From Bilabrum cf. latius (taxonomy: Eukaryota), in assembly GCA_965178125.1 (NCBI GenBank), contig OZ237748.1, positions 62,001 through 126,000 on the forward strand: 64,000 bases of DNA, in the 5' to 3' direction. This document shows positions 1 through 64,000 of the stretch, one piece after another. How positions within the stretch are numbered: position 1 is the first letter of the stretch; each line of letters starts with the position of its first letter. The position numbers and the translations under genes were made by a program. The notes under the pieces were generated by a model. The model made no database searches. It had not been told where the DNA came from and worked only from the letters and a program-made list of their open reading frames with translations.

Positions 1-1683
1 CCCCGCCATCAGCATAGCCAAGGCCTCCCTCCGCAGTGCATTCGGGAGGTAGCCTGGGTCATCCCACACCGGCTTGAATTCGTCCTCCTACCCAGCTGCA
101 TTTGGGCCCATGCCACTTCCACCTCCAACACCAACGCCGTCCTCTTCTTCTTCTTCTTCTTCCTCTTCCTGCTTCGCCCCGATGAAGGACAGCAGGGAGT
201 CCACCACGCCACCTCCTATCTCTTTGCTGGAACTAGAGTCACCTCCCGACTCATCGGCGGCGGCACCGGCACTGGCACTGCTCGTGCGATGCCCGTCCAG
301 AGCGCCCGCAGCGACCTGCAAAGGGGCGCTCAATCCACCGGTGGACTCCCCCGCCCCTTTGGCCACGTCCTCCGCCGTCATACCCTCGGGCAGGCAGCCC
401 ATCGCCGCAACCGCAGCCCCCTGGCCCCCGTGCCGCAGCTCGTCACGCAGGAACGGCCCGCTGCCCAGCGTGCCAGGGAGACTGGCCGAAGAGCTCGATG
501 TCAGCGATGCTGATGCTAATGCTAATGATGGCAACGCACCCGCAGATCCACGGTCACCTTTGGTCGATCGTGTCTCGCCAGCTGGCTCCTCCCCTTCCCT
601 CTCCTCTTCCACCTCCTCATGCTGCCAGTCGCTGGCCAATCTGGCCCTCCCCTGCCCCTTGGCGTCCAGAAACCTCCTCCGCAGCACGCCAAGCATCTGC
701 ACCGGTGCCCTGACCGCATCGGGATGTGCCAGCATGTGAGCCAGGGGTGGCAAAGGAGTGTCCGCCCCTGCTCCCATCACCATCCCTGTCCCTTCCCCTT
801 CCCCTGCCCCCGCCTCCTCCCCAAGGAGAGCCTCCAAACTCACGCCCTCCCCAAGCTGGCATAGCCCAGCATCCGCCGCGGCCCGCTCCGCCGCCAGCTG
901 CAGTGCCATGGCCACAGTCCCACACCGTGCCATGCCCGCGGGAGAATCCGCCTGGCATGCCATACCCACTCCAATGGACCATTCAGGCGATCGACTGGCC
1001 GCCCATGCGCCCCGCCACGGGCCTAGATCCACTGGGATATCCAAGGATGCGGACGAGGACGAGGACGAGGACGAGGATGGGGCGCCTGCAGCACCACCAG
1101 CACTTGGGGCCCCCCGAGCTATCACATCTCCTGGATCGGTGTGACGAGCAATATCTTGGACCCCGGCGGCTGCATCGATCGCTCGCGAGTCCTGCTCTTC
1201 TCGCATGGCCCGCACATCGACAGGCACCCCCAGCCACATGCGACCGGCCCGAGGCCCATGCGAGCGCAGCCAGATGCCCGCCGCGGCTTCCTCGGCGAGA
1301 GGGGCTGCGGCCTAGGCCCACAGCCGCAGCAAGCCCGATGAAGCGGCTGAATTTACGGACTTGTGACCGGCCTTGCGGCTGCCTGCTATTCCAATTTGGA
1401 CCTGCTTGCTCATGGCTGTCTGCAGCTTCGCGAGACCTCTAGCGAAACGTCGCTCTCGCTCCTTTCGTCGAGATGGGCTCCAGAACTCGACCGGCCTCCG
1501 TGGAATGGTGTAGGTTACAGAAATAGGAATCATTGGTAGCTTATGGTCAGTCTTGTCGTGCTACACGTCTCCGACTGGATTCGGCTCGCTGCATTCCGCT
1601 TGGCTGCCGTCCTCTGTTCGTAACGCGTCCAAGTCCAGCGAGTTGATGGCGAACTACATCCATGAAGAAACAGTGGACGACAT
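1..1683 (-). CDS. Hypothetical low-complexity protein, 3' end runs off the window (TAG read as Gln)
   Basis: ATG at 1683. One frame is open to the window edge, interrupted only by TAG (1654, 1561, 1312, 88). It joins ORFs 1312..1533 and 88..1239 and continues as ...QEDEFKPVWDDPGYLPNALRREALAMLMAG. Confidence 0.65.
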
Positions 1684-1817
1684 GTCAATAGATGTATCCC
1701 TATGTTTTTACTGTACGACCTTGTTTCAGTTTGTGTGACATATACCAGACTTCTAAAAATGTGCACCGTACCCCTGTTTGAAAGAGCGAGAACTGCAACT
1801 CAGGTCAATACGCTAGG

Positions 1818-3050
1818 ATGCCAACGCTTCGGGAGGAAACCATTAAAGAATTTGGAGACGATGCTACGAAAGACCTGTTCGGTCTGCTCGGATGCACTGC
1901 CAAGAGCTCGCCAGCCGAACTACGACGCGGTTATCTGCGCTGCTCGCTGCGATACCATCCCGACAAGGGCGGAGATCCAAACAAATTTCGGGTAGTCAGC
2001 GAAGTATACAAGTTGTTCTAGGACGTAGACCGCCGAGCAGCATACGTGGAAGATGGAGACATCGTAGGGGCGGGTGAGGCTGGCGGCGATGCAGCGGACG
2101 CGGAGTGGGTGGCGTACTGGCGGCGCATCTTCCCCGAGGTGACTGTGGCTGGCATTGCGGCCGACAGGGTGGCATACGTGGGCAGCGAGGACGAGCGCCG
2201 AGACGTCCTCCGCGAGTATTCGCACCCCACGGTGAAGGGCAGCCTCAGGAAGCTGCTGGAGCGGGTGCCGCACACGGACGCCCGTCACTCGGCCAAGCGG
2301 ATCGCCGTGCTGGTGAACGCGTTGATCGGGGAGGGGCTGCTGGAGGCCAGCGGGGATTTTGCGGAGGGGGGTCGCTGGGCCGGCGCATCGTCGTTGAGTG
2401 AGAAGGAGAAGCAGCAGGTGGAGGGCGATCTGGCCGCCGCGGCGCTCGGGGATGCGGCCGCGGGGGTGGAGGGGGGAGCGGAGGCGGGGGAGGCAGCAGA
2501 GGCACTGAAGGCGTGGGAGGAGAGGGAGCGAGAAAGGGAAGATGATGAAGATGAAGATGGTGATGGTGATGCTGGGGCGGGCAAGGGCTAGTCCAAGCGC
2601 AAGAGCAATGGCAAGGGCAAGGGCAAGGGGAGGGGCGGATTTGGCAGGGACGGAGCCACTGTGCTGGCCCTGCCATCCTCTGCCCCTGCTTTGTCTGGCT
2701 CCTCCTCATCTGCCTCGGCTTCTGGAGCGAAAGCAAGCAAGGGCAAGAAGGGTAAGCGGGTGGCGGGAGGGGCGGGGAGGGCGGGCGACGGGGCCCAGCC
2801 GAGCAAGCGGAGGAGGAGGGAGGCGGGGGCGGGGGCTGGGGCTGGTCAAAGTGGCAGCGATGGTGATGGCGGTGGTATTGGAGCTAGTGTGGGTGGGATG
2901 GATGACCTTGCAGCCCTGATCAGGGGCAGGCAGCAGGCCAGGATGGGCGGGCTCATCGACCGGCTGGAGGCCATGGCAAGTCGAGAGAAGGGGGGCAAGG
3001 CCGGAGACAAGAGCAAGGGAAAAGGTAGGGGAAGGAAGAAGCGGGGGTGA
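1818..3050 (+). CDS. DNAJC9: DnaJ/Hsp40 co-chaperone, DNAJC9-like
   Basis: J-domain with YHPDK, then WVAYWRRIF..YVGSEDERRDV and a C-terminal DLAALIRGRQQARMGGLIDRLEA, both resembling DNAJC9. ORFs 1818..2021, 2046..2591 and 2661..3050 share one frame, joined through TAG 2019 and 2589. Ends TGA. Confidence 0.85.
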
Positions 3051-3151
3051 ATGAGGCTGTGAATCTCTCTTCCGAACCTGGTGGTTCCCTGTAGCATCTA
3101 CGAACGTTCGCTGAATGCCAACGGATTTCACAACTGTTTAGCGTAATTTCA

Positions 3152-4693
3152 ATGGCAGACAAAACAGCTGAATCAAAAACCATGGATATTATGGGTGGTC
3201 ATGATCCAGAGCTTGGACTGCCCCCGCAAAGAGTGGTTCGCCGATCGGTTGCGGCCCAGGCGGCCGGTGCAGAGCTAGCTGGCCTTGCTCCTGCGACTAG
3301 CTCGCAGAGATTAGCAAAGCTGATGGACGGATTTGGTAAATTCGAGGGGAGCATGCGTGGTGGTGCGAGGGTGAGTCTTCCAATTTGCAACGACTTGCCC
3401 CTGGTCCTGGTAGAATGCGATACATTGCATACAGTTCGTCCGGCACGGTCCCTGCGTTCAGATCATGCCGCAATCGTTTCCATGTACACATAATAACTGA
3501 CGCAGCAACGCCGCGAAAAGGAAGAGCGCAGGCTAGCGGAGCTCCGGGAGAGAGCATCAGCCGCTGAAGCCGCCGTGGCCGCCGAATCGGGCAAGCGGCA
3601 GGAACAGGCCCGTGCCCTGCGCGCTTGGGCCGGCAAGGAAATCGCTGCGGTCGCAACCACCGCCAAGGAGGCGCTGCGGCTCCGCGCGGCAGAGACGGAC
3701 AAGCGGATCGACGCCCTGCACGCGCGCGTGGACGGTCTTGAGGCCCAGTTCAAAGAGGACAAGGCAGAGGTGCTGGCCGAGGTGAGGCGCAGAAACGAGG
3801 AATTGCTGCGCGCACTTAGCGATTTCCAGGCCCTGTTTGAGGCGGAGAAGAGGGAGAGGAGGAGCCGGGAAGCTGCCCTGGAGACGAGGATCGCCGCCGC
3901 CGAGCAGGAGACTGCCGATGCCCTGGTGGCGGAGAGGACGGCCAGGGAACAGTCGGTGATGCAGCTGAGGGAGCGGATCGCGGCGAGTTCATCGGCCAGG
4001 GAGAGGGCAGACACGAGGCTGAGGACGCTCCTCTCTGCGGAGACGTCCTCGCTGCGGACGGCGCTGGGCAAGGAGGCAGCGGTGAGGGCGGCTGAGGACG
4101 ATCAGCTGGCCGGTGCGCTGGCGAGGTATGCCTCCAGGCTACAGGCCTCTCTGCACGTGATCAACAGCGGGGATGCGGAGCTGGTGGGGGCGGCGGAGCG
4201 GCAGCGGAGGGTGGAGGAGGAGGGTGATTTGGCGGAGCAAGAGGCGGCGGGGGCGGAGATGCGGGCTGGTGCAGGGGCTGGGGCTGGGGCTGGGGCTGGT
4301 CGGAGCGGCCGCGCGGGGGATGGTGCGGGTGGTGGTGCTGGTGCAGGTGCAGGTACTAGTGTTGGTGTGCTGCGTACCCCTCGGGATGAGTACGATGAGG
4401 AGGAGGAGAGGGCGAGGGCTGCTGAGGACCGGCTGGGGGAGAGTGGGGGAACACGGCCTGGCAGGGGAAGAGGTAGGGGCGGGGGCGGGGGCAGGGGATC
4501 TAGAGTGGGCTAGCAACGTGCTGGAAGGACAGGGGCGGGGGGGAGGAGTGCGCGCGGGGGTGATGCGGGGGCGGGGACGGGGGCTGGTCGAGGAGATGCA
4601 GGGAGAATACGAGGAGGAAAGGGTGTTGGAAGGGGCAGGGGCGGTGCGCGAGTGACGGGGCAGCAGCAGCGGTCGGCAAGGGGTCGGTCGTGA
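3152..4693 (+). CDS. SF-assemblin/beta-giardin family striated-fibre protein; intron 3371..3505
   Basis: Phase-0 intron GTGAGT...CTGACGCAG gives FGKFEGSMRGGAR|QRREKEERRL. Coiled coil ends with EDDQLAGALARYASRLQASLHVINS, typical of SF-assemblin. TAG 4511 reads through to TGA 4691-4693. The start may be 3152 or 3182. Confidence 0.75.
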
Positions 4694-4768
4694 GCTGCAT
4701 TGGTCGACCATGGATGTCAAATGCGAGCGAAAATCCGTGATTGTTCTATCTGCTATCGATGGGGTCTC

Positions 4769-5710
4769 TCATTTGCCTTCTGCTGCTGCAGCCCCCCCCG
4801 AAGCGGCGCCAGAACCAGATCCACCGCCGCTGCCCTTCCCCTCCCCCTCCTCTTCGTCTCCCGCTGCCCCACCCTGCTGCTCCACCGCCTGAATCAGAGC
4901 AGCGAACTGCTCCGGAGTCATCATCACAGGCATGCCCCCCGCCCCACTTCCATCCTCGTCCTCTTCCTCGTCGTCTGCTAATGGCACCCGCTCGGGCAAA
5001 TCCCTCTTCTCACCATCCAGCGCGCTCGATTTGCCCTCTTCCTCTCTTTCCCCACTTGCGCCCACCTTGCGTCCGTACCACAGCTCCTGCAGCGCATGCG
5101 CGGCCTCCCCCGCCCCCGCCGCTCCTTCATCACCCTCGTCCTCCTCCTGCCACCGCGCCTGCAGTGGAACCAGACCGGCCTCGTTCGGCCTGCCGCCGTC
5201 CGCCCCCGCGAGGAGCAGGGATCGCACGCAGGCAGCACTGGCGCACACGTGTAACGCCGTGTCTCCATCGTCGTCTCCAGTGTCCGGATCTGTGCCTGCG
5301 CCGCTCTCCCGCCGGCGCTCGCAGGCTGTGATCAGCACTGAATCGGTCGTGTCTAGCTTGTCCCCTTCTACCTCGGCCCCGTCACCAGACGCAGCCTTCG
5401 GCTCTGTAATTGATTCAGCTTGTGGTTGCCATGCCAGCAATACCCTCAGAGCGTCGTCCTGAGCCCAGCTAGCGGCGGCGTGCAGCGGAGTGTACCCCGT
5501 TCCAGAATCATCAGCGGCCGTAGGCGAAACACCGTTGCGCAACCAGTACAGTACAGTTTCTACATCTCCATCTGCTGCTGCCGTCCATATGTTATCTTTA
5601 GCGTCCGCTGCCGATGCTCCGGAGCCCGCGGCAGCTGCATCTTCTCCGGCAGCCGCTTGCAAGTGCTCCTCCACAGCCTGCTCGGCTGCGCCAAAGTCAA
5701 AACCAGCCAT
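4769..5710 (-). CDS. Ankyrin-repeat protein
   Basis: Ankyrin motifs NIWTAAADGD, GYTPLHAAASW, GDTALHVC and NEAGLVPL. ATG to TGA, 313 aa. Confidence 0.85.
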   Translation of the reverse strand: MAGFDFGAAEQAVEEHLQAAAGEDAAAAGSGASAADAKDNIWTAAADGDVETVLYWLRNGVSPTAADDSGTGYTPLHAAASWAQDDALRVLLAWQPQAESITEPKAASGDGAEVEGDKLDTTDSVLITACERRRESGAGTDPDTGDDDGDTALHVCASAACVRSLLLAGADGGRPNEAGLVPLQARWQEEDEGDEGAAGAGEAAHALQELWYGRKVGASGEREEEGKSSALDGEKRDLPERVPLADDEEEDEDGSGAGGMPVMMTPEQFAALIQAVEQQGGAAGDEEEGEGKGSGGGSGSGAASGGAAAAEGK

Positions 5711-5912
5711 ATTCGTTTTGAGATACTAAGCAGATATGTGGGATGATGCCGCTATAAAAAGTGAACGCGTTCCTGTAGCGGAGGCTGAATTGAGCAAGCC
5801 AGGCCGGAACTTGCAGTTCCCGCCGGGCGGCGCGATCGTCGGTCGACCCCTTATCAGCGCCCCAAGATCTCCTCTGCAGCCCACACTCACGCAGCGCAAC
5901 ACAACACCAAGT

Positions 5913-7199
5913 TCACTGCTACCCACCCGTCACACGCAGCTGCCTCACCTCGGCAAGCCGCAAGTACCTGTGGTACAGCAGAGGGTGCGCCTGGCTCAGC
6001 GCGCCGGGCTGCTGGGCCGAGGCCGCCACCAGAGCGCCTGCGCCCCCCTCCACCAGAGCAAGGGGCATCGTGGCCGAGGCATAGCTTACCAGCGCGATGG
6101 CAAGCAGACTCACCACAGACCCACGAGCCTGGGCGTCAAGAAACAGGCCGCTGCCAAGAGCCGCAGCTCCTGCCGCCGCCCATCCCGCGAACCCCAGCAG
6201 CCTGGGGGCGCAATCGTCACCCGCCGCCGCCACCGCCCCGCTCCTCTGCAGCGCCGCCCACGTCCCCTCCGCGGCCCGCACCCACGGCACACCGGTTGCA
6301 ACCGCCGCGCCCCACCCCAGCTGATGCCCCCTCCGCAGCACCGCCAGCGCCAGCCCGCGCACCCACAGGCAGCCGGTCCCCAGCCAGGACAGCGGGCCTG
6401 CACCGATGCACCCGCACAGGCCGCCGCTACCACCACCACCACCCCCGCCTCCCCGGGGCGTGCCTGCACTTGAGGGTCGCATGACCCCACCACCACCCCC
6501 CTGACCCTGACCCTGACCCTGTCCGCTCCCGAATACGTATTCCGGATCGTCCCACCCCATCTCCCCCGACCTCAGGCCCCCCGCACCCAGGGCGCGGCCC
6601 GCCTCCGCCCCCGCCTCCGCCGCGGCCCACGCCGGCGGTCCAACAAGCCCGAAGAGCCCAGCCGCCGCGGCGCTCCCCAGCGAGGGGCCCACGGCCTGTC
6701 CCACGATCGAGGCCACGTCCCGGTGCCCGATGGCCTGCTGCGCGCCCAGGGCCCGTGCCTCATCGATCGGAGCAGCAGACCGCAGGGACACGATCCGGTC
6801 CGCTGGGGTGCGGGGAGGGACGGCACCAGCACTAGCACCAGCGCCAGCGCCAGCGCCAGCGCCAGCGCCAGCGCCAGGCAGCGAGGGCGGCTGCACCGCT
6901 GAGCTCGTGCTCGAGCCTGCCCGGCGCTGCTCCCGGGATGCTGCTCCTGGCTCCGCCTCGCTGTCGCTCTCGCTGGCCATCAGCGCCGACCCGTGCCCCT
7001 CCCCGCCATCACTCGTCACACCGCCATCACTCGTCACACCCCCGTCGAGATCGCTGTCGTCGCCACCCCCCCTCGTCCTCGACTCCTCCCTCCCCGCCAT
7101 CATCAGGCCAAACTCCTCCTCCAGCGCAGCATCTAGAGCCCCATCCTCCCCATCCACATCCACGGTCCCATGATTCCCACGGCCACCTGCAGCGCCAAC

Positions 7200-7230
<31 letters not shown>

Positions 7231-8339
7231 CTGGCAGCTGCACCAGACCCTCCCACTGCAGCAAATACCGGCTTGCCGCCGTCCACGCCATGCCAGTTGC
7301 TACCGCCAGCCGACGCCAACGCACCATCGCCGGGCAAGGCACCCTGTGGACCCAATCTGCCACCTCCCAGCCCCTCCGCGCCCTCCAGCCTAAAGCCCCC
7401 CCCCCCATCCGCCCACTCCCCGGGGCCAGTCCCCGCCCCAGCCAGCGCAAGCCGCCGCGCCCCCGCCCCCGCCGCTGCCATGCCCAGCACGCTGCCCGCG
7501 GCCGCCCCCGCCCACCGCAGCACCCCCATCAGCAGCACCACGTTCAAGCCCCTCGCCATCGGGGTGAGACCCCCCGCCTCCAGAACATGAGCTAAGGCCA
7601 TCGACCACACCGCGACCACGACGCACCAGCACCCGCACACCCCCAGCGCCAGCCATATCAGCGGCCGGTGGCTCCCCGTGGACAGGGGATCTGCCGCCGC
7701 CCCCAGTGACAGCGCAGCAGCCGCCCGCCGGTCCCTTGCCCTGATCGCCCACAGGGCGTCACCCGCGATGATGACGAGGACGACCGAGGCCAGGAGCACG
7801 CGAGCCTGGGCGAGGAGCAGCAGGATCGCCACGGCGGCGAGAAGGGCGCCAGCAGCGAGCTGCAAGAAACCGAGCAAGAGGCCCCGGTGCGCCTGGGGGA
7901 GCCGGGCGAGCGCCGCAGCCACTCCCAGCCCGAACGTGGCCGCAAGTGGCGCGCTAGCCTGGAGCGTCGCGCGGAGTGTGTACCCCGAGTGGTCTGACAG
8001 CCAGGGCCTGCGGTGGCTCGGGTGGTCTTCCTCAGCGGGCTCTCCGCTGCCGTCGTCGTTCGTGCCTGCATCCCCTCCACCGGGATCCTGAGGCTGCCGG
8101 GGCTGTATACCGAGCTTGGTGATGCCGGCAAATGCTACCAACGCAATGCAGAATAAAAGTGATGCCAGGTAGGGAGTGTCCTGCGGATTGGAGTTGGCGA
8201 AAGGTCCAAGCAACGTCCAACGAATACGAGCAAAGAGCAAACTCCAGTCAGCGCTTCAGTTCGTCACTAGGCTGCTCACAATCCAAGACGGCACTATTCG
8301 AATTGACGACTCCTACGCTCTACTCTACCCGTTCCTCAT
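5913..8339 (-). CDS. Choline transporter-like (CTL/SLC44-type) multi-pass membrane protein; intron 8181..8279
   Basis: Multiple TM segments and CTL-like motifs GPSLGSAAAAGL and GVPWVRAAEGTWAAL. Exon 1 (8339..8280, two TAGs) is spliced via GTGAGC...CCGCAG to DTPYLASLLF. Ends TAG-CAG-TGA. Confidence 0.65.
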
Positions 8340-8495
8340 GGTGCTATTTGCTTCAAACATCCCAGGCCAGCACTCATGCATTGTAACGCGCACCTTTGTT
8401 CTCGATTGGTGAATACCGGGCTCTGATGTTGTGGTGTTTCTGCATTAATAAGCCCCCACAGGACCTTGTAATTAGTATCATAGACGGTCCCTGTG

Positions 8496-11400
8496 ATGGC
8501 CGCATCCGAGAAGGTGCGCCTCAACGTGCAGATCAAGGGAAGGGATAGCACACGAACTCGAGTAGTGGCCAGGGTTGACGATGACTGGGAGGATGTGCTG
8601 GCGAAGATTGGGCAAAAGTTGCGCGTGCGAGTTCTGCGAGTGAGATCAATTTTATAAAGTTTCGGCTCAGCTTCGACCGTTTGGGGCTCGGTGGCCAGTC
8701 GAAACTCTTATACATGTTGCAAACTTCACGAGAACGGTTGCTCGCCAAGGCAGCCGTACCACGATTTTTATACCCATGGGGTCATCATAACTTGCCATCA
8801 TTACACGTTTTGTATTCGATGTATTGCCTGCTGCTGTGGCCGTGTGTTTAACCTGCAACACGGGAGGCATGGAGGCAGCGCTAGGTGTCGAAACATTTGC
8901 GTCCCTGTAAGGGGCTGCACGGTTGATGTGGGTGCAACTACTTCGGCATAGTTGCTATTATTGTCTGGATCCGCATTGTTGTTCTATTCTGGGTCATGTT
9001 ACCCCAAACGGATCGGATGAATCCCTGTTGCTTCACGCTGGATTTGTCCAGTCGCTCCCTCACCCAAGCCAAGCCCAGGTGTATTGCCGCTTCTCAAATC
9101 ATTGTCTCGGTCGATTCTGTGTTTTGATTGTTTGCCCGCTAGCAGGTATTGGCCCCGAATGGTGCCCGCGTGGACGACTTGGAGGAGGTGGAGGCGGGCG
9201 AGTTGCTCAGCGCGGTGACCGAGCAAACCGAGCGCGAGGACATGGCAACAGACGAGACCTATGCCAGGGGCTTGGCAGAGTAGAGTACCATGGGCGTAGG
9301 GAAGGAGGATCCCGGCGGATCGGGCGGGGCTGCTGCCCAGGAGCCCATGGGGGTTGGGGTGGGGGGGGCTGTCCCACCCACGGGGGCGTACAGCAGCGGG
9401 GGGGGAAGAATCCGATCGGTGGAATCTGCCCCGGTGCGAGGCCAGGCAGCGGAACCACTGCGCGGCGCCTCGGTGAGCCGCACGCAGTCGGGCAGCGGCG
9501 CCGACCTGGACCTGGGGCGAGGTGAGGTGGGCATCGCTGGGTCTGGAAGCCGGAGGGGCAGCAGGCGCACTCGCGGGAGCATGGGCGGTGGGAGCGGGGC
9601 AGGGGCGGACACGCGTTCGGCCGAGGCACAAGGCGCCACGTCGGCTGGGGAACACGGCGAAGAGAGAGCTGCTGATACGTGGGCGGCGGTGGAGAAGCAG
9701 GCAGAGCAGGCGCAGGCAGCGCAGCGACCCTCCGGATTTGCGGGCATCCTCGGCGCGCTGAATCCCTTCGGGTATTCCGGGTCAGCCGCGGTGAGGGGTG
9801 ATCAGTCCTGGGGAACAGCGAAGGACGCCCGGGGGCTGCCTCCCGGGAAGCAGACGCTGGCGGAGCGGGACTCGGAATCGGAAAGCGGGGAGGCGGACGA
9901 GGTCTCCAGCGGCGGGTACAGGGGCGAGAGCGAGAGCCCGGCGGGCGTCCTCGGTGCCGGTGCCGGTGCCGGTGCGGCGGACGGGTCCTCCAGGGGCAGT
10001 CCCCCGGCCTACGGGGAGCACTTGGTGTCTGGGTCTATGTCTGGGGCTGGGGCTGGGTCAGCTGGGTACGGCGGGGGTGCCGCCAGCAGCGGTGCCGGGG
10101 GTGTAGCCGGTCTTGGCGCGGGTGATGTGGAGGATGCAGGAGAGGAGGTGGGGGGGGATTTCCCCTCGGGGTCACCTGGTGAATAGGGGGCGTCGTCCTC
10201 GCCAGCGGGGGCGCACTCGTCATCCTCTCTGTCCCCGTCCACCCCGTACGAGAGTGCGTACCCGCTGATGGACATGTACGCGAAAGCAGCCGCCATCGTT
10301 GAACTGCAGAAGGTGGGGCCAGCGAGAGCGGACGATTTCCAGGTCACACGAGTGCTGGGCGGCGGCTAGAACGGGCTGGTGGTGGCCTGCACGTGCTCGA
10401 GGAGCCCCGACAAGACCAAGGAGTACGCCATGAAGGTGGTCTTCAACTTCGGGCTGGGGACCAACCAGGCGAGGGGAGAGTACGAGAGGGAGCACGACAT
10501 CATATCCGGCCTCATGCCGCACCCGAACCTCGTGCGGTTCTGGTCCCAGACCCTGGACCCCATCCCGGAGGCCATCGCAAGCATCCTGCCAGATGCGGCA
10601 CAGGCGTCGTACGTGCACAACGGGGAAGTAAGGCGCCGCAAGACTCAGTTCGTGATCCTGGACTACCACCCATTTTCCCTTGACCAGGTGCTCTAGGCCA
10701 TGCCCAGGCCGCTGCCAGTGGACCGTGTGCTGCGGTGGGCGGCTGACCTGATCAGGGGACTGCTACACCTGCGGGCCGGCGGGGTGTCGCATCTGGACCT
10801 CAAGCTGGACAACGCGCTCATCGCCAAAGACGGCAGACTGGTGCTGTGCGACTTCGGGACAGCGAACCGACTGGACCTGCCATTGCTAGAGGCCGAGTTC
10901 ACACACGGCATGCCGACGGGGGGCAACCCGGCGCACTCCGCGCCTGAGGTCTGGAACGCTGTCTCTCGGCTGCACAAGCACAACGGGCTGCAGCTGGCCA
11001 AACAGGCGTGGACGGTCCACTACGCACCCACTGAGGGCATGAGCAACGCGGAGCTGGCCGAGTCGGGCGGCGTGGTGGCACCTGCGCCCTCCATGGCAAA
11101 GGCAGAGACACAGGGGAGGGTAAGCTTCCGGGCCGCGGACGCGTTCTCAGCCGGCATCATGCTACACGAGATGTTCACCGGCGGGGATGCACCTCTTCCG
11201 GACTACCCCAACGGGGCCAAATCCGGGGCCGCAGCGGGCTACATCGCTATAGACCCATCCGAAGTGGCGCCGCTGCCTGGGCACGTGCCCTCCACGGCAG
11301 CCTCGCTGGTCAAGGCCCTCCTTAGGCCCGACCCCCGGGCCAGACCCCCCCTGCGATCGGCGCTGCAGGTGCTGGAGACCGCCACTGCAGATGCAGTGCA

Positions 11401-14400
11401 CGGTGCTGCAGGCCTGCGACAGCCGGCGGAGGGCTGGTCCAGGGAGCAACTGGCCGACGCAGTGGCCCCCGTGCCCCTGCCCGAGGCCGTGGCAGGCCGT
11501 TTGGCCGAGGAGGCCGACAGGAGGCAACGAGAGAGGGTGGCTCGGCTGCAGGCAGAGGCAGAGGCGGCGGCAGCGGCGGCTGCTGCGGGTGCTGCTGCGG
11601 GTGCTGGTGCGTCCGGGGAGGGTCTTGATGCGGGCCAGCAAGCGGCGGGAGCTGGAGCTGGGACCGAGGGTGAGGTGCAAGGACCCGAGTCTGGCGGTGG
11701 CGCTGGCGCTGGAGGGGGGCGCTCTGGTGCCGCACCAGCAGCAGAGGGGGAGGGCAGCGACAGCAAAGTAGAAGAGGGCGACTAGGAGGACGAGCACGAC
11801 GGTGGGGGCACAACCGGTGCTTCCACTGGTGCTTCCTCTGGTGCCGGTGAGTCGTCCGCAGCCGGCAATCAGCTCGCTAGTCGTGCCGTGGGAGGCCTAT
11901 CTCTCCTCGTCAAAGCAGTGGGTGGAGGCACCGCCCACATCGCACTGCCCCCGGGTGCAACGGCTGGTGATGCTCTAGGCCTGGCGATCGAGCAGCTGCC
12001 TGCTCTTCAGGAGAAACTCACGGCCAGCGGGCTGGAGCTGGGCGAGGCCCTGACATAGAGACGACTGGTGCTGCTGCACGCGGGCCAGAAGCAGGACCCG
12101 GGTGCCGACCTTCACGCGCTCGGTCTCGCCCAGGAATCCGCAGTGTTCGCCATGTGGATGCAGGCCGCTGCACCCTCCGGGCCACCGGCTGCTGAGCGCG
12201 GCTCGTCTGCCTCGAGCGGGGCAGAGGCCGGTGGCACCGGTGAAGGGGGGCAGGAGGAGGAGGAGGAGGACAGGGGCGAGGACGGCCTGGAGGAAGAGGC
12301 GGCCGGCGGTGATGGCGATGGAGCCGGGGGGGAGGAGGATGGAGAGGGGGGTGCGAGTGCAGTGGATGCGGAGGGAGGAGCGGGGGGCGAGCAGCAGCAG
12401 GAGGCAGAGGATGACGGTGCGACGGGCGCATTCCCGTACATGCTTACCAAGCCGCAGCTGATTGCGCAGGCCCAGCCAGGGTTCAGCGAGTCATTGAGGA
12501 ACGAGCGCATCCGCATCAGCCACAAGGGCTCAGTGGCCGAGAGCACCCGCACATGGTCCTCTGCGGCTCTCAGGGGAGAGCCGTTCAGCAGAGGCAGACG
12601 GTCATGGCTGGTGGCCATTCTCAGCGCGGAGCACGCGTGCGGGTGCGCCGTGGGACTGGCGGAGGCCTCTCGGTTCGACTTCCACAAGCAGAACCTGGGG
12701 GCGCAGGATGGGAGCTGGGCCTACTCCAAGACGGGCAAGAAGGGCGCGCACGGGCGCGGCTTCCTGTCCTTCGGGAAGGCATACAGGACTGGCGATGAGC
12801 TTGAGATCGACGTGGATCTGCTGGGGGGCGAGCTTAGGTTTTGGAGGAACGGAGAGCTGCAGAGCGGGGGCCCCGCCTGGTCCTCTGAGATCAAGGGGAG
12901 GTCCGTGCTGCCTGCGGTGTGCCTGGGGTCCAACACGGGGAACAGGCTGACTCGGGTGGCTGTGAGGGTGCCCCCGGTGAGGGCCTTTGATCCTGCCAGG
13001 TCGCACCACCGCATGCGCTTCGATGACGCGGGGTCCACGGCGTATAACGACGGCAAGTGGGCCACGGCCGTGGCGGCGCACGCGGGGATCTCCCAGGGAA
13101 CAATTGCCTTCAGCGTGAAGCTGACGGACGTGGAGTCCGGGGGCGGCGTGGCCATAGGCGTGGTTGACGGGTTCCTGTTTGACCACCGTCACGACAACCT
13201 GGGCGCCAGCAAGCACTCCTGGGCGTTCTCCAAGACGGGCAAGATCGGGCGCGGGAGGGGGTTCGAGCCCTATTCGCGAACATTCGGCGACGGCGACGTC
13301 ATCACGTGCCTGTGCGATGCCACGGCGGGTACTTTGCGGTTCTTCGTGAACGGCGTGGACCAGGGGTACGCCTTCTCCGCGGATGGGACCGCTTCTGGAT
13401 GCGATCCGGAGCTGAAAGGCAGGGTGCTCGTGCCTGCCGTGTGCCTCGGGTCCAGCACTGGTCACACCATGTGCCGGGTGCGGCTCATGCAGCAGGTTGT
13501 GATGCCCATCCTTCACTTCGATAGGTATACGGTCCGGAAGGGGGACGCCGGCGAGCCCATGGTCGCCTTCAACCGAGATGCAGCCCGGGCCGAGACCATG
13601 GGGGAGTGGACCACGGTCATGGCGCAGCACCCGGGGGTGAGGGACGGCTTCTTGACATTCGCGGTGAGGGTCGATTCAGCCGAATCCCACTGCGGGGCGG
13701 CCATCGGAGTGGCCGACGCAGTTCTATTCGAGCCGAAGCGTGCCAACCTGGGCGCCACCCCCAACTCCTGGGCCTACTCCAAGACGGGCAAGGCAGGCGA
13801 CGGCACCGGGACATTCAAGCCGTACGCTGAGAAATTCGCGTCGGGTGACGTCATCACCGTTGACTGTGACGTCAGCAAGGGCACGCTCCAGTACTTCAAG
13901 AACGGCATCCCGCTGGGCCTCGCCCCCGTGTCCCACTCGCTCAAGGGCAGAAGGCTTGTTCCTGGTGTGTGCATCGGGTCCAACCACCAGAGCAGGTACT
14001 CGGCGCTGTCACTGTGCCCCCCCTGCGCGGTGAGGTGGGACCAGAGGCTCTGCAATCGTCACATCCAGCTGGACGGTCCCCACGGGGCCTCGAGGGCATA
14101 CACGGACTACAAGTGGTGCACTGTCCTTGCCCAGCATCCGGGGGTGCGAGACGGCTGGCGCATGGCCTTCAAGGTGCTCGTGGGCCAGGCAGAGGCAGGG
14201 ATCGCCATCGGGCTGGCCGACCCGAGGTACTTTGACCCGCAGCAGCACAACCTGGGAGTGAACGGACACTCCTGGGCACTTTCCAAGAGCGGTAAGAGGT
14301 CGAGCGGGGAGGGATGGCAGACCTTCGCCAGCCGCCTCAGGCTCAAAGAAGGCGACGAGCTGGGCGTGTACGTGGATCTGAGGGACCCTGCCGGCCCCGC

Positions 14401-14683
14401 GAGCGACCTGGACGAGGCGGGGGCGCGCTGCCCCGACGACCGAGGATGCGTGGTGTTCTACCTCAACGGCAGGCGGCTGGGTGCGCAGGACCAGACCCAG
14501 GCCTTCGATGGCCTCTACGGACAGGGCCTGTGCCTGGTCCCCGCGCTGTGCATGGGTACCACGGCGGGTGGGGCCCCGGGGCAGGCGCAGCTGTCCCCCT
14601 TCCATCCACCGGACCATCCCACGGCGAACGGCGGCGACAGGGCGATGGAGGGCGGGCCAGCGACCGGTGGGGCCGACGCGTGA
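8496..14683 (+). CDS. PINK1-like Ser/Thr kinase + ubiquitin-like domain + 4 SPRY/B30.2 domains; probable intron 8625..9145
   Basis: One frame from 9146 to TGA 14681 with TAG at 9281, 10184, 10367, 10694, 11783 and 12056. Kinase motifs: LGGG*NGLV, YAMK, PHPNLV, HLDLKLDN, DFG, GGNPAHSAPEV, ADAFSAG. UBL at about 11897-12157. Four repeats of NLGA..SWAYSKTGK...GD.I...D...G.L.F..NG (SPRY). Exon 1 structure is inferred. Confidence 0.8.
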
Positions 14684-14719
14684 TAGAGCCAGCGACCGGT
14701 GGGGCCGACGCGTGATAGA
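14656..14719 (+). repeat. 32-bp tandem duplication spanning the kinase/SPRY stop codon
   Basis: GCCAGCGACCGGTGGGGCCGACGCGTGATAGA occurs twice, exactly. Confidence 0.9.
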
Positions 14720-17700
14720 GCTGACTGGCGCTAGGGGGTCGTTCTCTTCCTCTTTCAGCTCCTCCTCCTTTTCTTCTACTTCTTCTTCTCGATCGCCTTC
14801 GATTCGGCGTCGATTCGATTGGGTGCGTGGCGCACCCCTACATGCACTGCACTGCAGTGGGCTGCACTGTGCTTCGACTGGCAACATTCGATGGTGTGTC
14901 GGCGGTGGCGCCACCAGCAGCAGCAGCAGCAATAGCAGCAGCAGCAATAGCAGCAGCAGCAGCATGTTCTACACTTCAACAACAACAACAACAACAACTA
15001 CAAAAACTTCATCCAACTCCTCCCCCCGTGACTCCGCGGTATCGCCATCCCTCGGCCAGCGCCCTCCAACCCTTTGCTCGCCTGCCTGTCCCCGTCGCGG
15101 GTACGTGTGGGCAAAGGGGCGGCTAGGATGGACGATGGCGGGATGGCCGCGGTGGCCCGGGGGCTGCCCGGCTGGGAACATATTTGCCCCCGCGATCTGG
15201 GGTAGCGTGACATGCAGCGTGTCCTGTTCCGTGTCCCAGCCGGCCTTCCCTCCTTCAATCCTTTCCTCCTCTCCCTCTGATTCCTCCGTCCAGTCGGTCC
15301 GTAGCGCACCCGGGTGCGGGGTGCAGGCGCTTTACTTCAGCCGGCACTGTGGCGCTGGTTGCCAGACTGGACGTGATCATCGCGCGGTTCTGCCCTTGCA
15401 TGCAAGGGGTGCAAGGCGGCCCAGGCAGGCGGGCTTTCTGTCGTTCATTGACTCGAAACCACGCGATTCCTTCATTCTACACCCACTCATCCGCAACTGC
15501 AATTAGCCTTTCACGAGCCTCTGTCCATCCTGGATACCCAAGACGGATTGGGTGCGTACTAGATCTACTCTGTATTCACTCTGGCAGCAAAGGCAGCAGG
15601 TACACACCACGAGCTCGCTTCTGTTTCACCCAACGACAGAATGGCTGTGACCATTCTGGCATCCGGCAAAGCTAAATGCGCCTGAACCTTCTTCGTACCC
15701 AGCATTCTCTAGGCGTTGAAAGTACTCGGTACGAAGGCGATCTTGATGTGCCGTGATCAGTTGTACTTCTCCTTTGGCTGCTCCTGCTCTAGCTCTTGGT
15801 CGGCCGCGAAATTGCCTGTGATAGCACCGAGTGCTACTTAACACTCCGTGTAGCTGGCTTTCGAGAAGCAGCTGCATGCTACTACTTGCTGGCTATACTC
15901 AGGGCATGCGTTGGGAACAATGCCTAAGGGCGCGAATGACGAGCCTGCTACTACTAGTAGTACTGGTAGTCATCGGCACTGCCACTGGCAGCAGTGCATG
16001 CATCCCTTGCCTCTTTGCCGGCGGGCTGGATGGGCTTGCCCGGGACAGCCTCCGCCACAGTCTGCTAAGAAAAGCAAATATATCCAAAAAGGTGGAAATG
16101 TGCGCCTACTGTAAAAACAACACGTGGTCGATACAGTTAAACCGACCCGCCCCGTCACACCAAGTCCCGAGCAGAGCCCGAGGTCCCGAGGCACGGTCAC
16201 CGCGAGCCAATGCGAGCTTTTCTGACGCACCTCTGCACCACTCCTCACCTCCAGCTGCTTTGCAATTTTTCGAATGCACAAGAAAGATCCGATTGGGTAC
16301 CGTTTGATGTCTGCATTGGAAAGTTGGTGCGTTGTGCAGCCGGACGCACTCTCGGCGGCATCCGTGCCACCACTGGCAGGCTCAACCTACTCGCAAGGTC
16401 TGCTTGAAATGGGCCCATCAACACATTTACCGGAAGGCATTTGTCCGATGCAGCTTTCTACGGAAGGGTATCTTCTGAGATTGTTGGTTGTGTGGCACAC
16501 TTGCTGCCGCAGTTCCGCTATTGGATGGGCCGGCGTCACTGTGTTGTTTACTGCCGGATCAAACCCGCCGGCATTAGACCATTGCAACCGCACCCTGACC
16601 ACCGCATGCCAACTTTGATACTCCAGCGTAGTACTTAAATATAGATCAAAATGCAAATTTCAATGCCAGTAATTCAGTCAATGTTTTGCCTTTTACCGTG
16701 CCAGCCCTAGAATACCCTCGCCCTCCTCGCCAATAGCTCTTGTTGCCGATGCAAGCAGTGCTTCCGCCGGCGCATCCTGGCCCAAAACGCCCAAGTGGCC
16801 CATCCGTAATCTGGATGCAACAGACCGACGCATTAATTAAATTGCCTTTGCTTGCCCTGCACTGCCCTCACGCTTGCCGAGTATCAGCCACCTGCTCTTG
16901 CCTCCACCGCGCATCACGTGGCGTTTCTTGCACTCGACATTATCTCTACTCCACCTGCTGTACTGCCGAGGCCGGCGTGAGTCGCCCAGGCACCATGAAA
17001 ACGCCTTAAGAAGCTTCGTTAGTCCGCCAACACATCGTGGCATGTATTTACTGCACTGGCATGCGCTGGCATCCCCTACAATCTCAGGCACGATCGGCAG
17101 CAGCGCCACTGTCCTCACACGCTGTGTGCGGGTCCATCGGCGATGCGGGGCGGACCAAGGCGGCAGCTACGGTGCCACCCGATGCACGGCCCGAGCAAAA
17201 TAGGTTTCTGTGCGTCCTTTTGAGCGCCGGGTGTTGATCCTTGCCCCACGGTGAATCTTGGCTCGCCCAACTCGGGTTGCTCTGGCAGAGTGGCAGCAGC
17301 CTGGGCCTGCCGTGTCACTTTGCGGCTGAGTGCCGGCTGCAGGCGTTTCCTTTACTTCCTTACAGTCCCTATTTCGGTTTGGAGTAATTCTACTGCAAAG
17401 CCTTGTCAGGGTAGGGAATAGGATTGGACCGGAAGAGAATGGCTTGTGCGAGCCGGTAGCTGTCCTTGCGGGTTGGTTCGATTTCGGTCCGGGCGAGCTT
17501 GGGTGGCGATGCTTCCGACCTGTCTCAATTCTCTTGGTCCTAACGAGCATGGTGAGCTCCTGCGCGACAATGGTATCAGAATCTAATAGCCGGGTTCTTT
17601 GATTCGATGTGGTCGGTGAGCGCGTGGTCAAAACGCTAGCTCGCATTGAGGTTGGTATGCTGGGACAGAATATATCAGGATCCTTTGGAAGGCTACAAAG

Positions 17701-18174
17701 CACTTGATTTCAGTTGCTAGGTTTCGTTGACCACACAACTCTTACCGTTTTCTATCTTTCAAAATGTCGCATGGTAGATATCGTGTTTCTCGCGCCGCCA
17801 AGGCATCGAGGCCTGAAAACGCCGTTCCTGCTCGTAGTCCTTTTGCACCCAGCATGCGGCGTCGAGCCTGGCTCAAGATCGCCTGCCGTGTCAAGAAATG
17901 ATTCATCGACTACTGCTGAACTCATGGTTGTTCGTTGATCCGGGATATGCTCGCAATCGACGGGTGCCGTTTTATTCCGTAGAGGATGTGAACACTTCCA
18001 CAGGAATACTCCTTTTCGAGGTTCGAGTGTTCTTGCGAACGAACATGCAACGAAGGTAATGTGAAGGTTCGTCGCGTCGCAAAACCAATCTCGAAATGAC
18101 TATGCTTCTCTCATAGAACACCAAATCAGAATACTTGGTTTCTAAATTGATATGCACCATGCCATTGGCGCCGG

Positions 18175-21100
18175 TCACCGATCCAGCTCGCCGTCCCAGT
18201 GTGACAGCTGCTCGTGCTTCACCCATGCCAGGCGCTCTATGGCTCTTCTTGCCCTAGGCCCACGCACACCTCTAGATGTGCCAATCACGCCCACGCTCGA
18301 GTGTGATGGCTCGCCCACCATCCTGACCTGGTACTTGTTTCGGCTGCTGTCCGCCTTGACCACCACCGCACGGCAGGGCCTCGGCGCTGGCCGGCCCACC
18401 TGCTGATACTATGAACCAGCACCACCCATGTACGCCGGCACCGGCATCTCGATTCTTGGGCAATTCGCACGGTCTTCGCTTCCTACTTCCGCGCCAAGCC
18501 CGTCACTAGCACTCGTCACACTCACGATATCCCCCGGGTCGAACCGCTCCCTCACCTCAGGCATGGGCACCCCCTCCCTGACCGCCCCGTCGTCGAACTG
18601 AACCTTCAATCGACGCACAACCGGGCTGATGTGAAGCACCCGGCCTGGGTAGAACAGTCGCCTGGGCCCAAACCTGCACTCTAGCCTATCGCCTTTCCTC
18701 CAGTCGTCCTGCGCCTCTTGGAGTTGAAGGAGCCTATGCCTCCACTCGATGGATTGGCGGCGAGCACTAACCCGATAGGATGATACCTGCACACTCGAAT
18801 TGGTCCCGGCTCGGGCTGCTCTGACTTGCTGACTGTCGGCTTCTCCTGGAGGTGACGCTGCCTGCGTGGCCCGGTGGAATACATCGATTGAGGCCAGGGC
18901 GCCAGAGGCTGGGGCTTTTGAACTGGCAGCGCTCTCGTAGAGGTCAACATCTACTGCGGTTCCATGGTCTCGTGCGGGCCCATGTGCGGCTCGGGGCTCG
19001 GAAATAGCCGAGTGTGCTACGTTGCCTATGCCAGATCCACCAAGATGCGTGCCGCCATGAGCAATATCGGACCTCGATGCACACGTCACTGTGATTTCGC
19101 CTGCTCCTCTGCCAGACAGCAAATCAGTGTCTCCGCTCAGCAACCCGATCGATTCGTCGTCTTTACCCATAGACTAAGCCAGCACATCGCCCCTCAAGTG
19201 TTGCCGAGCCTCATCTGGCAGCGGTACGCGTGACCACCAGCAGTCGGAACATGATTCGGTCCGAGCCTTGGATCCGATACCTTCACTGCTGCGTGTTACG
19301 ACAGCACTAGCTGAAGGGCCTGTGCCATGGAATAGGGCCCTAACTAGGCATGCTCGCAGGAACCACACATATGGCACCCAGTCGCGACCAAACACCGGCG
19401 CCTACACAAGATTCCGACCTGCCCCGCTCGACTGGCCAAAGGATGCTGCAGGTGCACATTTGGTCGCACCCCCTACGTCTACAGAGCCCTCTGATATGGC
19501 CTATTTGAGCTCCTGGATCCCCCTTGCAATGGCTGCAGGTGGTAGTACCACGCCAAGCTAAAAGCAAATGTCCGCAAATCCCGCCTCGCTCACGTGCCCC
19601 GTGCCCAGCGGATCTGCAGACTGCAGGCAGACGAACCGATGGCTGGCTCCAATGGAAATGTGAAGCCTGCCTCCCTCGCTGGAAGCTCGCACCGCCACAC
19701 GCAGCGCGTCAACCAATGAATCTGCGACACGTGACATGTGCGGGTAGGCCACGTTGGGGTCGAATGTAGACAGATTATAGCCGGTGCTAGGGCCAGGCCC
19801 AGGGCTACCGCTCGCATGTCTCTCCATCCAATCCCCTCCGAAACCATGCCGCCGTGTCATGGTCTATATGCCCTCAAAATGTCCATGGCTGGCATGCGGC
19901 TGCTACTTACTATGTGTTCCATTTCGAACTGTTGTTCCAGCATCCTGCGCAGATCGCCCATCACCTCCCCCCACACCCGTCTCGCCACTCAATCCACCCC
20001 CCCTGACCACCTGGACCACGTCAGTTTCCGCCACGCCCCTCTCCACCATTGGCTCCGAGTCCATCCGCCTACCAACATCACCCGCCCGCATAACGTGCAG
20101 GTACTCAACGGCTAGTTCCCTTCCCCCCGTCCTGGGGTTGATCCCGATCGATTGCACCCTCCCGCGCCTCAGCCTGCCCGGGTCCCTCCTCCACGGCACG
20201 AGCACAACATCGCCGAGCTGGATCCCGAGCCCAGGGGCAGCAACATCGGTAGCTCCAGTGCCATGCGAGTTGTCGAACTGCATGGGGGAAGTTGCATGCC
20301 CGAGGTCAGCCTCGCTCACGCCCAGCTCATGCGCCCCCGAGCGGTGGTAGCTCACGTGGTACCGCGCCGTACCACTGGCCCTGCCTCTGGGCACCACTTG
20401 CTCCACGCGGGCGAGACACCACAGTTTACCATATCTGCACGCTACCTCCACCCAGTCCCCTGCTGCGAACCTTGGTCGCCTGCGCTGGCCTGGTCCGAAA
20501 CTGGCCCTGGCCCGCCTGAGGCTCTCGTAGACTCTTGCTGCTTCACTTGCAGGCCTCCCAGCTTGCTATTCCTGCTTCCCGGCTGATTTCAATTCCCCGT
20601 GCGGGCTACTAGATTGGTCGCTAGCATCACACTGTCGCTAAATCGCTTGATTGTTCCCTCCAGCCTCTCCGCTCTCTGCAGAGGACTGGCCAGGGGATGT
20701 CGGTCCCTCGGGGGCAAGCTGGGCTCCGCCCGACGTATCAATCTGCACCTGTGGACTGATGTATTCGCAAGTTGCGGTCAATTTCTCCGGGTTGGTTTGC
20801 GATATAGTGGCATGGATAATCTCAGGAACTTGCGACTCGCTCTACTGCTGGCCTGTCACCATGCTGCACCCCCCTGTGTCGGTCCCAGGGTGTATGTCCA
20901 GGGGGGGAGATACACGGCTTGCATCCTCGCTAGTCTTGCCCTGCTGGTCTAGGCGCTTGTTGCCCTGGCTATCTGTGGATGCGTTCTGGGGAGATTCGAC
21001 GGGCGCGTCGTGGCCTCCTTCTGTCGCTGCCTTAGGGTGCACTGCCTGAAGGTGCACTGCACCGCTGTCGTCACCGTCACTGCTGACATCCATCGATTCT

Positions 21101-21516
21101 GGGCTAATTGCGTCCGCTCCATCTGCTGCTGGACGATCAAATTGGACCTGAAGTAGTTCATTAGTCTCCAACGCACTGCCTGCTCCACCTTCGCACGACG
21201 AACTAGAGCTCGGCTTGTGCAGATCCATAGGATTGGCCGTGGTGACCTGATTCACAGCAGCCGTGCTGTCTCCGATGGGGGTACTTTCTTGCTTCTACGA
21301 TTTATCAACAGCATTCAAACTGTCTATGCTGACTGCAGTTGTTGGTTCCTTTTTAAATTGGGGCGTGCTCGTACTCGCACTACGGAGGTGCTCCGGAAAC
21401 ACAAGAATCGAAACTCGAGCCTGGTCGAGGAGCACCTAAACCTGACCGCTCGATTTGAATTCTGTGATTGTACCAAGCTAGCCATATACACGCACTTTTG
21501 AACCAACTTCTTGCAT
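18175..21516 (-). CDS. Multi-Tudor/Agenet/KOW (SH3-fold) domain protein, ~1113 aa
   Basis: 3342-nt frame with 13 TAG and no internal TAA or TGA. Repeats include MQEVGSKVRVYG*LGTITEF, EVACRYGKLWCLARVEQV..YHVSY, IQLGDVVLVPW and WRKGDRLECRFG..FYPGRV..LKVQFDDG. The TGA at 18175 could instead overlap an intron donor. Confidence 0.7.
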
Positions 21517-21795
21517 ATTGGGCTAGAAAATGCTTGAGTCGAGCACGACGGAGCTGCGGAACCAGGTTGTGGCGCCGCGCTTGGTGGACTGCCGCGTAAT
21601 TTGACAAATCGTAACTTATAGCCAATACTAGCCAATTATTGCTGATTCTGATAACGTATTCGTATTAATTGTGTAATATACTATTGAATCACCGTATTTG
21701 TAGCGTGTGAACATATTGAAATAAGTCAGGCGAGGTGTTGATCGCTTGCTACCGGCTGGTTTGAGCTCTTACCAGCCCATTGTTGATCTCTGACC

Positions 21796-24700
21796 ATGGC
21801 AAGCGGCTAGGCTAGCATGAGCAATCCATCTAATGATGGGAATAGGCGCCGAGCGGTTGGGACGCTCGGCATACTCGGTAGTACATGCGCTGCAACTGTG
21901 AAGCACGTGCAGCGCAGGTGGTACACTTGCATTGGGGTGTCATCACAGCGACAATCTGACGATTGCTGCACTTGCAAAGTCAGATTTGGTCGCTCTTGCA
22001 TAACGTTGGCTGTCGTGATACTTCTTCTTGCTGGTCTCGTTTCGATAGCGGCGGAGGCGATTCGGCTCGCACGATTGGGCGACAGCGGCCTGGGCTCGCT
22101 CCACGGACCGACCGCTGCGGGCGCGTCAGCAAGTAGACCGGCTGCGTTTCTCTCTGATACCCCCGAGCTGGCGGACAGCGGTGCCCTCCTCGAGCTCCAA
22201 TCCACCCGTGGAGCCAAGCCGAGCTCCCCCGGGGTAGGCATCCCCACCGACACCCTGCTGCAGCAGCAGCAGCAGTAGAAGCAGGCCGCCAGCGAGCATG
22301 TCTCAAGCTCAGGCTCAAGCTGGCTGTATGGTGGCCCCGATATTGCGCCTGCCTATGGCGGGCCGGGCTTCGGGACAGTCCGCGTTTCACAGGCAGGGCA
22401 GGGACAGGGGCAGGGGCAGGACCAGGGTTAGTCTTCAGTTCAGCCCATGCATGTCGTTGTGGCTGCGGGCGACGCTTCAGGCGGTAGGACTGGCGGCGGC
22501 ATGCGACCACTGACACGCTCATCGCGGGACCTAGCGGAGCGATGGCCGCTGTGGGAGCGTGTGACGATTGCGTTGGGCTAGGCTGTAGACCGTGTTTGGC
22601 ACATGGCGGCTTCTTTGCCTGCACGTTTCCACTCATCTTCATCTTCGGATGCTGCTGCTGCACCGGCCGTGGATCCAGTCCTGGACGTGCTCGAGCCGAT
22701 GGGAGAGGCTGCAAGCGCGGGTGACTACGACAGGGCAGCAAAGCTGGGGAACAGCGGAAGGGGCCGTGGACGGGGCGGTGCCATGGGCAGAGACAGGGGG
22801 GTGGAGGCTCGAGCGGACAACCTGGGCGGTCTATCTTTCGAGTCTCGTTGGGCCCCCGAGCCGATTGACGTGGTGTACACGTGGGTGAACGGGAGCGATC
22901 CCCTGTGGCTGGCGCAGCTGAGGAGATTCAGGGCCATGGATTTGAGGAGGTAGAGCATGGCACAGGGTGAAGATGGAGGTGAAGGTGAAGACGGAGGTAA
23001 AGATGAAGGTGATGGTGGTGGTGGCGGTAGCCAAGGCACTGACAAGCAGGGTCGCGATCATGGTGAGGATGCAAGAATGGAAGGTGGGCACATTTCAGGG
23101 TCAGGCGACGCTGACTCCAACTCGCCTTGCAGCCGCCTGGGTATCGCATCGGCTGATCAAACTGGTAATGGAAGTGCTTTAGCGCCATTTACGTCGCATG
23201 GGTTGCATGCCACGGGCGCGATTCAGGCGGGTCTTGCGCTTACAGTGTCGCGGCAGGTGGGTCGCGCGGTGGTGGCCAGCGCGGTAGAGGCTCTGCGATT
23301 AAATGCATCGGGGGAGGCATCAGGTCCGTGGGACGCGGGGCTTGTGGAGGCCATGGTCGTGCGGAGTATGGGAGGACAGCTGCTGGGTGGGGTGCCGGGT
23401 GATGCGGCATTGGAAGGCGCGGCTGCGGGAGATGAACCGATGGATGGCAGAAGCAACAGGTTCAATGAGTCGAAGGAAGGTTCCTTGGAGCCGCAGTGCG
23501 GTGCAAATGGTGTGAAAGTCGCGGGCATCACGGATGCCTCCTGTCAGTGGGTAGGGGACGAGATGGCGTGCGAGGCACTGGCCCGGTTGGTGGCAAGGGT
23601 GCCTGCTGCGGCGCATGACCAAGAGCAGGGGAATGAGGATGGAAATGAGGACGGGAACGCTGCCAGTGATGAGGAATCCGCCACCTCAAGCAGCAGCACA
23701 AACAGCGGCGATGAGCGCGCCACAGGTGGCAGACCCAGCGATGGCAGCACAGACCAAGCAGATGCAGCCGTCGCAATGAGCAGCCCGTTTCCCGCCTTGA
23801 ACAGTAGCTCGTGTGTTCGTATGAATGTTTCCATTGCTGTGACTCTGCTTGGTCACGCGTGGTAGGGGTCCTGGTGGCCGGGTGCAGTGCACGCTGACAC
23901 ACCTCAGGAGGTGCAAGGCCGGCTACTGGTGGCAGCTGGATTCAGCGGAAGGAGCAGGCAGTCTGATGCAAGGTGGGCGGGCGTGCTGGAGGCAGGGGTG
24001 GGGTGGGTTAGGGACCGTGTGAATCGCACAATTAGGGCCGCAGATGCAGATGCAATGGAGGTGGAGATGCATACCGAGAATGGGCAGGTCCCGTCTGATG
24101 ATTCCGACTGGCAGCAGCAGCAGCAGGATGAGGAGGAGGAGGAGCGACATGGCTACTCCCACTTGGCTTGGATGTCCAGCACCGAGCAGCCCATGCCAGG
24201 TATACGGAAGGAAGCAGAGGAAGAAGGAGAAGAGCCGAGCGAGCATGGCCTTGGGGGAGCGCACAGCCATGGATCTGCCGGGCATATTGGCGGGGCGGAT
24301 AGCAGCAGAAGCGAGGGCAGGTCGGTCCATTGCGACGGCCCCGTGACTTGCGAGCAGAGCAGGTTCTGCCTGGAAGGCGACATGGAGCTGCACGAGTCCG
24401 AGGCACGTGTGACGAGTGCGATCTGCGGGGCGGCGCGGCATGCGACCAATGCATGGGAGGCGTTCAGCGCCCGGGAGGCCGCCGTGGAGGAGAGGCAGGC
24501 GGCGTGCGAAATGTGGAGGGAGGGCGAGGAGGCCAGCGCACGCGGGGGCGAAGGTGAGAGGGGCATCGATGACAGCACTCAGCAAGGGGATGACAAAGCG
24601 GGCGAGGGGGAGGGGGGCGATGATGCGGCCTCGGCAAGCCGGTACCGAGACAGCAACGAGCTCAAGTATTCGATGCGATCTCTCTTCAAGTACGCCCCTT

Positions 24701-27700
24701 GGATCAGGAACGTGTACCTGGTCACTAACGGACAGGTGCCCAGCTGGCTGGACCTGAACCATCCCAGGATCGCTGTGGTGCCACACGCAGCCATCTACAG
24801 GAACGCCTCCCACCTTCCTACGTTTTCCTCGCCTTCCATCGAGGTGCACCTGCACCGAATCAGGGGCCTCAGCAGACGGTTCCTGTATCTGAACGATGAC
24901 GTTATGTTTGCGGCCGACGTGTGGCCGGAGGATTTCTACACGCACACGGGGGGCTAGATGGTGTACCTAGGCTGGGAGGTGCCCAAGTGCAGCCCGGGCT
25001 GCCTCGACAACTGGATCGGGGACGGGTTCTGCGACCAGGCGTGCAACAACGAGAAGTGCGCTTGGGACGCGGGCGACTGTGCCGAGAAGAACGCGGGCAC
25101 TGATGGGGACGGGGGTCAGGGCGGGGGCAGCGGAGAGGGTGGAGGGCAGGAGGAGGACGACTCGGAGTGGGATGCGGGCCAGTGCTCTCCCGGGTGTCCG
25201 AGCTCCTGGCTGGGTGATAGGGTGTGCGACGCCAAGTGCGATGTGCAGGCATGTGGGTTTGATGGGGGAGACTGCGGGGTGCATCGCATGGTCGCGCTGC
25301 AGGTGCAGTAGAGATACTGGCAACACCCGGAGACCAGAAACGGCAGTGCAGTGCAGCTTCCGGGCGGCATTCAGTGGGCCAGGTTCGAGCTGACGGGGGA
25401 TTCGCCGGGTCCTCCGGCCGATCTTTTGGTGGGTGGATACAACGATGCAGTTGGCGATGAAGATGGCACTGCCGTGAATGGTGCCACGCAGGGCACAGAA
25501 GCAGCATGGGGCATTGGGGGTGGGCAGGGCACAGGGTTTGGTGCAGGGACCGATGCTGACGGACACGGGCGCGCCGGTGGCAGGCCGGTCTCGGTTGCGG
25601 GGCAGGTGGCCAAACAGGCGGTAGCAACTGCAATGGCTCGGCTCAGGAACGCGACCATAGCGCTGCAGTGCGGTGCACCTTCCAGTCAGCGCGACGCGAA
25701 CGCGACAGTCACGGCAGCGGCCCGTGTGCTGAGAGAGGCAGGGAGGCACGAGCTGGTCGGAAGCAACTGGGGGGATGTCAGTGCTGTGCTTGGAGGTGGT
25801 GGTTGGAGTGAGCTGGATGAAGGGTTGCATGGTGGGAATAGTCAGAGTGGTAGTGGCAGTGCTGCTGGGAATGAGGCTAGTGCAGCAGCAGGAGATGGAG
25901 AAGGAGAAGAAGGAGGGGGTGGGAGTGGAGTCCTACTGCCGATGATGCGGCCGGCGGGCGACTGGGCAAGCACCACAGCGGGGTGGGTGAAAGAGGAGGA
26001 GGACGAGGACGAGGAAGACGGGATGTCCAGGGTCTAGAACAGGGCAGCTGCGGTCTCCCTTGCAGCAGCGGGAGGCGCAGCAGAGGGTGGGAGGCGAGCG
26101 GCAGTGGGTGTCGTGCTTGGGGTCGTTGGTGCAATCCTGAAAGGGGGGCACGGAGGCATCGGTGAACGCAAGGCCGCTTCTTCAGATATCGGGTGTGATG
26201 AGTGCGGTGTGACGAGTGGGGATGTCCAGTCCGAGTGGGTTAGTTGGGGCGAGGAGGAGGGCGAGCGGCTGGGGCGGCTTGCATCGAGGAGACAGGCCGG
26301 TCTGTTCGCCGCAGGTCTCAGGAAGTGGATCAAGCGGGAGGAGAAGGAGCGGGGCGATGCGGATGCTGATGAGGATGAATACTGGTAGAGGAAGGGGCGC
26401 GAAGCCATGCTTGCGATGTGGGATAGGGAAGCGAGAGGAGGAGGTGAGGGAGATGATGCTTCGGGTGGTGTTGAAGGGGATGATGCTGTGATGGAGGAGG
26501 GTGTGTGGCAGTGGGGCGGGGGCAGCAGGGTCCGAATGACCGACCTCTCGTTCGGCGGTGAGGATCCGGGGAGTTTCATTCGGTTTCTCGTCGGATGGGA
26601 GCATTCGGCGTCTGCTGTGCTGGGATGGAGCGAGGACAGGTTCGGGCTGTGGCAGTGGGCGCGCACAGTCCGTCCGAATAGCCAGTCGCAAATCAGCCAT
26701 CAAGACGAGACCAACGCAGGTGAGCATGGTCAGCAGAATCAAGCAGGCGACGCTGCTGCCCTGACTCCGCTTGGAAACTCTACCGGTGGATTGAATGCCA
26801 CCAACTCGGGTGTGATGGGACCGACCGAGCCTGCGATGAGTGGCATGCAGCAGTTTGAGCTGGCTGCCATTCGTGCTGCACTGGGCTGCACCCGATTCTA
26901 CCGGTCCTCAGGGCAATCAGGCTTGCGAGACTTTGAGGCAAGCGGTGCATCAGCATAGCCTGCACAGGACGATCAGTAGGCGAGCGCATCTCGCTCCTCC
27001 CAGTGCGGTGCATACCCCTGCAACGCAACCGCTGGTGCACTGAATGCCAGCTCGCCAGTGCCCAACGCTAGCCTAGCTGCAGGTGTGCTGCACGGTGAAG
27101 CCAACATCGGGGCGGCGGATGGTGGGGGCCCAGGTGGTGGGCACGCACAGCTCAACGCAGGCTGGCTTGCAACGGTGTGCGGCAATGGCGTGGCACAGGA
27201 GCAGCTGCTTGACGAGTCGGCACTCGTCACACCATTGCAGGCGTGGATGCGCGTGCAGCTGCGGGCGGAGGGGCCTTCAGCTGCAGAGGAAATCAAGCAG
27301 AATGAGGGGGAGGAGGAGGATGAGGGTGGTGCATCCGAGAGTTCAGCCGGCGGGCAGCGGGCTGGTCGCGCCATTATGCTGGCAAATCGGGTGATGTCTG
27401 CGCTGTCGATGCCCGGCGGTGTGGAAGCTGGTACTGGCGCATCTATATCATCGCCGCCACTGTTATCTGTAGAAGCGGAATCAGCATCAGCTGAAGGCCA
27501 GACTGACGGGCCGTCGCATTCGGCTGTGCAGGACAATGAGCAAGTTGAGCATACTGAACATACTGAGCTCGTTGAGTGGCTGGCCAGTGCAGGTGAGGAG
27601 GCGCTCGAGGAGCTTCTCTCGGAAATCGATGGGCTAAAGCGAGTGCCACTCAGTGTGACGATTGAGGCGCCGCTGCGGTGGGTCACCATGACAGGCAAAG

Positions 27701-30048
27701 CGTCGCAGCAGGCCACCGGAGACTCGTCACACCATCGCAACCGTCGGTTGGCTGCCGCGATGGAGAGCCGGGGCATCTCTGCCTCTGCCTCATCTGTCGC
27801 GGCTGGAGATGCTGCCTTGGACATTGGCAGCATGTTTCGGCCTTTGTCAGCTGCAACTATGAGCAGCGAGGGCAGGAGGAGCAGCATTGCGGCTAGTAGA
27901 AAGCGGAGACTGTCCGGCACGGTGGTGGCTAAGCCCGACCCTGTACCTGGGCTTGGATTCGGAGCTGATCGAGCAAGCAGTGGCATAGTACGGACCAGCG
28001 CGCTTCCCTTCACTCGTCACACGGTTGGCCCCCTTCCCGCCGCCGCGGTGCCTCTCGCCGGCGCCGCCAGAATCGAGGCGGAGAGGGACTGGGCGAGGTG
28101 GGCGCGGGAGGCGGGTGCACTGCACGAGGGTGCATAGGTGCGGGTTGGATCGAGCGGATCGATCACGCAGGCCGTCCCGTTGCCCAGCGGCGGGGGCGGG
28201 GATGGCAGCGGGAGTGCTATGGCGAGGGGCATGAGGTCCCTGCGAGCGGGGGCGGGGGCGGCATTAGCGAGTGGCAGCAAGGGTGACTCAAGCGATGGCG
28301 GGCACCATTGGAGCCGTGGTGCAGGCCCCGATGCCGCTAGTACCGCGGGTCATGATCGAGCCGCTAGTACCGCGGGTCATGATCGAGCCGCTGATACCGC
28401 GGGTCATGATCAAGTCGCTGGTATCGCGGGTCATGATCAAGTCGCTGGTACCGCGGGTCATGATCGAGTCGCTGGTATCGCGGGTCATGATCGAGTCGCT
28501 GGTATCGCGGGTCATGATCGAGTCGCTGGTATCGCGGGTCATGATCGAGTCCTGAGGGCGAGGGCAGAGGTGGAGCTCGGTGCCGTGCTGGCATGGGCGA
28601 GGACGCAGCTGTCCCGCGCCGAGGAGGAGCGATAGTCACCAGGAGACGAGGCGATGGGTTGTCATGGGAGCCCTTGCGATGTGCTGGAGGATCCTGCGGC
28701 GCTGGCGGAATGGGCCAGCGATCAGTACGACGGGCTAGCAGGTGTGGAGCATGCCATGGGGCAGGGGCACGAGCCTTCAGGTGGCGCGGATTCATTCGCT
28801 CTGCCGCCCGGGACGGGCGCGCTGTTGCGGTCGTTCGCGACTCGGAATGGATAGTCAGGTTCACACGGTAGGAGTCCTGCTGCCAGGAGGCGGCTGGACA
28901 CGTACGGGGACTCCCTCGTTCACTCGAACAAGCTCATCTCGGGCGTCTTCGGCCGCCGCACGCGCAAGGTGCCTGCTCACATGCCGCACCTGATCGATCG
29001 CCTTGCCATGCACCAGCTGCAGGAGGCGTTTCCGGGAGAGTTCCAGGCGACGTCCGCGCACCGTTTCCGCAGCTCGTAGGATCTCCAGTACGCATTCACC
29101 TACATGTGGTGGCTGATCGAGGGCGGCGCCCGTCGGGGGATCGACCTTCAGGGGTACTGGAGGAGGGAACTGGACACGGACGGGGACGGGCACCTGAGCG
29201 AGACGGAGCTGAGGACTCTGGTTGCGGTGGTGAAGGGGCATCCACCCGAGGAAGGCGAGGTGGAAGAGGTGAGAGAGTGCCTCGGGAATGCGACGGTGCG
29301 ATCCTCGGGTATGCGCAGCGATGGTGTCGATGGGAATGAAGGCGGTGGGAAGTCCTACTAGCAGGGTGGCGGTGGTGCTGGTGGCCACTCGCCCGAACTC
29401 ACCCATGAGACAAGGCAGGCGGGAGTGGCAGATGCCAGGGAACAAGGAATGGGTCACTCACAGGCCGACAGCTCCACCCCGCACCTGTCTACCACTGGTG
29501 CTGGTGCCGGTGCCGCTAGCAGCAGCAACAACAGCAACAACAACAGCAGCAGCACCAACAACAGCCAGTCGGACCCTGTGGACCCCACAAACCCCCGGGG
29601 AATTCCCCTGGAGTGGCTGACTCTCCGTTCCCTGTCCCAGTGCCCCTCGGCCCTGGACGGACTCAGGCAGCACGCGCGCTTCCCCCGCACCCACACGGAG
29701 CAGGGCGAGGAGGAGATCACCTTCGAGATGGTCACGGACGACCTGGAGGCCACGAGGAAGCAGCTGGATGGGGCGAGGCACCGCAAGACCAAGTTCCTGT
29801 GCGTGAACGACAACATGGAACAGGCGCCGCCGGCCACGCACCAGGCGCTCCAGGATTTCTTCCTGTCGATCGTCCCGCTGCCATGCCCGTTCGAGCTGCC
29901 GGAGGGCCGCACCAACCCGCACCAGTACCTGGGTCCGCTGTTGCACGGCATGTGGAGGAGGAAGATGATCGCGCTGGGGCTGAAAGCAGCGGCAGCGGTG
30001 GTCGTCCTAGTGGTGGTGGTGCTTGCATGGTGCCTGTGCTCGAGTTGA
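21796..30048 (+). CDS. GNPTAB: Stealth-family GlcNAc-1-phosphotransferase alpha/beta precursor (GNPTAB-like), ~2750 aa
   Basis: N-terminal TM, CR1 ([14 protein letters not shown]), CR2 ([34 protein letters not shown]), two LNR repeats, CR3 ([12 protein letters not shown]), EF-hand ([12 protein letters not shown]), CR4 (FLCVNDN) and a C-terminal TM. Single frame with 17 TAG. Ends TGA. Confidence 0.92.
28333..28548 (+). repeat. In-frame 27-bp coding minisatellite x8 ([AV]A[SDG][TI]AGHD[RQ])
   Basis: GYCGCTRRTAYCGCGGGTCATGATCRA units in tandem within the GNPTAB-like spacer. Confidence 0.95.
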
Positions 30049-30496
30049 GTGTGGCCAGGAGCTGCTGGGGGCCCATACCCCCGGTGTGCCTGCCTCGGGC
30101 TGCCTGCACGGTGCTCTGGCAGGTGGGCGGCGGCACGTCCCCGTAACTTGGCTGTTTTCGTGATACACACTGCAAGAGCAGAAACAACGGTTTACCAATT
30201 CAATGCAGCGGAGTAGAGCTTGCCACACACACGCTGCGTGGCACGCTGTCTAGTTCTGTGTCCAGTCTTTATTAGCAATTGTCACACTACTTCTGTCTTG
30301 CGACCAATTCCAATCTGCTGGTAATGCCGAACTAGGCGCGTGAGGCGATAGTCCGCTGTTTTTCTGTCGTTTGCAAGTCTTACACAGAGCGCAAGCTTTA
30401 CATTGAAACAGACCACGAATTTGTGCCCCTCCAATTCGGAAAGCTCCATTTGAGTGCCCGAACGACTAAGAAACGCGTACAAAAAGGTGCTCGGCG

Positions 30497-33400
30497 ATGG
30501 GCTGTGGAGCTTCAGCCCTGCAATCGGGGCCCCATGAACCAGTAAGACGTACTACCTTATGCAAAGTTGTAGGCAATGCATACATATACTCAGTATCACC
30601 CTGCAAACAACTTGACAAATTGTATCTGCAGGCAAGCCAATGCATGGAGCTGCGAGTCGCTAGCTTTGCGAACAAGTCCCGGCCTGATGGACCATACTTG
30701 TAGGTAAGAGACATTCACACATAGTTACACTGATTTAATATGGTCAGCTATCGTGTGCAATACAGGGCTTCCCACCCAAGGACGGTGGTCAGCGACTCCC
30801 TTGTTTCCGTGGTAGCACCATGCTCTGAGTGGGACGCGAATATGGCTCACGGAGTTCTACTTAACACTGAGTGATATATTCCCTTGCAGGTTTGCAATGA
30901 GCGCCATCAGTACGACACAAGAGGGCACATTCGATCTCGGCCAGCACGATTCTGCCGATACTGGATCGTTGGCGTGGTTTACACAAGTGGAGCGAGGGTA
31001 TTTTTTGCTCCATCACACAGCGAAGCATTTTCACTTCGTTAGGGGCTGATTGGACTGGCGCAGCGTGCAGGTGGACCGCTTCACAACGAGAGAGAAGAGC
31101 TAAGCGGCCCCACAGGACAGGCGCCTGCTACAGATCCGCATGCACGCAGTATTCACAGCAATGTTATGCTTCAAGCCATACTAGATGCGGATTTACAAGT
31201 TGCTGTGGCTCAACAACCAGAACAGACGAGCAGCAATAGCGCAGTTCTGACTCTTGGAAGGGTTACAGTGACAGACGCACGCACTGGGATGGGAGACACG
31301 CTGGCAGGCAGTTCTGTCCGCATGACGAGCGCCGGGTCCAAGGATACATCGCCGTCGTACTTGAATCACGCCTAGACGGCCACTAGCATCTCTACAACCA
31401 GCGCCACCATCCCAAGTGCCACCAGCAAGGCCTGCCACCAGCGCCACCAGAAGGACGAGATGGATGTCACTGGCAGCCGACCCATCAAGCCCCTACACAC
31501 TGGCAGTGCGACAAAAGAAGGAGCCCCCATTGCAGTAGGGGCTACTGCAGGAGATAATGCCTTTTCTGCACTACCACTACCCGCTGTGCCTCGATTTCCT
31601 GCCTCTCCAGCTGCCGATCGCAAGGAGGACCGCAAGGCTTTCAGGTACGGCGTGATGACGAGTGAGCGCCAGGCGCGGTGGGCTTTGGCCGAGGCTTGGC
31701 AATCCACCCATGAAGCGAGAACCTCGTGCCGCTCCTCCGTAACTGGAGAGAGAAGAGGCCATGTCGGGCAGGTCGCAGCGAGTGTCTTGAAACTCGGTGC
31801 CCCGTGCGAATAGGACCTGTTCCATGATCCGATCAACGATCCTATTACATGCGCTCCCACCGAGCCCGTGTCTGCTGCCGGCTTCACTAGTGACCCGGGC
31901 CTTCATGGCTCGCCAGAGGACCGAATCTAGGCCTGTGAAAACGTCGCAGGCCACGCAGCCAAGAAGGACAGAAGCACCTCCACTGCCCAAGGCTTGGGCG
32001 GCGACCTTGTCGCCAATCGCATGGGAGGCGCAGCCGAACGTGATCTATCCACGGTCCACCGCAATGTATCCAATTTAGACCCCGCTGGAACCGAGCACGA
32101 TGGCAGTACCGGTGCCCGCGTCACGACAGGCAGGCTCGCTATGGTGATTTCGACCTCTCCTTCCAGTGCGCCGGTGAGCTCCAGCCGCATGAGCCAGGTC
32201 GGGGAAATAGATGTGATCGCGTGCATGCAGCAATCCGGCGAGTCCCATTCGCAGCGGATCATGAATAGCTCCCTTCGCGGTGGAAGAGCGACCAGGCCAA
32301 GGAGCACCAGCGGCAGCAGCGGCAGCAGCAGCAGGTGCACCGCGGAGGCATGGAGGGCGCGGGGCGGCGCACCAAAAGCTGTCAGGGAGTCAAGTGCCTC
32401 GAGCGTCGCATCATCGAGCCATGCGTCTAGCCTCCCTGCGAGGCATCGCCCCAGAGACTACGAGGCTCCGCTGCTGTTCACTGCCAAGGACATACGATCG
32501 TCGAGTCAGTGGAAAAGACGCGTTGCGCGGTACAAGATGCACCTCGCTAAAGAGACTGCACGCAGCCAAACAAGTGAGCGGGCCGTCAACGCCGCAGAAA
32601 CATGGCCACACGTCGCAAATGAGGGGGAAGCTACTAGCCTTTCCAGGGGGATTCGCGGCAGGGCGCGGTCGTGCTCGAGCGCCAGCTCGTCGAAAACTCC
32701 ACCGATGGAGGGAAGGACCCCGCGACTCAAGGTGTACGAACGGCCTTTCGGTGGATTGCACGGCGGGCAAGTGATAGAGGTGAGAGTGCCGCGGGCCAAG
32801 GAGAAGCGGACGGAAGAACCGCGTGGCATTTCCTTCGCGTGTGGAAGCAGAGGCAGAGGCAGAGGCAAGCATCATCCATCGCGCCATGTGGTTAGAGGCA
32901 GGGTCCTGCCCGCCGCATCCGGATCATGCACTGGCACGTGTGGGGACGATAATGGTGATGGCGACACATTAGGGCTTGCTGGCCTGGCGTGTTTTCGTGC
33001 AGTCGAGCTCATATGTGGCAAAGAGCTCGTTGGGCAGCGGCTGCCCGACATCGTCGCCACCCCGGGTGACGGGTCACAGGGAGGCTCGCTTGGCCCGTGC
33101 AACACGATCACGCAGCCCAACTATGCAGACGTATCAATCCCTTGCAGAATTGAGCGAGAACGGGTGACGAGTGGAGACTCAGATGCCACCCCTATCCGGT
33201 TCTCTAGCGCGCTCAACCTCAGGTCGTTCTCCCGAGGCAACGTTCCAACTGAGATTTAGTGTTACGTTTCTGGACGCGACCCCTACGGTGGCAGCGATGG
33301 CGCGGCAAGTCCAGACCACGCGAGCGTATCCGGCAGCCTCCGAGGAATGCCGTTCGCAGCACTGAGCGACATCGGTGGTGGTGGACCTGGTGGGGAGATG

Positions 33401-34390
33401 GGAGTGATGGCCGAGGAGCAGCGGTCTGGCATGACTCAGGGCGGCCAACACAACAACACCAGCAATGCGCAAGCACAGAGCCATGCCCCTGCGTCAGCTA
33501 CTGGACCTGAAGACGGTACACCCACTGATCCACTAGCAGCTTAGATCCAACAGGCTCGTGTCCAACAGGTTCAGCCGATGTCCGATAAACCTACAGCAAG
33601 GTTCCAACATCCATCCGAATCAGCCACAGGACGCAGGATATTATCCACAGCCTAGCTTGGCAGAGGCACCGGTACCCGCAACCGCAGCAGCAGCACGACC
33701 CACGGAGCACGGCCGAGGCTGCTACAGCTGCCAAGGGCCCGCCTGTATGGCCCCGCCCTGCAACGACAGAGATCGCGAGATTCTGTCCTGAAGTGCGTGC
33801 CAGAGGCTGACTTTGAATCTTCGAATGCCTAGCACGCTGCCGAGCAGGACGCGACTCCATGGCACAGTCAAGCGATCAGCAGCAGCAGCAACGATGTCTT
33901 TAGCGGCTCATCCGGTCGGCTGATCGACATGCCAGGGATCGCGCAATCGCGTGAGCAGTCGTCGCAAAAGCTGTATGAATGGGGTGCTACCACGCAGGAA
34001 CGAGACTGCTGTGCAGAGTAGACGCAAGGTGGGCCTGGGATGGGCTGCAACAGTCGCAACACTTCGCACAAATTGGCGCGCGTTGCTAGGGCAGACGATG
34101 CGACGAATGTGAGCCTGGGGGACGAAGACGGCCCGCCACTACAGGAGGAAGGTGGCTGCAGCCGCCGCAATGCTGGCACCAGCAACACTGACAGCAAGCA
34201 CGGTTGCGATGATTCCTGCGCCAGTATCGAGTTGTGTCAGGCCATCGTGACTCCGCTGTTCGTGGTGCGGATCAACGACCCTGAAGGGAAGTGGGCAGGG
34301 TGGTCAGGCAAATTCAAGACGCAAAAGTCGCTGGGGTCTGTGCTTGGGACTGGTGGGATGGTTATGCTTGAGATGCGAGAGATAACATGA
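30497..34390 (+). CDS. Unknown tandem family, paralog 1 (MGCGAS N-terminus); 5' introns, last acceptor at 30889
   Basis: Main exon 30890..34390 is open except for TAGs and ends TGA. Shares blocks with paralogs 2 and 3: YWI.G..YT.G.R.FFAPSH.EAFSL, LQVAVAQQP, ASSLP.RHRPRD..PLLFT, GGL.GGQ.IEV.VP, SIEL.Q.IVTPLFV.R..DP.G.W..W. Confidence 0.75.
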
Positions 34391-34813
34391 TACCCGGAGC
34401 ATGATAGGCATCGAGTCGCAGAGGCAATCAGCGGCAAGACTCTAGATTCCCGACCCTGCTGAGTCGCATTGAGTCTCGGGGATGGATGGTTTCGCAGAGT
34501 ATCATCGAGTCTCGCTGAGGATGCCGGCTTCGATATCGACGAAGCGGGTCTCAACGAAAGGCTCGGCCTGGGGTCGAGCATTGTCGAGGCTCAGCCCCGA
34601 GGGCTCAGTTTTCTATTCTTTGGAATGACGCACGGGTGGCGGGCCAATTTGCCATTATAGTGTGCTAGAATGCTATTTCTGTGCGGGTGCCCGCTCCAGC
34701 GGCTCACAAACAAAGTGCGCATGCCAGTTCACAACTCAAAGTTCTCATCGATAGACTCGCTCTGGTTCGCGGACCCATCCAAGATCGCGCCATCATCATC
34801 CTCACCATCGTCC

Positions 34814-35188
34814 TCATCCAAGATCGTCCTCATCGCAGCCCTCATCGCAGCCCTCGTGGTCCGGGTCGCCATCCTCCATGACTGCTTGCCCGGCGGGGGG
34901 CGGGACTTCTGGCGGCTGCACCGCTGAGGGCTGTGCCCCACCCGCCGCCTGTGCCTGCAGCTGCTCCTGCTGCTGCTCCTGCTGCTAGCAGCCCTTCTTG
35001 AAGTCTGCGAGCACTTGCTGCAGGAACGCTGCGCTGCCCACCGCCCCCGTCTTGCTCTCCGAAAGCGAGCTATCACCTCTTGCCAGATACATATCGCGTG
35101 ACTACTAGCCACGGTAGTCACTAACGGCCTTGAGGATGTCGCGGGCCTGCTGCTTCTTCTGCTCGTCGTCGCTAAAAAGGAACTTCAT
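34814..35188 (-). CDS. Possible small Gln-rich/acidic hypothetical protein or gene fragment
   Basis: MKFLFSDDEQKKQQARDILK... reads through three TAGs, one of which opens a QQEQQQEQLQ run, to TGA. No recognisable domain, and the start is uncertain. Confidence 0.35.
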
Positions 35189-35637
35189 GGCATTCGCGAG
35201 CAGATAATTCGCTCCTTCGAGGAAAATGCGAAGCACTCCATGCGCAGGTAGTATTTAAAATGCATATTTGACCTATACTGACGCAAAAAACGACTTTATC
35301 TGTCGGCATAAAACGCTAGCGTGTGGCTCTCACTGAAGTCCTGCTAGATGCGCCTGTACGACATGTTTCTCGGTATTATTGCAAGAATAGCGAGCAATCT
35401 TAAGTCTTTGAAACTACAAATATAGCGTAGTATAGGTTCAAACAATGTATACTGGCAATACGCACAGTAGACCGTGCAGAGCAAGTGATTTGGGCGTCGG
35501 CGTCCACTGGTGGGCGCCGCGCTGCAGCAACGGAACTTAACATTCTCGAAATTGTAGTTTCTGGCCATCCGTAGGTTATCAAATAGCCAAGAATTAATAT
35601 TGGAGGGAATTCGACTTTCTGGATCGCCGCGACTAAG

Positions 35638-38600
35638 ATGGGGTGTGGTTTATCTGCCGAGCCTTCAGCCAGCCCGTACTCACCGGATTGGGGTCTCAGC
35701 TCTATGCACGTAAGCCCGACAAAAGCATCGGACACGCACTCGCTTTGCCTATATATGCAAACATTTGTCTTCTTAAGCCTCTCACTATGCGGAGTGATCC
35801 ACGCAGACAGGGGACGACCAGTAGACCTAGTGGATGGCCAGCAAGCCACCTCCGAAGCTGAAAGGCAACAGTGCAGGCCAATTGAGGCATACAAAGTCAT
35901 CAGTTTCGAAAAGTGATATAATTAAAGAGGGCGAACTGTCCAAGTCAAAGGTGCAACAGCTCAGCCATCCGGATATGCATGTCGCTGAACCTCACCGACC
36001 CGACAGTAATGATATCCCAACTGAAGAAGGAATCACGTTCTGGATTATAGCAATCAGATATACGAAAGGATCGAGACCTTTCTTTGCTCCACAGCACGGC
36101 GAGGCATTCTCGCTGCAGGTCCACCTCAGCAAGTTGGCGAGGCAGCGCGGTGGCCCGTTGTTTCGCAGCAGCTCAATTTCCACCGACCACCGAGAAAAAC
36201 CTCGGCAGAAATTGAATAAACATCTAACAGGCAGCGGGAGAACTAAAGGCAGTTCCGATCGGCATCAGTCGCGCAGGTCCACGTGCCGCCGATCCAGTCG
36301 CGATGACGATGACGCAAGTCACTGTGAGCTGCAGGTCGCAGTCGCCCAGCAGCCGGACCAGCCCAGCTCTGCCAGCATTCTGCTCACTCTGGGCGCCCTG
36401 ACGGCGTCAGCACCGCACCCGATGACACGGATAGACCAACGTGTGCTGCCCACTGATGTCGACGAGCACAGCGCCATGCGCGCGTGCACCCTAAGAGCCG
36501 TGCATGAGGCATGGCAAGAAAGCAGGCAACGCCAATCCAGACATGCGCTGGAGATGACCGCACGCAAAAAGAAGAAGAAGAAGAGGAGCCGGCGTGCAGC
36601 GGCTGCCTGCCTCCTCCCCTTGTGTCTGAATTAGCACCACCAGCTTGCCGATGCACCGCCAGCACCACCATCCACTACTAGGACTACAAGCGGCCGCACA
36701 AGGACAGATGAAAGGGGGCGGCATGAAAGATCGCTGTACGAGAGACCTACAGGCAGCAAGGAACGTTCCTCCTCGCCGAAGGTTCGCCAGGAGTGCTCCC
36801 GATATGGCATCCTGCACTCTGCGACTCACGCGTGGAGGTGTCTGGGGGTGGCCATAGCGGTGGCGAGGACTGCATTGCACTGCAGAGAGCACCAGATCCA
36901 GGCAAATGATCGGGCGCATACCGGTGCGGGGCCACAGGCGGGGTCTGGTAGTACCCCTCGTTCCCCCTCCTAGTTGCTTGCACCGTCACACGAATCGCTG
37001 CGTCAGGACCAAGGCCGGTCGAGGCAGCCAGCTCGATCCACGGTGCGCCGGCAGGCAGCACTCGTCACACTCAACACGGATCTCAATGCCCAAGATGGAA
37101 AAGTGACGAGTATGTCCAAGCCACACAGCGACGGTGCTGTCACTGCCACTGTCACTGTTACTGGGTCGGGCCAGCACTCGTCACACGTGGGGAACTAGCG
37201 GTCCCGCGCCTCGTCCTGCCTCCCCGGCGAAGTGACACCCGACCGAACCATCATCTCCAGCGGTCATGTGATCGCCGGTCGAGGCGTGGACCCGTCACTC
37301 CAAGACAAGGGCGAGGGTGGTGGCAATCGCAAGGCGCGTAGTAGCAGTGGCTAGACATGTGCCGGGCAGAGAGTGGGGGGCTCTCAACCGACGAGCTGCC
37401 GCACGGACGCGCTGTTAAACGGCTCGGGGGTGCAGATTAGCATGATCGATGAGGCGGACAGTGCACCACAGCCGCAGGGATAGCCGCTGGAATCGCGCTC
37501 TGCACCGACAGAGACAGCTGTGCCCGGCGCAGGATCATTGCATCGTGCCACAGGCGGTGCGTCTCTGCTGCCGGCATGGAGGGGCAGTCGCAGAAGGAGT
37601 CTGGGGGATAGAGCTGACGCGGTGGAGGCCGGCAGCATTACCAGCGGAACCAGCAGCCGATCCACTGCATCCACCCGAGCATCCAGCCTCCCTCGGAGGC
37701 ATCGCCCCAGAGACATCGACATGCCGCTGCTGTTCACTGATCATGACATTGTGGACGGGGACGGCTGCGTGACTCTTGCTCCTGCCGGCGAGAAGGGGCG
37801 TCAGGCCAGGAGGAGACGCAGGAGCACTTCTGCCCACCCGCGAGGCAGGAAGCAGCGCACCGAAATGCTTGCGGGGGCATCGTCATCGTTCGGCAGGTCT
37901 GTATCTAGATCCCGTGTAGCTGGGAAGAGGAACATGCGGAGGAATCATAGCATCGCAGGCACCGTCAGCTGGTCTTCTTCTCTTGATCGCAGGCGCAAAG
38001 GCAGCACTCCTTCGTATGCGCGTCATGCAGGTGACACCGGCCACGCGCCCAAGGAGGCATGGGCTGCAGGGCCGCTGGATTCGGTGTCACATGCGCTGGT
38101 TCGGCTGCGGGTGTTCGAGAAATCCACCGGTGGATTGTCCCGAGGGCAGGTCGTGGAGCTGGAGGTACCCATCGAGGAGTCTGGCGCGATGGATGGAGCC
38201 AGGGAGGAACCGGATTGGCATCGCGATGCCGATCGCAACGTTGCTGAGACGCGCACACTGGTAGCACGGGAGATTATACTAGCCGCTCCTCTCGGCGCAG
38301 ACACGGTCGTGACGGACGTGGTTGTATCACAACCCCTTGACCCCGTCCAAGGGATCGGTCGATAGCCACAAGCTGCTGCTGGGACCGGACCGGAACCTGC
38401 CACAGGGACAGCGTCGTATGAGAGCCTTTCTAGCCTGGTGGCCCAGCACTCTCTCGTCGCTGCAGGCTCGAGTTCGCGGTCAAGGGGGGGCGGCCCTGGC
38501 GCCTCCGGGTCCGGGTCCGGGTCCGGGTCCGGATCCAGAAGCTTCGTTGCTCGGCCAGGTCGCACGCAGGACCAGGTAGGGCAGGGGCAGGAGCAGGAGC

Positions 38601-39820
38601 AGGGGGGTGCCAGGGCCAGGGCCAGGATCTCTAGCATCGACTCGTTTGGTGCAGACAGTGGCCGCAGCATCGCAAGTGGTATCGTTAGCAGCACCGGCGG
38701 CTCTCTGGCGCTGTCAAATCAGGGGCATCACAGAGGGATGAGCAATGGAGGAAGCAGCACCGGCGGCTCTCTGGCGCTGTCAAATCAGGGGCATCACAGA
38801 GGGATGAGCAATGGAGGAAGCAGCACCGGCGGCTCTCTGGCGCTGTCAAATCAGGGGCATCACAGAGGGATGAGCAATGGAGGAAGCAGCACCGGCGGCT
38901 CTCTGGCGCTGTCAAATCAGGGGCATCACAGAGGGATGAGCAATGGAGGAAGCAGCACCGGCGGCTCTCTGGCGCTATCAAATCAGGGGCATCACAGAGG
39001 GATGAGCGATGGAGGAAGCAGCACCGGCGGCTCTCTGGCGCTGTCAAATCAGGGGCATCACAGAGGGATGAGCAATGGAGGAAGCAGCACCGGCGGCTCT
39101 CTGGCGCTGTCAAATCAGGGGCATCACAGAGGGATGAGCAATGGAGGAAGCAGCACCGCCAGCTCTCTGGTGCTTCTACATCAAGGAAGCGAAGGGGCTG
39201 TGGGGACTCAAGGCAACCTGGCGCTAATTCTGAGCGAAACGGCTCTAAAGAGCTAGCCGGCATCATCGCCCTCGCTTGGCCGCTGGCCAGGGAGGGCGCA
39301 GTCCCGCGAGATGCAGATCGATTCAATGAGAGTCGCTGCCTCTGCGGCTCGAAGACGAGGACGGCATGGTCCATAGGAGACTGGTGCGGCCGCATTTGGC
39401 AGCCCGGTGGCAAGCAAGCAGCAGCATACTGCGCAAGCCGAGAAAACGGCCGCGCGCGAGCAGACTATGTCTTCGTCTGAATCCAGCGACGATGATGGCG
39501 CCGCTCTCCTTGCCACAACGACAGCTGTCCCGGCCCCATTCCGAAGGCCTAGTCAGCACCAGGCCGAGCAAGGCAGTCTGCAGCCGGGTACCGCACCATC
39601 GGAGGCCGAAATGAGGCATCCGCGGCCATTGTCTCTTGTGGTCTCCATCGAGCTCCGGCAGATCATCGTCACACCCCTCTTCGTGATCAGGGTAGTGGAC
39701 CCTGATGGGGCTTGGGGCCGGTGGATGGCCAAAGGAAGCACGCAAGCGGCGCTGCAGAGGATGCTGGGGGCGAAGGGGCTGGTGACCATGGAGATGGTGG
39801 AGCATGAGAGCCGTCGATGA
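35638..39820 (+). CDS. Unknown tandem family, paralog 2 (MGCGLS N-terminus); intron 35710..35806
   Basis: Phase-0 GTAAGC...CGCAG intron. Exon 2 is in one frame to TGA 39818, with only TAG interruptions. Same conserved blocks as paralogs 1 and 3. Confidence 0.8.
38687..39187 (+). repeat. In-frame 66-bp coding minisatellite, 7 copies plus a degenerate partial (SSTGGSLALSNQGHHRGMSNGG)
   Basis: Near-identical 66-bp units inside paralog 2, absent from paralogs 1 and 3. Confidence 0.95.
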
Positions 39821-39923
39821 TGCTGGTGGCGAAGGGGCTGGTGACCATGGAGATGGTGGAGCATGAGAGCCGTCGATGATGCTGGTGGCGAAGGGGCTGG
39901 TGACCATAGAGATGGTGGAGCAT
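39760..39923 (+). repeat. 59-bp unit, ~2.8 copies, spanning the stop of paralog 2
   Basis: Same unit as the 47928..49638 array. Confidence 0.9.
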
Positions 39924-40704
39924 TCGTGAATCTGTCTTTGTCGATTCATCAAGTTGGAAGCCCAACAGTTTTTGAACTTCCACGGAGGCTCGATGACGTC
40001 CTGTGAGGTTCTATAGGGTTCTATGGGGTTCGATCAAGATGGGACCGCCGTGTTGCAGGCTGATGGCAAGCAAGAATCTGCTCCGAAAAGGGGCGCCAGA
40101 CGCACGCACAGCACAGTGCACAGTAGCGCACGATTGTTTGCACTCGTCACAGGGCCGGGTGTGCAGGGCGACCGGTGGCCCGTGCCCAGCCCAACCTCTG
40201 ACGCGAATCCAGGATAGCCTGGTTGGCTTGACTTTGGCAGATGCATATTTATTGTTTATGTTACATTCATCCATTGCATGGTCGTTCCATATGCACGGAA
40301 TCAGGGGTTCATGCATCGGTAGTGGAGCCAATCGAAACTTGCATGACAGCCAGCTTTTTGACGCTTGCCAATCCAACTTGTCTCGTACACGTCGAGTCCA
40401 TGTTGATAAAGGAACATTGGCGGCATACATGTGGTGTTTATGCTCCAGAAAAAGGTTCATTCGCTTGTCACTGCGGCTGGTGTAAGCTGCGACCAATCCG
40501 GTCGCACGATCTTCGGGTTCCGATTGGTTCGTTGGGTTCGTACCCTGCTTTCCGTCGGCGATGCGAACAAGAATTTGCTCTGATTACGATAGTTTAGTAC
40601 AAGTGGTGAAATTGAGAGGACATTTTGATCAGATATCAGCGCTCATATATTGTTGGAAGCTTTGATCACGTTGTCCAAGGTCACAGAAAATCAAAAGTTG
40701 CTGC

Positions 40705-43700
40705 ATGGGATGTGGCTGGTCGGTGCAACCTCAAGCTGCATCGGTTTCGCAGCCAGAAGAGCAATCTCTGAACGTAAGCTAGATCTACTGCATGATTAAG
40801 CAAGCCACTGCCATTACGGGTCTCTCCTCCTAGCACTTGTAACTATCCTGCCCCAATAGCGAGCCACCGGATACACAACTCGCAGCGATCCAACTAGCAC
40901 GCATGCACTAAGAAGGTGATGTGTCACGACCAGGCTAATATTGGCTCAAGTTCCGATCCCACGCTGTCAGTTGTTATTTCGAGGGAAGTAGGCCGGCCTA
41001 AAGGGTCGCATGCGGGCCTGTCTCAGCCAAGCCTAAACCTAGAGGCTAGATCTACTTGTAAGCCGCTTGAAGTCAACGACAGGCATGCGCCAAATGAAAG
41101 AACATTCAAGTACTGGGTCATGGGAATCAGGCATACCAAAGGGTCAAGACCTTTCTTTGCTCCATCGCACGGCGAGGCATTCTCGCTGAAGGCTCACTTG
41201 GGCAGGCTTGCGGAATACCGGGGCGGGCCGGCTTGGCACGATGAAATTGTAGACTCCACGAAGATTCGCCACGACCGGAGGCGCATCACTTCCAGGCAAG
41301 CAAGTACGAAGTTGCAGGGATCTTCAGCTGGGCAGCACACCTCGTCCATCGCGCCGTTGCAGCAGTCAAGGCCCAGCGAGGCCTTCAAGAAACTGCTGCT
41401 GCAAGTCGCCGTCACCCAGCAGCCAGACCAGCCCAGCTCTGCCAGCATTCTGCTCACTCTGGGAAGGATCAGGGCCGAGGCCCAGCATGTTGCAGAAATG
41501 GCCACGGATACCGACGGGCATGGGCGCGACAGGACGGTCGCATTGACTGCCGGCAAATCCGCGCAGGAGGTCGCGGAAATGGCCTGGTAGGAACACCACT
41601 GCAAGCCGAGCTCCAGCACGACCAGTGCAGGCTGCACGCGGGCATTGAGAAGCTCTGCAGCTGCAACGACTCGAGCGCAGGGACGAGCAAGAGCGAGTGC
41701 CCGTCGCACGCGCCTTCGATTGCTCCCGGTGGCGATGGGGGGGAGCGCAGAACCGCACGTTGAGATTGCCGGGGGACATCCCATGTACGAGGTAGTGCCC
41801 GGTGAAGGTTCCTCCTCGCCGAAGGTTCGCCAGGAGTGCTCCCGATATGGCATCCTGCACTCTGCGACTCACGCGTGGAGGAGTCTGGGGGTGGCCATGG
41901 CAGTGGCGAGGACTGCATTGCACTGCAGAGAGGACCGGGCGGAATCGCAAGGCCAGCCTCGGGGCAACGGTGGCGTGCGTGCGCTGTTAGGCCCATCATC
42001 TTCCCCACGCAAACAGTATTCTACTTACGTCCAGGCCAAGCATGAAGGCACAGGTCAACGGCACGAGCACGAGCACGAGCACGAGCAGCATCAGGACCGT
42101 GGGGGACATGTGGAAGGGATCCCGAAAGGCCGCTCGAATGCCGCGCTCGTCATAGAGTACGTACATCCGACCGCAGTGCACCCTGTTTCGAGTGTGACGA
42201 GTGCACCGGGACCTCCTCGATAGGCCTCCTCCACGCCCCCGCGGGCAGCAGCAGCAGCTCAAGCAGCAGCAGCTGCACCAGCAGCAGCTGCAGGGGGGAC
42301 CTCGTCTTCCTCTTCGATTGCGGCCGGGGAAATCTCTAGGCTAAGGAACACTGACAGGCGCGTATCCGTGCAGCTAGATCATGATTAGCTGGGGATTCGT
42401 GAGAAGGATACTGGCACCAAGTTGGAGGAGCATGAGGGGACTCGAGGCCAGCAGCAGCGGGATGGGCATGCACAGCTTGAAAGGTGCCCGAGCATGCGCT
42501 AGGACTGTGCGGCCTCTCGTGCTTAGGATCCGACCAGCGAAAGGATCGTGGTGCTAGCGTCTAGATCTGCACGAGGTCTGGGTGGGGCATCGAGCTCGAG
42601 TGCACTGCACGCTGGTGCACCCAGCTCCCCCCTCCGGCCCGCCTGGAGGGGCAGCAGGGCCCTCAGCAACAGCAGCGGAGGGCAGATCGGCAGGGATTCG
42701 CGCCACCCGGAAGAGGCAGGGAGCGCCAGGAGCGGGTACAGCACAGCATCGACTCGCGCGTCCAGCCTCCCTCGGAGGCATCGTCCTAGAGACATCGACA
42801 TGCCACTGCTGTTCACTGGCCGGGATATTATGCATGGCGGCAAGGGGGTGCTGCTGCTGCACCCCAACGTGAGAAAGCACGGAATGGAAGCAAACGGGCA
42901 GCGGCGGCGCAGCGCGTCGAATGTCACCAGGGGGGGGAGCTTGCGGCAGAGGTTAGACATGAGGAGCGCTGCCGGCCAATTAAAATCAAACCCACCGTTA
43001 GAACCGTCTATTGCCTGCAGAAAGGGCGGGAACAGGGCAAGTAGCCTGGGAAGGCGGTCGGACAGAGATGCTATGCAGCGCCGGGGTCGCAGAAAGAACG
43101 AGCCCGAATAGTTGCGGAAGTAGAACCCACCAGGAGACGGGTGCAATAATGTCGACCAAAGCGTCACCATCGCCATACAGACTTTGGCTGGCGGGTCTTT
43201 GCAGGACGAGCCGACACCCATGCCTGCGGCGCCGGTTCGGCTGCATGTATTTGAGAAATCCACCGGTGGATTAGCGGCAGGGCAGGCCGTAGAGCTGGAG
43301 GTACCCATCGAGGAGTCTGGCGCGCTTCGGCACAGATGGGACAGTCACCATGTTCACAGTACGAGCGTCAATGACGGCATCGAGTACCGTCGGCTGGTGG
43401 CTCGCGAAATCATCACTGCTGGCCCGCTTGGCGATGATACCCGACCCGGCGAAATCCCAACTTTCGGCACTTCCGGGATTTCGGTGATTGGTACCCCTCC
43501 GGATCGGGTCGAGATTTGAAGTCTAAATGAATACCAATTAAGCAATTGTTAATTGATATGGTTTGGTAGGTCTACTAACTACGTATTAGGCGGCTAGCTA
43601 GCCGCTAGAGTATTCCATTGATGCTTTGTGTGGCGTAGCAAAAAATTTGCTCTGACGATGACCCGTTTTTTTCAAAGCTCTGTTTCTGCCGAACTAATAG

Positions 43701-46700
43701 TTAATGCGTAGTAATTCAACTACCAGTGTAATTATACTATATGTTTTAGTAAAATATCAATTTACGTCCGGCCAGTTATATTGTTGTGCCGAGAAATGTT
43801 ATCTTAAAAAATTTCACACCAGAATTGCGCTTTGGCCAGACTGCCAGTGAATCAGCCGCTGCAGGTAAACTATAAAGATAATGATAGTGATTGTAAACTC
43901 TATTACATTACTGTATATATATAATGTGTATAGGCTACTGAATATAGCATAAGCATTTCTAAGTTTGCTGGAATAGGCTCTCTGACCAGATTCACGGGAG
44001 TGCGGTGGCTTGTGCTGATCATCAATTCACTCCTCAAATGTCGAATTTAGGACCCTAAGTTGCTAAATTTTAATCTCATTGTTTTGTTTATTGGTATATA
44101 AAGCATGGTACAACGTGAATTACCGTCTGAATGTTAATTTGTGGAGTTATACGCCTAGGAAAGTTGCCACGCGAATCAACCGATTCTTGCCCTTGACATG
44201 AATACGGCATAGTTCAAGTAAAACAATATTCCTCATCGATTGAGTGCTGCCATTCTCTAATGTACTCATCCATCAAGCATTTAAATGCTGCAGCATCATG
44301 AAATATTAAATGTCTGCTCTAGTCAACTGCGCTGTGCAGGGCAGCCTGCAGAAACTGTAGCAAGAATCTGACGTATCCAAGCAAAATAAACGGAAGACTG
44401 CAAATGAATCATTCGCCCACGTTTAACATAGGCATAATACATACCCAATTGGATTGTGTAAGCAAATTTAGACTGAGCAAGCTAGAAAGGAGCGGGGAAG
44501 TCAAGACAAGATTGGAGTGGTTGCTGACAGGCCCACGCCATCGCCAACTTTGAGCGCAATAATATGCCCACGTAAAGCACTAACACATACATGGCCTCAC
44601 GTATAGTATGTATTATAGTATTATCTACATAGGTTTTGGGAGCAATAGCTGAAACAATCCTGTTTCATGATTTCAGGCAGTAAACGAACTCCTAGTATCG
44701 GATCAAGTTTCTGACAGAGACCAACCAAGGCCCGCGGTTGAATTCCTGTAGAGCTTCATTCATTGCTGGGTTATCTAAATGAAGGCATGCATGCAATGTA
44801 TAGCATATAATACTTATAGTGAGGCTGTCATGGAAGGCTTCCGTCGTGTATTGTGGAAGATAAGTGCGACAGTATGGTTGATCCATGGCAAGTGGTGCGA
44901 GGATTTGTGTGGAGCCTGCAAGTCATGTCAAGTACATCTCAAACATTAGGGATTCCAGCTGATCTACGCCCTAGATAGGTCATTATGTGCATAAACAATC
45001 CACCAACAAGATTGCAGCTTCTTCGTCCTCTTGTGCAAATCGAACTGCTGTGTCATTGCTTAGCCCACCAGCTTGCATGCTACAAGCCCAAGTGCACCGA
45101 CCGTTGTGCACGTTCGATATCTTGCCAAATATAGACTCAAACTCAATATTGAAGCTACTTTATGATAAATATGAATACAAAATATGTATACACGTATTCA
45201 TAGCTCCAAGTACTCCTTATTCAGCATGGAATTGTAGACTGAACCACATAGTCTGGAAAGCGTCAGACACCAACTTGGGGACTCTGTTCCTAGAGTCAAA
45301 ACTTCCTTATATTTTCATGAAAGCACTATCTGCTGCCCATTTATTCTAATATATTAATCTATTAGTATGTACCAGGTGCTGAACTATTATTATTGCGAAC
45401 AGATTTGGCCCAAGCTTCATATATGCAGCATGTGTTCGCCAACAGCACATTGAACACACGTCCATACTTTCACTGCACTCAAATTGGTTCATACTTGCTA
45501 CAATACTAGTGTATATATATATGACAATATTGATTAAATATGAGGTCATTCAGACGCAATATAGCTTCGAAATCATGGAAAGGGTGCCTGGTGGCGCAGC
45601 AGCTGCTAGCATACAAAGTCACTGATCGGCGCATAATGAACTCTTTATCACCTTTAGGTGTTACATACATGTGTAAATAGTATAATATGATAGCTTGGGT
45701 ATCATAAACAATCCAAAAAACACTTCTGTACGCCTGGCATAGACATATTTCAGAAATTATTACGGGTTCGAGCTTCGTCAGATATTTGGATGCATGCGCT
45801 ATGATTGATTCAGTTACCACTACATAGTATATATATGCATGTATACATGTTATATCGATGGCGATGTGGGGTAAAAGACATTGCATTAGTGAGCAACACG
45901 ATGCATTCTGCCAACCCTTGACACATGGACGCTCAGCCATGGTGACAGGAAAATTGAACATTTAGGGGTACTTTCAACGTTTAGCACAAGACTCGCGAAT
46001 CCATTGTGTGTAACGATCATATAAACATCAAATTTTGGCATGTGGGAAGCAAATACGTTGTATTATTCCTATAGAGCTTCGATTCAATGCTGTTGGGGTA
46101 CCTGGAAATTCCCTTGATAAAATTTCTCCAGTTGCCTAAAAGTTCGCTCTAGACCACCTAATCGTATATTTAGTAAGTATTATTATAAGAACAGGGCCGA
46201 CTACAACCTTTAGGGGCAGCATTGTTCTTATTTTTGATTGGACAATTTTCGATGAGTCGAGCTCAGCAACGTGGGGTGGAGTCAACGTTCTTCACATTTT
46301 CTGCTAGAGAATAATATTGCGGAGCCGCTCAAGACTGTCATAGCAATTATATTACCTACTTAATTTGTGGATAAAGTATGGGATAAAAAACGGAGGACGT
46401 ATTTTTGTATTTGCCACTTGAAAATCGAACCTAAGAGATTGGGGGCCGTCGAGTTGAGGGCTAGTACAGACTGTCATTTTGGGACCCAGGTACCCAAATA
46501 CAGTGATATCAATTATTTATTATCTAATATATATAATAGTATTCGTTATATGTGTATTTTGGGACATGTTTTGAAGATATCGTTGCCATTTCATGTGGCA
46601 TGCTTTCGTGACCCGCAAGGGATCGAGCACCAGCTGCGTGGCGGAGGCAAATGTTTGCACACCTTGAATCTCGCCCACCGCTTGTATTCAGGAGGTAATA

Positions 46701-47988
46701 CTACTGTAATAGTTGAATAACTATACTAATATACATAAAGAGGTTTTATTTTAAACAAATACGTGATTTTACAGCAGATACGTACAGTTGAATGCCAACC
46801 TTACGAAATTTCGTCACCGAACCTTACGAAAGTTCGTACAATTTCGCCGGGTCGGATACACTCCTGAACGATGTAGAGATCTCACAGGCGATTGCCATCG
46901 GCCAGGAACCCAGGAATTAGCGAGAACGAGCGCCTGTAGTCGGACTGGCTGGCTCGAGCCGGTCTAACTTGGCCGCCGAGCCAGCGAATGTGGAGCAAGG
47001 CTCTCCCGTTCTGTCTATGCCAAGCATGCAAGTGGCACATTCTTCGGCCTTCGTCCGCCGATCCTCGGGACACAGTAGAAATTGCCAGTCTGCATAGCAC
47101 ACTGGCAACTCATCGGGTCCCACGACAGCCTCGAGTTATGCAAACTCGGGCCGAGGGCCGGGTCACCATCTGTCGGAGCTGTTTGCGCATCTCCGCGAGA
47201 GCACGAGCGGGGGCTCAAGCATCGGTGATTCGACGGGCGCAGACAGTGGCAGGAGCATCGGTCTGGGACTCGATTCGGACAGCGCCGGGGGCTCCCTCGT
47301 TTTGTCGGAACGAGAGCAGGCGAGCCAGGGCGGGAACGGGAGCGTGACCCTTCTCCGAAATAGTGGCAAGGGCGGGCAGCAGCCGGGCTCTCCCGAGCTT
47401 GGCCCGGCCCGGGCCCAGTCCCGGGAGGTGCAGATTGACGCGATCGGTATTCGGAGCAGCAGCCCTGGGGATATGCATGGGCGCTCGAGTCCACGCGTGC
47501 CGGTTGGTAGCAGGTAGATTGCAGGGAGGAAGATCGAAGATCAAGTGCCAGAGGCAGGGTCTGCCATGGTGGTGCAGGGCACTGCAGTGGAGGAGACCAT
47601 GGCAACACGGCAGTCGAGCATGTCCTCGGCATGGAGTGAAGATGAAGATGACGCTGCCCTGCTGGCCACTACCACACCGGTGTCTTCTCCATCCGGATCT
47701 TCCCCCGCAGGCGCCCATGCGAGACATCTGTCGGGTGCTGTCGGAAGCCGTGGAGGAAACATCGATGATGACCCGCTGGATGGGCGAGAGAAACCGTGCG
47801 ATGTCGTGGCCTCAGTTGAGCTCCGGCAGATCATCGTCACACCACTCTTCGTGATCAGGGTAGTGGACACAGACGGGGCCTGGGGCCGGTGGATGGCCAA
47901 GGGCAGCACACAAGCGGAGCTGCAGAGGATGCTGGGGGCGAAGGGGCTGGTGACCATGGAGATGGTGGAGCATGAGAGCCGTCGATGA
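40705..47988 (+). pseudogene. Unknown tandem family, paralog 3 (MGCGWS N-terminus), interrupted by a TIR element; intron 40774..40885
   Basis: Removing 43441..46859 restores GDDT-LLNDVEISQ (paralog 2 has GADTVVTDVVVSQ) and an open frame to TGA 47986. With the insertion present, translation stops at TGA 43517. Confidence 0.8.
43441..46855. mobile_element. AT-rich, apparently non-autonomous DNA transposon, 3415 bp, 15-bp TIR, 4-bp TSD
   Basis: CCGACCCGGCGAAAT (43441-43455) and ATTTCGCCGGGTCGG (46841-46855) form a perfect inverted repeat. ATAC is duplicated at 43437-43440 and 46856-46859. GC content drops sharply inside, and excision restores the host frame. Confidence 0.92.
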
Positions 47989-49638
47989 TGCTGGGGGCGA
48001 AGGGGCTGGTGACCATGGAGATGGTGGAGCATGAGAGCCGTCGATGATGCTGGGGGCGAAGGGGCTGGTGACCATGGAGATGGTGGAGCACGAGAGCCGT
48101 CGATGATGCTGGGGGCGAAGGGGCTGGTGACCATGGAGATGGTGGAGCATGAGAGCCGTCGATGATGCTGGGGGCGAAGGGGCTGGTGACCATGGAGATG
48201 GTGGAGCATGAGAGCCGTCGATGATGCTGGTGGCGAAGGGGCTGGTGACCATGGAGATGGTGGAGCATGAGATTCGTCGATGATGCTGGGGGCGAAGGGG
48301 CTGGTGACCATGGAGATGGTGGAGCATGAGAGCCGTCGATGATGCTGGGGGCGAAGGGGCTGGTGACCATGGAGATGGTGGAGCATGAGAGCCGTCGATG
48401 ATGCTGGGGGCGAAGGGGCTGGTGACCATGGAGATGGTGGAGCATGAGAGCCGTCGATGATGCTGGGGGCGAAGGGGCTGGTGACCATGGATATGGTGGA
48501 GCATGAGAGCCGTCGATGATGCTGGGGGCGAAGGGGCTGGTGACCATGGAGATGGTGGAGCATGAGAGCCGTCGATGATGCTGGGGGCGAAGGGGCTGGT
48601 GACCATGGATATGGTGGAGCATGAGAGCCGTCGATGATGCTGGGGGCGAAGGGGCTGGTGACCATGGAGATGGTGGAGCATGAGAGCCGTCGATGATGCT
48701 GGGGGCGAAGGGGCTGGTGACCATGGAGATGGTGGAGCATGAGAGCCGTCGATGATGCTGGGGGCGAAGGGGCTGGTGACCATGGAGATGGTGGAGCATG
48801 AGATTCGTCGATGATGCTGGGGGCGAAGGGGCTGGTGACCATGGAGATGGTGGAGCATGAGAGCCGTCGATGATGCTGGGGGCGAAGGGGCTGGTGACCA
48901 TGGAGATGGTGGAGCATGAGAGCTGTCGATGATGCTGGGGGCGAAGGGGCTGGTGACCATGGAGATGGTGGAGCATGAGAGCCGTCGATGATGCTGGGGG
49001 CGAAGGGGCTGGTGACCATGGATATGGTGGAGCATGAGAGCCGTCGATGATGCTGGGGGCGAAGGGGCTGGTGACCATGGAGATGGTGGAGCATGAGAGC
49101 CGTCGATGATGCTGGGGGCGAAGGGGCTGGTGACCATGGAGATGGTGGAGCATGAGAGCCGTCGATGATGCTGGGGGCGAAGGGGCTGGTGACCATGGAG
49201 ATGGTGGAGCATGAGAGCCGTCGATGATGCTGGGGGCGAAGGGGCTGGTGACCATGGAGATGGTGGAGCATGAGAGCCGTCGATGATGCTGGGGGCGAAG
49301 GGGCTGGTGACCATGGAGATGGTGGAGCATGAGAGCCGTCGATGATGCTGGGGGCGAAGGGGCTGGTGACCATGGAGATGGTGGAGCATGAGAGCCGTCG
49401 ATGATGCTGGGGGCGAAGGGGCTGGTGACCATGGAGATGGTGGAGCATGAGAGCCGTCGATGATGCTGGGGGCGAAGGGGCTGGTGACCATGGAGATGGT
49501 GGAGCATGAGAGCCGTCGATGATGCTGGGGGCGAAGGGGCTGGTGACCATGGAGATGGTGGAGCATGAGATTCGTCGATGATGCTGGGGGCGAAGGGGCT
49601 GGTGACCATGGAGATGGTGGAGCATGAGAGCCGTCGAT
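47928..49638 (+). repeat. 59-bp tandem array, 29 copies, derived from the last codons and TGA of paralog 3
   Basis: Unit GATGCTGGGGGCGAAGGGGCTGGTGACCATGGAGATGGTGGAGCATGAGAGCCGTCGAT; 1711 bp = 29 x 59. A few recurring variants (GAGATTCGTC, GGATATGG). No unique spacers. Confidence 0.97.
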
Positions 49639-49926
49639 GATCGAAGTATCGCTGGGGGTCAATGGCATTTTGACTATCCGGATCCAGTAGAATCTAATTA
49701 ATCGCATCCGATGATAAGGTTATTAAGCAGGGATACAGGGTACGTCAGGCACACCACCGTGACAAAGATTCTGAGTCGGTCAGCATTAACCTTTTTAATA
49801 TACGGTAGATCCTGATTCTATACACAAGGTTGTAAAAATCCGCAACCGTTTGTTCTGTGCATTCTGGATTAACGGAGCTAACACGGATGCATGGGCGCAG
49901 TGGGTTTTCGAGACCGGATCCCCGAC

Positions 49927-51858
49927 TCACTGCCTCTCCAGCTGCTGCTCTGCCTGCGTACCCCCCTCTCCTGCTTCCTGCTGCCTCTTTCGCAGCACCC
50001 CCTCGATGAAAAATTCGCCAGCCTTGTAGCTGGACCTGACCAGCGGGCCTGACGCGACGTACAGGAAGCCCATCTTCTTCGCTTCCTCCCCCAGTGCATC
50101 GAACTCTGCAGGGGGCACGTACCTCCTCACGGGATGGTGCCTCCCAGTGGGCCTCAGGTACTGCCCCAGGGTCACCACATCGACCCCCGAGGATCTGCAG
50201 TCGCGCATGGTCTGAAGCACCTGCTCCTCCGTCTCCCCCAGCCCGAGCATGATGCTCGTCTTGGTCACCAGCGAAGGCTGCGCTACTTTGGCCCTTTCCA
50301 GCACCTTGAGGCTCTGCTGGTACCCTGCCCGCCTGTCCCTGACCCTGGCCTGGAGGGCCTCCACGGTCTCCACGTTGTGCGCTGCGGTGTGACGAGTGAG
50401 TTGGATATGCGTGTGTGACGAGTGAGGAGCAGGGAACCGAACGCGCTAGCGCAGCCGAGCGCGCGACGTGCAGCCAAAACGGCCAGCAGCGGCAGCGGCA
50501 GCCGTTTCTAGATGGCAAGAACCTGATGACCCCCCCCTTCTCTGTACTCTGCTGCACCATGTTCAAATTGCATATACCTATGTATCTTCTCACCGAACAC
50601 ATCCAGGCCGCTCCTTGCCACCTGATCGATGAGCTCGTGCTCTCCCCTGAAATCGGGTGTGAGGGCTTCCACCAGCATCTTGGGATCCCGCTCCTTGATG
50701 GCTCCGATCGTCGAGGCGAAATGCCTCGCGCCCTGGTCCGGCAGGTCGTCACGGTCCACTGACGTCAGTACCACGTACCCGAGTCCCCAACGGGTCACTG
50801 CCTCCGCCACGTTGGCGGGCTCCGAGGGGTCCAGTGGGGGCGGTGCGTTGCTCGTCCTTACGGCGCAGAAGGAGCAGCCTCGTGTGCACGTGTCTCCCAT
50901 GATCTGCGCGTGGGAAAACGGAACGAGGAGAAGTAGAGACGTGAGCATCATCATGGTGGGGATGGGCGGGATACAGAGGAGGGCCGCCAGCCAAAGGAGC
51001 GGAGAGGGCGGGATACAGAGTGTGACGAGAACCGTGCGAGCAGGGATACAGAGTGTGACGAGAACCGTGCGAGCAGGGATACAGAGTGAGCATGAGCAGG
51101 ACGCGAGCGGGGAGGCGGGCCCTGCTCGACGCAGCGCAATGATGATACAGCAGCATAATGCAAGCATGCATTTGCGAATTAATGTTTCTCACCATGACGG
51201 TCGCGGTGGCTGTGCCCTCCTCCCCGCCCCAGCACTCCCCGATGTTCGGGCAACGAGCTTCCTCACACACTGTCGCAAGGTTGAGTTCCTTCACCGTGCG
51301 CGTCAAGCGCTCGAACGCCTGCTTGTTTTCGCCCGCTGGAGTGCTAATGCGGAGCCAGTCCGGCTTTGGCCCCGGCCCTGCGAGCCCGGCAGGGACAGAG
51401 CACCCGGCCGCGGAGGCCGCGCCGATCTGGGCCGCGCCGATCTGGGCCGCGTCTGCCGCGCGCTCCCGGCGAGGGTTCACCCTCACAGAACCTGGAAATG
51501 CACCTTTGATAGCTTCGTCGCCGTGGTCTCGCAAAATCTTCGATGCGCCGCCGTCTGCTTGGGCGAAATCGCGCAGTGACGGTGCGGCCGAAGCTTCTGG
51601 CCTTGCGTTGCCTGCACTATCAGAGCGCAATGCTTCTCGAAGCTGCGCCAGTCTGGATTGTTTGCTTGCTTTTGTTCGAACCTACTGAGCCTGCCCAACC
51701 CGCGCCGTGCTGATGATGTTGCGTTGCTACTGAATCTCGGTAAATGACGAAAGCGACGGAGGCACGTGTGGGGCTGCGAGCACACTTTGGCGCGCCAATC
51801 CGCTATCAAGTGCGGCAAGTATGTGAGATGCAGAGCGTCGACTGACTCGGTGCCGCAT
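49927..51858 (-). CDS. LIAS: Lipoyl synthase, mitochondrial (radical SAM); introns 50904..51192 and 50382..50593
   Basis: Motifs [53 protein letters not shown] and [14 protein letters not shown]...CAG introns. The Arg/Ser-rich presequence contains TAGs at 51727 (CAG-TAG-CAA) and 51682. Ends TGA. The start could be an upstream ATG (51900 or 51915). Confidence 0.93.
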
Positions 51859-52237
51859 TTTGATGCAAGTATGTGCTGTAGGACGTGAACAAGCGAACAT
51901 ATTACTGAGGTTCATCTTCGAAGTTGGATCGTCATTCGTTCGTGATCACTGATCAGGTGATTCGGTACAAGCAGACCATTCCATTCCATTCATGAGGATA
52001 CTTCGTTACAAGCAAAGCAGTGTGTATCCAAGCCGCAGAATGTGGAAGGGGTCGCGAAACCACCCGGCCAAAGCGCGCCCGATTCACGTTACTCTGCCAA
52101 GAGAAGACCACGACCACTGGCAGGCAAACACCACCGGCAAGGCCTCCAACCGACAGCATCGGCGACGCGTCAGCGAGGAGCGAGAAAGATACCTTACACG
52201 TATACCAGACACATCATCTCGCAGGGCCAGACGAGGC

Positions 52238-54862
52238 TCAGTGCGCGGCGGCAGCGGCCACCACCACCAGGAGCAGAGCGCCGAGCGATGCCACGGAAGA
52301 GGCACCTGCAGAGGCCCCGTCGTCGTCGAAGAACGTGTCGGGGAAATCGTCCCCGTCCGTGCCAGACGAGGCAGTCCCCCCCGCGGGCCGGGTGGGATCG
52401 TCCAGCGCCTGGTCCTTGTTGGCGTCCAGGTAACCGGAAGAAGACCGCATGTCGAGTGTGCCGTCCTGCGCCATGGTGCCGATCTGGGAAGCAGCGGCGG
52501 AGGAGGCGGCGTCCGTCTCCAGCCTCAGGCTCACGGTGAACGTCGCCGTGGTGCCAGAGGTGGTCACGTCGGACACGCTGCACTGGTCCTCTCGGGCGCC
52601 CACCTGGCGGACGACGTCCCTGCACACCCGGGTCTTGAGAGCCTCCTCGTTGGTCCCTGCCACGAAGCCGGACTTGATGTTGGTGAGGCGGATCTTCGCC
52701 GTGGCGGGGTTGGCCGCGGCGCAGGTGGCCGGGAAATCAGAGGCTTCCAGCCCGCTGCAGATGCCCATCACGCGGGTCTTGATGGCGGACGCGCGGGGGT
52801 TGAAGTCGTTGTTGCGGCGCGCGCGCCCGCTGGTTCCCATGATGGCCAGCTCGTAGAGGGCACCATCGGCGCAGCACTCTGCCTCGGCCATGGCCGCCTC
52901 GATGGCCATGGAGCAGTTGGACGAGCAGTTGACCGAGCTAGCCTGCAGCCCGAAATCGAAGATGGGCAGGTCTTGGCCGTGGGGCACGTTCCTTCCCGTG
53001 ATCTTGCACGCGTCGTACACGTCGTCCATCGCGGAGCCCATCCGCCCGATGCAGTACTCTGTACCGACGCGCCCGCAGCCGTACTGGAGCCTGGATTTGT
53101 CCTATTCGTTCGTCCCGAACTGCTCCCCCCCGATGCTGATCACTGCCCTGCCGCATGGGCTGCAGTACCCTGCCATCTCGGCGTCGGTGGGGATGTCCTC
53201 GTCGTCGTCGTCCTCGTCGTCGTCGCCGCCTTCCTGCTGGTCGTCCCCTCCGCTCTCCCCCTCGTCATCATCGTCACCACCGAAGAGGCCCTCATCGGCA
53301 AGCTCAGGCAGGCAGTACTCTCCTCCCGCCCTGAGGCAGACGAGGTCGAAGGACTGCTGGATCTGGTCCGTGATGAGGCCCCCCTCGTCGTCGTCAAAGC
53401 TGGTGTCGTCGTCCCCATCATCTCCATCGTCACCGTCGTCGCCGTCATCCATGGCGGGCAGGTTGACGAGGAGGCCAAAGAGGCGGGAGATGCTGCGGGT
53501 CATCTTGCGATTGCAGCTCTGGTCCCCGCCAGAGCAAAGGGTGTTCACGTTGGTGGTGACGGCCTGCGTGTCGGTGGGACCCTCTCCTCCGAGCGTCTCG
53601 AAGGCAGCCTCCATCGCCTCTGCACAGTACTCGCCGTTCGAGGCAGTCAGGCACTGGCTGCGGTTCTAATAAATACACAAATAAATAGATATTCAATTGG
53701 ATTGAGTCGGAACAGTAGCATGGCTGGTGCGACTTAAATTGCGACCGAGTGAGCAACTCGCTGCCAAAAAGCGAGACAAGCCCCGCTGGCCCATACGGGA
53801 CCTTGCCGTCGGGGAAAAGGCTAAATATCACACACAAGTAACACAAACGAAGTAACATTAGCTCAAATTGGTCTCACAGGTCGATCGACACGGCGTACAG
53901 TGCTACGATCCCGCACACTCCCTGCGACGCTTGCTCGGGGGAGATCTGATCCTGGGCTTCCCGAAGCTTGCGGGCGCACGTTGATGGGCACACAGAATCG
54001 TAATCGAAGTCGTCACCATCGGCGTCGTCGCCCTCGGAGGGCTGCGTCTGCAACATGCGCCTGTTGCCATCGTCGCCGTCGTCGCCGCCGGTGCCAGGAA
54101 GCACTCCGTTGCAGTCGTTGAATGCATCAGCAATAATGTTGCAGCATGCAAGGTTGGGATTGGCATCGCAAATCTAGCTAGGGTCGCCCTGAAGCATGCG
54201 AGCCATGGCGGCCGTGGGAAGAGACGCGCGCCCGGCCAGGTGAGCACCGTATCCGAGCTTGCCATCCATCTGCGGGGAGTTCACGCAAGGATCGAACACA
54301 TTAGGTAGACAAAATGGCTCTAGGATGCATTGGACGCGCGACGCATGCTACAGAACTAGCCCAGCGAGAGCACCACCTGAGGTTTCTGCGGGTAGCTCGG
54401 ATTGTCGCCGACGCCAAACAGTGCGACCCGCGCACGTTCGTCAAGCTTGAGGAGGTGAAGCGGCACAACAAGCAAACAAAATCATTTAATTTTAACTAGT
54501 TTGGCCTATTCACCTACTGCAAGCATGCAAGCTGGCTAAATAAATGCAAGGCACGCCAGAATAGCACCTGTTCTGGCGCTCACACAAGCATCCCAATAGT
54601 TCGAGATAATGCCAAACCTCGCGAACGCACGCCAGCGGGAGCTCAATCAATACATGATACAATCCATCAGTACTCGATTGATTCGTGACAAACGAAAGCC
54701 GCGCGGTACGATCGCGAGAATCCAAGCCTGGTGCATCCTCACCTTGGACCTCAGCCGCATGGCCTGTTCGATCACCTTCGACACGCGGCCTTCGGTACTA
54801 CCCAGCTCCATTGACATGGCAAGTGCAGACACTGCAGCTATCATCGCGATGGCAGAGCGCAT
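52238..54862 (-). CDS. Secreted, probably GPI-anchored Cys-rich surface protein; introns ~54271..54742 and 53658..53877
   Basis: Signal-like MRSAIAMIAAVSALAMS. Three copies of a C-x5-7-EYC motif, acidic linkers, and a C-terminal GASAGASSVASLGALLLVVVAAAAAH before TGA. TAG at 53102 and ~54177 read through. Confidence 0.7.
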
Positions 54863-55329
54863 GTTCGCCCTGTGGTGTATGGTGTAAAGCTGGCTTCGAA
54901 AACGGCTCTGGTGCGATAGCAAATACCAGATTATCGGTTTCATAAAAATCACTGTATAAATCCAAATAGCGTGCTAAATAGTATTCTGGTTTTTAGCAGC
55001 GCCCCTGCAAGGTATCCGAGTATACAGCGCCACCATGCCTTGAGCGTTCTGGGGAACCGATGGCCCTTCGAATCTGAAATAGCGGGTGCGGGAAACGCTC
55101 CAAGGCGCAGGAGCAGCTGTTTCACCCGCCAAGGGCGCGCTACCTCCGCATTCGACTGGAAGCGAATGGTCGCATGGGTCGCATCGTGTAGTACAAATAT
55201 CCAGCAGCCCATTGTTTTGCGGCTGAGCTGATTTGGTCACGACGTCCACGATACCGGGGAAAGTCTCCAAAAAGCCAGCAATATGACTTCGATACCCTTC
55301 GCCAACTCAACCCCCCCGTGTGCGCATCG

Positions 55330-58300
55330 TCAGAAATCGTCGTCCTCGAACGCATCCGCGGGCACCGAAGGGAGGCCGACCCACACTCGCCCCGTCCTCC
55401 TCTGCCAGCCCCTCTCCCTCAGGGCGGTTGCAACCGCAACGCGCCAGCCCGCCGCGGGGTCCCATCGCACCCCCCTGCCGCCGGTCTGCTCGACGCCCGG
55501 CGGCCCCGCCTCACTCGTCACACCGTTGCCCTCCACCCAGCAGGGGAACACGCCCAGCTGGTACGTCCCCTTTGGGCTGACGCTCACCCCGTCGGATAAC
55601 CGGAACAAGAACCCGTGCCTGGGGCACCGGACACATGCCCCCCCCCCCCACTCCTCGATGTCACCCCCCGCCAGGTTGCCCCCCGCGTGGGGACACTTTG
55701 GCGCGCTCGCCATTGCGCGGCGCCCCTTGCGGAACACCACCACGTCAGTCCCCATGACCCGCACCCTGGTCCCGAGCTCCTCGTTCCCACCTGAACCAGC
55801 ACCAGCACCAGCACCAGCACCAGCACCTGCGGCGGATTTGGATGCACCTCCGCACGCTCCTGCCGGAATCGATCCCGCGACTCCGCGGCTGGCTCTGAAC
55901 CGACTGAACCGAGGGGTGGCGATTCCCTTGGCCGCAGCAGAGGACCGCGCCGCTGCAACGGGCCGCCCATGTTCCGCAACCGGTGCGCGGCGCCGCCTCA
56001 CGGCCCCGGTGGCCGTGAACTCGTACACGGGGGCCGGCTGCATCGCGGCATCCTTCAGGTCCTGTATGACGAGTGCGGTCGGGAAGTAGGGCACCCCGTC
56101 GGGGCCCATTGCGAACGACTCGGAGTCAGAAACGTCGGGGCCTGCTGTCCCCGACGCATCAGTCTCATCGCACTCGTCACACTCCTCCAGCCGCAGCCGT
56201 ACCCGCGGATCGCCCGAGGATGGCGACGACGAGGAAGCCGGCTGCAGCAGCACGGGCAAGGCCGAGGAGGAGGGTGATGACGAGCACGGGGCCGTGCCCT
56301 GTTTCTGGGCATCTGTGTGACGAGTGCGCCGGCGCTGGGGGCCCAGCGACCACGGGCTCTCGGTGTGACGATGATGATGGCCTGCCGCCCCTCCTGCACT
56401 CCCATTCCCCCGGCGAGGTGTGACGAGTGAGGTACCCGCCTACCTGGTACTGCCCCGCGGAGACCCCGCACTCGTCACATCGCTGCCCCCCCCTACGCTC
56501 CCTTCCCCCCCGCCAGCCCCCACACCCCCAACCCCAACCCCAGCACCCAGCCCGAGCCCCAGCCCCAGCCCCAGCCCCAGCCCCAGTCCGAGCATAGCCC
56601 CGCCCCCATCCTCTCCGCACTCATCACCTCCGCTGGCATACCCACCGGGGGCCGGCCCAGACAGCGAATCAGCCGTCTGGCCCCTGGGTCTGTGCGTGCG
56701 CAGGTCTCCGGATCCGGAGCCAGATCTCGATCTGGACCTAGCATCGGCACCGTCCCAATCCCCACCTGCTCCTCTGGCTCCACCACCGGCGTGTGTCACA
56801 CTCGTCACACCAGCTCTCGCCTCCGCGCCCCAGTCCACGCGATCCTCCCCTCCCGCGCTGCTCCACCCGTGGACCCGCCACTGCTCACTCGTCACACCGC
56901 CACCGAACCCGTCCGTGGAGCCGCTCCCCCACAGCATCCCGCTCCTCCTCGCCAGTGCCCTGACTCGCTCCTTCGCCCTCCTCCCCTCCTCAGGGGTCTG
57001 CCCCCGCCGGTGGGGACCTCGGGCACCCGGCTCCGAGTCGGTGTCGCTGTAGCCGTGATCCGATCCGTGATCCGATCCGTCCCACAGGCCCCCTTCCCCT
57101 TCCCCGCTGGATGCAGACGCCCGATGGTGTGACGAGTGCACGAAAGACGATGAGTCGTCCAGGAGAACAAGAGGCGACGGGGCCTGGCCATTGCCACCAC
57201 CTTCACCACCATCACCATCCTTGCTGCTACTGCTGGGCTCTTCACTCGTCACATCATCGCCGGCGACAGGCCCTGACTCTCCCGGTGCGTCGCTGTGCTT
57301 CCTCCGACGGGTGCCTTGGCTGCCCTCGCTGTCCGGCGAGGGCGAGTGTGACGAGTGCCAGAGCTCCCCCGCTGCCTCCGGAGGCAGAGAGCAGGGCGAC
57401 CGTGAGCCGGCGGGCGAGTGTGACGAGTGCACGGGGTCCATGGCCATCGCGGCGGCGGCTGGGGGCAGCAGCCTAGGGGCCTGCATGGAAGCGGAACCTT
57501 TCAAATGCGCGGCGTCGTTCCCGCTCAGGAACCCCACCCCGAGTCCGGCTGACACGGTGGGAGGAGGCAGTCCCAGCCCTGCTCCGATCGATCCCCGTGA
57601 GGCATGCACGCCCGCCCCTGCACTGGGCCCGGCAGCGGCAGCACCTGCTTTCGCTTCCACTCCCACCGCATCCAGTGCTGGCCCAGGCTGCAGCATTCCC
57701 GTCCCCGCCACGCCCATATCCATGCCCATATCCATGCCCATGCCCATGCCAGGGAACCGTCCCGTAACATGCCCGCCCACCGGACCCACCCATCCCCGCA
57801 CTCCAAACACGGTGGACCACGGCGAGCCCGGGCGGCGACTGTGTGACGAGTGCGCGAGCGACGGTGCACCGGTGCGTGGTCCCTGCACCTGCCCCTGCCT
57901 CCGGTGCTGTTCCCCACCGTGATCACGATCCAACGGCATGCCTCCGTCTCTATCGCCCCTTCCCTGGATCGACGAGGCAGTGCCGCCGCCTTGCGATCCC
58001 GGGGGCGATTGTGCTCCGGCGCCCGCGCCCGCATACGTCGCAGCCGGCCGCCGGCTAGTGCCCTCGGACGGGCCGCCGCTCGCCCACGACGACCCGGTAG
58101 GTTCCGCAATTGCACCGGCGCCGCGCAATCGCCGCGCCACCGCCGCTGCAGCCCTCCTCTGCCTCCGGATCGTCCTCTGGCGAGCGTCCTCACCACAGTG
58201 CGATGCACCCGCCCCTCTCGGCACACCGTGGATCGTCGTCTCTTGCCGATCTCCGTTGCTGCGCCCCTGGTGGCGGGCGCGTGACGAGCGATCGTGGTGT

Positions 58301-59388
58301 GACGAGTGGGAATCTGGTGCTCTGAGGGGCGACTGGCCGCCCACTGGCACTGCAAGCGGCGGGTACTTCCGTCCCACCCCATTCATACCGCTCCCATCTC
58401 CCTTCCGACTCGGCGGAGTGCTGCTGCTGCTGCTGCCGCTATTGCTATTGCTGCTGCCAATGCTGCTGCTGCTGCCATTGCCGCCCATGGTCCCAGACTG
58501 CTTACTGTGGGTGTCCAGAGGGACTGTTCCCTGGGGTTCTCCACTCGTCACACGAGGAGGGGTCCTGGGACTCGGAGCTGCAGCCGCACCCTGCCGCTGC
58601 GGGGACGTCTGCCGGAAGGCCGATGCCGCGCTTTGCCCCGGCACCCATCCCTGCCCCCGCCCCTGCCCCCGCCCCTGCCTCTGCCCCTGTGCCTGTGGCT
58701 ACCCCCAGCCTCCAAACCCCAGGCCTGTATCTCCCTCTTCCTCCCGATGCTGCCTACGCTGCTGCTAGTTCGCGCCCCGCTCACCCCCGCCCCCGGGTGG
58801 GGTCCTCGTCAGGGGGCTGCCAGGGGTCGGCAGCCCCCTGTTTCCCTCGGGTTTCGACTGACCTTCTTGGATAGAGGCAGAGCTGGTGGTGGCAGAACGA
58901 TGATGCCGCGGCGGCGTGACGTACCCCCTGCCGGCGCCGCTGGTTCTTGTTGTTGCTGCTGCCGCGCCCGTGCTCACTCTCGCCCGGGGAGGCGATGCTC
59001 GAGACCAGGACAGCCGCTGCTGCTCGGATGCAATCGCGAGCGGCGGGGTCGCGAAAGAAGTCTATGATTCCAAACTGTGCTAGAAATGATTCTGCCGCTC
59101 TGGTGACCACCGAATCGGTTTGGGCGCGGCCAGAGTGCCTATTGCGCTCTTGATTTGCGATGCAACCGGTAGTTGCTTGTCCGACTCTCCTTGCACAGCG
59201 CTGGTGTTTATGGCCTTACTGGCCTGCAGCACGTGGCCTTGCACTGCATTGCGTGCCGCTGCCTGTTTGGCGATCGTGCGGTCAAGTATGCTCTCGCCAG
59301 CTGTCGAGTCTGCATGCTCGGCTTGTTGAGGCTTCTCGCGAGCGCCATTCTGACAGCGATCAGGGCCGGTTCCCGATGGCGCTGCCAT
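55330..59388 (-). CDS. Large disordered protein with a C-terminal Rieske [2Fe-2S] ferredoxin domain, ~1350 aa
   Basis: CPHAGGNL...CVRCPRHGFLFRLSDG Rieske motif. ORFs 59080.., 58765.., 56440.. and 55330.. share one frame and are separated only by TAG. Ends TGA. The start (MAAPSG) is inferred. Confidence 0.7.
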
Positions 59389-61044
59389 AATAAGAAAGAA
59401 GAGATTGGCTCTCCTATGGTGCGAAGCGCGCACCACTTTAAGGTGCAGAGTCGAGGCGTGTGACGGGGAGACGGGCCACGCTTTTTTCAAAGCGCAGGTG
59501 CTCCGGGTGGATCGGCTAGGCGATACGAAATTGCGCGCCCGGGTCAATGATGATTGGTGGTGCTCGGGCCGATATTTGAGGATGTATATCAAATTGGACT
59601 ATTGCCAGTGTCTCTTGCAAAAACTTCCGAAGCAGCCGGCGCAGGCAACCCGAGCCTCCCCTTCACCGCGCCAGCGCTCTGCACCCTGCCTACAAGTCGT
59701 CGCCAACCAGATTAGAATTCTTCGATGCACCTATCCAAAGCGAGGAACTCCTCTGCGCATTTGCCCCCCAAGCTTTTCAGCGACGACACGCCCTCTCGCT
59801 TCATGCAGCGAACCTGCGCGCGGAGCTCATCCGGACAGTGCGTCTGCAACGCCCGTGCACTGCGAACGCGCGTGAGAAAATAGTCTACAACCAGTATAAG
59901 GAGGTGGAAACATGTGCAGGGCTCGACTGTCGACAGCCGCACGCAGCGCATCCAACACCAGAGCAACTGACGAACGGCCCACTCCTAGCCGCGTGAACAC
60001 AGCAGTAGCGGCTTCAACCTTACATTTTCATGGCTCGCTTCTAGAACTGCATCTGCAAGGGCTTCGAGTACGAATCCTTCAAGTGGTCCGCTCGCCCCTC
60101 CCCTGCCTGTCGCGCCCAGAACATCTCGGCGATGGCCGCCCTCCTATCGATCGCAACGTATTCCACAATGCTTCGGGCACACTCATCCGCAAGAAACCTA
60201 AGCAATGTCTTTTCCTCGCTGTCCTCCGAAGGGGTAAGGGCGCGTGATCGCCCGATGGAATTCTCGGGACCGTGCCTCCAGCTCTCTCTGGTGTTTGCCT
60301 GCTGCACAACCCACGTATCCTCCGGTCCAGGCTCGCGCAAACTCTCAGTCGGAGATTTGAAGGGCCTAGCCATCGCTTTCAAGATGCTAGAATTACTTGA
60401 TGATACCAAATACACCATCGAGCTTCGCATTTGCGCCGCGCATCTCTCAGGGGTACGTTCCGCAATCCCTTCAAAGTTCCCCTCGGGTTGTTGGAGTCTT
60501 ATGACAAACAATTGTTCATTGTCGATCCGTGGCCGCCATTTCAACAAGGGTGAGAAGCAGTGCCTGATCGAGCATTATGTTGCGAATTAATCTCGTAGAT
60601 TGTTGCGAGTACTAGTCCAAGTCAAGCCGGTCGAAGCACTGCGAATATTGCCCGCTTGTTTGAGCCCGGCTTGAAGTGATCGCTGGATTGGTTGTTCCAG
60701 CGCATGATCGACCGGTAATGCGCTGACGTTCAAGCTTACTAGAACCACCATTGATTTTTGGATTTGTGGATTGATGTGTTCCTTGGGGTGAATGGCCGAG
60801 TCACTATCCTACAGCAGATCCACGTGTGGAAGGGTACTTTGGGTTGTGTTCGTGTATTGCTGCAAGCTGCTGCTCAGTTGCATCACGTACAGCCTGCCTT
60901 CTTGCGTGTTTGGTTGAATGAATCTCATGACTCTGACGCACAGCGAGTGCTCCTTGGCAGTGCCCAGCTCTTCGCTATCTGTGTTGGCTCACCCAGCTGT
61001 GCACCTTGCCCGCATCTCGCAGACGTAGAAGGACAACCAGAGCA

Positions 61045-61283
61045 ATGTCGAACTGCTTCTTTGACATCAGCATCGGCGGAGGCCCCGCGCAGCGCATCGA
61101 GTTCGAGCTGTACGACGACAAGAACCCCAAGACCACGGCCAACTTCAGGGCGCTGTGCACGGGCGAGAAGGGCTTCGGATACAAGGGCAGCAAGTTCCAC
61201 CGCGTCATCAAGGGCTTCATGGCCCAGGGCGGAGACTTCACCAAGGGCAACGGCACCGGCGGCATGTCCATTTACGGTGAGAA
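61045..61283 (+). CDS. Cyclophilin-type peptidyl-prolyl isomerase, N-terminal half only (first exon or truncated gene)
   Basis: [64 protein letters not shown]. Similarity stops there, and I found no FxDENF or LSMANAG continuation in the window. Confidence 0.85.
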
Positions 61284-61562
61284 CATGGGGGTACGACCAG
61301 CCGATCATTGCGCCTCTGCTCGCTCTCTCGCTTTATTTATCGCTCTTTCCTGCTGCTCTTCTCTTTCAATTAATATATTAATTTTGCAGCCACGGCACTC
61401 TCGGTCCAACCCGGTTGCAGAGGATTGGGTATCCATTGTGTTTCTTATACTTAGACCAGATTATTTCAAAATACAAGCAAATTTACTCTCTCCAGATCAT
61501 GTGTGAAACTCGTAACTCAATCAAGCTGCCACCTATGCGCCTGCGAGCCCAGGGACACCTCC

Positions 61563-64000
61563 TCACCTCTGCACACCTTGAAAATGCTGCGTCCGTATGT
61601 GTCTACGCATGTTGTCCTTCGCGGCTGAGCTGTGGTTACACAGGGGGCACACGAACACGGGTCGGTCCTCACAGTGGCGCAACGCATGACTGCGTGCACC
61701 GGCCTTGCACGAACTCACATGAGGGCACACAGGACACTGGTAGGTGACCGCCCCCTCGTGCTTGATCTAATGATCGTCGCAGTGTGCGATTGCGCTCGAG
61801 AGGCTGCCAGCGAAGATCACCTTGAGGCACTCCTTGCACCTCTTCTCCCACCTTCTACCGCGTCCTCTTGTCACCTCGCCTCGCTAGGCCTACTGGAAGA
61901 GCTGCGGGTGGCACTCCTCGCAGTGGGCGCGAAGCGCCGCCAACGAATCGGACGTAGCGTTGCACTCGGCACAGGTGAGCCAGTCCCGCGTGACGAGCCC
62001 TGGACGCACCACCGGTACGACTTCCCCGAGCAGCCCCTCCATCCTCTCCACGGTCATGCCCGGCTCCGGCTCAACGAACGTGCGAATGTTCGACCTCTGC
62101 TCGCCCGACAGCTCCGAGGCCTTCTTGCGGACTATCCCTTCAATCGCTGCAGCACACTGCGCCGAGGAGCCCCGCGATGATGACTCTTGAGCGCCTGCCT
62201 CTGGTGCCGACGCGCGGCGGTGCGGGGCATCCGGGCCAGCACCAGAGATGCCCGCACCGCCCTGTCCCGCTCTGCTTCCAGGGCGCGAATCCGCTGCACT
62301 GGAAGCGGATCCGTGCGACGAGTGGTCGCTGCAGGCCGCACTGGCAGCCGATCTCGAACCCTTGACGCCCTCCTACGCAACCCCTGTGCTCGACCGAGCG
62401 GCTGCACGCGCGCTCGACCCCCTCGGCTGCGCGACGCCCTCCGGACACACGGCGTCCAGTATGCGCGTGGTCACGCTCGCGCGGAAGTCGCCCATCGACG
62501 CAGGCAGGGTCACCACCCGCGAGCCAAGCTGATCGTCCAAGTGCTTCTGCAGATGTCCAATGAGCTCGTCGGTGAGGAAGTCGGGCTGGAACGGGTGAAG
62601 CACCCTGCCAAAGTCACTCTCGCAGCCCCCCGGCGAGAAATGCACGGCAAACCTCCGCCGGAGGTCCGAGTGGCGCTTGCCCTTCTTGCTGTTGTCAATC
62701 TTCTCCCTGAACATGCGTGCCTCGTCTACAATCCTGTCCGTGTAGTACGACAGCATCACGAATGTCCTGACCATTGTTGGCACCTCGGTGCGCCCTCCTG
62801 TGGCGGGCCAGTCCTCCGATGGGCGCCCTTGCATGAATGCATCGGCAGCGCTGAATAGGGCCATGTCGTGCCCTCCCTGTTCCAACGGAATGACAATGAC
62901 GTCCTGGCTGGCGGTGTTGTACCGCATGCAGTTGGTAATCGTGTTGAAGGCGTCCTCTGCCCCGCGCACGCTAGGCAGGTACTTTTCCGCCGGGCCGAGG
63001 GTGCTCGAGATCGGCGAGCCGCCCTGCCCGGTCGGCCTGAACTCGATGCTGAACAGCTCTATTTTCTGCCTGCGGGTGCTGCCCGTATCCCTGAGGTCTC
63101 GAAGGAACTCTGCCACCTGCGGCGCGCTGTCTCGCAGCAGCACGACCCACGCCAGCTTTGGCGCCGCCTCGTTGCGCGATCTGACCGTGTCACGGTAGTG
63201 CGTCTCGGCGAATGTGTCGGCCATCCGGAACGCATCGGCGATCGCTTCCGGCTGCACGGACACTGTGAGTCCCCTGAAAGGCACCTTTGTCGGGGCGAAG
63301 AACTCGAGCGGCCAGGCTCGCACGAGCGATAGGCACTCCTTGTTCCATGCATCCGCCTGCACCGGCTCCAGTACCTCCCTCAGGTATCGCTGCAAGTCGT
63401 GCACCCGAGTCCCGGCGCGGTCATTGGCGAGTGCAAGCTCGAGCGCCCCCCAGGCACTGCTGCCGCGGAAGGTCCCGTGCAGCAGGCGCCATGCGTTGTA
63501 GGCCAGCACGGCTGCGCTGGATGCAACCCCACAACGCATGTGCCCAACGACGGTGGCGGCAATCGCAGCCATGTCGGGTGCCTCTAGCCTTGCGATGATC
63601 TGCCTTCCCTTGGCTGCGAGCCATGCCCACGTGGCTGGCGGCAGGTTGCCGATGCCCTGCTGCGCCTGCTTCTCGGATGTCCACTGCATCGAGACGAGCA
63701 CACCTGGCAGTCCATCCCGCAGGCCATTAGCCTTGCAATCGTCCCAAGTGCTGCAGAGCTCTTTCATAGCCCAAAACGTGGGATCCGAAAAGTCCCACTG
63801 CGACGAGAGTGCCACCGACTCGGTGCAATTATAGCAAAACTGCGTGACGTCCTGAAGGGTGGGAACCTCCTCGCCATCGGCCGATGCAGCATCCCTTTCG
63901 ATCTGGTTCACGATGTGCCTGGCAATGCCGTGGACCGACACGCCCCAGTGCTTGACCTCGGAGAGAAAGTCGAACACTTTCTGCCGCAGCGCTGCTCCCT
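61563..64000 (-). CDS. Large hypothetical protein with four C-terminal C2H2-type zinc fingers (5' end outside the window)
   Basis: ORF 62373..63977 continues through TAG 62373 into CAEC..RAHCEECH, CKEC..HCDDH*IKH, YQCPVC..RSHALRH and FVCPLC..RRHIRTQH. Ends TGA 61563. Confidence 0.75.

Follow-up and report, generated by a model that had tools for sequence, protein, structure and literature searches.

Introduction

Changes to the nuclear genetic code are rare. Those that split UAG from UAA are rarer still, and published accounts place them in the rhizarian exLh, in Iotanema, Scotinosphaera and Protocruzia, in one oligohymenophorean ciliate and in phyllopharyngean ciliates (PMC5304391, PMC11687900). 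In Iotanema spirale, as reported by Panek et al. 2017 (PMC5304391), UAG encodes Gln, with UAA and UGA as stops. Among ciliates, McGowan et al. 2024 (PMC11687900) describe the assignment of UAG alone to Gln in Protocruzia tuzeti and in two phyllopharyngean lineages, cases missing from the list of reassigned lineages in an earlier note on the DNA studied here, which is incomplete. The broader code in which UAA and UAG both encode Gln (NCBI table 6) is listed in PMC5304391 for many ciliates, for dasycladalean and related ulvophytes and for hexamitin diplomonads, and also for oxymonads and Amoeboaphelidium. Other residues have been assigned to the same codon: the nuclear code of Scotinosphaera is described as having TAG as Ser (Li et al. 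2021; PMC8271138), and that of the rhizarian exLh as having UAG as Leu (PMC5304391).

Here we analyze a 64-kb stretch of DNA over its whole length (64,000 nucleotides; the window). It is very probably nuclear DNA from a GC-rich eukaryote with few introns, in which UAG is decoded on cytoplasmic ribosomes as an amino acid, most likely Gln, UGA is the working terminator and UAA is not used as sense.

Results

UAG as a sense codon

The gene models of the window are collected in Table 1. Across their 15,415 codons (16 gene models, 18 segments) TAG occurs in frame 92 times, and TGA and TAA 0 times each, the two zeros arising partly by construction because ORF ends were defined by TGA and TAA. The non-circular part of the observation lies in the contrast with the other frames of the same DNA. 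Frames +1 and +2 contain 247 and 295 TGA, 92 and 114 TAG, and 26 and 42 TAA, respectively; off frame a TGA or TAA is met about once per 50 codons, yet single frames extend over 2753, 1851 and 1498 codons. These and further ORFs of 1340, 1171 and 1146 codons are seen only when TAG is read as sense. TAG is the sole stop codon of the three found in frame, it is present in every one of the 16 models, and 84 of its 92 occurrences lie past the first ATG.

Table 1. Gene models of the window, with in-frame TAG codons and terminators
Feature	Position	Strand	Codons	In-frame TAG	End	Remarks
Gene of unlabelled family, 5' part	1..1707	-		4		Runs off window start; ortholog at L001 1-846(-), 42% identity
DNAJC9-like (DnaJ + HTH_DNAJC9)	1818..3050	+		2	TGA	
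SF-assemblin gene	3152..4693	+		1	TGA	Two exons; TAG in low-complexity tail
Ankyrin-repeat gene	4769..5929	-			TGA	
Low-complexity hydrophobic protein gene	5913..8255	-		1	TGA	TAG two codons before stop
Kinase, ubiquitin-like, SPRY gene	9128..14683	+	1851	7	TGA	
Tudor-like gene	18175..21615	-	1146	14	TGA	
GNPTAB-like (Stealth CR1-4 + LNR)	21787..30048	+	2753	17	TGA	
Tandem-family paralog 1	30875..34390	+		9	TGA	No Pfam match
Tandem-family paralog 2	35798..39820	+		10	TGA	66-bp repeats inside
Tandem-family paralog 3	40796..43519	+		8		N-terminal two thirds only
Tandem-family paralog, C-terminal piece	46792..47988	+		3	TGA	59-bp array follows
Lipoyl synthase gene	49927..51945	-		2	TGA	Three exons; both TAG in N-terminal presequence, one at 51727
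Cys-rich acidic protein gene	52238..53692	-		2	TGA	GC3 0.84
Long low-complexity gene, C-terminal Rieske domain	55330..59826	-		7	TGA	
Gene with C-terminal C2H2-type fingers	61563..63998	-		4	TGA	5' end outside window

Pfam domains follow one another in the correct order across the TAGs. In the GNPTAB-like gene Stealth CR1, CR2, LNR, CR3 and CR4 occupy residues 358-2714, four blocks matching human GNPTAB across the 17 TAG, and in the kinase gene Pkinase is followed by three SPRY matches. TAGs of the latter ORF lie at 9140, 9281, 10184, 10367, 10694, 11783 and 12056, with none in the last 874 codons (the SPRY part). TAGs also fall within conserved protein-coding sequence, for example in Stealth CR2, in the kinase domain and in the J domain. 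The Tudor_3 match of the Tudor-like gene remains under the Pfam cut-off (21.7 vs 25.8 bits), and the leftover ORFs, including those of the AT-rich 43.5-46.8 kb region, have no Pfam match.

The earlier note had held that TAG is translated, and the in-frame counts, the long ORFs and the order of domains bear this out. Codon arithmetic places TAGs that it cited (10367, 12056, 22276, 22429, 24955, 41588 and 61767) in frame, and its counts are reproduced: 17 in the GNPTAB-like gene and, after the first ATG, 13 in the Tudor-like and 6 in the kinase gene (14 and 7 from stop to stop). Against the refuting condition that it named, TAGs as consensus errors for CAG, contigs from runs of three studies read exactly as the window does wherever they cover a TAG; the only two differences listed between such contigs and the window, at 23162 and 25678, lie outside TAG and CAG codons. 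TAG is a sense codon here beyond reasonable doubt.

Gene structure

Introns are few in the window and are predicted to span 135 to ~290 bases. The SF-assemblin gene has a predicted in-frame intron at 3371-3505 (GTGAGT...CAG, containing TAATAA), placed from splice signals and Pfam continuity. In the lipoyl synthase gene the first exon ends at 51190, the second spans 50903-50594 and the third about 50381-49930, the introns being GT-AG with GTGAGA donors. The contig joints listed in the comparison of runs all fall at CAG-type repeats, none of them intron-like. Contigs of runs X6 and X7, both from one study and only guessed to be RNA (X6 is rated "probably DNA"), span gene bodies; 16750-18079 and 21405-22069 have almost no coverage in them, where the DNA run X1 continues, and no inference is drawn from these stretches.

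The residue encoded by UAG

Gln is the best-supported residue for TAG, and homologs carry it at the three best-conserved comparable TAG sites. The most informative single site is TAG 24955 in Stealth CR2, aligned with Gln of human GNPTAB (7s05). Here the GNPTAB match given in the earlier note holds strongly: among 120 homologs the column holds Q 112 times, H 6 times, A and Y once each, and S, E, L or K never. In the kinase domain, TAG 10694-10696 (+) corresponds to Q in P0248, which is identical at 183 of 188 residues around the site. TAG 12056-12058 (+), previously proposed to fall at a Gln position of ubiquitin, lies in the ubiquitin-like domain, and Q stands at exactly this place in P0247, a homolog of about 80% identity (314 of 401 residues identical overall, the 35 after the site all identical). 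Four other TAG columns of the GNPTAB-like gene are variable or unalignable. The CR3 column varies outside vertebrates, with Leu in P0123, the closest homolog by score, and sites 389, 1175 and 2356 are mostly unalignable, with 101, 74 and 105 of the 120 homologs not aligned.

Sequence context points the same way. Q adjoins TAG at 17 of 184 neighbor places against a background of 4.0% (p = 0.0012), which gives statistical backing to the earlier remark that TAG sits in Gln runs; S adjoins TAG at 8.2% vs 17.9% for S beside S. A context classifier applied to the 92 TAG sites ranks Q first, tied with V and with His close behind, and places L at -9.8 log units (seventh), S at -13.0 (ninth), E at -15.8 and Y at -30.5; in held-out trials Q came out on top in 24 of 30 runs with true Q sites, and S in 29 of 30 with true S sites. 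In conserved segments TAG makes up 6 of 3124 codons vs 86 of 12,279 elsewhere (p = 0.0004), and CAA is likewise scarce there (3 vs 118 elsewhere). With this depletion, which it shares with CAA, TAG behaves as a minor synonymous codon for Gln.

Comparisons within the window were uninformative. DNA repeats across the 92 TAG sites gave one match, of TAG with TAG. Over all 43 pairs at TAG columns of the tandem paralogs the partners (Q 5, A 5, G 4, D 4, S 4 and others) amount to noise, and under a stricter global alignment they are V, A, E and K; the pairing of a paralog 3 TAG with CAA in paralog 2, offered before as evidence for Gln, was a picked case.

A distant relative and the case for Ser

Metagenome contigs L001 and L002, from a distant relative with 42% and 63% identity to the window, hold in-frame TAGs 5' of conserved sequence, at other places of the same genes than those of the window. 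A metagenome scan with the Tudor-like protein found no relative. Because the distant relative also has in-frame TAGs, the reassignment belongs to a clade and not to this strain alone; it would have arisen in the common ancestor of a clade including this relative, which is known only from metagenome contigs.

Five TAG-residue pairs are alignable between the window and the distant relative, with Ser in three, Glu in one and Gln in one. Two Ser partners face window TAGs, at residue 18 of the gene at 1..1707 and in the J domain of the DNAJC9-like gene (TCA), in a column that we take to be usually Ser ("LSD"); in the third pair the relative's own TAG stands opposite a window Ser. The Glu partner (GAA) faces the window TAG at residue 132 of the 1..1707 gene, with six identical residues on each side. 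The Gln pair places the relative's own TAG opposite a window CAG in the conserved C-terminal helix of DNAJC9, where 17 of 29 flanking residues are identical.

The three Ser pairs, including the J-domain pair, are what speaks for TAG as Ser, as in the green alga Scotinosphaera, together with the fact that the published nuclear TAG-to-Ser code keeps TAA as a stop (PMC8271138; cited in PMC11687900). We consider this reading very unlikely. Ser is absent from all 120 sequences at the GNPTAB column, both near-identical homologs (P0247 and P0248) have Q, and the classifier, which recognizes true S sets well, ranks S only ninth. The Ser partner codons (AGT, TCA and TCC) lie more than one step from TAG, and S, which strongly self-clusters, shows no enrichment next to TAG. 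By our own estimate (BLOSUM62 conditional odds) the five distant pairs favor Ser only about 6 to 1, far below what the other three sites contribute in favor of Gln. Ser is a minor rival, and its three partners in the distant relative remain unexplained. The earlier wording, "almost certainly" Gln, was right in its choice of residue and somewhat too strong in its certainty, given Ser at three of five places in a relative and an existing code with TAG as Ser.

Another residue (Glu, Leu or Tyr), or ambiguous decoding by near-cognate tRNAs that insert several residues, is highly improbable. Relatives variously show Q, S or E opposite TAG, Glu faces one TAG whose surrounding block is perfectly conserved, and UAG-to-Glu and UAG-to-Leu codes are described in PMC11687900 and PMC5304391; against this, the GNPTAB column lacks E, L and K and has a single Y in 120, both close homologs have Q, and E, L and Y all score poorly in the classifier. 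Efficient decoding would be needed for a gene with 17 TAGs and points to a dedicated tRNA.

Terminators

TGA is the terminator in 15 of 15 complete genes and TAA in none, a sample too small to tell a rare TAA stop from an unused one. The same pattern is what a one-stop code predicts, and it could be read as TAG and TAA both encoding Gln (table 6), TAA being merely too rare in a GC-rich genome. The coding sequence makes so broad a reassignment hard to credit: if TAA:TAG equaled CAA:CAG (118:391 outside conserved segments, where there are 86 TAG), about 26 in-frame TAA would be expected in the 15,415 codons, and 0 are found. Translating with table 6 lengthens no real gene. Its only effects are a longer 5' leader of the Tudor-like ORF and read-through of the SF-assemblin intron, a predicted GT-AG intron in which the sole in-frame TAATAA sits. 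UAA is no sense codon here.

That the TAGs are untranslated, as assembly errors, pseudogene lesions or codons edited or spliced out of mRNA, is close to refuted and the least probable reading: DNA-level evidence leaves direct room for editing, but only one stop codon of three appears in frame in all 16 models, contigs of three studies agree at covered sites, removal of TAGs within conserved motifs would delete conserved residues, and the distant relative has its TAGs elsewhere in the same genes.

Placement of the organism

The window has about 60% GC and intergenic spacers of 1-3 kb. In a FastTree of GNPTAB CR2 the query falls in a clade (support 0.90) with Achlya, Thraustotheca, Cafeteria and sequences without a name, and in a lipoyl synthase tree in a clade (0.77) with Bolidomonas, each a tree of a single gene with few named taxa. 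The two trees weakly suggest that the organism may lie near the stramenopiles. Lipoyl synthase identity is 60-71%, alike to fungi, stramenopiles and red algae. The protein atlas matched SF-assemblin only, commonest in Ciliophora, and returned nothing for the N-terminal part of the zinc-finger gene; no green alga is among the best homologs. A word search with DNAJC9 gave two matches, low-complexity words having crowded out candidates, and only P0241 was aligned by BLASTP.

Discussion

Mechanism

To read UAG and not UAA a cell requires a CUA-anticodon tRNA, which can pair with the former only; the simplest origin of such a tRNA is a single mutation after duplication of a tRNA-Gln(CUG) gene, as set out in PMC5304391. 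From established knowledge of such codes, a tRNA-Gln(CUA) would read UAG here, and the N-domain of eRF1, changed at its stop-recognition motifs (GTS, NIKS and YxCxxxF), would have lost recognition of UAG and kept that of UGA; we infer this mechanism entirely from those precedents. There are no tRNA genes in the 64-kb window, L001 or L002, the window contains no eRF1 gene, and Rfam gave no match at gathering score.

Origin and significance

Judging by the features of the window and by the two weak trees, the organism may lie outside the groups with known UAG reassignment. One tentative possibility, which we think somewhat unlikely, is an independent, clade-wide change of UAG to Gln in a probably stramenopile-related lineage without a described nuclear code change, with UGA as sole terminator and UAA neither sense nor stop. 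Genes for lipoyl synthase and SF-assemblin are present in this candidate lineage, which is otherwise known only from assemblies and metagenome contigs. A search of the open literature turned up no account of a GC-rich non-ciliate eukaryote with UAG alone reassigned to Gln beyond the lineages named above.

Another such code, in a non-ciliate genome that is GC-rich and has long contigs, would be an independent data point on the co-evolution of eRF1 and tRNA-Gln, and would test whether GC pressure, with few TAA and TGA the sole stop seen, favors the capture of UAG alone. Such a genome would also allow a direct look for the predicted tRNA-Gln(CUA), which was impossible for Iotanema at the time of PMC5304391, its genome being then unsequenced. 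Annotation of this genome and its relatives with the standard code will split most long genes, and public protein collections already contain such fragments (P0247 and P0248; P0244 stops at a TAG).

Comparison with known codes

Set beside the usual appearance of a ciliate macronucleus, our standard for that contrast, the window differs in its 60% GC, its 1-3 kb spacers and its predicted introns of 135 to ~290 bases. As far as the cited sources describe them, the codes of Protocruzia and the phyllopharyngeans (NCBI table 15) share with it the same codon change and the exclusion of UAA. Codes of the table 6 type resemble the window in UAG as Gln and in TGA, which terminates all window genes seen, and differ from it in that the window lacks in-frame TAA. 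The rhizarian exLh offers a likeness as a UAG-only reassignment in a non-ciliate protist, in contrast to a window where Leu is found in 0 of 120 sequences at the GNPTAB column and comes seventh in the context test. Scotinosphaera, as published, likewise has only TAG reassigned, and Ser appears in three of the five distant-relative comparisons of the window, whereas Gln is the residue of the best-conserved column and of both close homologs, and the best homologs are not green-algal.

With Iotanema, as portrayed in PMC5304391, the window shares the reassignment of UAG alone, a UAA that is not sense, Gln as the deduced residue and a predicted tRNA-Gln(CUA) with an altered eRF1. The primary terminator of Iotanema is UAA, whereas TGA closes 15 of 15 complete genes of the window and TAA closes none. 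Iotanema is an anaerobic fornicate; the window encodes a Rieske-domain protein and an N-terminally extended lipoyl synthase, has 60% GC and holds a GNPTAB-like sequence that groups with those of stramenopiles in its single-gene tree. What the window shows is a real, further case of a known kind of nuclear code change, the reassignment of UAG alone.

Gene content of the window

The 64-kb window has a G+C content of about 60% and codes for no fewer than 16 proteins, with genes on either strand. Spliceosomal introns appear to be present but few: the lipoyl synthase gene has two predicted GT-AG introns with GTGAGA donors and the SF-assemblin gene has one, the calls resting on splice signals and domain continuity, not on RNA. 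The SF-assemblin intron spans 135 bases, a length divisible by three, and its sole closure is a TAATAA pair.

Predicted genes and features of the window
Feature	Position	Strand	Remarks
Gene of unknown family	1-1707	minus	
DNAJC9-like gene	1818-3050		
SF-assemblin gene	3152-4693		
SF-assemblin predicted intron	3371-3505		in frame
Ankyrin-repeat gene			
Low-complexity membrane-like gene			
Kinase / ubiquitin-like / SPRY gene	9128-14683		
Tudor-like gene	18175-21615	minus	
GNPTAB-like gene	21787-30048		very long; Stealth CR1-CR4 and LNR domains
Tandem paralogs	30875-47988		n=4; without Pfam match
Lipoyl synthase gene	49927-51945	minus	
Cys-rich gene			
Rieske-domain gene			
Gene with C2H2-type fingers			

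The GNPTAB-like protein has 2753 residues, roughly double the 1179 of the matching human construct (7s05), with very long low-complexity inserts between its Stealth regions and a 27-bp repeat (28335-28551, 8 copies) encoding a 9-residue protein repeat. The kinase gene has an unusual architecture, in which a kinase with long inserts is followed by a ubiquitin-like domain and three or four SPRY domains; its SPRY part, 874 codons, contains no TAG, and homologs of its kinase part reach 1720 residues (protein P0255).

The tandem family comprises three to four long paralogs, none with a Pfam match, that are highly diverged outside three conserved blocks: N-terminal (FFAP.HGEAFSL), central (RHRPRD...PLLFT) and C-terminal (ELRQIIVTPLFV...). 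A 59-bp tandem array (47928-49641, 29.1 copies, 98% matches) starts within the fourth paralog gene, in its final 60 bases, and repeats the 3' end of that gene; the same unit recurs at the end of paralog 2 (39760-39923, 2.8 copies). Since 59 is not divisible by three, each of the three frames is open across the array. Between an N-terminal paralog piece (40796-43519) and a C-terminal one (46792-47988) stands an AT-richer stretch (43520-46790, GC about 0.47 vs 0.60) whose ORFs have no Pfam match, and the two pieces may be one paralog split by insertion.

TAG as a sense codon

The genes of the window use UAG, and UAG only, as a reassigned sense codon. The standard code allows no frame longer than 874 codons, and treating TAG as sense opens frames of 2753, 1851, 1498, 1340, 1171, 1146 and 907 codons. 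Reading TAA as sense leaves frame lengths unchanged, and reading TGA as sense merely lengthens frames everywhere, an expected effect, since TGA outnumbers the other two stop triplets where DNA is GC-rich. The 15,415 codons of the gene models include 92 TAG, no TGA and no TAA, the zeros being partly by construction since TGA and TAA delimit the frames, against 247 and 295 TGA, 92 and 114 TAG, and 26 and 42 TAA when this DNA is read in its two alternative frames. TAG is thus not avoided in frame, while TGA and TAA are excluded. Frame length and domain order are evidence independent of this delimitation: all four Stealth regions and the LNR repeats share a single frame (residues 358-2714) with 17 TAG among them, and the four Stealth blocks align with human GNPTAB (7s05, E = 2.5e-128). 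The earlier note's observation is real and its reading of TAG as translated is supported; all of its TAG coordinates and counts were reproduced.

All 15 genes with a 3' end in the window terminate in TGA and none in TAA, although 15 genes are too few to tell a rare UAA stop from an unused one. Were TAA a Gln codon standing to TAG in the ratio of CAA to CAG, our arithmetic would predict about 26 of them in frame, and there are none; translation table 6, in which UAA and UAG are both Gln, extends just a 5' leader and runs through the SF-assemblin intron. The absence of in-frame TAA and of any real gain from table 6 therefore indicate a UAG-only code.

Pseudogenes are expected to carry all three stops together with frameshifts. 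The possibility that the TAGs are sequencing artefacts or pseudogene lesions is rejected: TAG is the only in-frame stop triplet in 16 of 16 gene models, and contigs from runs of three studies, covering 10100-30048, agree with the window at every TAG covered. The only listed differences (23162 and 25678) change the codons ACT and CCT. Identical DNA across 10100-30048 occurs in four sequencing runs (X1, X5, X6 and X7) under three coded organism labels, at a depth of about 2 within the much larger data set of X5; it may be carried along with other organisms, or different submitters may have given it different labels.

A UAG-only code would be explained by a tRNA with anticodon CUA, which would decode UAG but not UAA and whose simplest origin would be a single change in a tRNA-Gln(CUG) copy; an eRF1 without UAG recognition would also be required (PMC5304391). 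Stop recognition by eRF1 involves the GTS, NIKS and YxCxxxF motifs, and for Iotanema a T32G change in eRF1 is reported (PMC5304391). By analogy, we infer that such a tRNA and an altered eRF1 may act here. No tRNA genes were found in the 64-kb window.

The residue encoded by TAG

Several lines of evidence make glutamine very probably the residue inserted at TAG. The earlier note had matched TAG 24955 to a glutamine of GNPTAB, and this holds: the codon, in Stealth CR2, faces Q of the human protein, in a column that reads Q in 112 of 120 homologs (H 6, A 1, Y 1). Four further GNPTAB TAG columns are variable or unalignable. When the kinase / ubiquitin-like part was searched against 1.84 billion representative proteins, two near-identical fragments were recovered; the source of each is a 3479-base Logan contig, presumably one and the same. 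P0248 (183/188 identical) has Q opposite TAG 10694, and P0247 (314/401 identical) has Q opposite TAG 12056, as had been proposed for the ubiquitin-like domain, and the next 35 residues are identical; TAG 11783 falls in a gap of the P0247 alignment. The proposed Gln-rich surroundings of TAG are also borne out: of 184 positions adjoining a TAG, 17 are Q, where the background is 4.0% (p = 0.0012), and S is not enriched there. A homolog-free context classifier using the six nearest residues, applied to the 92 TAG sites, placed Q first, with Val tied and His close, while S and E scored -13.0 and -15.8 log units, respectively; in 30 held-out runs on sets of 92 true sites, the correct residue came first for S in 29, E in 27 and Q in 24. 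The comparison of in-window paralogs that the earlier note had offered for Gln is uninformative, with Q as the partner in 5 of 43 pairs.

TAG occurs 6 times in 3124 codons of segments matching Pfam domains or close homologs and 86 times in 12,279 codons elsewhere (p = 0.0004); CAA falls likewise, from 118 elsewhere to 3, and CAG remains common. This is the distribution that a non-preferred synonymous Gln codon would have under the strong G/C-ending bias of the conserved parts.

Scanning JGI metagenome contigs with a DNAJC9 alignment yielded two loci, L001 (2085 bases) and L002 (1131 bases). L001, from a distant relative, shares with window 1-3050 its head-to-head pair of genes, with 63% identity in the DNAJC9 domain and 42% in the neighbouring gene; the spacer is about 130-160 bases in both window 1-3050 and L001 1-2085. 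Five TAG-to-residue pairs can be aligned between window and relative. Window TAGs face AGT (Ser), TCA (Ser, in the J domain) and GAA (Glu, flanked on either side by six identical residues); the relative's TAGs face window TCC (Ser) and CAG (Gln). The CAG lies in the conserved C-terminal helix, where by our count 17 of the 29 residues around it are identical. Ser in three of five pairs exceeds expectation for a Gln codon, our own BLOSUM62 conditional odds from the five pairs favour Ser over Gln by only about six to one, and a nuclear code with TAG as Ser is on record in Scotinosphaera (PMC8271138). The CR2 column (S in 0 of 120) and the two near-identical homologs, however, shift the odds towards Gln by several orders of magnitude, and Ser is likewise disfavoured by the context test, which leaves a serine codon highly improbable.

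In-frame TAG beyond the window

The DNAJC9 frame of L001 crosses two TAGs upstream of the conserved C-terminal helix, the first of which L002 has at the same place, and the third codon of the neighbouring L001 gene is TAG. A public protein (P0244) ends exactly at the first TAG, so standard-code annotation shortens these genes; a close homolog of the kinase gene is split into P0248 and P0247, with the break between query residues 243 and 259. Judged from these sequences, in-frame TAG is apparently a clade trait, common to the window organism and at least one distant relative.

Placement and comparison with known codes

Lipoyl synthase with an N-terminal extension and the Rieske domain would speak against placement among those anaerobic metamonads that have such codes. 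The SF-assemblin match, from the distribution of that family, presumably indicates a flagellate with striated roots, and 60% G+C, spacers of 1-3 kb and predicted introns of 135 to about 290 bases do not look typical of a ciliate macronucleus. In a FastTree of the CR2 region the query joins two oomycetes, Cafeteria and environmental sequences (clade support 0.90), while Thecamonas, Andalucia and animals fall elsewhere, and the lipoyl synthase tree groups it (0.77) with Bolidomonas; a stramenopile affinity is only a lead, because each tree rests on one gene and includes few named taxa. In the literature accessible as full text, no description of such an organism was found.

UAG alone has been reassigned to sense, most likely as a Gln codon, with TGA as the terminator seen, in this GC-rich eukaryote and in one or more distant relatives. 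Codes of this UAG-only-to-Gln type are already known from Iotanema (PMC5304391), Protocruzia and phyllopharyngean ciliates (PMC11687900), and the window lineage probably lies outside all three. It also differs from Iotanema in termination, for UAA is the main stop there (PMC5304391), whereas here TGA ends 15 of 15 genes and TAA none.

Follow-up and report, generated by a model that had tools for sequence, protein, structure and literature searches.

UAG probably read as glutamine, with UGA as the main stop codon and UAA as a rarely used one, in a 64-kb window of a GC-rich eukaryotic genome

The window, by which we mean the whole stretch of 64,000 nucleotides, carries genes on both strands, many of which run through in-frame TAG codons. 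At its left side a DnaJ/DNAJC9-like gene (1818..3050, +; TGA at 3048) has TAG as codons 68 and 258, and the Pfam domains DnaJ (residues 19-76) and DNAJC9 HTH (residues 120-182) lie around and past the TAG of codon 68. It is followed by the last exon of an SF-assemblin gene (3575..4693, +; one TAG, codon 313; TGA at 4691), where the Pfam match (E = 4.9e-21) begins at profile position 51; the first exon is likely to lie in 3150-3390, in which an ORF has a plausible N-terminal part. Two genes on the minus strand come next, one with ankyrin repeats (4769..5710; Pfam Ank families; TGA at 4769) and one for a glycine/alanine-rich membrane-like protein (5913..7601; TGA at 5913). In the latter a TAG stands at 5919-5921 (-), two codons upstream of the TGA stop, and this single gene is ambiguous. 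Further to the right are a protein kinase with SPRY repeats (9242..14683, +; Pfam Pkinase and SPRY; TGA at 14681), which has six TAGs with two of them in the kinase domain, and a long gene with a weak Tudor match (18175..21516, -; 13 TAGs; TGA at 18175). A homologue of GlcNAc-1-phosphotransferase with 2750 residues (21796..30048, +; 17 TAGs; TGA at 30046) has the Stealth CR1-CR4 and LNR domains in Pfam; its CR2 is 58-68% identical to the animal, Achlya and Cafeteria enzymes, its CR3 comes after 15 TAGs, and its CR4 after all 17.

The middle of the window is taken by a four-copy family that had no match in the Pfam search. Members 1 (30884..34390, +; nine TAGs; TGA at 34388) and 2 (35834..39820, +; eight TAGs; TGA at 39818) are followed by member 3, which has the N-terminal two thirds only (40919..43519, +; seven TAGs; TGA at 43517), and by member 4, which has a C-terminal part (46792..47988, +; three TAGs; TGA at 47986). 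Members 3 and 4 are complementary parts in the family alignment, with a 3.3-kb stretch of 35-46% GC between them, and the gene may not in fact end with the TGA at 43517. The 3' ends at 39818 and 47986 are copies from a recent duplication. On the minus strand, a lipoyl synthase gene (49927..51915, -; Pfam LIAS_N; TGA at 49927) has three exons, 51915-51193, 50903-50594 and 50381-49927, which are joined in frame over two GT..AG introns; two TAGs are located in its N-terminal extension, and the last of its exons shows 60-71% identity to lipoyl synthases. The GT..AG introns of the window measure 164-289 bases, and its genes reach up to 8 kb. Moreover, a cysteine- and acid-rich protein with a hydrophobic C-terminus is encoded at 52238..53614 (-; one TAG; TGA at 52238), in a frame with a held-out codon score of 0.186 against 0.01 and -0.011 for two TAA-ending frames of the opposite strand. 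A long low-complexity protein with a C-terminal Rieske domain (55330..59388, -; Pfam Rieske; five TAGs; TGA at 55330) has been given its start at the ATG of 59388, since further upstream the ORF overlaps the small gene described below. The last gene, for a zinc-finger protein, has its 5' end beyond the window (61563..63998, -; four TAGs; TGA at 61563).

The small gene, which the first-pass annotation of this DNA had missed, encodes a twin-Cx9C (CHCH-like) protein in two exons and 165 codons (59712..60373, -). Exon 1 covers 60373-60024, the intron 60023-59860 and exon 2 59859-59715, and the TAA at 59714-59712 (-) is the sole candidate TAA stop of the window; the donor at 60023 is preferred since it keeps the homologous exon 1 wholly and has the stronger splice signal. 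The Pfam CX9C match is weak (E = 0.011, under the curated cut-off). Its sole homologue, P0254, is a protein of 194 residues on a contig of 1,976 bases, with a C-terminus set by a gene caller. The match to P0254 has a library-wide E of 4e-4 and pairwise values of 4e-13 for exon 1 and 2e-8 for exon 2; the alignment takes in P0254 from residue 2 up to its C-terminal residue, exactly where the TAA stands, and our model is 27 residues shorter mid-protein. The next in-frame TGA is found 41 codons downstream, and the sequence past the TAA resembles non-coding DNA, with a codon score of 0.001 that corresponds to the 10th percentile of coding windows. Since this TAA falls where the only homologue ends, UAA is probably still a terminator, though a rarely used one, as judged from a single gene and a single homologue.

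For the codon counts we used conservative gene models, which begin at the first ATG and include only the exons of spliced genes. These 17 models with 14,934 codons contain 84 in-frame TAGs, no TAA and no internal TGA, together with 116 CAA and 490 CAG, so that CAA makes up 19% of CAA+CAG; the 16 raw ORFs (15,158 codons) give 89 TAGs and again no TAA. The first-pass annotation had noticed dozens of in-frame TAGs and no in-frame TAA in spite of a free use of CAA, which holds, and it had proposed to compare the TAA:TAG ratio with CAA:CAG. Within the window this comparison gives 0:84 against 116:490: at a CAA share of 0.19 about 16 TAAs are expected, and none among 84 TAR codons has P = 1.8e-8, with an upper 95% bound of 3.5% for the TAA share of TAR codons in the conservative models. 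The absence of in-frame TAA is beyond chance, because A-ending codons make up 0.15-0.28 of purine-ending codon pairs, which gives a P between 5e-7 and 1.6e-14 for no TAA among 89. It had also been considered that high GC alone might depress TAA. The GC content is no explanation, because CAA accounts for 19% of CAA+CAG and the non-coding DNA of the window is TAA-rich (318 TAAs in 16,348 bases, both strands counted) and only 51-54% GC. Out of frame, TAA occurs 24 times in frame 2 and 42 times in frame 3 of the raw-ORF genes.

The 14 ends listed in the first-pass annotation, seven on each strand and given above with their genes, are all TGA and each closes a long reading frame; its statement that TGA ends every traced gene is thus correct for the genes that it traced, and it fails for the window as a whole, where the small twin-Cx9C gene ends with TAA. 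Altogether 14 ends are certainly TGA, or 15 if the doubtful one at 43517 is counted, and one is TAA, that is, 1 of 15-16; none of 16 frame ends is TAG. In non-coding DNA there is about one TAA per two TGA, and TAA/(TAA+TGA) is 0.33-0.39, at which no TAA among 14 ends has P = 0.0036; one TAA among 16 ends would fit a true TAA share as high as about 30%. If UAA were a normal stop, 14-15 TGA versus one TAA would be a strong skew, which speaks against the reading that we prefer below.

UAG is translated in these genes, because frames of 1100-2750 codons need TAG to be read through and conserved domains follow in-frame TAGs. In fact, the longest stop-to-stop frame under the three standard stops has 875 codons, and frames of 1100-2750 codons appear solely when TAG is read through: with TGA and TAA as the only stops the maxima are 2754, 1852, 1499, 1341, 1172 and 1147 codons, and reading through TAA as well alters only one of the 12 longest listed frames (from 1147 to 1255). 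Conserved domains lie 3' of in-frame TAGs in at least six genes, namely the DNAJC9 HTH, SPRY, Stealth CR3/CR4, the lipoyl synthase core, the zinc finger and Cx9C. As for the amino acid, the most informative TAG is codon 1054 of the phosphotransferase (24955..24957, +), which is placed between conserved residues of Stealth CR2 in a conserved glutamine column: 9 of 11 homologous proteins have Q there and two have H, the human enzyme (7s05) likewise has Q, and the Drosophila chain has V. The TAG of the twin-Cx9C gene (60041..60043, -) is aligned with a Q of P0254, and at one TAG site in the four-copy family a paralogue has Q. Other TAG sites in domains have varying residues in homologues. Sis1 has N at the DnaJ site, PINK1 has T and S at the kinase sites, and the 11 proteins aligned at the CR3 site show seven different residues. 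Moreover, Gln is enriched 2.2-fold next to TAG and 2.25-fold next to ordinary Gln codons, and TAG is found within a CAG run and within a (Gln-Gly)n run, being one C-to-T transition away from CAG. With the three informative sites all being Q, we conclude with moderate confidence that UAG would stand for glutamine.

Putting these together, the code of this one 64-kb window is probably UAG = Gln with UGA as the main stop and UAA as a rare stop. The first-pass annotation had arrived at UAG = Gln, which agrees with the few informative sites (the 9/11 column, P0254 and the paralogue) and the neighbour enrichment, and had left UAA as either a rare stop or an avoided codon; of these two the rare stop is favoured by the one TAA-ended gene. 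A less probable reading, to which we give a small chance, is that UAA is nearly extinct in both roles: eRF1 would have lost most of its UAR affinity, as in organisms with NCBI table 6, no tRNA would read UAA, and selection would have purged the codon from frames and from most gene ends, which would make this code an intermediate on the way from standard to table 6. The twin-Cx9C TAA would then be a leftover weak stop with a TGA backup 41 codons later. TAA is indeed scarce both ways, as it supplies none of the 84 sense TARs and 1 of 15-16 ends, against the one TAA per two TGA outside genes, and the choice between TAA and TGA is not explained by a third-position GC preference, because both end in A. 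The sample is however only 15-16 ends, two of which (39818 and 47986) have the duplicated 3' end, a sizeable TAA share would fit it, and the lone TAA lies exactly at the homologue's C-terminus like a working stop.

The ordinary table 6 code, in which UAA and UAG are both Gln and UGA is the sole stop, would require a UAA that is far rarer than UAG and a twin-Cx9C protein with a 41-residue tail. It is the commonest nuclear code change, with at least 13 independent cases in the account of PMC5304391, the 14 sure TGA ends are as in table 6 organisms, and a TAA share under 3.5% agrees with our counts. Against it, some 16 TAAs are expected at the CAA:CAG usage and none is seen (P = 1.8e-8), and the only candidate for an in-frame TAA falls at the homologue's end, downstream of which the sequence scores like non-coding DNA. 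A table 6 code that hardly uses TAA is a slightly poorer candidate than near-extinction, and we call it no worse than unlikely, because the TAA stop comes from a single gene and a single homologue. Least probable is that TAG is sense with another amino acid (e.g. Glu, Tyr, Leu or Lys), or that it is ambiguous, sense inside genes and stop near their ends. Codes with UAG = Leu and UAG = Ser exist, as described in PMC5304391 and PMC11687900, the Gln sites are only three, His is found in 2 of 11 homologues at the conserved column, and the TAG two codons ahead of the TGA at 5913 is what a position-dependent code might show. Yet three of the three informative sites are Q, the CAG-repeat and Gln-Gly-repeat contexts also point to Gln, and no gene ends with TAG; nor is there any TGA or TAA within the frames, so the pattern of the Condylostoma or karyorelict type of ambiguous codons is not seen here.

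If the published cases are a guide, UAG and not UAA would pair with a tRNA-Gln whose anticodon is CUA, and an eRF1 without UAG recognition would retain the recognition of UGA and UAA. No tRNA gene was found within the window, nor any Rfam match, and eRF1 is not among the window's Pfam matches. For annotation the consequence is practical: gene callers using the standard code would split most long genes at TAG, and those using table 6 would run through TAA stops.

From an evolutionary point of view, UAA and UAG nearly always change meaning together, and to our knowledge only a handful of nuclear lineages have them uncoupled, all with UAA as the dominant stop and with AT-rich or moderate-GC genomes. 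A UAG-only Gln code is rare and of an already known kind, and is here probably that of a GC-rich, aerobic and intron-bearing eukaryote. It is a speculative, rather unlikely thought that the lineage lies outside the ciliates, fornicates, rhizarians and green algae and that, in a GC-rich genome with UGA terminating, UAG alone has been reassigned as UAA is leaving both roles. If so, it would be a living example of an intermediate step towards table 6, and would show that the UAA stop can be lost before a tRNA captures the codon. With UAG = Gln in a GC-rich, aerobic and intron-bearing eukaryote, the main reading would by itself add an independent case of uncoupling with the opposite stop preference (UGA working, UAA almost unused). 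Such a case would help to tell apart tRNA wobble and eRF1 specificity as the cause of the coupling of UAA and UAG.

UAG = Gln with UAA and UGA as stops is the pattern of NCBI table 15. It is described for Iotanema spirale (Fornicata) by Panek et al. 2017 (PMC5304391), where UAA ends 104 of 119 scored transcripts and UGA 15. As in I. spirale, UAG alone appears reassigned here, apparently to Gln, it ends no gene, and UAA stays out of the frames (0 of 14,934 codons) and would end at least one gene. Unlike I. spirale, in which UAA is the main stop, we find one TAA versus 14-15 TGA at 61% GC. I. spirale is an anaerobe, and this is not its lineage, since the window codes for a Rieske protein, a twin-Cx9C protein and a lipoyl synthase that carries an N-terminal extension. 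Among ciliates, as reported by McGowan et al. 2024 (PMC11687900), Hartmannula sinica, Trochilia petrani and Protocruzia tuzeti have UAG = Gln and TARA phyllopharyngean MAGs UAG = Leu; the UAG-only ciliates of that report prefer UAA as stop, use UGA least and have 27-54% GC. UAA is the main stop in the published UAG-only codes as these two papers present them, which also speaks against the reading that we prefer. The window is like these ciliates in that UAG and UAA differ in meaning and UAG is widely used as sense; it is unlike them in that UGA dominates and that GT..AG introns of 164-289 bases and genes up to 8 kb are found on a 64-kb stretch. Table 6 itself is the ciliate, dasycladacean, hexamitin, oxymonad and Amoeboaphelidium type; UAG = Gln and UGA at nearly all gene ends are shared with it, but its use of UAA in frame as Gln is not found here (0 TAA versus 84 TAG, with about 16 expected), and one gene apparently ends with TAA. 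In the rhizarian exLh UAG is Leu, and in Scotinosphaera it is Ser, with UAA kept as a stop in both. Like these two, the present code would have changed UAG alone and left UAA as a stop; it would differ from both in the amino acid, as the informative sites here point to Gln.

The genes of the window are eukaryotic and nuclear. By Pfam they comprise a DNAJC9-like J protein, an SF-assemblin, an ankyrin protein, a kinase with SPRY repeats, a homologue of GlcNAc-1-phosphotransferase (21796-30048, plus strand) with the Stealth regions CR1-CR4 and LNR repeats, a lipoyl synthase, a Rieske-domain protein and a zinc-finger protein, together with a four-copy family without known domains (30884-34390, 35834-39820, 40919-43519 and 46792-47988, all on the plus strand). 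Two introns of the GT..AG type, 289 and 212 bases long, interrupt the lipoyl synthase gene, most of the other genes consist of a single long exon, and because such introns occur together with typical nuclear families, an origin from a giant virus or an organelle was set aside. The G+C content is 60.6% over the 64 kb, namely 60-70% in protein-coding parts against 35-57% in non-coding parts. Within the 64-kb window neither tRNA genes nor Rfam families were found, and a Pfam scan of the leftover ORFs (89 + 77) gave nothing beyond one cyclophilin fragment. The latter is an N-terminal half at 61045-61284 on the plus strand (Pro_isomerase, E = 4.9e-18, profile positions 2-70 of 159), and a motif search of the window in all six frames did not find a C-terminal half; the piece is either a gene fragment or a gene whose very long intron leaves the window. 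The phosphotransferase, with 2750 residues, is about twice as long as the animal enzyme, its Stealth regions being separated by long low-complexity inserts that include a 27-base repeat in eight copies at 28335-28551. In SF-assemblin, the Pfam match begins at profile position 51 and a plausible N-terminal piece lies in frame upstream (3150-3575, plus strand), from which there is probably an intron near 3390-3575; the TAA closing the frame upstream of SF-assemblin falls within this presumed intron.

With the three usual stop codons, no stop-to-stop frame exceeds 875 codons, while reading through TAG gives frames of 2754, 1852, 1499, 1341, 1172 and 1147 codons, and reading through TAA as well lengthens just one of the 12 longest frames listed (from 1147 to 1255). 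The 16 raw frames hold 15,158 codons with 89 TAG and no TAA. After trimming, with the first ATG taken as start, the start of the Rieske gene moved and exons used for spliced genes, 14,934 codons are left, containing 84 TAG, no TAA, no internal TGA, 116 CAA and 490 CAG, which bears out the first-pass annotation that TAG is common and TAA missing in frame despite the use of CAA. That annotation left high GC open as a cause and proposed setting TAA:TAG against CAA:CAG. In fact the ratios are 0:84 and 116:490. The A-ending share of purine-ending codon pairs is 15-28% (CAA 0.20, GAA 0.26, AAA 0.28, TTA 0.15), and at the share of CAA about 16 TAA would be expected beside the 84 TAG, the probability of none being 1.8e-8; among TAR codons (TAA or TAG), a TAA share above 3.5% lies outside the 95% bound. 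Moreover, TAA is plentiful out of frame, with 24 and 42 occurrences in the other two frames of the same genes and 318 in 16,348 non-coding bases, both strands counted. Neither chance nor GC content is the cause of the missing in-frame TAA.

Judged from the sequences, the TAG codons are translated in the genes of the window, as conserved domains lie downstream of them in at least six genes: the HTH domain of DNAJC9 follows in-frame TAG 68, the SPRY repeats follow six in-frame TAGs, Stealth CR3 and CR4 with the C-terminal membrane anchor follow 15-17, the catalytic core of lipoyl synthase follows two, the zinc finger follows TAG 744, and the Cx9C domain of a gene described below follows one. TAG 1054 of the phosphotransferase (24955-24957) is flanked by residues conserved between man and Bilabrum cf. 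latius, and no TAG ends any of the tallied frames of the window. As to its amino acid, conserved columns hold few of the window's TAGs; where they do, glutamine, as the first-pass annotation proposed, gains support. The column of TAG 1054 has Q in 9 of 11 homologous proteins and H in the other two; in a separate comparison, the human enzyme has Q and that of Drosophila V; the TAG of the Cx9C gene pairs with a Q of its homologue, and one TAG of a four-copy family member pairs with Q in a paralogue. One TAG also interrupts a stretch of CAG codons (QQQQQ-TAG-KQ) and another closes a Gln-Gly repeat, and Gln is enriched 2.2-fold within two residues of TAG, just as it is around ordinary Gln codons (2.25-fold). 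Variable sites give a mixture of other residues among the homologues: Sis1 has N, PINK1 has T and S, and the CR3 site shows seven different residues, which is the expected picture for variable columns. A blastn self-comparison of the window revealed no duplicated segments with in-frame TAG. Altogether, it is likely but not proven that TAG encodes Gln.

The 14 gene ends traced in the first-pass annotation are all TGA, closing long frames in which TAG is read through, and our tally is 14 sure TGA, one doubtful TGA (43517), one TAA and no TAG. In non-coding sequence TAA/(TAA+TGA) is 0.33-0.39, which gives P = 0.0036 for 14 consecutive TGA, and since both codons end in A, the choice between them is not set by a third-position preference. 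TAA is therefore scarce in both roles, sense and stop, when its absence in frame and the 14 TGA ends are taken against composition; what was observed is genuine and lies far outside the range of chance. The TGA ends at 39818 and 47986 have a recently duplicated 3' end in common and are thus not independent. At the end of the gene at 5913-7601 the codons read TAG CAG TGA (TAG at 5919-5921, minus strand), and this TAG, two codons before the stop, is either read through or the end of the protein. In the four-copy family, a 59-base satellite at 47928-49641 (29 copies, 98% alike) begins within the last 17 codons of the gene at 46792-47988, and as 59 is not a multiple of 3, the TGA of this gene arises at the junction of units 1 and 2; the paralogue at 35834-39820 ends with a 2.8-copy version of the satellite (39760-39923). 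The pieces at 40919-43519 and 46792-47988 look like one family member, and the TGA at 43517 is doubtful as a gene end because a 3.3-kb stretch (43520-46790) with 35-46% GC and without convincing ORFs seems to separate the member from its C-terminal part; a long intron, inserted DNA and an AT-rich island are the possible explanations of this stretch.

In the whole window 78 TAA-ended frames of at least 80 codons exist. All except one were rejected as genes, for they overlap larger genes on the wrong strand or in the wrong frame, are intronic, or have a non-coding score; for example, plus-strand frames over 52238-53680 score 0.01 and -0.011 against 0.186 on the minus strand. The one protein-like case is the minus-strand frame 60023-60574. 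Searched against 1.84 billion representative proteins, it had two matches, namely the organism's own fragment P0253 (99% identical, cut at TAG) and a distant homologue, P0254, of 194 residues (library-wide E = 4e-4), which derives from a 1,976-base contig. Residues 2-116 of P0254 align to this frame (pairwise E = 4e-13), and its last 51 residues (144-194) align (E = 2e-8) to another frame, which lies 164 bases downstream, the alignment reaching the last residue in both. The second exon piece and P0254 have the twin Cx9C pattern; the Pfam matches of this piece are weak and below the cut-off (CX9C, E = 0.011; Cmc1, E = 0.05), and P0254 found no match in the PDB. The frame stays open across the intron with no more than two donor-acceptor pairs. 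Donor 60047 was discarded, as it would remove part of the homologous exon, and the chosen donor AAT|GTAAGG at 60023 with the acceptor ...TTCGCAG| at 59860 is similar to the splice sites of lipoyl synthase; the TAA at 60020-60022 that closes the first frame is then part of the GTAAGG donor. The spliced model (59712-60373, minus strand) has 165 residues, about 27 short of P0254 in the middle, opens with an ATG where the homologue begins, and closes with the TAA at 59714-59712. If this TAA were sense, 41 residues would be added up to the next TGA; they have no counterpart in P0254, and their codon score (0.001) is at the 10th percentile for windows of true coding sequence. For this one gene with one homologue, the simplest reading is that TAA would terminate it. 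Accordingly, the first-pass statement that TGA ends every traced gene holds for the 14 ends, while this gene, which had not been traced, ends in TAA, and of the two options offered there for UAA, rarely used stop or avoided codon, the rarely used stop is favoured. P0253 itself (110 residues, from exon 1 at 60044-60373, minus strand) was cut at TAG by a standard-code gene caller, and since it differs from the window by a single residue, R for Q, public data contain a second allele or strain.

Public sequences say little on the lineage. Among named organisms, the phosphotransferase is best matched in an oomycete (Achlya), in animals and in Cafeteria; the identity of lipoyl synthase is 60-71% regardless of whether the counterpart comes from fungi, ochrophytes, red algae or Cafeteria; the TAG-free part of SF-assemblin as query yielded weak, mixed matches only, and none in a large-database search. 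In metagenome contigs, a protein-pattern scan with the C-terminal domain of the four-copy family gave 302 pattern matches and no relative, and an exact 52-base pattern from the satellite gave no match. Seven public sequencing runs from three studies contain DNA of the window, with no RNA run among those listed. Four of them were compared over 14500-34400 (19.9 kb): no other letter occurs among the long pieces listed, the two differences listed are single-contig C>T at low depth, the joints listed lie in low-complexity repeats, and no transcript ends were obtained. The runs with this DNA bear three different organism names in three studies, two of them with low depth, so mixed samples or cultures seem to be involved. 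The intergenic part 15012-15914, where no ORF with a Pfam match was found, is covered by a 980-base contig with a word depth of 50.7 against 3-8 for its neighbours in the same run; a repeated element or an RNA of high abundance might account for this depth.

The best reading of this one window is a code in which UAG means Gln, most genes stop at UGA and UAA is a rare stop. By analogy with published cases (PMC5304391, PMC11687900), a tRNA-Gln(CUA) would read UAG but not UAA, leaving UAG free to change alone, and eRF1 would have lost recognition of UAG; in Iotanema, eRF1 carries a T32G change. A rival remains in which UAA is almost unused, as a stage towards table 6 (UAA and UAG as Gln, UGA as sole stop), where UAR codons terminate weakly and UAA has no tRNA to read it; the skew of 14-15 TGA to one TAA speaks for it, while the few gene ends sampled and the well-placed TAA of the Cx9C gene speak against it. 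Table 6 itself, with TAA almost unused, also remains as a rival, but it requires an at least sevenfold under-use of TAA relative to CAA and, moreover, a TAA falling by chance at the C-terminus of P0254.

Reassignment of UAG only to Gln is described for Iotanema spirale, where 126 genes contain 204 UAG in frame and the gene ends are 104 UAA and 15 UGA (PMC5304391), and for the ciliates Hartmannula sinica, Trochilia petrani and Protocruzia tuzeti (PMC11687900), while UAG is read as Leu in a rhizarian and as Ser in Scotinosphaera (PMC5304391, PMC11687900), and TAG and TAA are both reported to be Gln in Amoeboaphelidium protococcarum (PMC6299283, citing Karpov 2013). From the UAG-only cases described there, the present DNA differs in GC content and lineage. 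Having lipoyl synthase, Rieske and Cx9C proteins, the organism is aerobic, and with ordinary spliceosomal introns and long genes it is by these features neither a ciliate nor a fornicate; in the main texts of the literature searched we found no report of such a code in a GC-rich non-ciliate eukaryote. As far as these sources describe it, UAA is the predominant or preferred stop in I. spirale, the rhizarian exLh and phyllopharyngean ciliates (PMC5304391, PMC11687900), whereas UGA is preferred here. The code is thus of a known but rare type, and its stop-codon preference is unusual.

Follow-up and report, generated by a model that had tools for sequence, protein, structure and literature searches.

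The window, i.e., the whole 64-kb stretch of DNA analyzed here, carries a discrete and strongly over-represented 12-bp word, GTGTGACGAGTG, which occupies both strands, lies in open reading frames as well as in an intron, keeps to particular frames where it is coding, and is not accompanied by synonymous spellings of its peptides. Our leading, though tentative, explanation is that GTGTGACGAGTG is a discrete unit that multiplies as DNA in a copy-and-insert fashion and is filtered by selection in exons. No published description of this word was found in a literature search.

The initial annotation had listed 28 positions of a 10-mer, and each of them indeed holds GTGACGAGTG without mismatch in one orientation or the other (13 on the + and 15 on the - strand). 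Its estimate that fewer than one copy should occur by chance agrees with 100 dinucleotide shuffles (mean 0.19, highest 2), and most copies extend further as it had stated, with 24 of the 28 reaching exact GTGTGACGAGTG. Markov models of order 1 to 5, trained on the window with the word copies retained, predict only 0.008 to 0.23 exact 12-mers, and 36 sites with up to one mismatch compare with 0.33 expected. Enrichment also persists in the codon-aware control suggested in the initial annotation, as 25 copies lie inside 44 non-overlapping ORFs with lengths of 150 aa or more, whereas 300 shuffles that preserved codons but not dipeptides averaged 0.12 and never exceeded 2. All window counts describe these 64 kb of the genome. 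Errors of sequencing or assembly are an unlikely cause because contigs of three studies are identical to the window in the parts that they cover; no indels at word copies were seen among four runs over 49800-64000, which look like one strain.

The 12-mer rather than the 10-mer is the actual unit, with sharp edges and near-invariant bases at all 12 positions, while positions -3 and +1 hold at most 0.35 bits. Its center TGACGA is flanked by identical triplets 25 times in the window, and the triplet is GTG in 24 of these cases. K-mer counts reveal a symmetric decay of conservation on both sides of the word and thus no hint that one GTG derives from a target. The flanks beyond GTGTGACGAGTG are unrelated, with no longer stretch common to all 28 copies, so that these are not remnants of one longer dispersed repeat, though some neighboring copies have extra flank bases in common (e.g., 57340-57358 and 57412-57430). 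Sites at zero, one, two, and three mismatches number 24, 12, 10, and 55, compared with rough random expectations of 0.01, 0.4, 6, and 59 by simple arithmetic. These counts point to ca. 40 family members with ca. 0.5 changes each, a copy spectrum that is young and uniform, and they show no depletion of near-cognates, which argues against a gradual approach to the word by point mutation. Among the one-mismatch relatives, four keep the exact 10-mer, at 33162..33173 (+, GGG..., VTS frame of a 442-aa ORF), 40141..40152 (-, CTG..., probably non-coding), and 56469..56480 and 57243..57254 (both -, ATG..., VTS frame of a 752-aa ORF). The others lie at 5924..5935 (-, GTGTGACGGGTG), 13456..13467 (-, GTGTGACCAGTG, in a strongly periodic SPRY-domain ORF), 22559..22570 and 27653..27664 (both +, GTGTGACGATTG), 27721..27732 (-, GTGTGACGAGTC), 56064..56075 (+, GTATGACGAGTG), 62313..62324 (+, GTGCGACGAGTG), and 26193..26204 (+), where the central CG reads TG.

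Copies concentrate in GC-rich, low-complexity, weakly constrained sequence, with 1.0 per kb at GC of at least 0.65 and at most 0.17 per kb below GC 0.60, which bears out the proposed build-up in unconstrained DNA. The segment between 42203 and 50387, which includes an AT-rich island at ca. 43.4-46.8 kb, is free of copies; the initial annotation had likewise seen none in this island, but its identity as a transposon is only putative given that neither a Pfam domain nor terminal repeats were found in it. Eleven of the 28 copies have a probable non-coding location. Two of them (10-mers at 50389 and 50415) had been assigned to an intron, and spliced RNA contigs of two runs indeed skip this GT..AG intron of the lipoyl-synthase gene (50382..50593, -), where both copies (50387..50398 and 50413..50424, +, 26 nt apart) are antisense to the transcript. 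The copies at 37059..37070 and 37175..37186 (both -) are covered by short ORFs only and therefore probably non-coding. Within the span of a + strand Stealth gene, two sense copies (24407..24418, likely exonic in the VTS frame of an ORF with Stealth CR2, and 26207..26218, without codon periodicity) are joined by two antisense ones (27221..27232 and 28011..28022, the latter again without codon periodicity). The interval between a Rieske-domain exon and the 752-aa ORF holds 56171..56182 (-, CDEC frame of a long ORF but probably intronic), 56315..56326 (+, probably non-coding), and 56418..56429 (+), which forms an inverted pair with 56469 across 39 nt.

Where coding is firmest, the word is confined to two readings, as forward copies encode (G)VTS in eight of eight cases and reverse copies HSSH in five of five. 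Ten of these copies lie in the 752-codon open frame (56440..58698, -; low-complexity, GC ca. 0.70), given here as context, with VTS in all five forward copies (56469 and 57243 as above, GVTS at 56799..56810 and 56886..56897, and (R)VTS at 58542..58553, all -) and HSSH on the coding strand in all five reverse copies (57127..57138, 57346..57357, 57418..57429, 57841..57852, and 58297..58308, all +), of which 57346 and 57418 share six extra upstream bases. Two further GVTS copies (7010..7021 and 7028..7039, both -) form a tandem pair 18 nt apart in a low-complexity loop of a 778-aa choline-transporter-like ORF (5919-8255, -), and one (55512..55523, -) opens a variable loop of the Rieske-domain exon. 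The 752-aa and 778-aa ORFs look real because their lengths surpass those in all 1000 shuffles and, for the latter, choline-transporter-like homologs match both sides of the copy-bearing loop. Less firmly coding are VTS-frame copies in a candidate coding ORF of 254 aa (18510..18521, -) and in an ORF of 210 aa (42192..42203, +).

Both the stop frame (GTG-TGA in forward orientation) and the CDEC frame are missing from the firmest coding ORFs. The two fixed readings there would have a chance probability of ca. 2e-5 by the arithmetic of (1/2)^8 x (1/3)^5 if open frames are assumed to be equally likely, and the CDEC, LVT, and TRHT readings stem from probably non-coding stretches. The frame independence claimed by the initial annotation thus holds for the intron copies and for both orientations within genes, but not for the firmest coding ORFs. 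In ORFs of 200 aa or more, exact HSSH is spelled CACTCGTCACAC in six of six cases, next to one CG-to-TG variant, and VTS is spelled GTGACGAGT in 14 of 17; a 59-bp satellite, which also holds VTS spellings, was set apart from this count. No family of synonymous spellings of these peptides exists in the window. With both strands occupied, both orientations within single genes, and a verified intron, this supports the earlier view of a signal at the level of DNA and not protein, and the interpretation of the initial annotation as a whole is partly supported.

Further copies were found in 16 eukaryote-like metagenome contigs of one id prefix (97,036 nt in total, with split genes), where the exact word occurs 55 times across 30 sites; 14 of these were not imposed by the search pattern, which selected for tandem pairs and inflated their frequency there. 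As in the window, these copies tend to be preceded by G and followed by C or A but rarely T. GVTS outnumbers CDEC by 23 to 0 in ORFs that reach 200 aa at loci with GC of at least 0.53, while reverse copies of this mixed set read HSSH five, LVT seven, and TRHT five times, so that the exclusive HSSH reading was not replicated. No DNA common to the window and the environmental contigs was found, and the support from these contigs, be they from the same or another species, may not be independent.

We tentatively picture the unit as a 6-bp center, TGACGA, between two GTG triplets that would multiply, in either orientation, in a eukaryotic nuclear genome that is rich in GC and carries introns, rather than being assembled through point mutations that approach an optimum for protein, RNA, or codons. 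We infer that copies arrive by insertion, and the agent is likewise inferred. An insertion of 12 bp, or of 9 bp plus a duplicated GTG, would preserve the reading frame, so that copies could settle in exons and be tolerated there as in introns and spacers. Selection would then remove those that proteins cannot bear and leave GVTS and HSSH in disordered loops and tails, and copies might also give rise to short tandem arrays whose spacers vary. Our preferred guess for the agent is that short stretches are synthesized from a template while breaks are repaired or when replication switches templates, in which case the identical GTG ends could serve as microhomology for switching in and back and the unit would become self-reinforcing as copies accumulate. 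A comparison is offered by the templated insertions of polymerase-theta and synthesis-dependent microhomology-mediated end joining (PMC4912351, PMC2943611). Such insertions are likewise short pieces of sequence that are copied in cis or trans, can lie in either orientation, and have microhomology at their edges, a geometry that the GTG ends would fit, but known ones copy whatever is near the break, whereas GTGTGACGAGTG is one particular patch that forms a family. Templated repair also fails to explain why GTGTGACGAGTG won, since the same advantage should accrue to any sequence with a 3-nt repeat at its ends. We know of no case in which one templated-insertion patch has turned into a genome-wide family. 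An enzyme encoded by an element is equally possible as the agent.

Foremost among the alternatives, though unlikely in our judgment, is that GTGTGACGAGTG is a functional double-stranded DNA site, recognized by a sequence-specific binding protein, a methyltransferase, or a factor of repair or recombination, and is kept exact by selection or biased-repair drive in the way proposed for HIP1, Chi, or uptake sequences, with exonic copies being merely the protein-compatible ones. The very sharp edges, the two-to-one ratio of exact to one-off copies, the occupation of both strands irrespective of transcription, and the presence of the word with the same weak flank preferences in the environmental contigs would all suit such a site, as would the near-absence of T as the next base (1 of 28 copies). 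Against it, copies are densest in the least constrained sequence (14 within a low-complexity stretch of 3 kb, in mixed orientations) and are absent from the highly expressed, strongly periodic genes of the window, spacing is irregular with strands intermixed, and sites with two or three mismatches occur at about random frequency while conversion drive predicts their depletion. A near-cognate random pool of ca. 6 per 64 kb would also be too small to yield ca. 40 copies by single steps, and the word is non-palindromic, unlike typical methyltransferase-linked words. The analogy to HIP1, Chi, or uptake sequences drawn by the initial annotation stands for an over-represented short word but not for palindromy, strand polarity, or depletion of near-cognates. 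HIP1, a cyanobacterial 8-bp palindrome that the literature links to a methyltransferase site, resembles GTGTGACGAGTG as a hyper-abundant exact oligonucleotide in coding and non-coding DNA above codon-aware expectation, but GTGTGACGAGTG is a 12-bp eukaryotic non-palindrome that is concentrated in unconstrained sequence. Chi sites and DNA uptake sequences are bacterial 8- to 12-mers that share with GTGTGACGAGTG their non-palindromic nature, genome-wide over-representation, and action as DNA; they are polar to replication or tied to uptake machinery, whereas GTGTGACGAGTG has no strand polarity, and we know of no uptake-type machinery for a eukaryotic host.

Still less probable is an origin from mobile elements, in which the copies would be what a transposon family of high present or past activity left behind, either as footprints of excision or recombination or as solo termini. 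A discrete unit in both orientations, its clustering, a young uniform age spectrum as after a transposon burst, and a terminal 3-nt direct repeat that looks like a target-site duplication would fit this origin, for which a figure legend of PMC4081816 offers a precedent. Yet the flanking triplets are invariable (GTG in 24 of 25), which excludes ordinary target duplication unless the target is always GTG, and the word halves, read as sequence, are not inverted repeats of one another. No copy is joined to a longer conserved element in the window or related contigs, and the borders of the AT-rich island, the sole candidate element in the window, are free of copies. A further point of comparison are Rickettsia palindromic elements and similar bacterial repeats of 100-150 bp that insert in frame into genes. 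They resemble GTGTGACGAGTG as selfish repeats tolerated in permissive protein parts with the frame kept but are far longer and palindromic, while GTGTGACGAGTG has 12 bp and no secondary structure of its own.

We give little credence to a minisatellite core that provokes slippage or unequal exchange and leaves single copies as collapsed arrays. The window has three short tandems on one core, with periods of 18, 14, and 26 nt (7010/7028, 26207 with near-copy 26193, and 50387/50413), and environmental contigs show periods of 12, 14, 15, 17, 18, 21, 34, and 42 nt on the same core. However, 23 of the 28 10-mer copies stand alone and only five belong to tandems, the tandem frequency in the metagenome is inflated as noted above, and collapse would leave a complex 12-mer at dozens of unrelated loci unexplained. 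The vertebrate minisatellite core similarly recurs across arrays of differing unit length at many loci, but it is a loose, array-bound consensus whereas GTGTGACGAGTG copies are mostly solitary and exact. A role in RNA or protein, as a splicing signal, small-RNA target, or selected GVTS/HSSH peptide, is very improbable and largely refuted by orientation and spelling, because the fixed readings in coding ORFs, the end of copy 50387 at 5 nt from a 3' splice junction, and the likeness of a forward copy followed by A (GTGA) to a 5' splice site are outweighed by both orientations within single transcription units, no use of the word as splice site in five RNA-supported introns, peptides without synonymous spellings, the probably non-coding copies, and no Rfam match in the window.

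The closest published eukaryotic short-word precedent is likewise a short fixed nuclear word with many scattered copies, no longer repeat, and no known function; it differs from GTGTGACGAGTG in sequence and length and also in organism group, as the window encodes SF-assemblin and is rich in spliceosomal introns, and many GTGTGACGAGTG copies lie in ORFs in fixed frames.

The core 10-mer GTGACGAGTG is present exactly, as such or as its reverse complement, at every one of the 28 positions reported in the initial annotation (plus strand, 13; minus strand, 15), whereas 100 dinucleotide-preserving shuffles of the window contain 0.19 copies on average and never more than 2. It is contained in a 12-mer, GTGTGACGAGTG (hereafter the word), that is exact at 24 sites of the window and one base off at 12 further sites, four of which keep the 10-mer intact, giving 36 sites at no more than one mismatch where 0.33 are expected. 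Markov models of orders 1 to 5, trained on the window with the copies of the word left in place, predict only 0.008 to 0.23 exact 12-mers, and in a ranking of window words by dispersion the word comes first among those of 10, 11 and 12 letters, with CAG-type microsatellites and a 59-bp satellite ranking lower. The enrichment also withstood a codon-aware control that the initial annotation had proposed. Codons were shuffled 300 times within 44 non-overlapping open frames (150 aa or longer), which preserves codon content though not dipeptides, and the shuffled frames had 0.12 copies on average and never more than 2, against 25 observed. Since contigs of runs from three studies match parts of the window without differences, the word is unlikely to be a sequencing artefact. 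The genomic scope of our analysis is the 64-kb window plus roughly 100 kb of contigs that may be conspecific.

Aligned on the word, the 28 copies have an information content of about 2 bits per position within the 12-mer and at most 0.35 bits just outside, and no longer shared repeat surrounds them, neither in the whole set nor in the dense cluster at 55.5-58.6 kb. Their unrelated flanks rule out that they are remnants of one longer dispersed repeat, a possibility that the initial annotation had raised against its own reading. Immediately before the word stands G in 13 of the 28 copies and A in only 6; immediately after it, C is found 14 times, A 9 times, G 4 times and T once. A 9-nt periodicity was rejected because such a period is not continued by the copies, so few of which have A before or T after the word. 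The word consists of a 6-bp centre, TGACGA, with the triplet GTG on each side. TGACGA occurs 76 times on both strands of the window and is flanked by identical triplets 25 times, with GTG as the triplet in 24 cases and another one once. The triplets are therefore part of the unit or of a fixed target, and this near-invariance excludes that they are a variable target-site duplication of the kind left as an excision footprint by cut-and-paste elements. The word is not identical to its reverse complement, CACTCGTCACAC, and is thus non-palindromic, and its halves have no inverted-repeat relation to each other. Sites with 0, 1, 2 and 3 mismatches number 24, 12, 10 and 55 in the window, as compared to rough random values of 0.01, 0.4, 6 and 59 (our own arithmetic from a Markov figure of about 0.01). 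This spectrum indicates a family of about 40 copies that each carry some 0.5 changes on average, the spread of changes per copy being consistent with a Poisson distribution, and near-cognate sites are not depleted relative to the random values. Extra decay at CpG was dismissed, as CG is changed in just 1 of the 12 one-off variants. The word is a discrete, exact and young-looking unit that acts as DNA.

The window is eukaryotic, with Pfam matches to SF-assemblin, SPRY, protein kinase, Stealth CR2 and CR4, the N-terminal domain of lipoyl synthase, and Rieske. A protein search with the SF-assemblin ORF, with length limits applied, gave no match, and no Rfam family was found in the window. Its transcripts are spliced with GT..AG introns, and one mapped poly(A) site has TGTAA just upstream; the second 3' end examined has no clear TGTAA. 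Both TGTAA and SF-assemblin are features of chlorophyte green algae, and together with the introns they tentatively suggest a chlorophyte-like source. None of the runs listed is recorded as RNA, but three are taken as such because their contigs are spliced. In contigs of two of these runs, intron 50382-50593 of the minus-strand lipoyl synthase gene is spliced out; it harbors copies at 50387 and 50413, both antisense to the transcript and the former with an end 5 nt away from the 3' splice junction. The Stealth gene span on the + strand (CR2 near 24.6-24.9 kb, CR4 near 29.8-29.9 kb) carries 2 sense and 2 antisense copies, and copies of both strands are interspersed over 51 kb. Orientation is therefore free relative to transcription, which argues against a role at the RNA level. 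A link of copy orientation to local GC skew was tried and discarded as not significant (19 of 28 at 50-nt flanks, no effect at 250 nt or more). The density of copies per kb rises with local GC, from 0 below 0.50 over 0.11-0.17 at 0.50-0.60 and 0.36 at 0.60-0.65 to 1.0 above 0.65, and well-expressed, strongly periodic genes have no copy or a one-off copy only. Copies thus build up, in either orientation, in weakly constrained sequence. RNA runs cover 55.0-58.3 kb thinly or unevenly, with contigs of other loci mixed in. We note that a transcript at 51912-54772 (-) is spliced and highly covered, with its poly(A) site at 52002 after TGTAA, and that the strongest codon-like periodicity lies at 52350-53100, where a stop at 53102 interrupts the minus-strand frame and a 594-aa frame is open on the + strand.

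The word had also been described as independent of reading frame, which holds for copies in an intron and in probable non-coding sequence but not for the firmest coding frames, where each orientation has one reading. Two minus-strand frames, of 752 codons (56440-58698) and 778 codons (5919-8255), exceed the longest frame of all 1000 shuffles of their regions (maxima 683 and 663). The 752-codon frame, for which a protein search with length limits applied found no match, contains the dense cluster and reads forward copies as VTS (5/5) and reverse copies as HSSH (5/5). The choline-transporter-like 778-codon frame carries a pair of copies; homologs align to its residues 22-288 and 521-778 in one frame throughout, and one of them, P0007, bears the Pfam choline transporter domain. 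Its copies read GGVTSDGGVTSDGG at residues 405-418, within a low-complexity loop that is about 117 residues longer than that of P0007. Similarly, the copy at 55512 reads GVTS where the variable loop of the Rieske domain begins, and a homolog with 57-65% identity has a different, longer loop at this position. Across the firmest coding sequence, forward copies lie in one of two stop-free frames in 8/8 cases and reverse copies in one of three in 5/5, an agreement with a chance of about 2 in 100,000 if frames were equally likely (own arithmetic). The other readings come from the verified intron, from stretches with only short frames, and from the interval 56150-56440, which holds three copies in mutually inconsistent frames, adjoins the single in-frame stop (56440-56442) between the 752-codon and Rieske frames, and is most likely an intron. 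Together, the 752-codon frame and a 369-codon frame ending in the Rieske domain form 1,122 codons with this one stop, suggesting a single gene with an intron around 56150-56440.

The spelling of these peptides is equally uniform. In frames of at least 200 aa, exact HSSH is spelled by the word in 6/6 cases, plus one CG-to-TG variant, and VTS in 14/17 cases (59-bp satellite excluded); synonymous spellings of either peptide were not found in these frames. The GGT and AGT of the word end in T, whereas coding third positions in the genome are 80-90% G+C, and homolog proteins P0003-P0044 show no excess of VTS or HSSH. Peptides are not the level at which the word is conserved, and its exonic copies pass a protein-level filter: the frame with GTG-TGA has a stop, and the CDEC reading adds two cysteines. 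The simplest reading is that DNA units land in all frames and that selection retains the harmless ones.

A metagenome scan for two 12-mers separated by 0-30 nt returned at least 120 loci, and most of those listed are local one-strand minisatellites of widely differing GC or belong to one low-GC repeat family. Also among the loci listed are 16 contigs of one identifier prefix (97,036 nt, GC 0.57, eukaryote-like split genes) with 55 exact 12-mers at 30 separate sites, 14 of which are not forced by the search pattern. Their copies occur in both orientations with unrelated flanks and repeat the habit of the window in having G before the word, C or A after it, and seldom T after it; two listed contigs of another prefix resemble them. 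In frames of at least 200 aa at listed loci with a GC of at least 0.53, a set that takes in unrelated organisms too, forward copies read GVTS 23 times and CDEC 0 times, and reverse copies read HSSH 5, LVT 7 and TRHT 5 times. The forward frame filter thus replicates in the metagenome set, but the exclusive HSSH reading does not. No DNA common to the window and these contigs was found besides the word, and in near-identical pairs such as L111/L114 no unit was present in one contig and absent from the other. Two near-identical viral loci, each with a local tandem array in one ORF, were uninformative.

The one-strand minisatellites, the low-GC family and, at several high-GC loci, arrays of the heptamers GTGACGA/GTGACGT or of the 9-nt unit GTGACGAGT were all judged to be unrelated to what is seen in the window. 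The heptamer arrays (high-GC contigs L010, L044, L060, L069, L077 and L093), often in inverted pairs, contain the 10-mer by construction and form a separate repeat family. The 9-nt arrays (L007:1152-1215 and L082:2181-2508; contig GC 0.63-0.68) have alike flanks, and the 12-mer amounts to 1.33 of their unit. The low-GC family (0.45-0.56; L001, L018, L027, L029, L031, L033, L034, L049, L064, L079, L095, L097, L098, L108, L110 and others) comes from few identifier prefixes, has members that are 80-99% alike with the paired word inside, and is probably a satellite of some host genome.

We infer that copies originate by insertion of the whole unit because a complex 12-mer cannot recur by chance, because random near-cognates, at about 6 per 64 kb, are too few and are undepleted, and because its borders have the sharpness of a copied unit. 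Our preferred guess for the agent, prompted by the identical GTG ends, would be polymerase-theta or synthesis-dependent microhomology-mediated end joining, which is reported to copy short patches in cis or trans, in either orientation and with microhomologies on both sides (PMC4912351, PMC2943611). A patch with the same triplet at both ends could enter and exit at any GTG, its copying would net 9 bp and so keep the reading frame, and rising copy number would make it a better template. The dense local cluster of 14 copies in both orientations fits such break repair, as do the few extra flank bases shared by the neighbors at 57340-57358 and 57412-57430; the symmetric decay of conservation at the two ends of the word does not, and the model is silent on why this word alone won. 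Our tentative proposal is that the GTG-bounded 12-bp unit may be a self-propagating nano-repeat of a eukaryotic nuclear genome, spread by break-repair synthesis or a dedicated sequence-specific enzyme, that would colonize exons in frame, supply many proteins with GVTS or HSSH tetrapeptides in loops and tails, and seed minisatellites. We know of no smaller propagating DNA unit.

The exactness of the copies and the recurrence of the word in other contigs could instead point to a functional DNA site maintained by selection or repair drive, but we consider this rather unlikely given that copies heap up in the least constrained sequence, are irregularly spaced, and leave near-cognates undepleted. 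Like HIP1, to which the initial annotation had likened it, the word lies far above composition- and codon-aware expectation (24 versus at most 0.23 and 25 versus 0.12, respectively), yet HIP1 is a palindrome and the word is not its own reverse complement. Chi is strand-polar over long distances, whereas the word has mixed + and - copies without polarity in a window that is too short for replication arms.

That the copies are scars of a mobile element is more doubtful, since the invariance of the flanking triplets and the lack of an element attached to any copy speak against such scars in their ordinary forms. MITEs and other transposable elements have a conserved body with terminal inverted repeats, whereas conservation here does not extend past the 12-mer. 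As the initial annotation had seen, the word is missing from the AT-rich island at about 43400-46800 (GC 0.34-0.46 versus 0.61 for the window), which that annotation called a transposon, with no copy inside or at its borders. The island has no Pfam domain in its 7 ORFs and no terminal or inverted repeats, and it was rejected as a source element on these grounds. Penelope-like elements of green algae prefer microsatellite targets (PMC8557442), and in the portion of that source drawn on here no link to the word is apparent. Likenesses exist to a scattered short repeat of Ustilago maydis, also a short exact word dispersed in nuclear DNA of a eukaryote with no longer repeat around it, and to the Rickettsia palindromic elements, which likewise sit in coding sequence with the frame kept (here in the choline-transporter-like and Rieske loops) but are palindromes of about 100-150 bp and not units of 12 bp.

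A minisatellite core would account for the tandems but leaves the solitary majority unexplained and is improbable. The word forms tandems at three window sites, with periods of 18, 14 and 26 nt, and 23 of the 28 copies are solitary; in tandems of the word-bearing contigs, which came from a pattern selecting for paired 12-mers, the 12-mer is constant and the spacer varies (periods of 14, 15, 17, 18, 21 and 42 nt). The word tends towards short tandems and local clusters. An RNA or peptide function is contradicted by copy orientation and spelling and seems very improbable. Among other arrays, the 59-bp satellite at 47928-49641 has 29 copies of 98% identity with all three minus-strand frames open throughout, and a 2.8-copy array with nearly the same unit lies 8 kb upstream (39760-39923). 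A 66-bp repeat is present in 7.4 copies at 38687-39174, and a 27-bp repeat in 8 copies at 28335-28551, within the Stealth gene span, may be coding given its strong third-position GC periodicity. The RNA-verified intron 50904-51192 contains a 33-nt tandem of 2.4 copies (51010-51088) whose unit includes letters 1-10 of the word with AAC directly after them.

Hyper-abundant exact words are familiar in bacteria, and eukaryotic cases are rare and poorly understood. Over-represented short genomic words are already known, and what is unusual here is a eukaryotic, non-palindromic 12-mer that colonizes exons in frame. Among the matches listed in the literature searched (open-access text without supplements), the word appears only in primers or oligonucleotides, and nothing in this open-access literature was found to describe a word of this kind in algae or other eukaryotes. 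The word is tractable in being short, sharply bounded and apparently young (about 0.5 changes per copy), and since it is visible in introns, spacers and exons together, mutation input can be separated from selective filtering in one data set. If insertion is true, the copies would allow a repair or transposition pathway to be read out in nature and would be a new origin of low-complexity protein sequence and minisatellites; should a protein read the word instead, eukaryotes would have a counterpart to HIP1 or Chi.

On the practical side, contigs of public runs are falsely joined where copies of the word or CCATGC / TGC microsatellites lie, or next to them (window 49800-64000), showing that these short repeats break or mis-join de Bruijn assemblies. 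Several joints next to copies, such as the one from 50399 to 58281, were not used, as their sides are short and they resemble contigs of other loci. Words of this kind may also mislead gene finders that rely on GC-rich open frames.

Follow-up and report, generated by a model that had tools for sequence, protein, structure and literature searches.

The window, a stretch of 64,000 nucleotides, contains a two-exon gene that runs from an ATG at 8496 to a TGA at 14681, reads TAG as glutamine and encodes a protein of about 1893 amino acids. An earlier note on this DNA had claimed a kinase, a ubiquitin-like domain (UBL) and four SPRY domains in one polypeptide after TAG read-through. All of them are present in the TAG=Gln translation, with the kinase and the SPRY domains also recognized by Pfam; the gene is real, and the finding is confirmed and extended. 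From its N-terminus, the protein is predicted to consist of a KHA-like domain, a disordered linker, a PINK1-like kinase, the UBL, an acidic linker and the four SPRY domains. The best explanation of this gene, drawn from sequence comparison and held with just under even confidence, is a soluble, multidomain, PINK1-like Ser/Thr kinase that would likely act on the Ser65-equivalent position of ubiquitin folds. The features of the gene are as follows.

8496..8639, + strand: exon 1, 48 codons, with the ATG that is the first in the transcript contigs; first half of the KHA-like N-terminal domain
8640..9145, + strand: intron of spliceosomal type, 506 nt, GT..AG
9146..14683, + strand: exon 2, with 1845 codons followed by the TGA stop (14681-14683); the splice keeps the frame of exon 1
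9146..9220, + strand: second half of the KHA-like domain (VLAPNGARVDDLEEVEAGELLSAV), HMM positions 45-70, collinear with the exon 1 match
9221..10330, + strand: Gly/Ala/Ser-rich low-complexity linker, with no Pfam match and no hydrophobic segment
10331..11362, + strand: PINK1-like protein kinase domain, by Pfam, PDB searches (single sequence and family profile) and alignment A1
11363..11896, + strand: linker of helical or low-complexity character that is variable and shows indels relative to a close relative
11897..12157, + strand: ubiquitin-like (beta-grasp) domain, by AF2, Foldseek and the A2 profile, in which helix 1 is followed by an additional helical insert
12137..12139, + strand: Ser codon TCC at the ubiquitin Ser65 position, at the start of strand 5, by profile-ubiquitin alignment
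12158..12532, + strand: acidic Glu/Gly-rich low-complexity linker, within which contig assemblies break
12533..12931, + strand: SPRY domain 1, by Pfam SPRY with phmmer boundaries
13055..13450, + strand: SPRY domain 2, by Pfam SPRY with phmmer boundaries
13604..13984, + strand: SPRY domain 3, by Pfam SPRY with phmmer boundaries
14111..14563, + strand: SPRY domain 4, by Pfam SPRY and phmmer, with an acidic loop insert and a 3′ boundary judged from the translation

Gene model and the glutamine reading of TAG

The gene had been placed at 10340 to 14683; its 3′ end stood, and its start moved upstream to the ATG at 8496, with the intron at 8640-9145 in between. Contigs of runs X5, X6 and X7, which are RNA by guess only (X6 is also labelled 'probably DNA', and no run is recorded as RNA), have 5′ ends at 8459-8465 and continue to 8639. 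The exact joint from 8639 to 9146 was found in one contig of each of these runs, with zero depth inside the intron. It was thus present in three of the four compared runs, while the joint is missing from the DNA run X1, in which the intron is covered. The G+C content of the intron (0.50) is lower than that of exon 2 (0.68).

The frame from 9128 to 14683 is open only with TAG as a sense codon, containing seven TAG, no TAA and no internal TGA. One of the seven TAG codons, at 9140, is intronic, leaving six in the coding sequence at positions 9281, 10184, 10367, 10694, 11783 and 12056. Since the standard code cuts the coding sequence six times, the frame might be taken for an artefact, either a pseudogene in which TAG truly terminates or a frame left open by chance in DNA rich in GC. 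We find this scarcely credible, as it is already contradicted by TAG usage across the window, by the residues of a close relative, by domain scores with E-values of 1e-19 to 1e-40, by the spliced contigs and by an architecture that is kept down to 35-45% identity. All ten of the longest ORFs in the window, translated with TAG as glutamine, stop at TGA and contain 1-17 in-frame TAG codons each and no TAA. The close relative (proteins P0020 and P0024) has glutamine at both of the two alignable TAG positions; P0020 shows 98% identity, and P0024 shows 91% over the kinase part and 79% over the full BLASTP alignment. In the glycine loop of the kinase, the TAG codon stands opposite glutamine in the closest homologues. 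The TAG=Gln reading is no ad hoc fix, and this GC-rich eukaryote illustrates a nuclear code in which TAG means glutamine and TAG-containing genes escape standard gene callers. Scans of the window for tRNAs and Rfam families gave no match, and no suppressor tRNA was found within it.

A possibility raised by the earlier note, that the kinase and SPRY parts are separate transcripts, can be addressed in two portions. The kinase and the UBL lie together on one contig in each of two runs, of 2753 nt in X5 and 2881 nt in X6; no letter differs in these contigs, which thus keep the TAG codons as they are. None of the run contigs bridges the low-complexity stretch between the UBL and SPRY domain 1 (86-107 nt; 12312-12397), so the case for a single transcript reaching the SPRY domains is made by the open frame and the homologues. 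The break at 12312-12397 falls in a low-complexity repeat that the contigs leave uncovered, and is no sign of two transcripts. The database copies of the protein, P0020 and P0024, are fragments only, cut at TAG.

The kinase domain and its comparison with PINK1

The ORF matched Pkinase in Pfam with an E-value of 3.4e-19, and the kinase motifs quoted earlier from the sequence (AMKVVFNF, PHPNLVR, KTQFVILDYHPFSL, LVLCDFG, GGNPAHSAPEV and ADAFSAG) all occur in the frame 10163-14683 translated with TAG as glutamine. A pseudokinase was ruled out because every catalytic residue is present: the Lys codon at 10433, HLD at 10790-10798, the DFG Asp at 10850, and APE. The replacement of HRD by HLD, also pointed out before, appears in the translation as SHLDLK and is shared by most of the family, with HLD in 11 of the 14 rows of alignment A1, target included, and HRD in 3. 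Invariant over those 14 rows are K, E, H.D, K, N, DFG, GN and PE. The N-lobe has an Ins3-like insert and a Thr (codon 10460) at Lys+9, and an insert of about 45 amino acids after APE is specific to this gene.

Sequence searches indicate that PINK1 is the closest characterised kinase, with a wide margin when the family profile is used and a narrow one with the single sequence. When the A1 profile was compared with the PDB, all 12 top distinct sequences were PINK1 (E-values from 2e-43 to 8e-37; 130-152 bits), aligned over profile positions 13-333, and the best non-PINK1 match scored 99.9 bits and PLK4 95.8. PINK1 is thereby the closest solved match, by 30-50 bits with the family profile; in the single-sequence search its lead was 49.2 versus 47 bits, the margin being clear with the profile only. 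A word-based homologue search with the kinase region against long proteins returned only weak bacterial kinase-ATPase matches and missed the true family, and homologue searches with the A1 profile and with P0022 found family members, with no named PINK1 among them.

PINK1 is the animal sensor of mitochondrial damage, and its defining act is the phosphorylation of Ser65 in ubiquitin and in the Parkin Ubl. Its regulatory autophosphorylation Ser, Ser228 in human and Ser205 in Tribolium, lies nine residues past the catalytic Lys, and its Ins2 mediates the trans-autophosphorylation dimer. Several features of the target resemble PINK1: an N-lobe insert of equal length at the Ins3 position in the alignment with Tribolium PINK1, FNF/FNY past the catalytic Lys together with a tentatively matched Ser/Thr at Lys+9, PHPN(I/L)V, GGN before APE, and a 'DYS..' helix-F region. 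The pairing of the Thr at 10460 with Tribolium Ser205 (the first Ser of 'QSNS') falls in a low-scoring segment of 4.4 bits, and in the profile alignment with louse PINK1 the family Ser/Thr is shifted by two residues past the Lys+9 pairing. An excerpt of bioRxiv 10.1101/2023.03.31.534916 assigns Ins3 and pSer228 of PINK1 a role in Ub/Ubl recognition, and gives Arg302, Gly307 and Gly309 as conserved residues of Ins3. In contrast to PINK1, the target seems to have these three residues replaced, as judged through the Tribolium alignment with an inferred mapping to human numbering.

Other differences concern whole elements of PINK1. The target is without Ins2: between helix C and PHPN, louse PINK1 has 18 extra residues, and the same region of Tribolium PINK1 is about 22 residues longer than in the target. 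Neither a mitochondrial targeting sequence nor a transmembrane (TM) segment nor an NTE is present, the N-terminus being KHA-like instead; in a search for TM segments, the Kyte-Doolittle mean stayed at or below 1.53 in every 19-residue window, the highest values falling within SPRY domains. There is no CTE either, as PINK1 alignments do not extend past the kinase domain, ending at chain residue 366 out of 463, and homologues have only a short linker, and no CTE, between the kinase end and the UBL. Finally, PINK1 has HRD where the target has HLD, and the target differs in its fusion to KHA-like, UBL and SPRY domains and in its occurrence in microbial eukaryotes. A PINK1 orthologue was rejected on the lack of mitochondrial targeting and TM, of Ins2 and of CTE, and on HLD in place of HRD. 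The description of the kinase as PINK1-like holds in the sense of nearness to PINK1 by the A1 profile, and fails, for the same reasons, in the sense of strict family membership.

The ubiquitin fold and the flanking domains

The UBL string LSLLVKAVGGGT...TQRRLVLLHAGQKQ...LGLAQESAVFAM, given in the earlier note, is present in the TAG=Gln translation of frame 10163-14683. Pfam run on the target alone gave no ubiquitin match (PF00240) at E<=0.1. The profile of family alignment A2, with the target as its first row, matched mono-ubiquitin with an E-value of about 1e-21, profile positions 7-79 lying on ubiquitin 1-72. An AF2 model without an alignment (pLDDT 52, all-helical) was superseded by the model made with A2, which had a pLDDT of 91.3 and a pTM of 0.83 and showed the order strand-strand-helix-strand-strand-strand. 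A Foldseek search with it placed ubiquitin on top (probability 1.00, TMt <=0.82), and 411 of the best 500 matches had E<=0.001; the identity between the UBL and ubiquitin in the fold alignment was about 16-19%. The segment thus passed the check for a beta-grasp that had been proposed for it and is, as judged from profile and model, a true ubiquitin fold.

It resembles ubiquitin and the Parkin Ubl in its beta-grasp, in the end-to-end alignment of its profile with ubiquitin 1-72 and in the Ser at the Ser65 position before strand 5. That the Ser codon at 12137 lies opposite Ser65 had been read from the target sequence, and the A2 profile alignment agrees, placing a Ser/Thr column of the family there. 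The column is Ser or Thr in all 11 rows of A2 and is the sole polar column that is fully class-conserved. A Ser or Thr before strand 5 is common among ubiquitin-like proteins generally, such as NEDD8 and Parkin, so its retention alone is weak evidence. It may be structural, and its conservation is no proof of a phospho-site. Unlike ubiquitin and the Parkin Ubl, the UBL has an extra helical insert and is tethered to a kinase rather than being part of a separate protein. It is also internal, running on as ...FAMWMQAAAPSG into the linker with no C-terminal Gly-Gly, which makes it a built-in UBL and no conjugatable modifier.

The suggestion that exon 1 encodes a KHA-like domain gained support, with the start of exon 2 added to it, from an HMM of the homologues' N-terminal domain and from Pfam KHA. 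Positions 15-48 of the HMM match exon 1; as the domain is split by the intron in the target, the HMM match consists of two weak collinear pieces only. All five homologue N-termini matched Pfam KHA (PF11834) at E<=1, the best with an E-value of 1.5e-7 and 31.7 bits (cut-off 29.6), and the KHA regions of KAT1 and AKT1 gave weak matches (E 0.07-0.3). At the other end of the protein, Pfam SPRY (PF00622) was found in four stretches with an E-value of 3.4e-40 and 137 bits (cut-off 26.3), and the solved SPRY relatives, all weak, were RyR, SPSB3 and DDX1.

Recurrence of the pairing and its possible function

According to sequence searches, the family belongs to microbial eukaryotes, and the same architecture is seen in proteins from metagenomes and marine transcriptomes. 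At E<=1e-10 there were 350 related representative proteins, non-PINK1 and closer than PINK1. Pfam ubiquitin scored above its cut-off in P0022 and in six of eight further relatives. The UBL is C-terminal of the kinase in P0149, P0267 and P0022, and N-terminal of it in P0093, P0159, P0136 and P0082. Kinase and SPRY occur together in P0022, P0027, P0039, P0040, P0267, P0268 and P0269, the last with SAM, kinase and SPRY. In an excerpt of PMC3097184, Pink1 is listed as 'not identified' for Ectocarpus. Our literature searches found no description of a kinase-UBL-SPRY architecture or of a PINK1-like kinase with SPRY. What is new is a PINK1-like kinase permanently fused to a ubiquitin fold that keeps Ser/Thr, in microbial eukaryotes, where the UBL can precede or follow the kinase and the partner domains vary (SPRY, SAM, KHA-like).

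The catalytic residues, together with features that recall how PINK1 recognizes its substrates (the Ins3-like insert, a Thr spaced like Ser228/Ser205 of PINK1, GGN and the 'DYS..D/Q..A.G' helix), make phosphorylation of a ubiquitin fold likely, and the Ser65-equivalent position is the most likely predicted site. The UBL tethered in cis would then be a substrate or an autoregulatory pseudo-substrate, and the SPRY array, perhaps with the KHA-like domain, could recruit targets or fix the location. With no PINK1-type mitochondrial import, TM, NTE or CTE, the protein would not be a mitochondrial-damage sensor of the PINK1 type. The kinase may phosphorylate its own UBL or ubiquitin, and the self-contained phospho-UBL module of the earlier note is an inference.

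The UBL could also be a structural or regulatory neighbour, as in IKK-beta and TBK1, where a kinase domain is followed by a ubiquitin-like domain. It would pack on or near the kinase and control its activity or substrate choice, the Ser65 position would remain unphosphorylated, and the kinase would act on proteins recruited by SPRY. The compact homologues P0022 and P0039 speak for such an arrangement, with the UBL directly C-terminal to the kinase, only about 15-25 residues past it, like the kinase-ULD arrangement of IKK-related kinases, as do the generic protein-binding nature of SPRY domains and the possibly structural Ser/Thr. In the protein of the window, however, about 175 residues of low-complexity linker part the UBL from the kinase, and the N-terminal position of the UBL in four relatives argues against one fixed packing geometry. 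The kinase sequence is not IKK-like, as neither IKK nor TBK1 appears in the 60 best matches of its profile to solved structures, and the target has SPRY repeats instead of a scaffold/dimerisation domain. We regard a regulatory UBL of this kind as rather unlikely. A complex prediction for P0022, with kinase (108-452), UBL (457-550), A3, ATP and Mg, gave 0.00, 0.71 and 0.00 in its runs (mark 0.32), no verdict, and was not used for or against binding.

Alternatively, the kinase could target Ser65 of free or conjugated ubiquitin, with the UBL in cis only a decoy or docking site (for instance for the proteasome or UIM/UBA partners) and with SPRY picking the place. In favour of this, the UBL family profile is nearest to ubiquitin itself and the N-lobe has PINK1-like features. 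Against it, the key residues of Ins3 appear to differ, and the repeated joining of the kinase to a UBL in which Ser/Thr is retained is more simply understood as enzyme plus substrate. We consider this reading improbable.

The family provides a putative enzyme-substrate pair, independent and tethered by nature, in which PINK1-type reading of the ubiquitin fold can be studied, and a direct test of whether Ser65-type phosphorylation is older than, or lies outside, the PINK1-Parkin pathway. A wider and more doubtful reading takes the family for a 'Rosetta-stone' fusion made by nature, in which a PINK1-type ubiquitin-fold kinase is joined to its own Ser65-bearing substrate domain. Signalling by Ser65-type phospho-ubiquitin or phospho-UBL would then exist in microbial eukaryotes, wired to targets that the SPRY domains select and independent of mitochondria and Parkin, and the animal PINK1-Parkin pair would have branched off, as one specialised form, from a ubiquitin-fold kinase system of greater age and breadth.

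Dictyostelium SplA, the source of the SPRY name, combines SAM, SPRY and a kinase of the tyrosine-kinase-like group. The protein described here is similar to SplA in joining a kinase with SPRY, and relative P0269 also in its SAM domain; SplA differs in that its kinase is not PINK1-like and in that it has no UBL. Another relative, P0052, carries Sel1 repeats, and a PDB search with it was dominated by Sel1 matches.

Genetic code and gene model

The gene lies on the plus strand and was modelled as two exons.

Features of the target gene (window positions)
8496-8639, plus strand: exon 1, 48 codons from an ATG, with GTGAG directly after
8640-9145, plus strand: intron
9146-14683, plus strand: exon 2, ending in the TGA at 14681-14683
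10331-11362, plus strand: kinase domain
11897-12157, plus strand: ubiquitin-like domain (UBL)

The frame from 9128 to this TGA stays open, over 1851 codons, only when TAG is taken as a residue; among its codons (9128-14683) are 7 TAG but neither a TAA nor an internal TGA. Window ORFs of at least 300 aa numbered 28 (12,424 aa in total) under the standard code versus 50 (29,158 aa) with TAG as Gln, and the 10 longest of the latter (e.g. 21787-30048, 55330-59826, 35798-39820) all stop at TGA, with 1-17 TAG each and no TAA. Taking TAG as sense is thus not an assumption made to suit this gene. Two database proteins of a close relative, P0020 and P0024, both encoded on one contig of 3479 nt, were 98% (P0020) and 91% (P0024, over the kinase part; 79% over the full BLASTP alignment) identical to the target. 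Of the window's TAG positions, the two that could be aligned (codons 10694 and 12056) are both Gln in these proteins; another falls in an indel and the rest lie outside their coverage. Both are fragments starting at internal Met residues, which is the expected output of a standard-code gene caller when a gene contains TAG. The glycine-loop TAG (10367) stands opposite Gln in the closest homologues (GGGQNG), and exon 2 encodes Gln by 60 CAG, 6 CAA and 6 TAG. Judged from these comparisons, TAG is a sense codon for Gln throughout the window. Scans of the 64-kb window returned no tRNA genes and no Rfam matches. Every motif quoted in the earlier note was present in the TAG-as-sense translation, and the Ser codon it had placed at 12137 was confirmed as TCC (12137-12139).

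The reading frame picks up again in phase after CAG, at 9146. A joint of 8639 to 9146 (506 nt skipped, GT..AG) was found in one contig each of the public sequencing runs X5, X6 and X7 (two studies; contigs aligned to 8200-14900), and depth inside 8640-9145 was zero in all three; these runs are RNA by guess only, and an intron-less DNA copy would give the same joint. The DNA run X1 covered the intron at full depth, without the joint. We favour splicing over an intron-less DNA copy: the ends are GT..AG, the exons join in phase, and G+C is lower in the intron than in exon 2 (0.50 vs 0.68). At the 5′ side the contigs start at 8459-8465, and the first ATG downstream is that at 8496. One X6 contig ends at 8465 with loose letters resembling a sequencing adapter, which fits a cDNA fragment end near the 5′ end of the transcript.

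Single contigs from about 9425 to 12177 and 12307 (X5, 2753 nt; X6, 2881 nt), skipping only the masked repeat 11543-11612 and leaving the TAG codon letters unchanged, place kinase and UBL on one assembled molecule. All four SPRY domains lie within separate contigs, from 12398 or 12415 to 14685. No contig in the aligned runs bridged the intervening 86-107 nt, a low-complexity stretch coding for Glu/Gly and repeated at other places (depth spike in X1). Thus, of the single polypeptide proposed earlier, kinase and UBL are joined on contigs, and the link from UBL to SPRY comes from the open frame and homologues. The product would have 48 + 1845 = 1893 aa. An artefact or pseudogene was, for practical purposes, excluded. 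The TGA stop falls within a 32-nt sequence that is duplicated perfectly in tandem (copies 14656-14687 and 14688-14719), and the run contigs break there.

Domain architecture and its recurrence

A Pfam scan of the TAG=Gln translation bore out the kinase (Pkinase, E 3.4e-19) and the four SPRY stretches (E 3.4e-40), and gave no ubiquitin match in the target itself at E<=0.1. When the kinase domain was searched against 1.84 billion representative proteins, 19,440 matched at E<=0.001, of which 350 reached E<=1e-10 and 20 reached E<=1e-30. Kinase and SPRY occurred together in 4 (P0022, P0027, P0039, P0040) of 25 proteins scanned with Pfam among the best 150; P0022 has a Pfam ubiquitin domain between the two (28.6 bits, cut-off 25.4), and P0027 a KHA match at its N-terminus. 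A later search added P0267, which combines kinase, ubiquitin and SPRY, and P0268, whose complete ORF comes from a marine transcriptome of microbial eukaryotes and combines kinase and SPRY. The N-termini of homologues matched Pfam KHA at E<=1 in 5 of 5 cases (best 1.5e-7, above cut-off); against the corresponding regions of two plant channels, KAT1 and AKT1, the matches were weak. In the window this domain is split by the intron, with weak matches of HMM positions 15-48 to exon 1 and of 45-70 to the start of exon 2. The second ubiquitin-fold (KHA/DCX-like) domain that had been suggested for exon 1 thus appears KHA-like by homologue N-termini and HMM, and extends into exon 2. Such recurrence in relatives indicates that KHA-like / kinase / UBL / SPRY(1 to 6) is the architecture of a conserved family and no accident of the locus.

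P0269, also from the later search, consists of SAM, a PINK1-like kinase and two SPRY domains, recalling Dictyostelium SplA, a SAM/SPRY/kinase protein. Remoter members of the same kinase clade (P0052, P0053, P0047, P0057) carry Sel1/TPR repeats, ankyrin repeats or a dynamin-type GTPase as fusion partners. By their predicted domain content, PINK1-like kinases of microbial eukaryotes have been joined to many different partner modules. All component domains, and the closest enzyme, are already known. The literature searched contained no account of a PINK1-like kinase that also has a UBL and SPRY domains; new to us are the way the domains are combined, the distribution of this combination among microbial eukaryotes, and the tethering of a Ser65-type UBL in cis.

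Kinase, ubiquitin-like domain and proposed mechanism

PINK1 is an animal kinase acting on Ser65 of ubiquitin and the Parkin Ubl. In a single-sequence search of solved structures, the six best matches to the target kinase were PINK1 chains (E 3.6e-12 to 9.1e-12), with ZAK/MLT close behind (1.6e-11). When a profile built from 14 members of the family was used, PINK1 (louse, beetle, human) took all of the top 12 places among distinct solved sequences, aligned over nearly the whole domain at E 2e-43 to 8e-37 (130-152 bits), and the best non-PINK1 kinases scored 99.9 and 95.8 bits. The family retains the catalytic Lys, helix-C Glu, H.D..N, DFG and APE, so the kinase should be active. In the alignments it shares with PINK1 (F/W)N(F/Y) after the Lys, PHPN(I/L)V, GGN before APE, a 'DYS..' segment before helix F, and an N-lobe insert of equal length at the position of the insert Ins3. 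A Ser/Thr at Lys+9 may also correspond, by a low-scoring segment against the beetle enzyme; the profile alignment to louse PINK1 shifts it by two residues. Ins3 is described as a PINK1 loop that binds ubiquitin or Parkin Ubl and is ordered by pSer228 (beetle Ser205, louse Ser202) (bioRxiv 10.1101/2023.03.31.534916); the Arg and Gly residues named there seem to be replaced in the target. The family lacks a second insert, Ins2, where louse PINK1 has 18 residues relative to the profile; 11 of the 14 rows have HLD for HRD, matches stop short of the PINK1 C-terminal extension, and an N-terminal hydrophobic segment is absent, the highest 19-residue hydropathy (1.53) lying inside a SPRY domain. On these differences PINK1 orthology was rejected, and the PINK1-like kinase of the earlier note is better described as belonging to a predicted sister family. 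Downstream of APE, the target alone has a further insert, about 45 residues long.

An HMM of the post-kinase segment detected the domain in 17 of 265 proteins searched, its own training rows counted. With an 11-row UBL alignment used as profile, mono-ubiquitin scored 78 bits (E about 1e-21). Ubiquitin 1-72 aligned to profile positions 7-79, and the Ser/Thr column fell on Ser65, as had been proposed for the Ser of LAQES. Modelled with this alignment, the segment reached pLDDT 91.3 and pTM 0.83, a confidence that depends on the alignment (pLDDT 52 without it). The model has the strand-strand-helix-strand-strand-strand order of a beta-grasp and, in addition, a helical insert; the first residue of the last strand is the Ser (codon 12137). 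Ubiquitin chains were its top Foldseek matches (probability 1.00, TM on target up to 0.82), and 411 of the best 500 matches had E<=0.001.

The Ser65-equivalent column is Ser/Thr in 11 of 11 rows, effectively 10 since the P0024 row is 95% identical to the target, and is the sole polar column fully conserved in class, the other such columns forming the hydrophobic core. Ser/Thr is frequent at this position across ubiquitin-like proteins, and its conservation may be structural. Next in likelihood after the mechanism proposed below comes a UBL serving as a structural regulator of the kinase, as in IKK-beta and TBK1. Pfam ubiquitin domains above cut-off also occur N-terminal (P0093, P0159, P0136, P0082) and C-terminal (P0149) of PINK1-like kinases without SPRY. 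When the same two domain types are fused repeatedly and in differing order, a functional link is the usual inference. Given also the activity of PINK1, enzyme plus substrate, or pseudo-substrate, is the simplest reading of the pair. Ubiquitin itself may be the substrate and the UBL a docking piece, which we consider improbable. We tentatively propose, as the best of these readings, that a soluble PINK1-type kinase would phosphorylate ubiquitin folds at the Ser65 position, with the tethered UBL as first target or regulator and the SPRY array as receptor.

Other features of the window

Further features (window positions)
21787-30048, plus strand: 2753-codon ORF with 17 in-frame TAG, GlcNAc-1-phosphotransferase-like (Stealth CR1-CR4 and two Notch/LNR repeats)
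30875-34390, 35798-39820, 40796-43519, plus strand: three tandem paralogous ORFs of 1171, 1340 and 907 codons
47541-49779, minus strand: tandem repeat of about 2 kb, unit about 38 aa, ...STALMLHHLHGHQPLRPQHHRR...
55330-59826, minus strand: 1498-codon TAG-containing ORF, mostly low complexity, with a C-terminal Rieske [2Fe-2S] domain

The three tandem paralogues gave no Pfam match; they have in common blocks such as ...FFAP.HGEAFSL... and ...SSLP.RHRPRD...PLLFT..., and the middle one contains a perfect tandem repeat of about 20 aa. Very long low-complexity inserts separate the conserved blocks of the ORF at 21787-30048. Within 47541-49779, all three minus-strand frames are open under the standard code.
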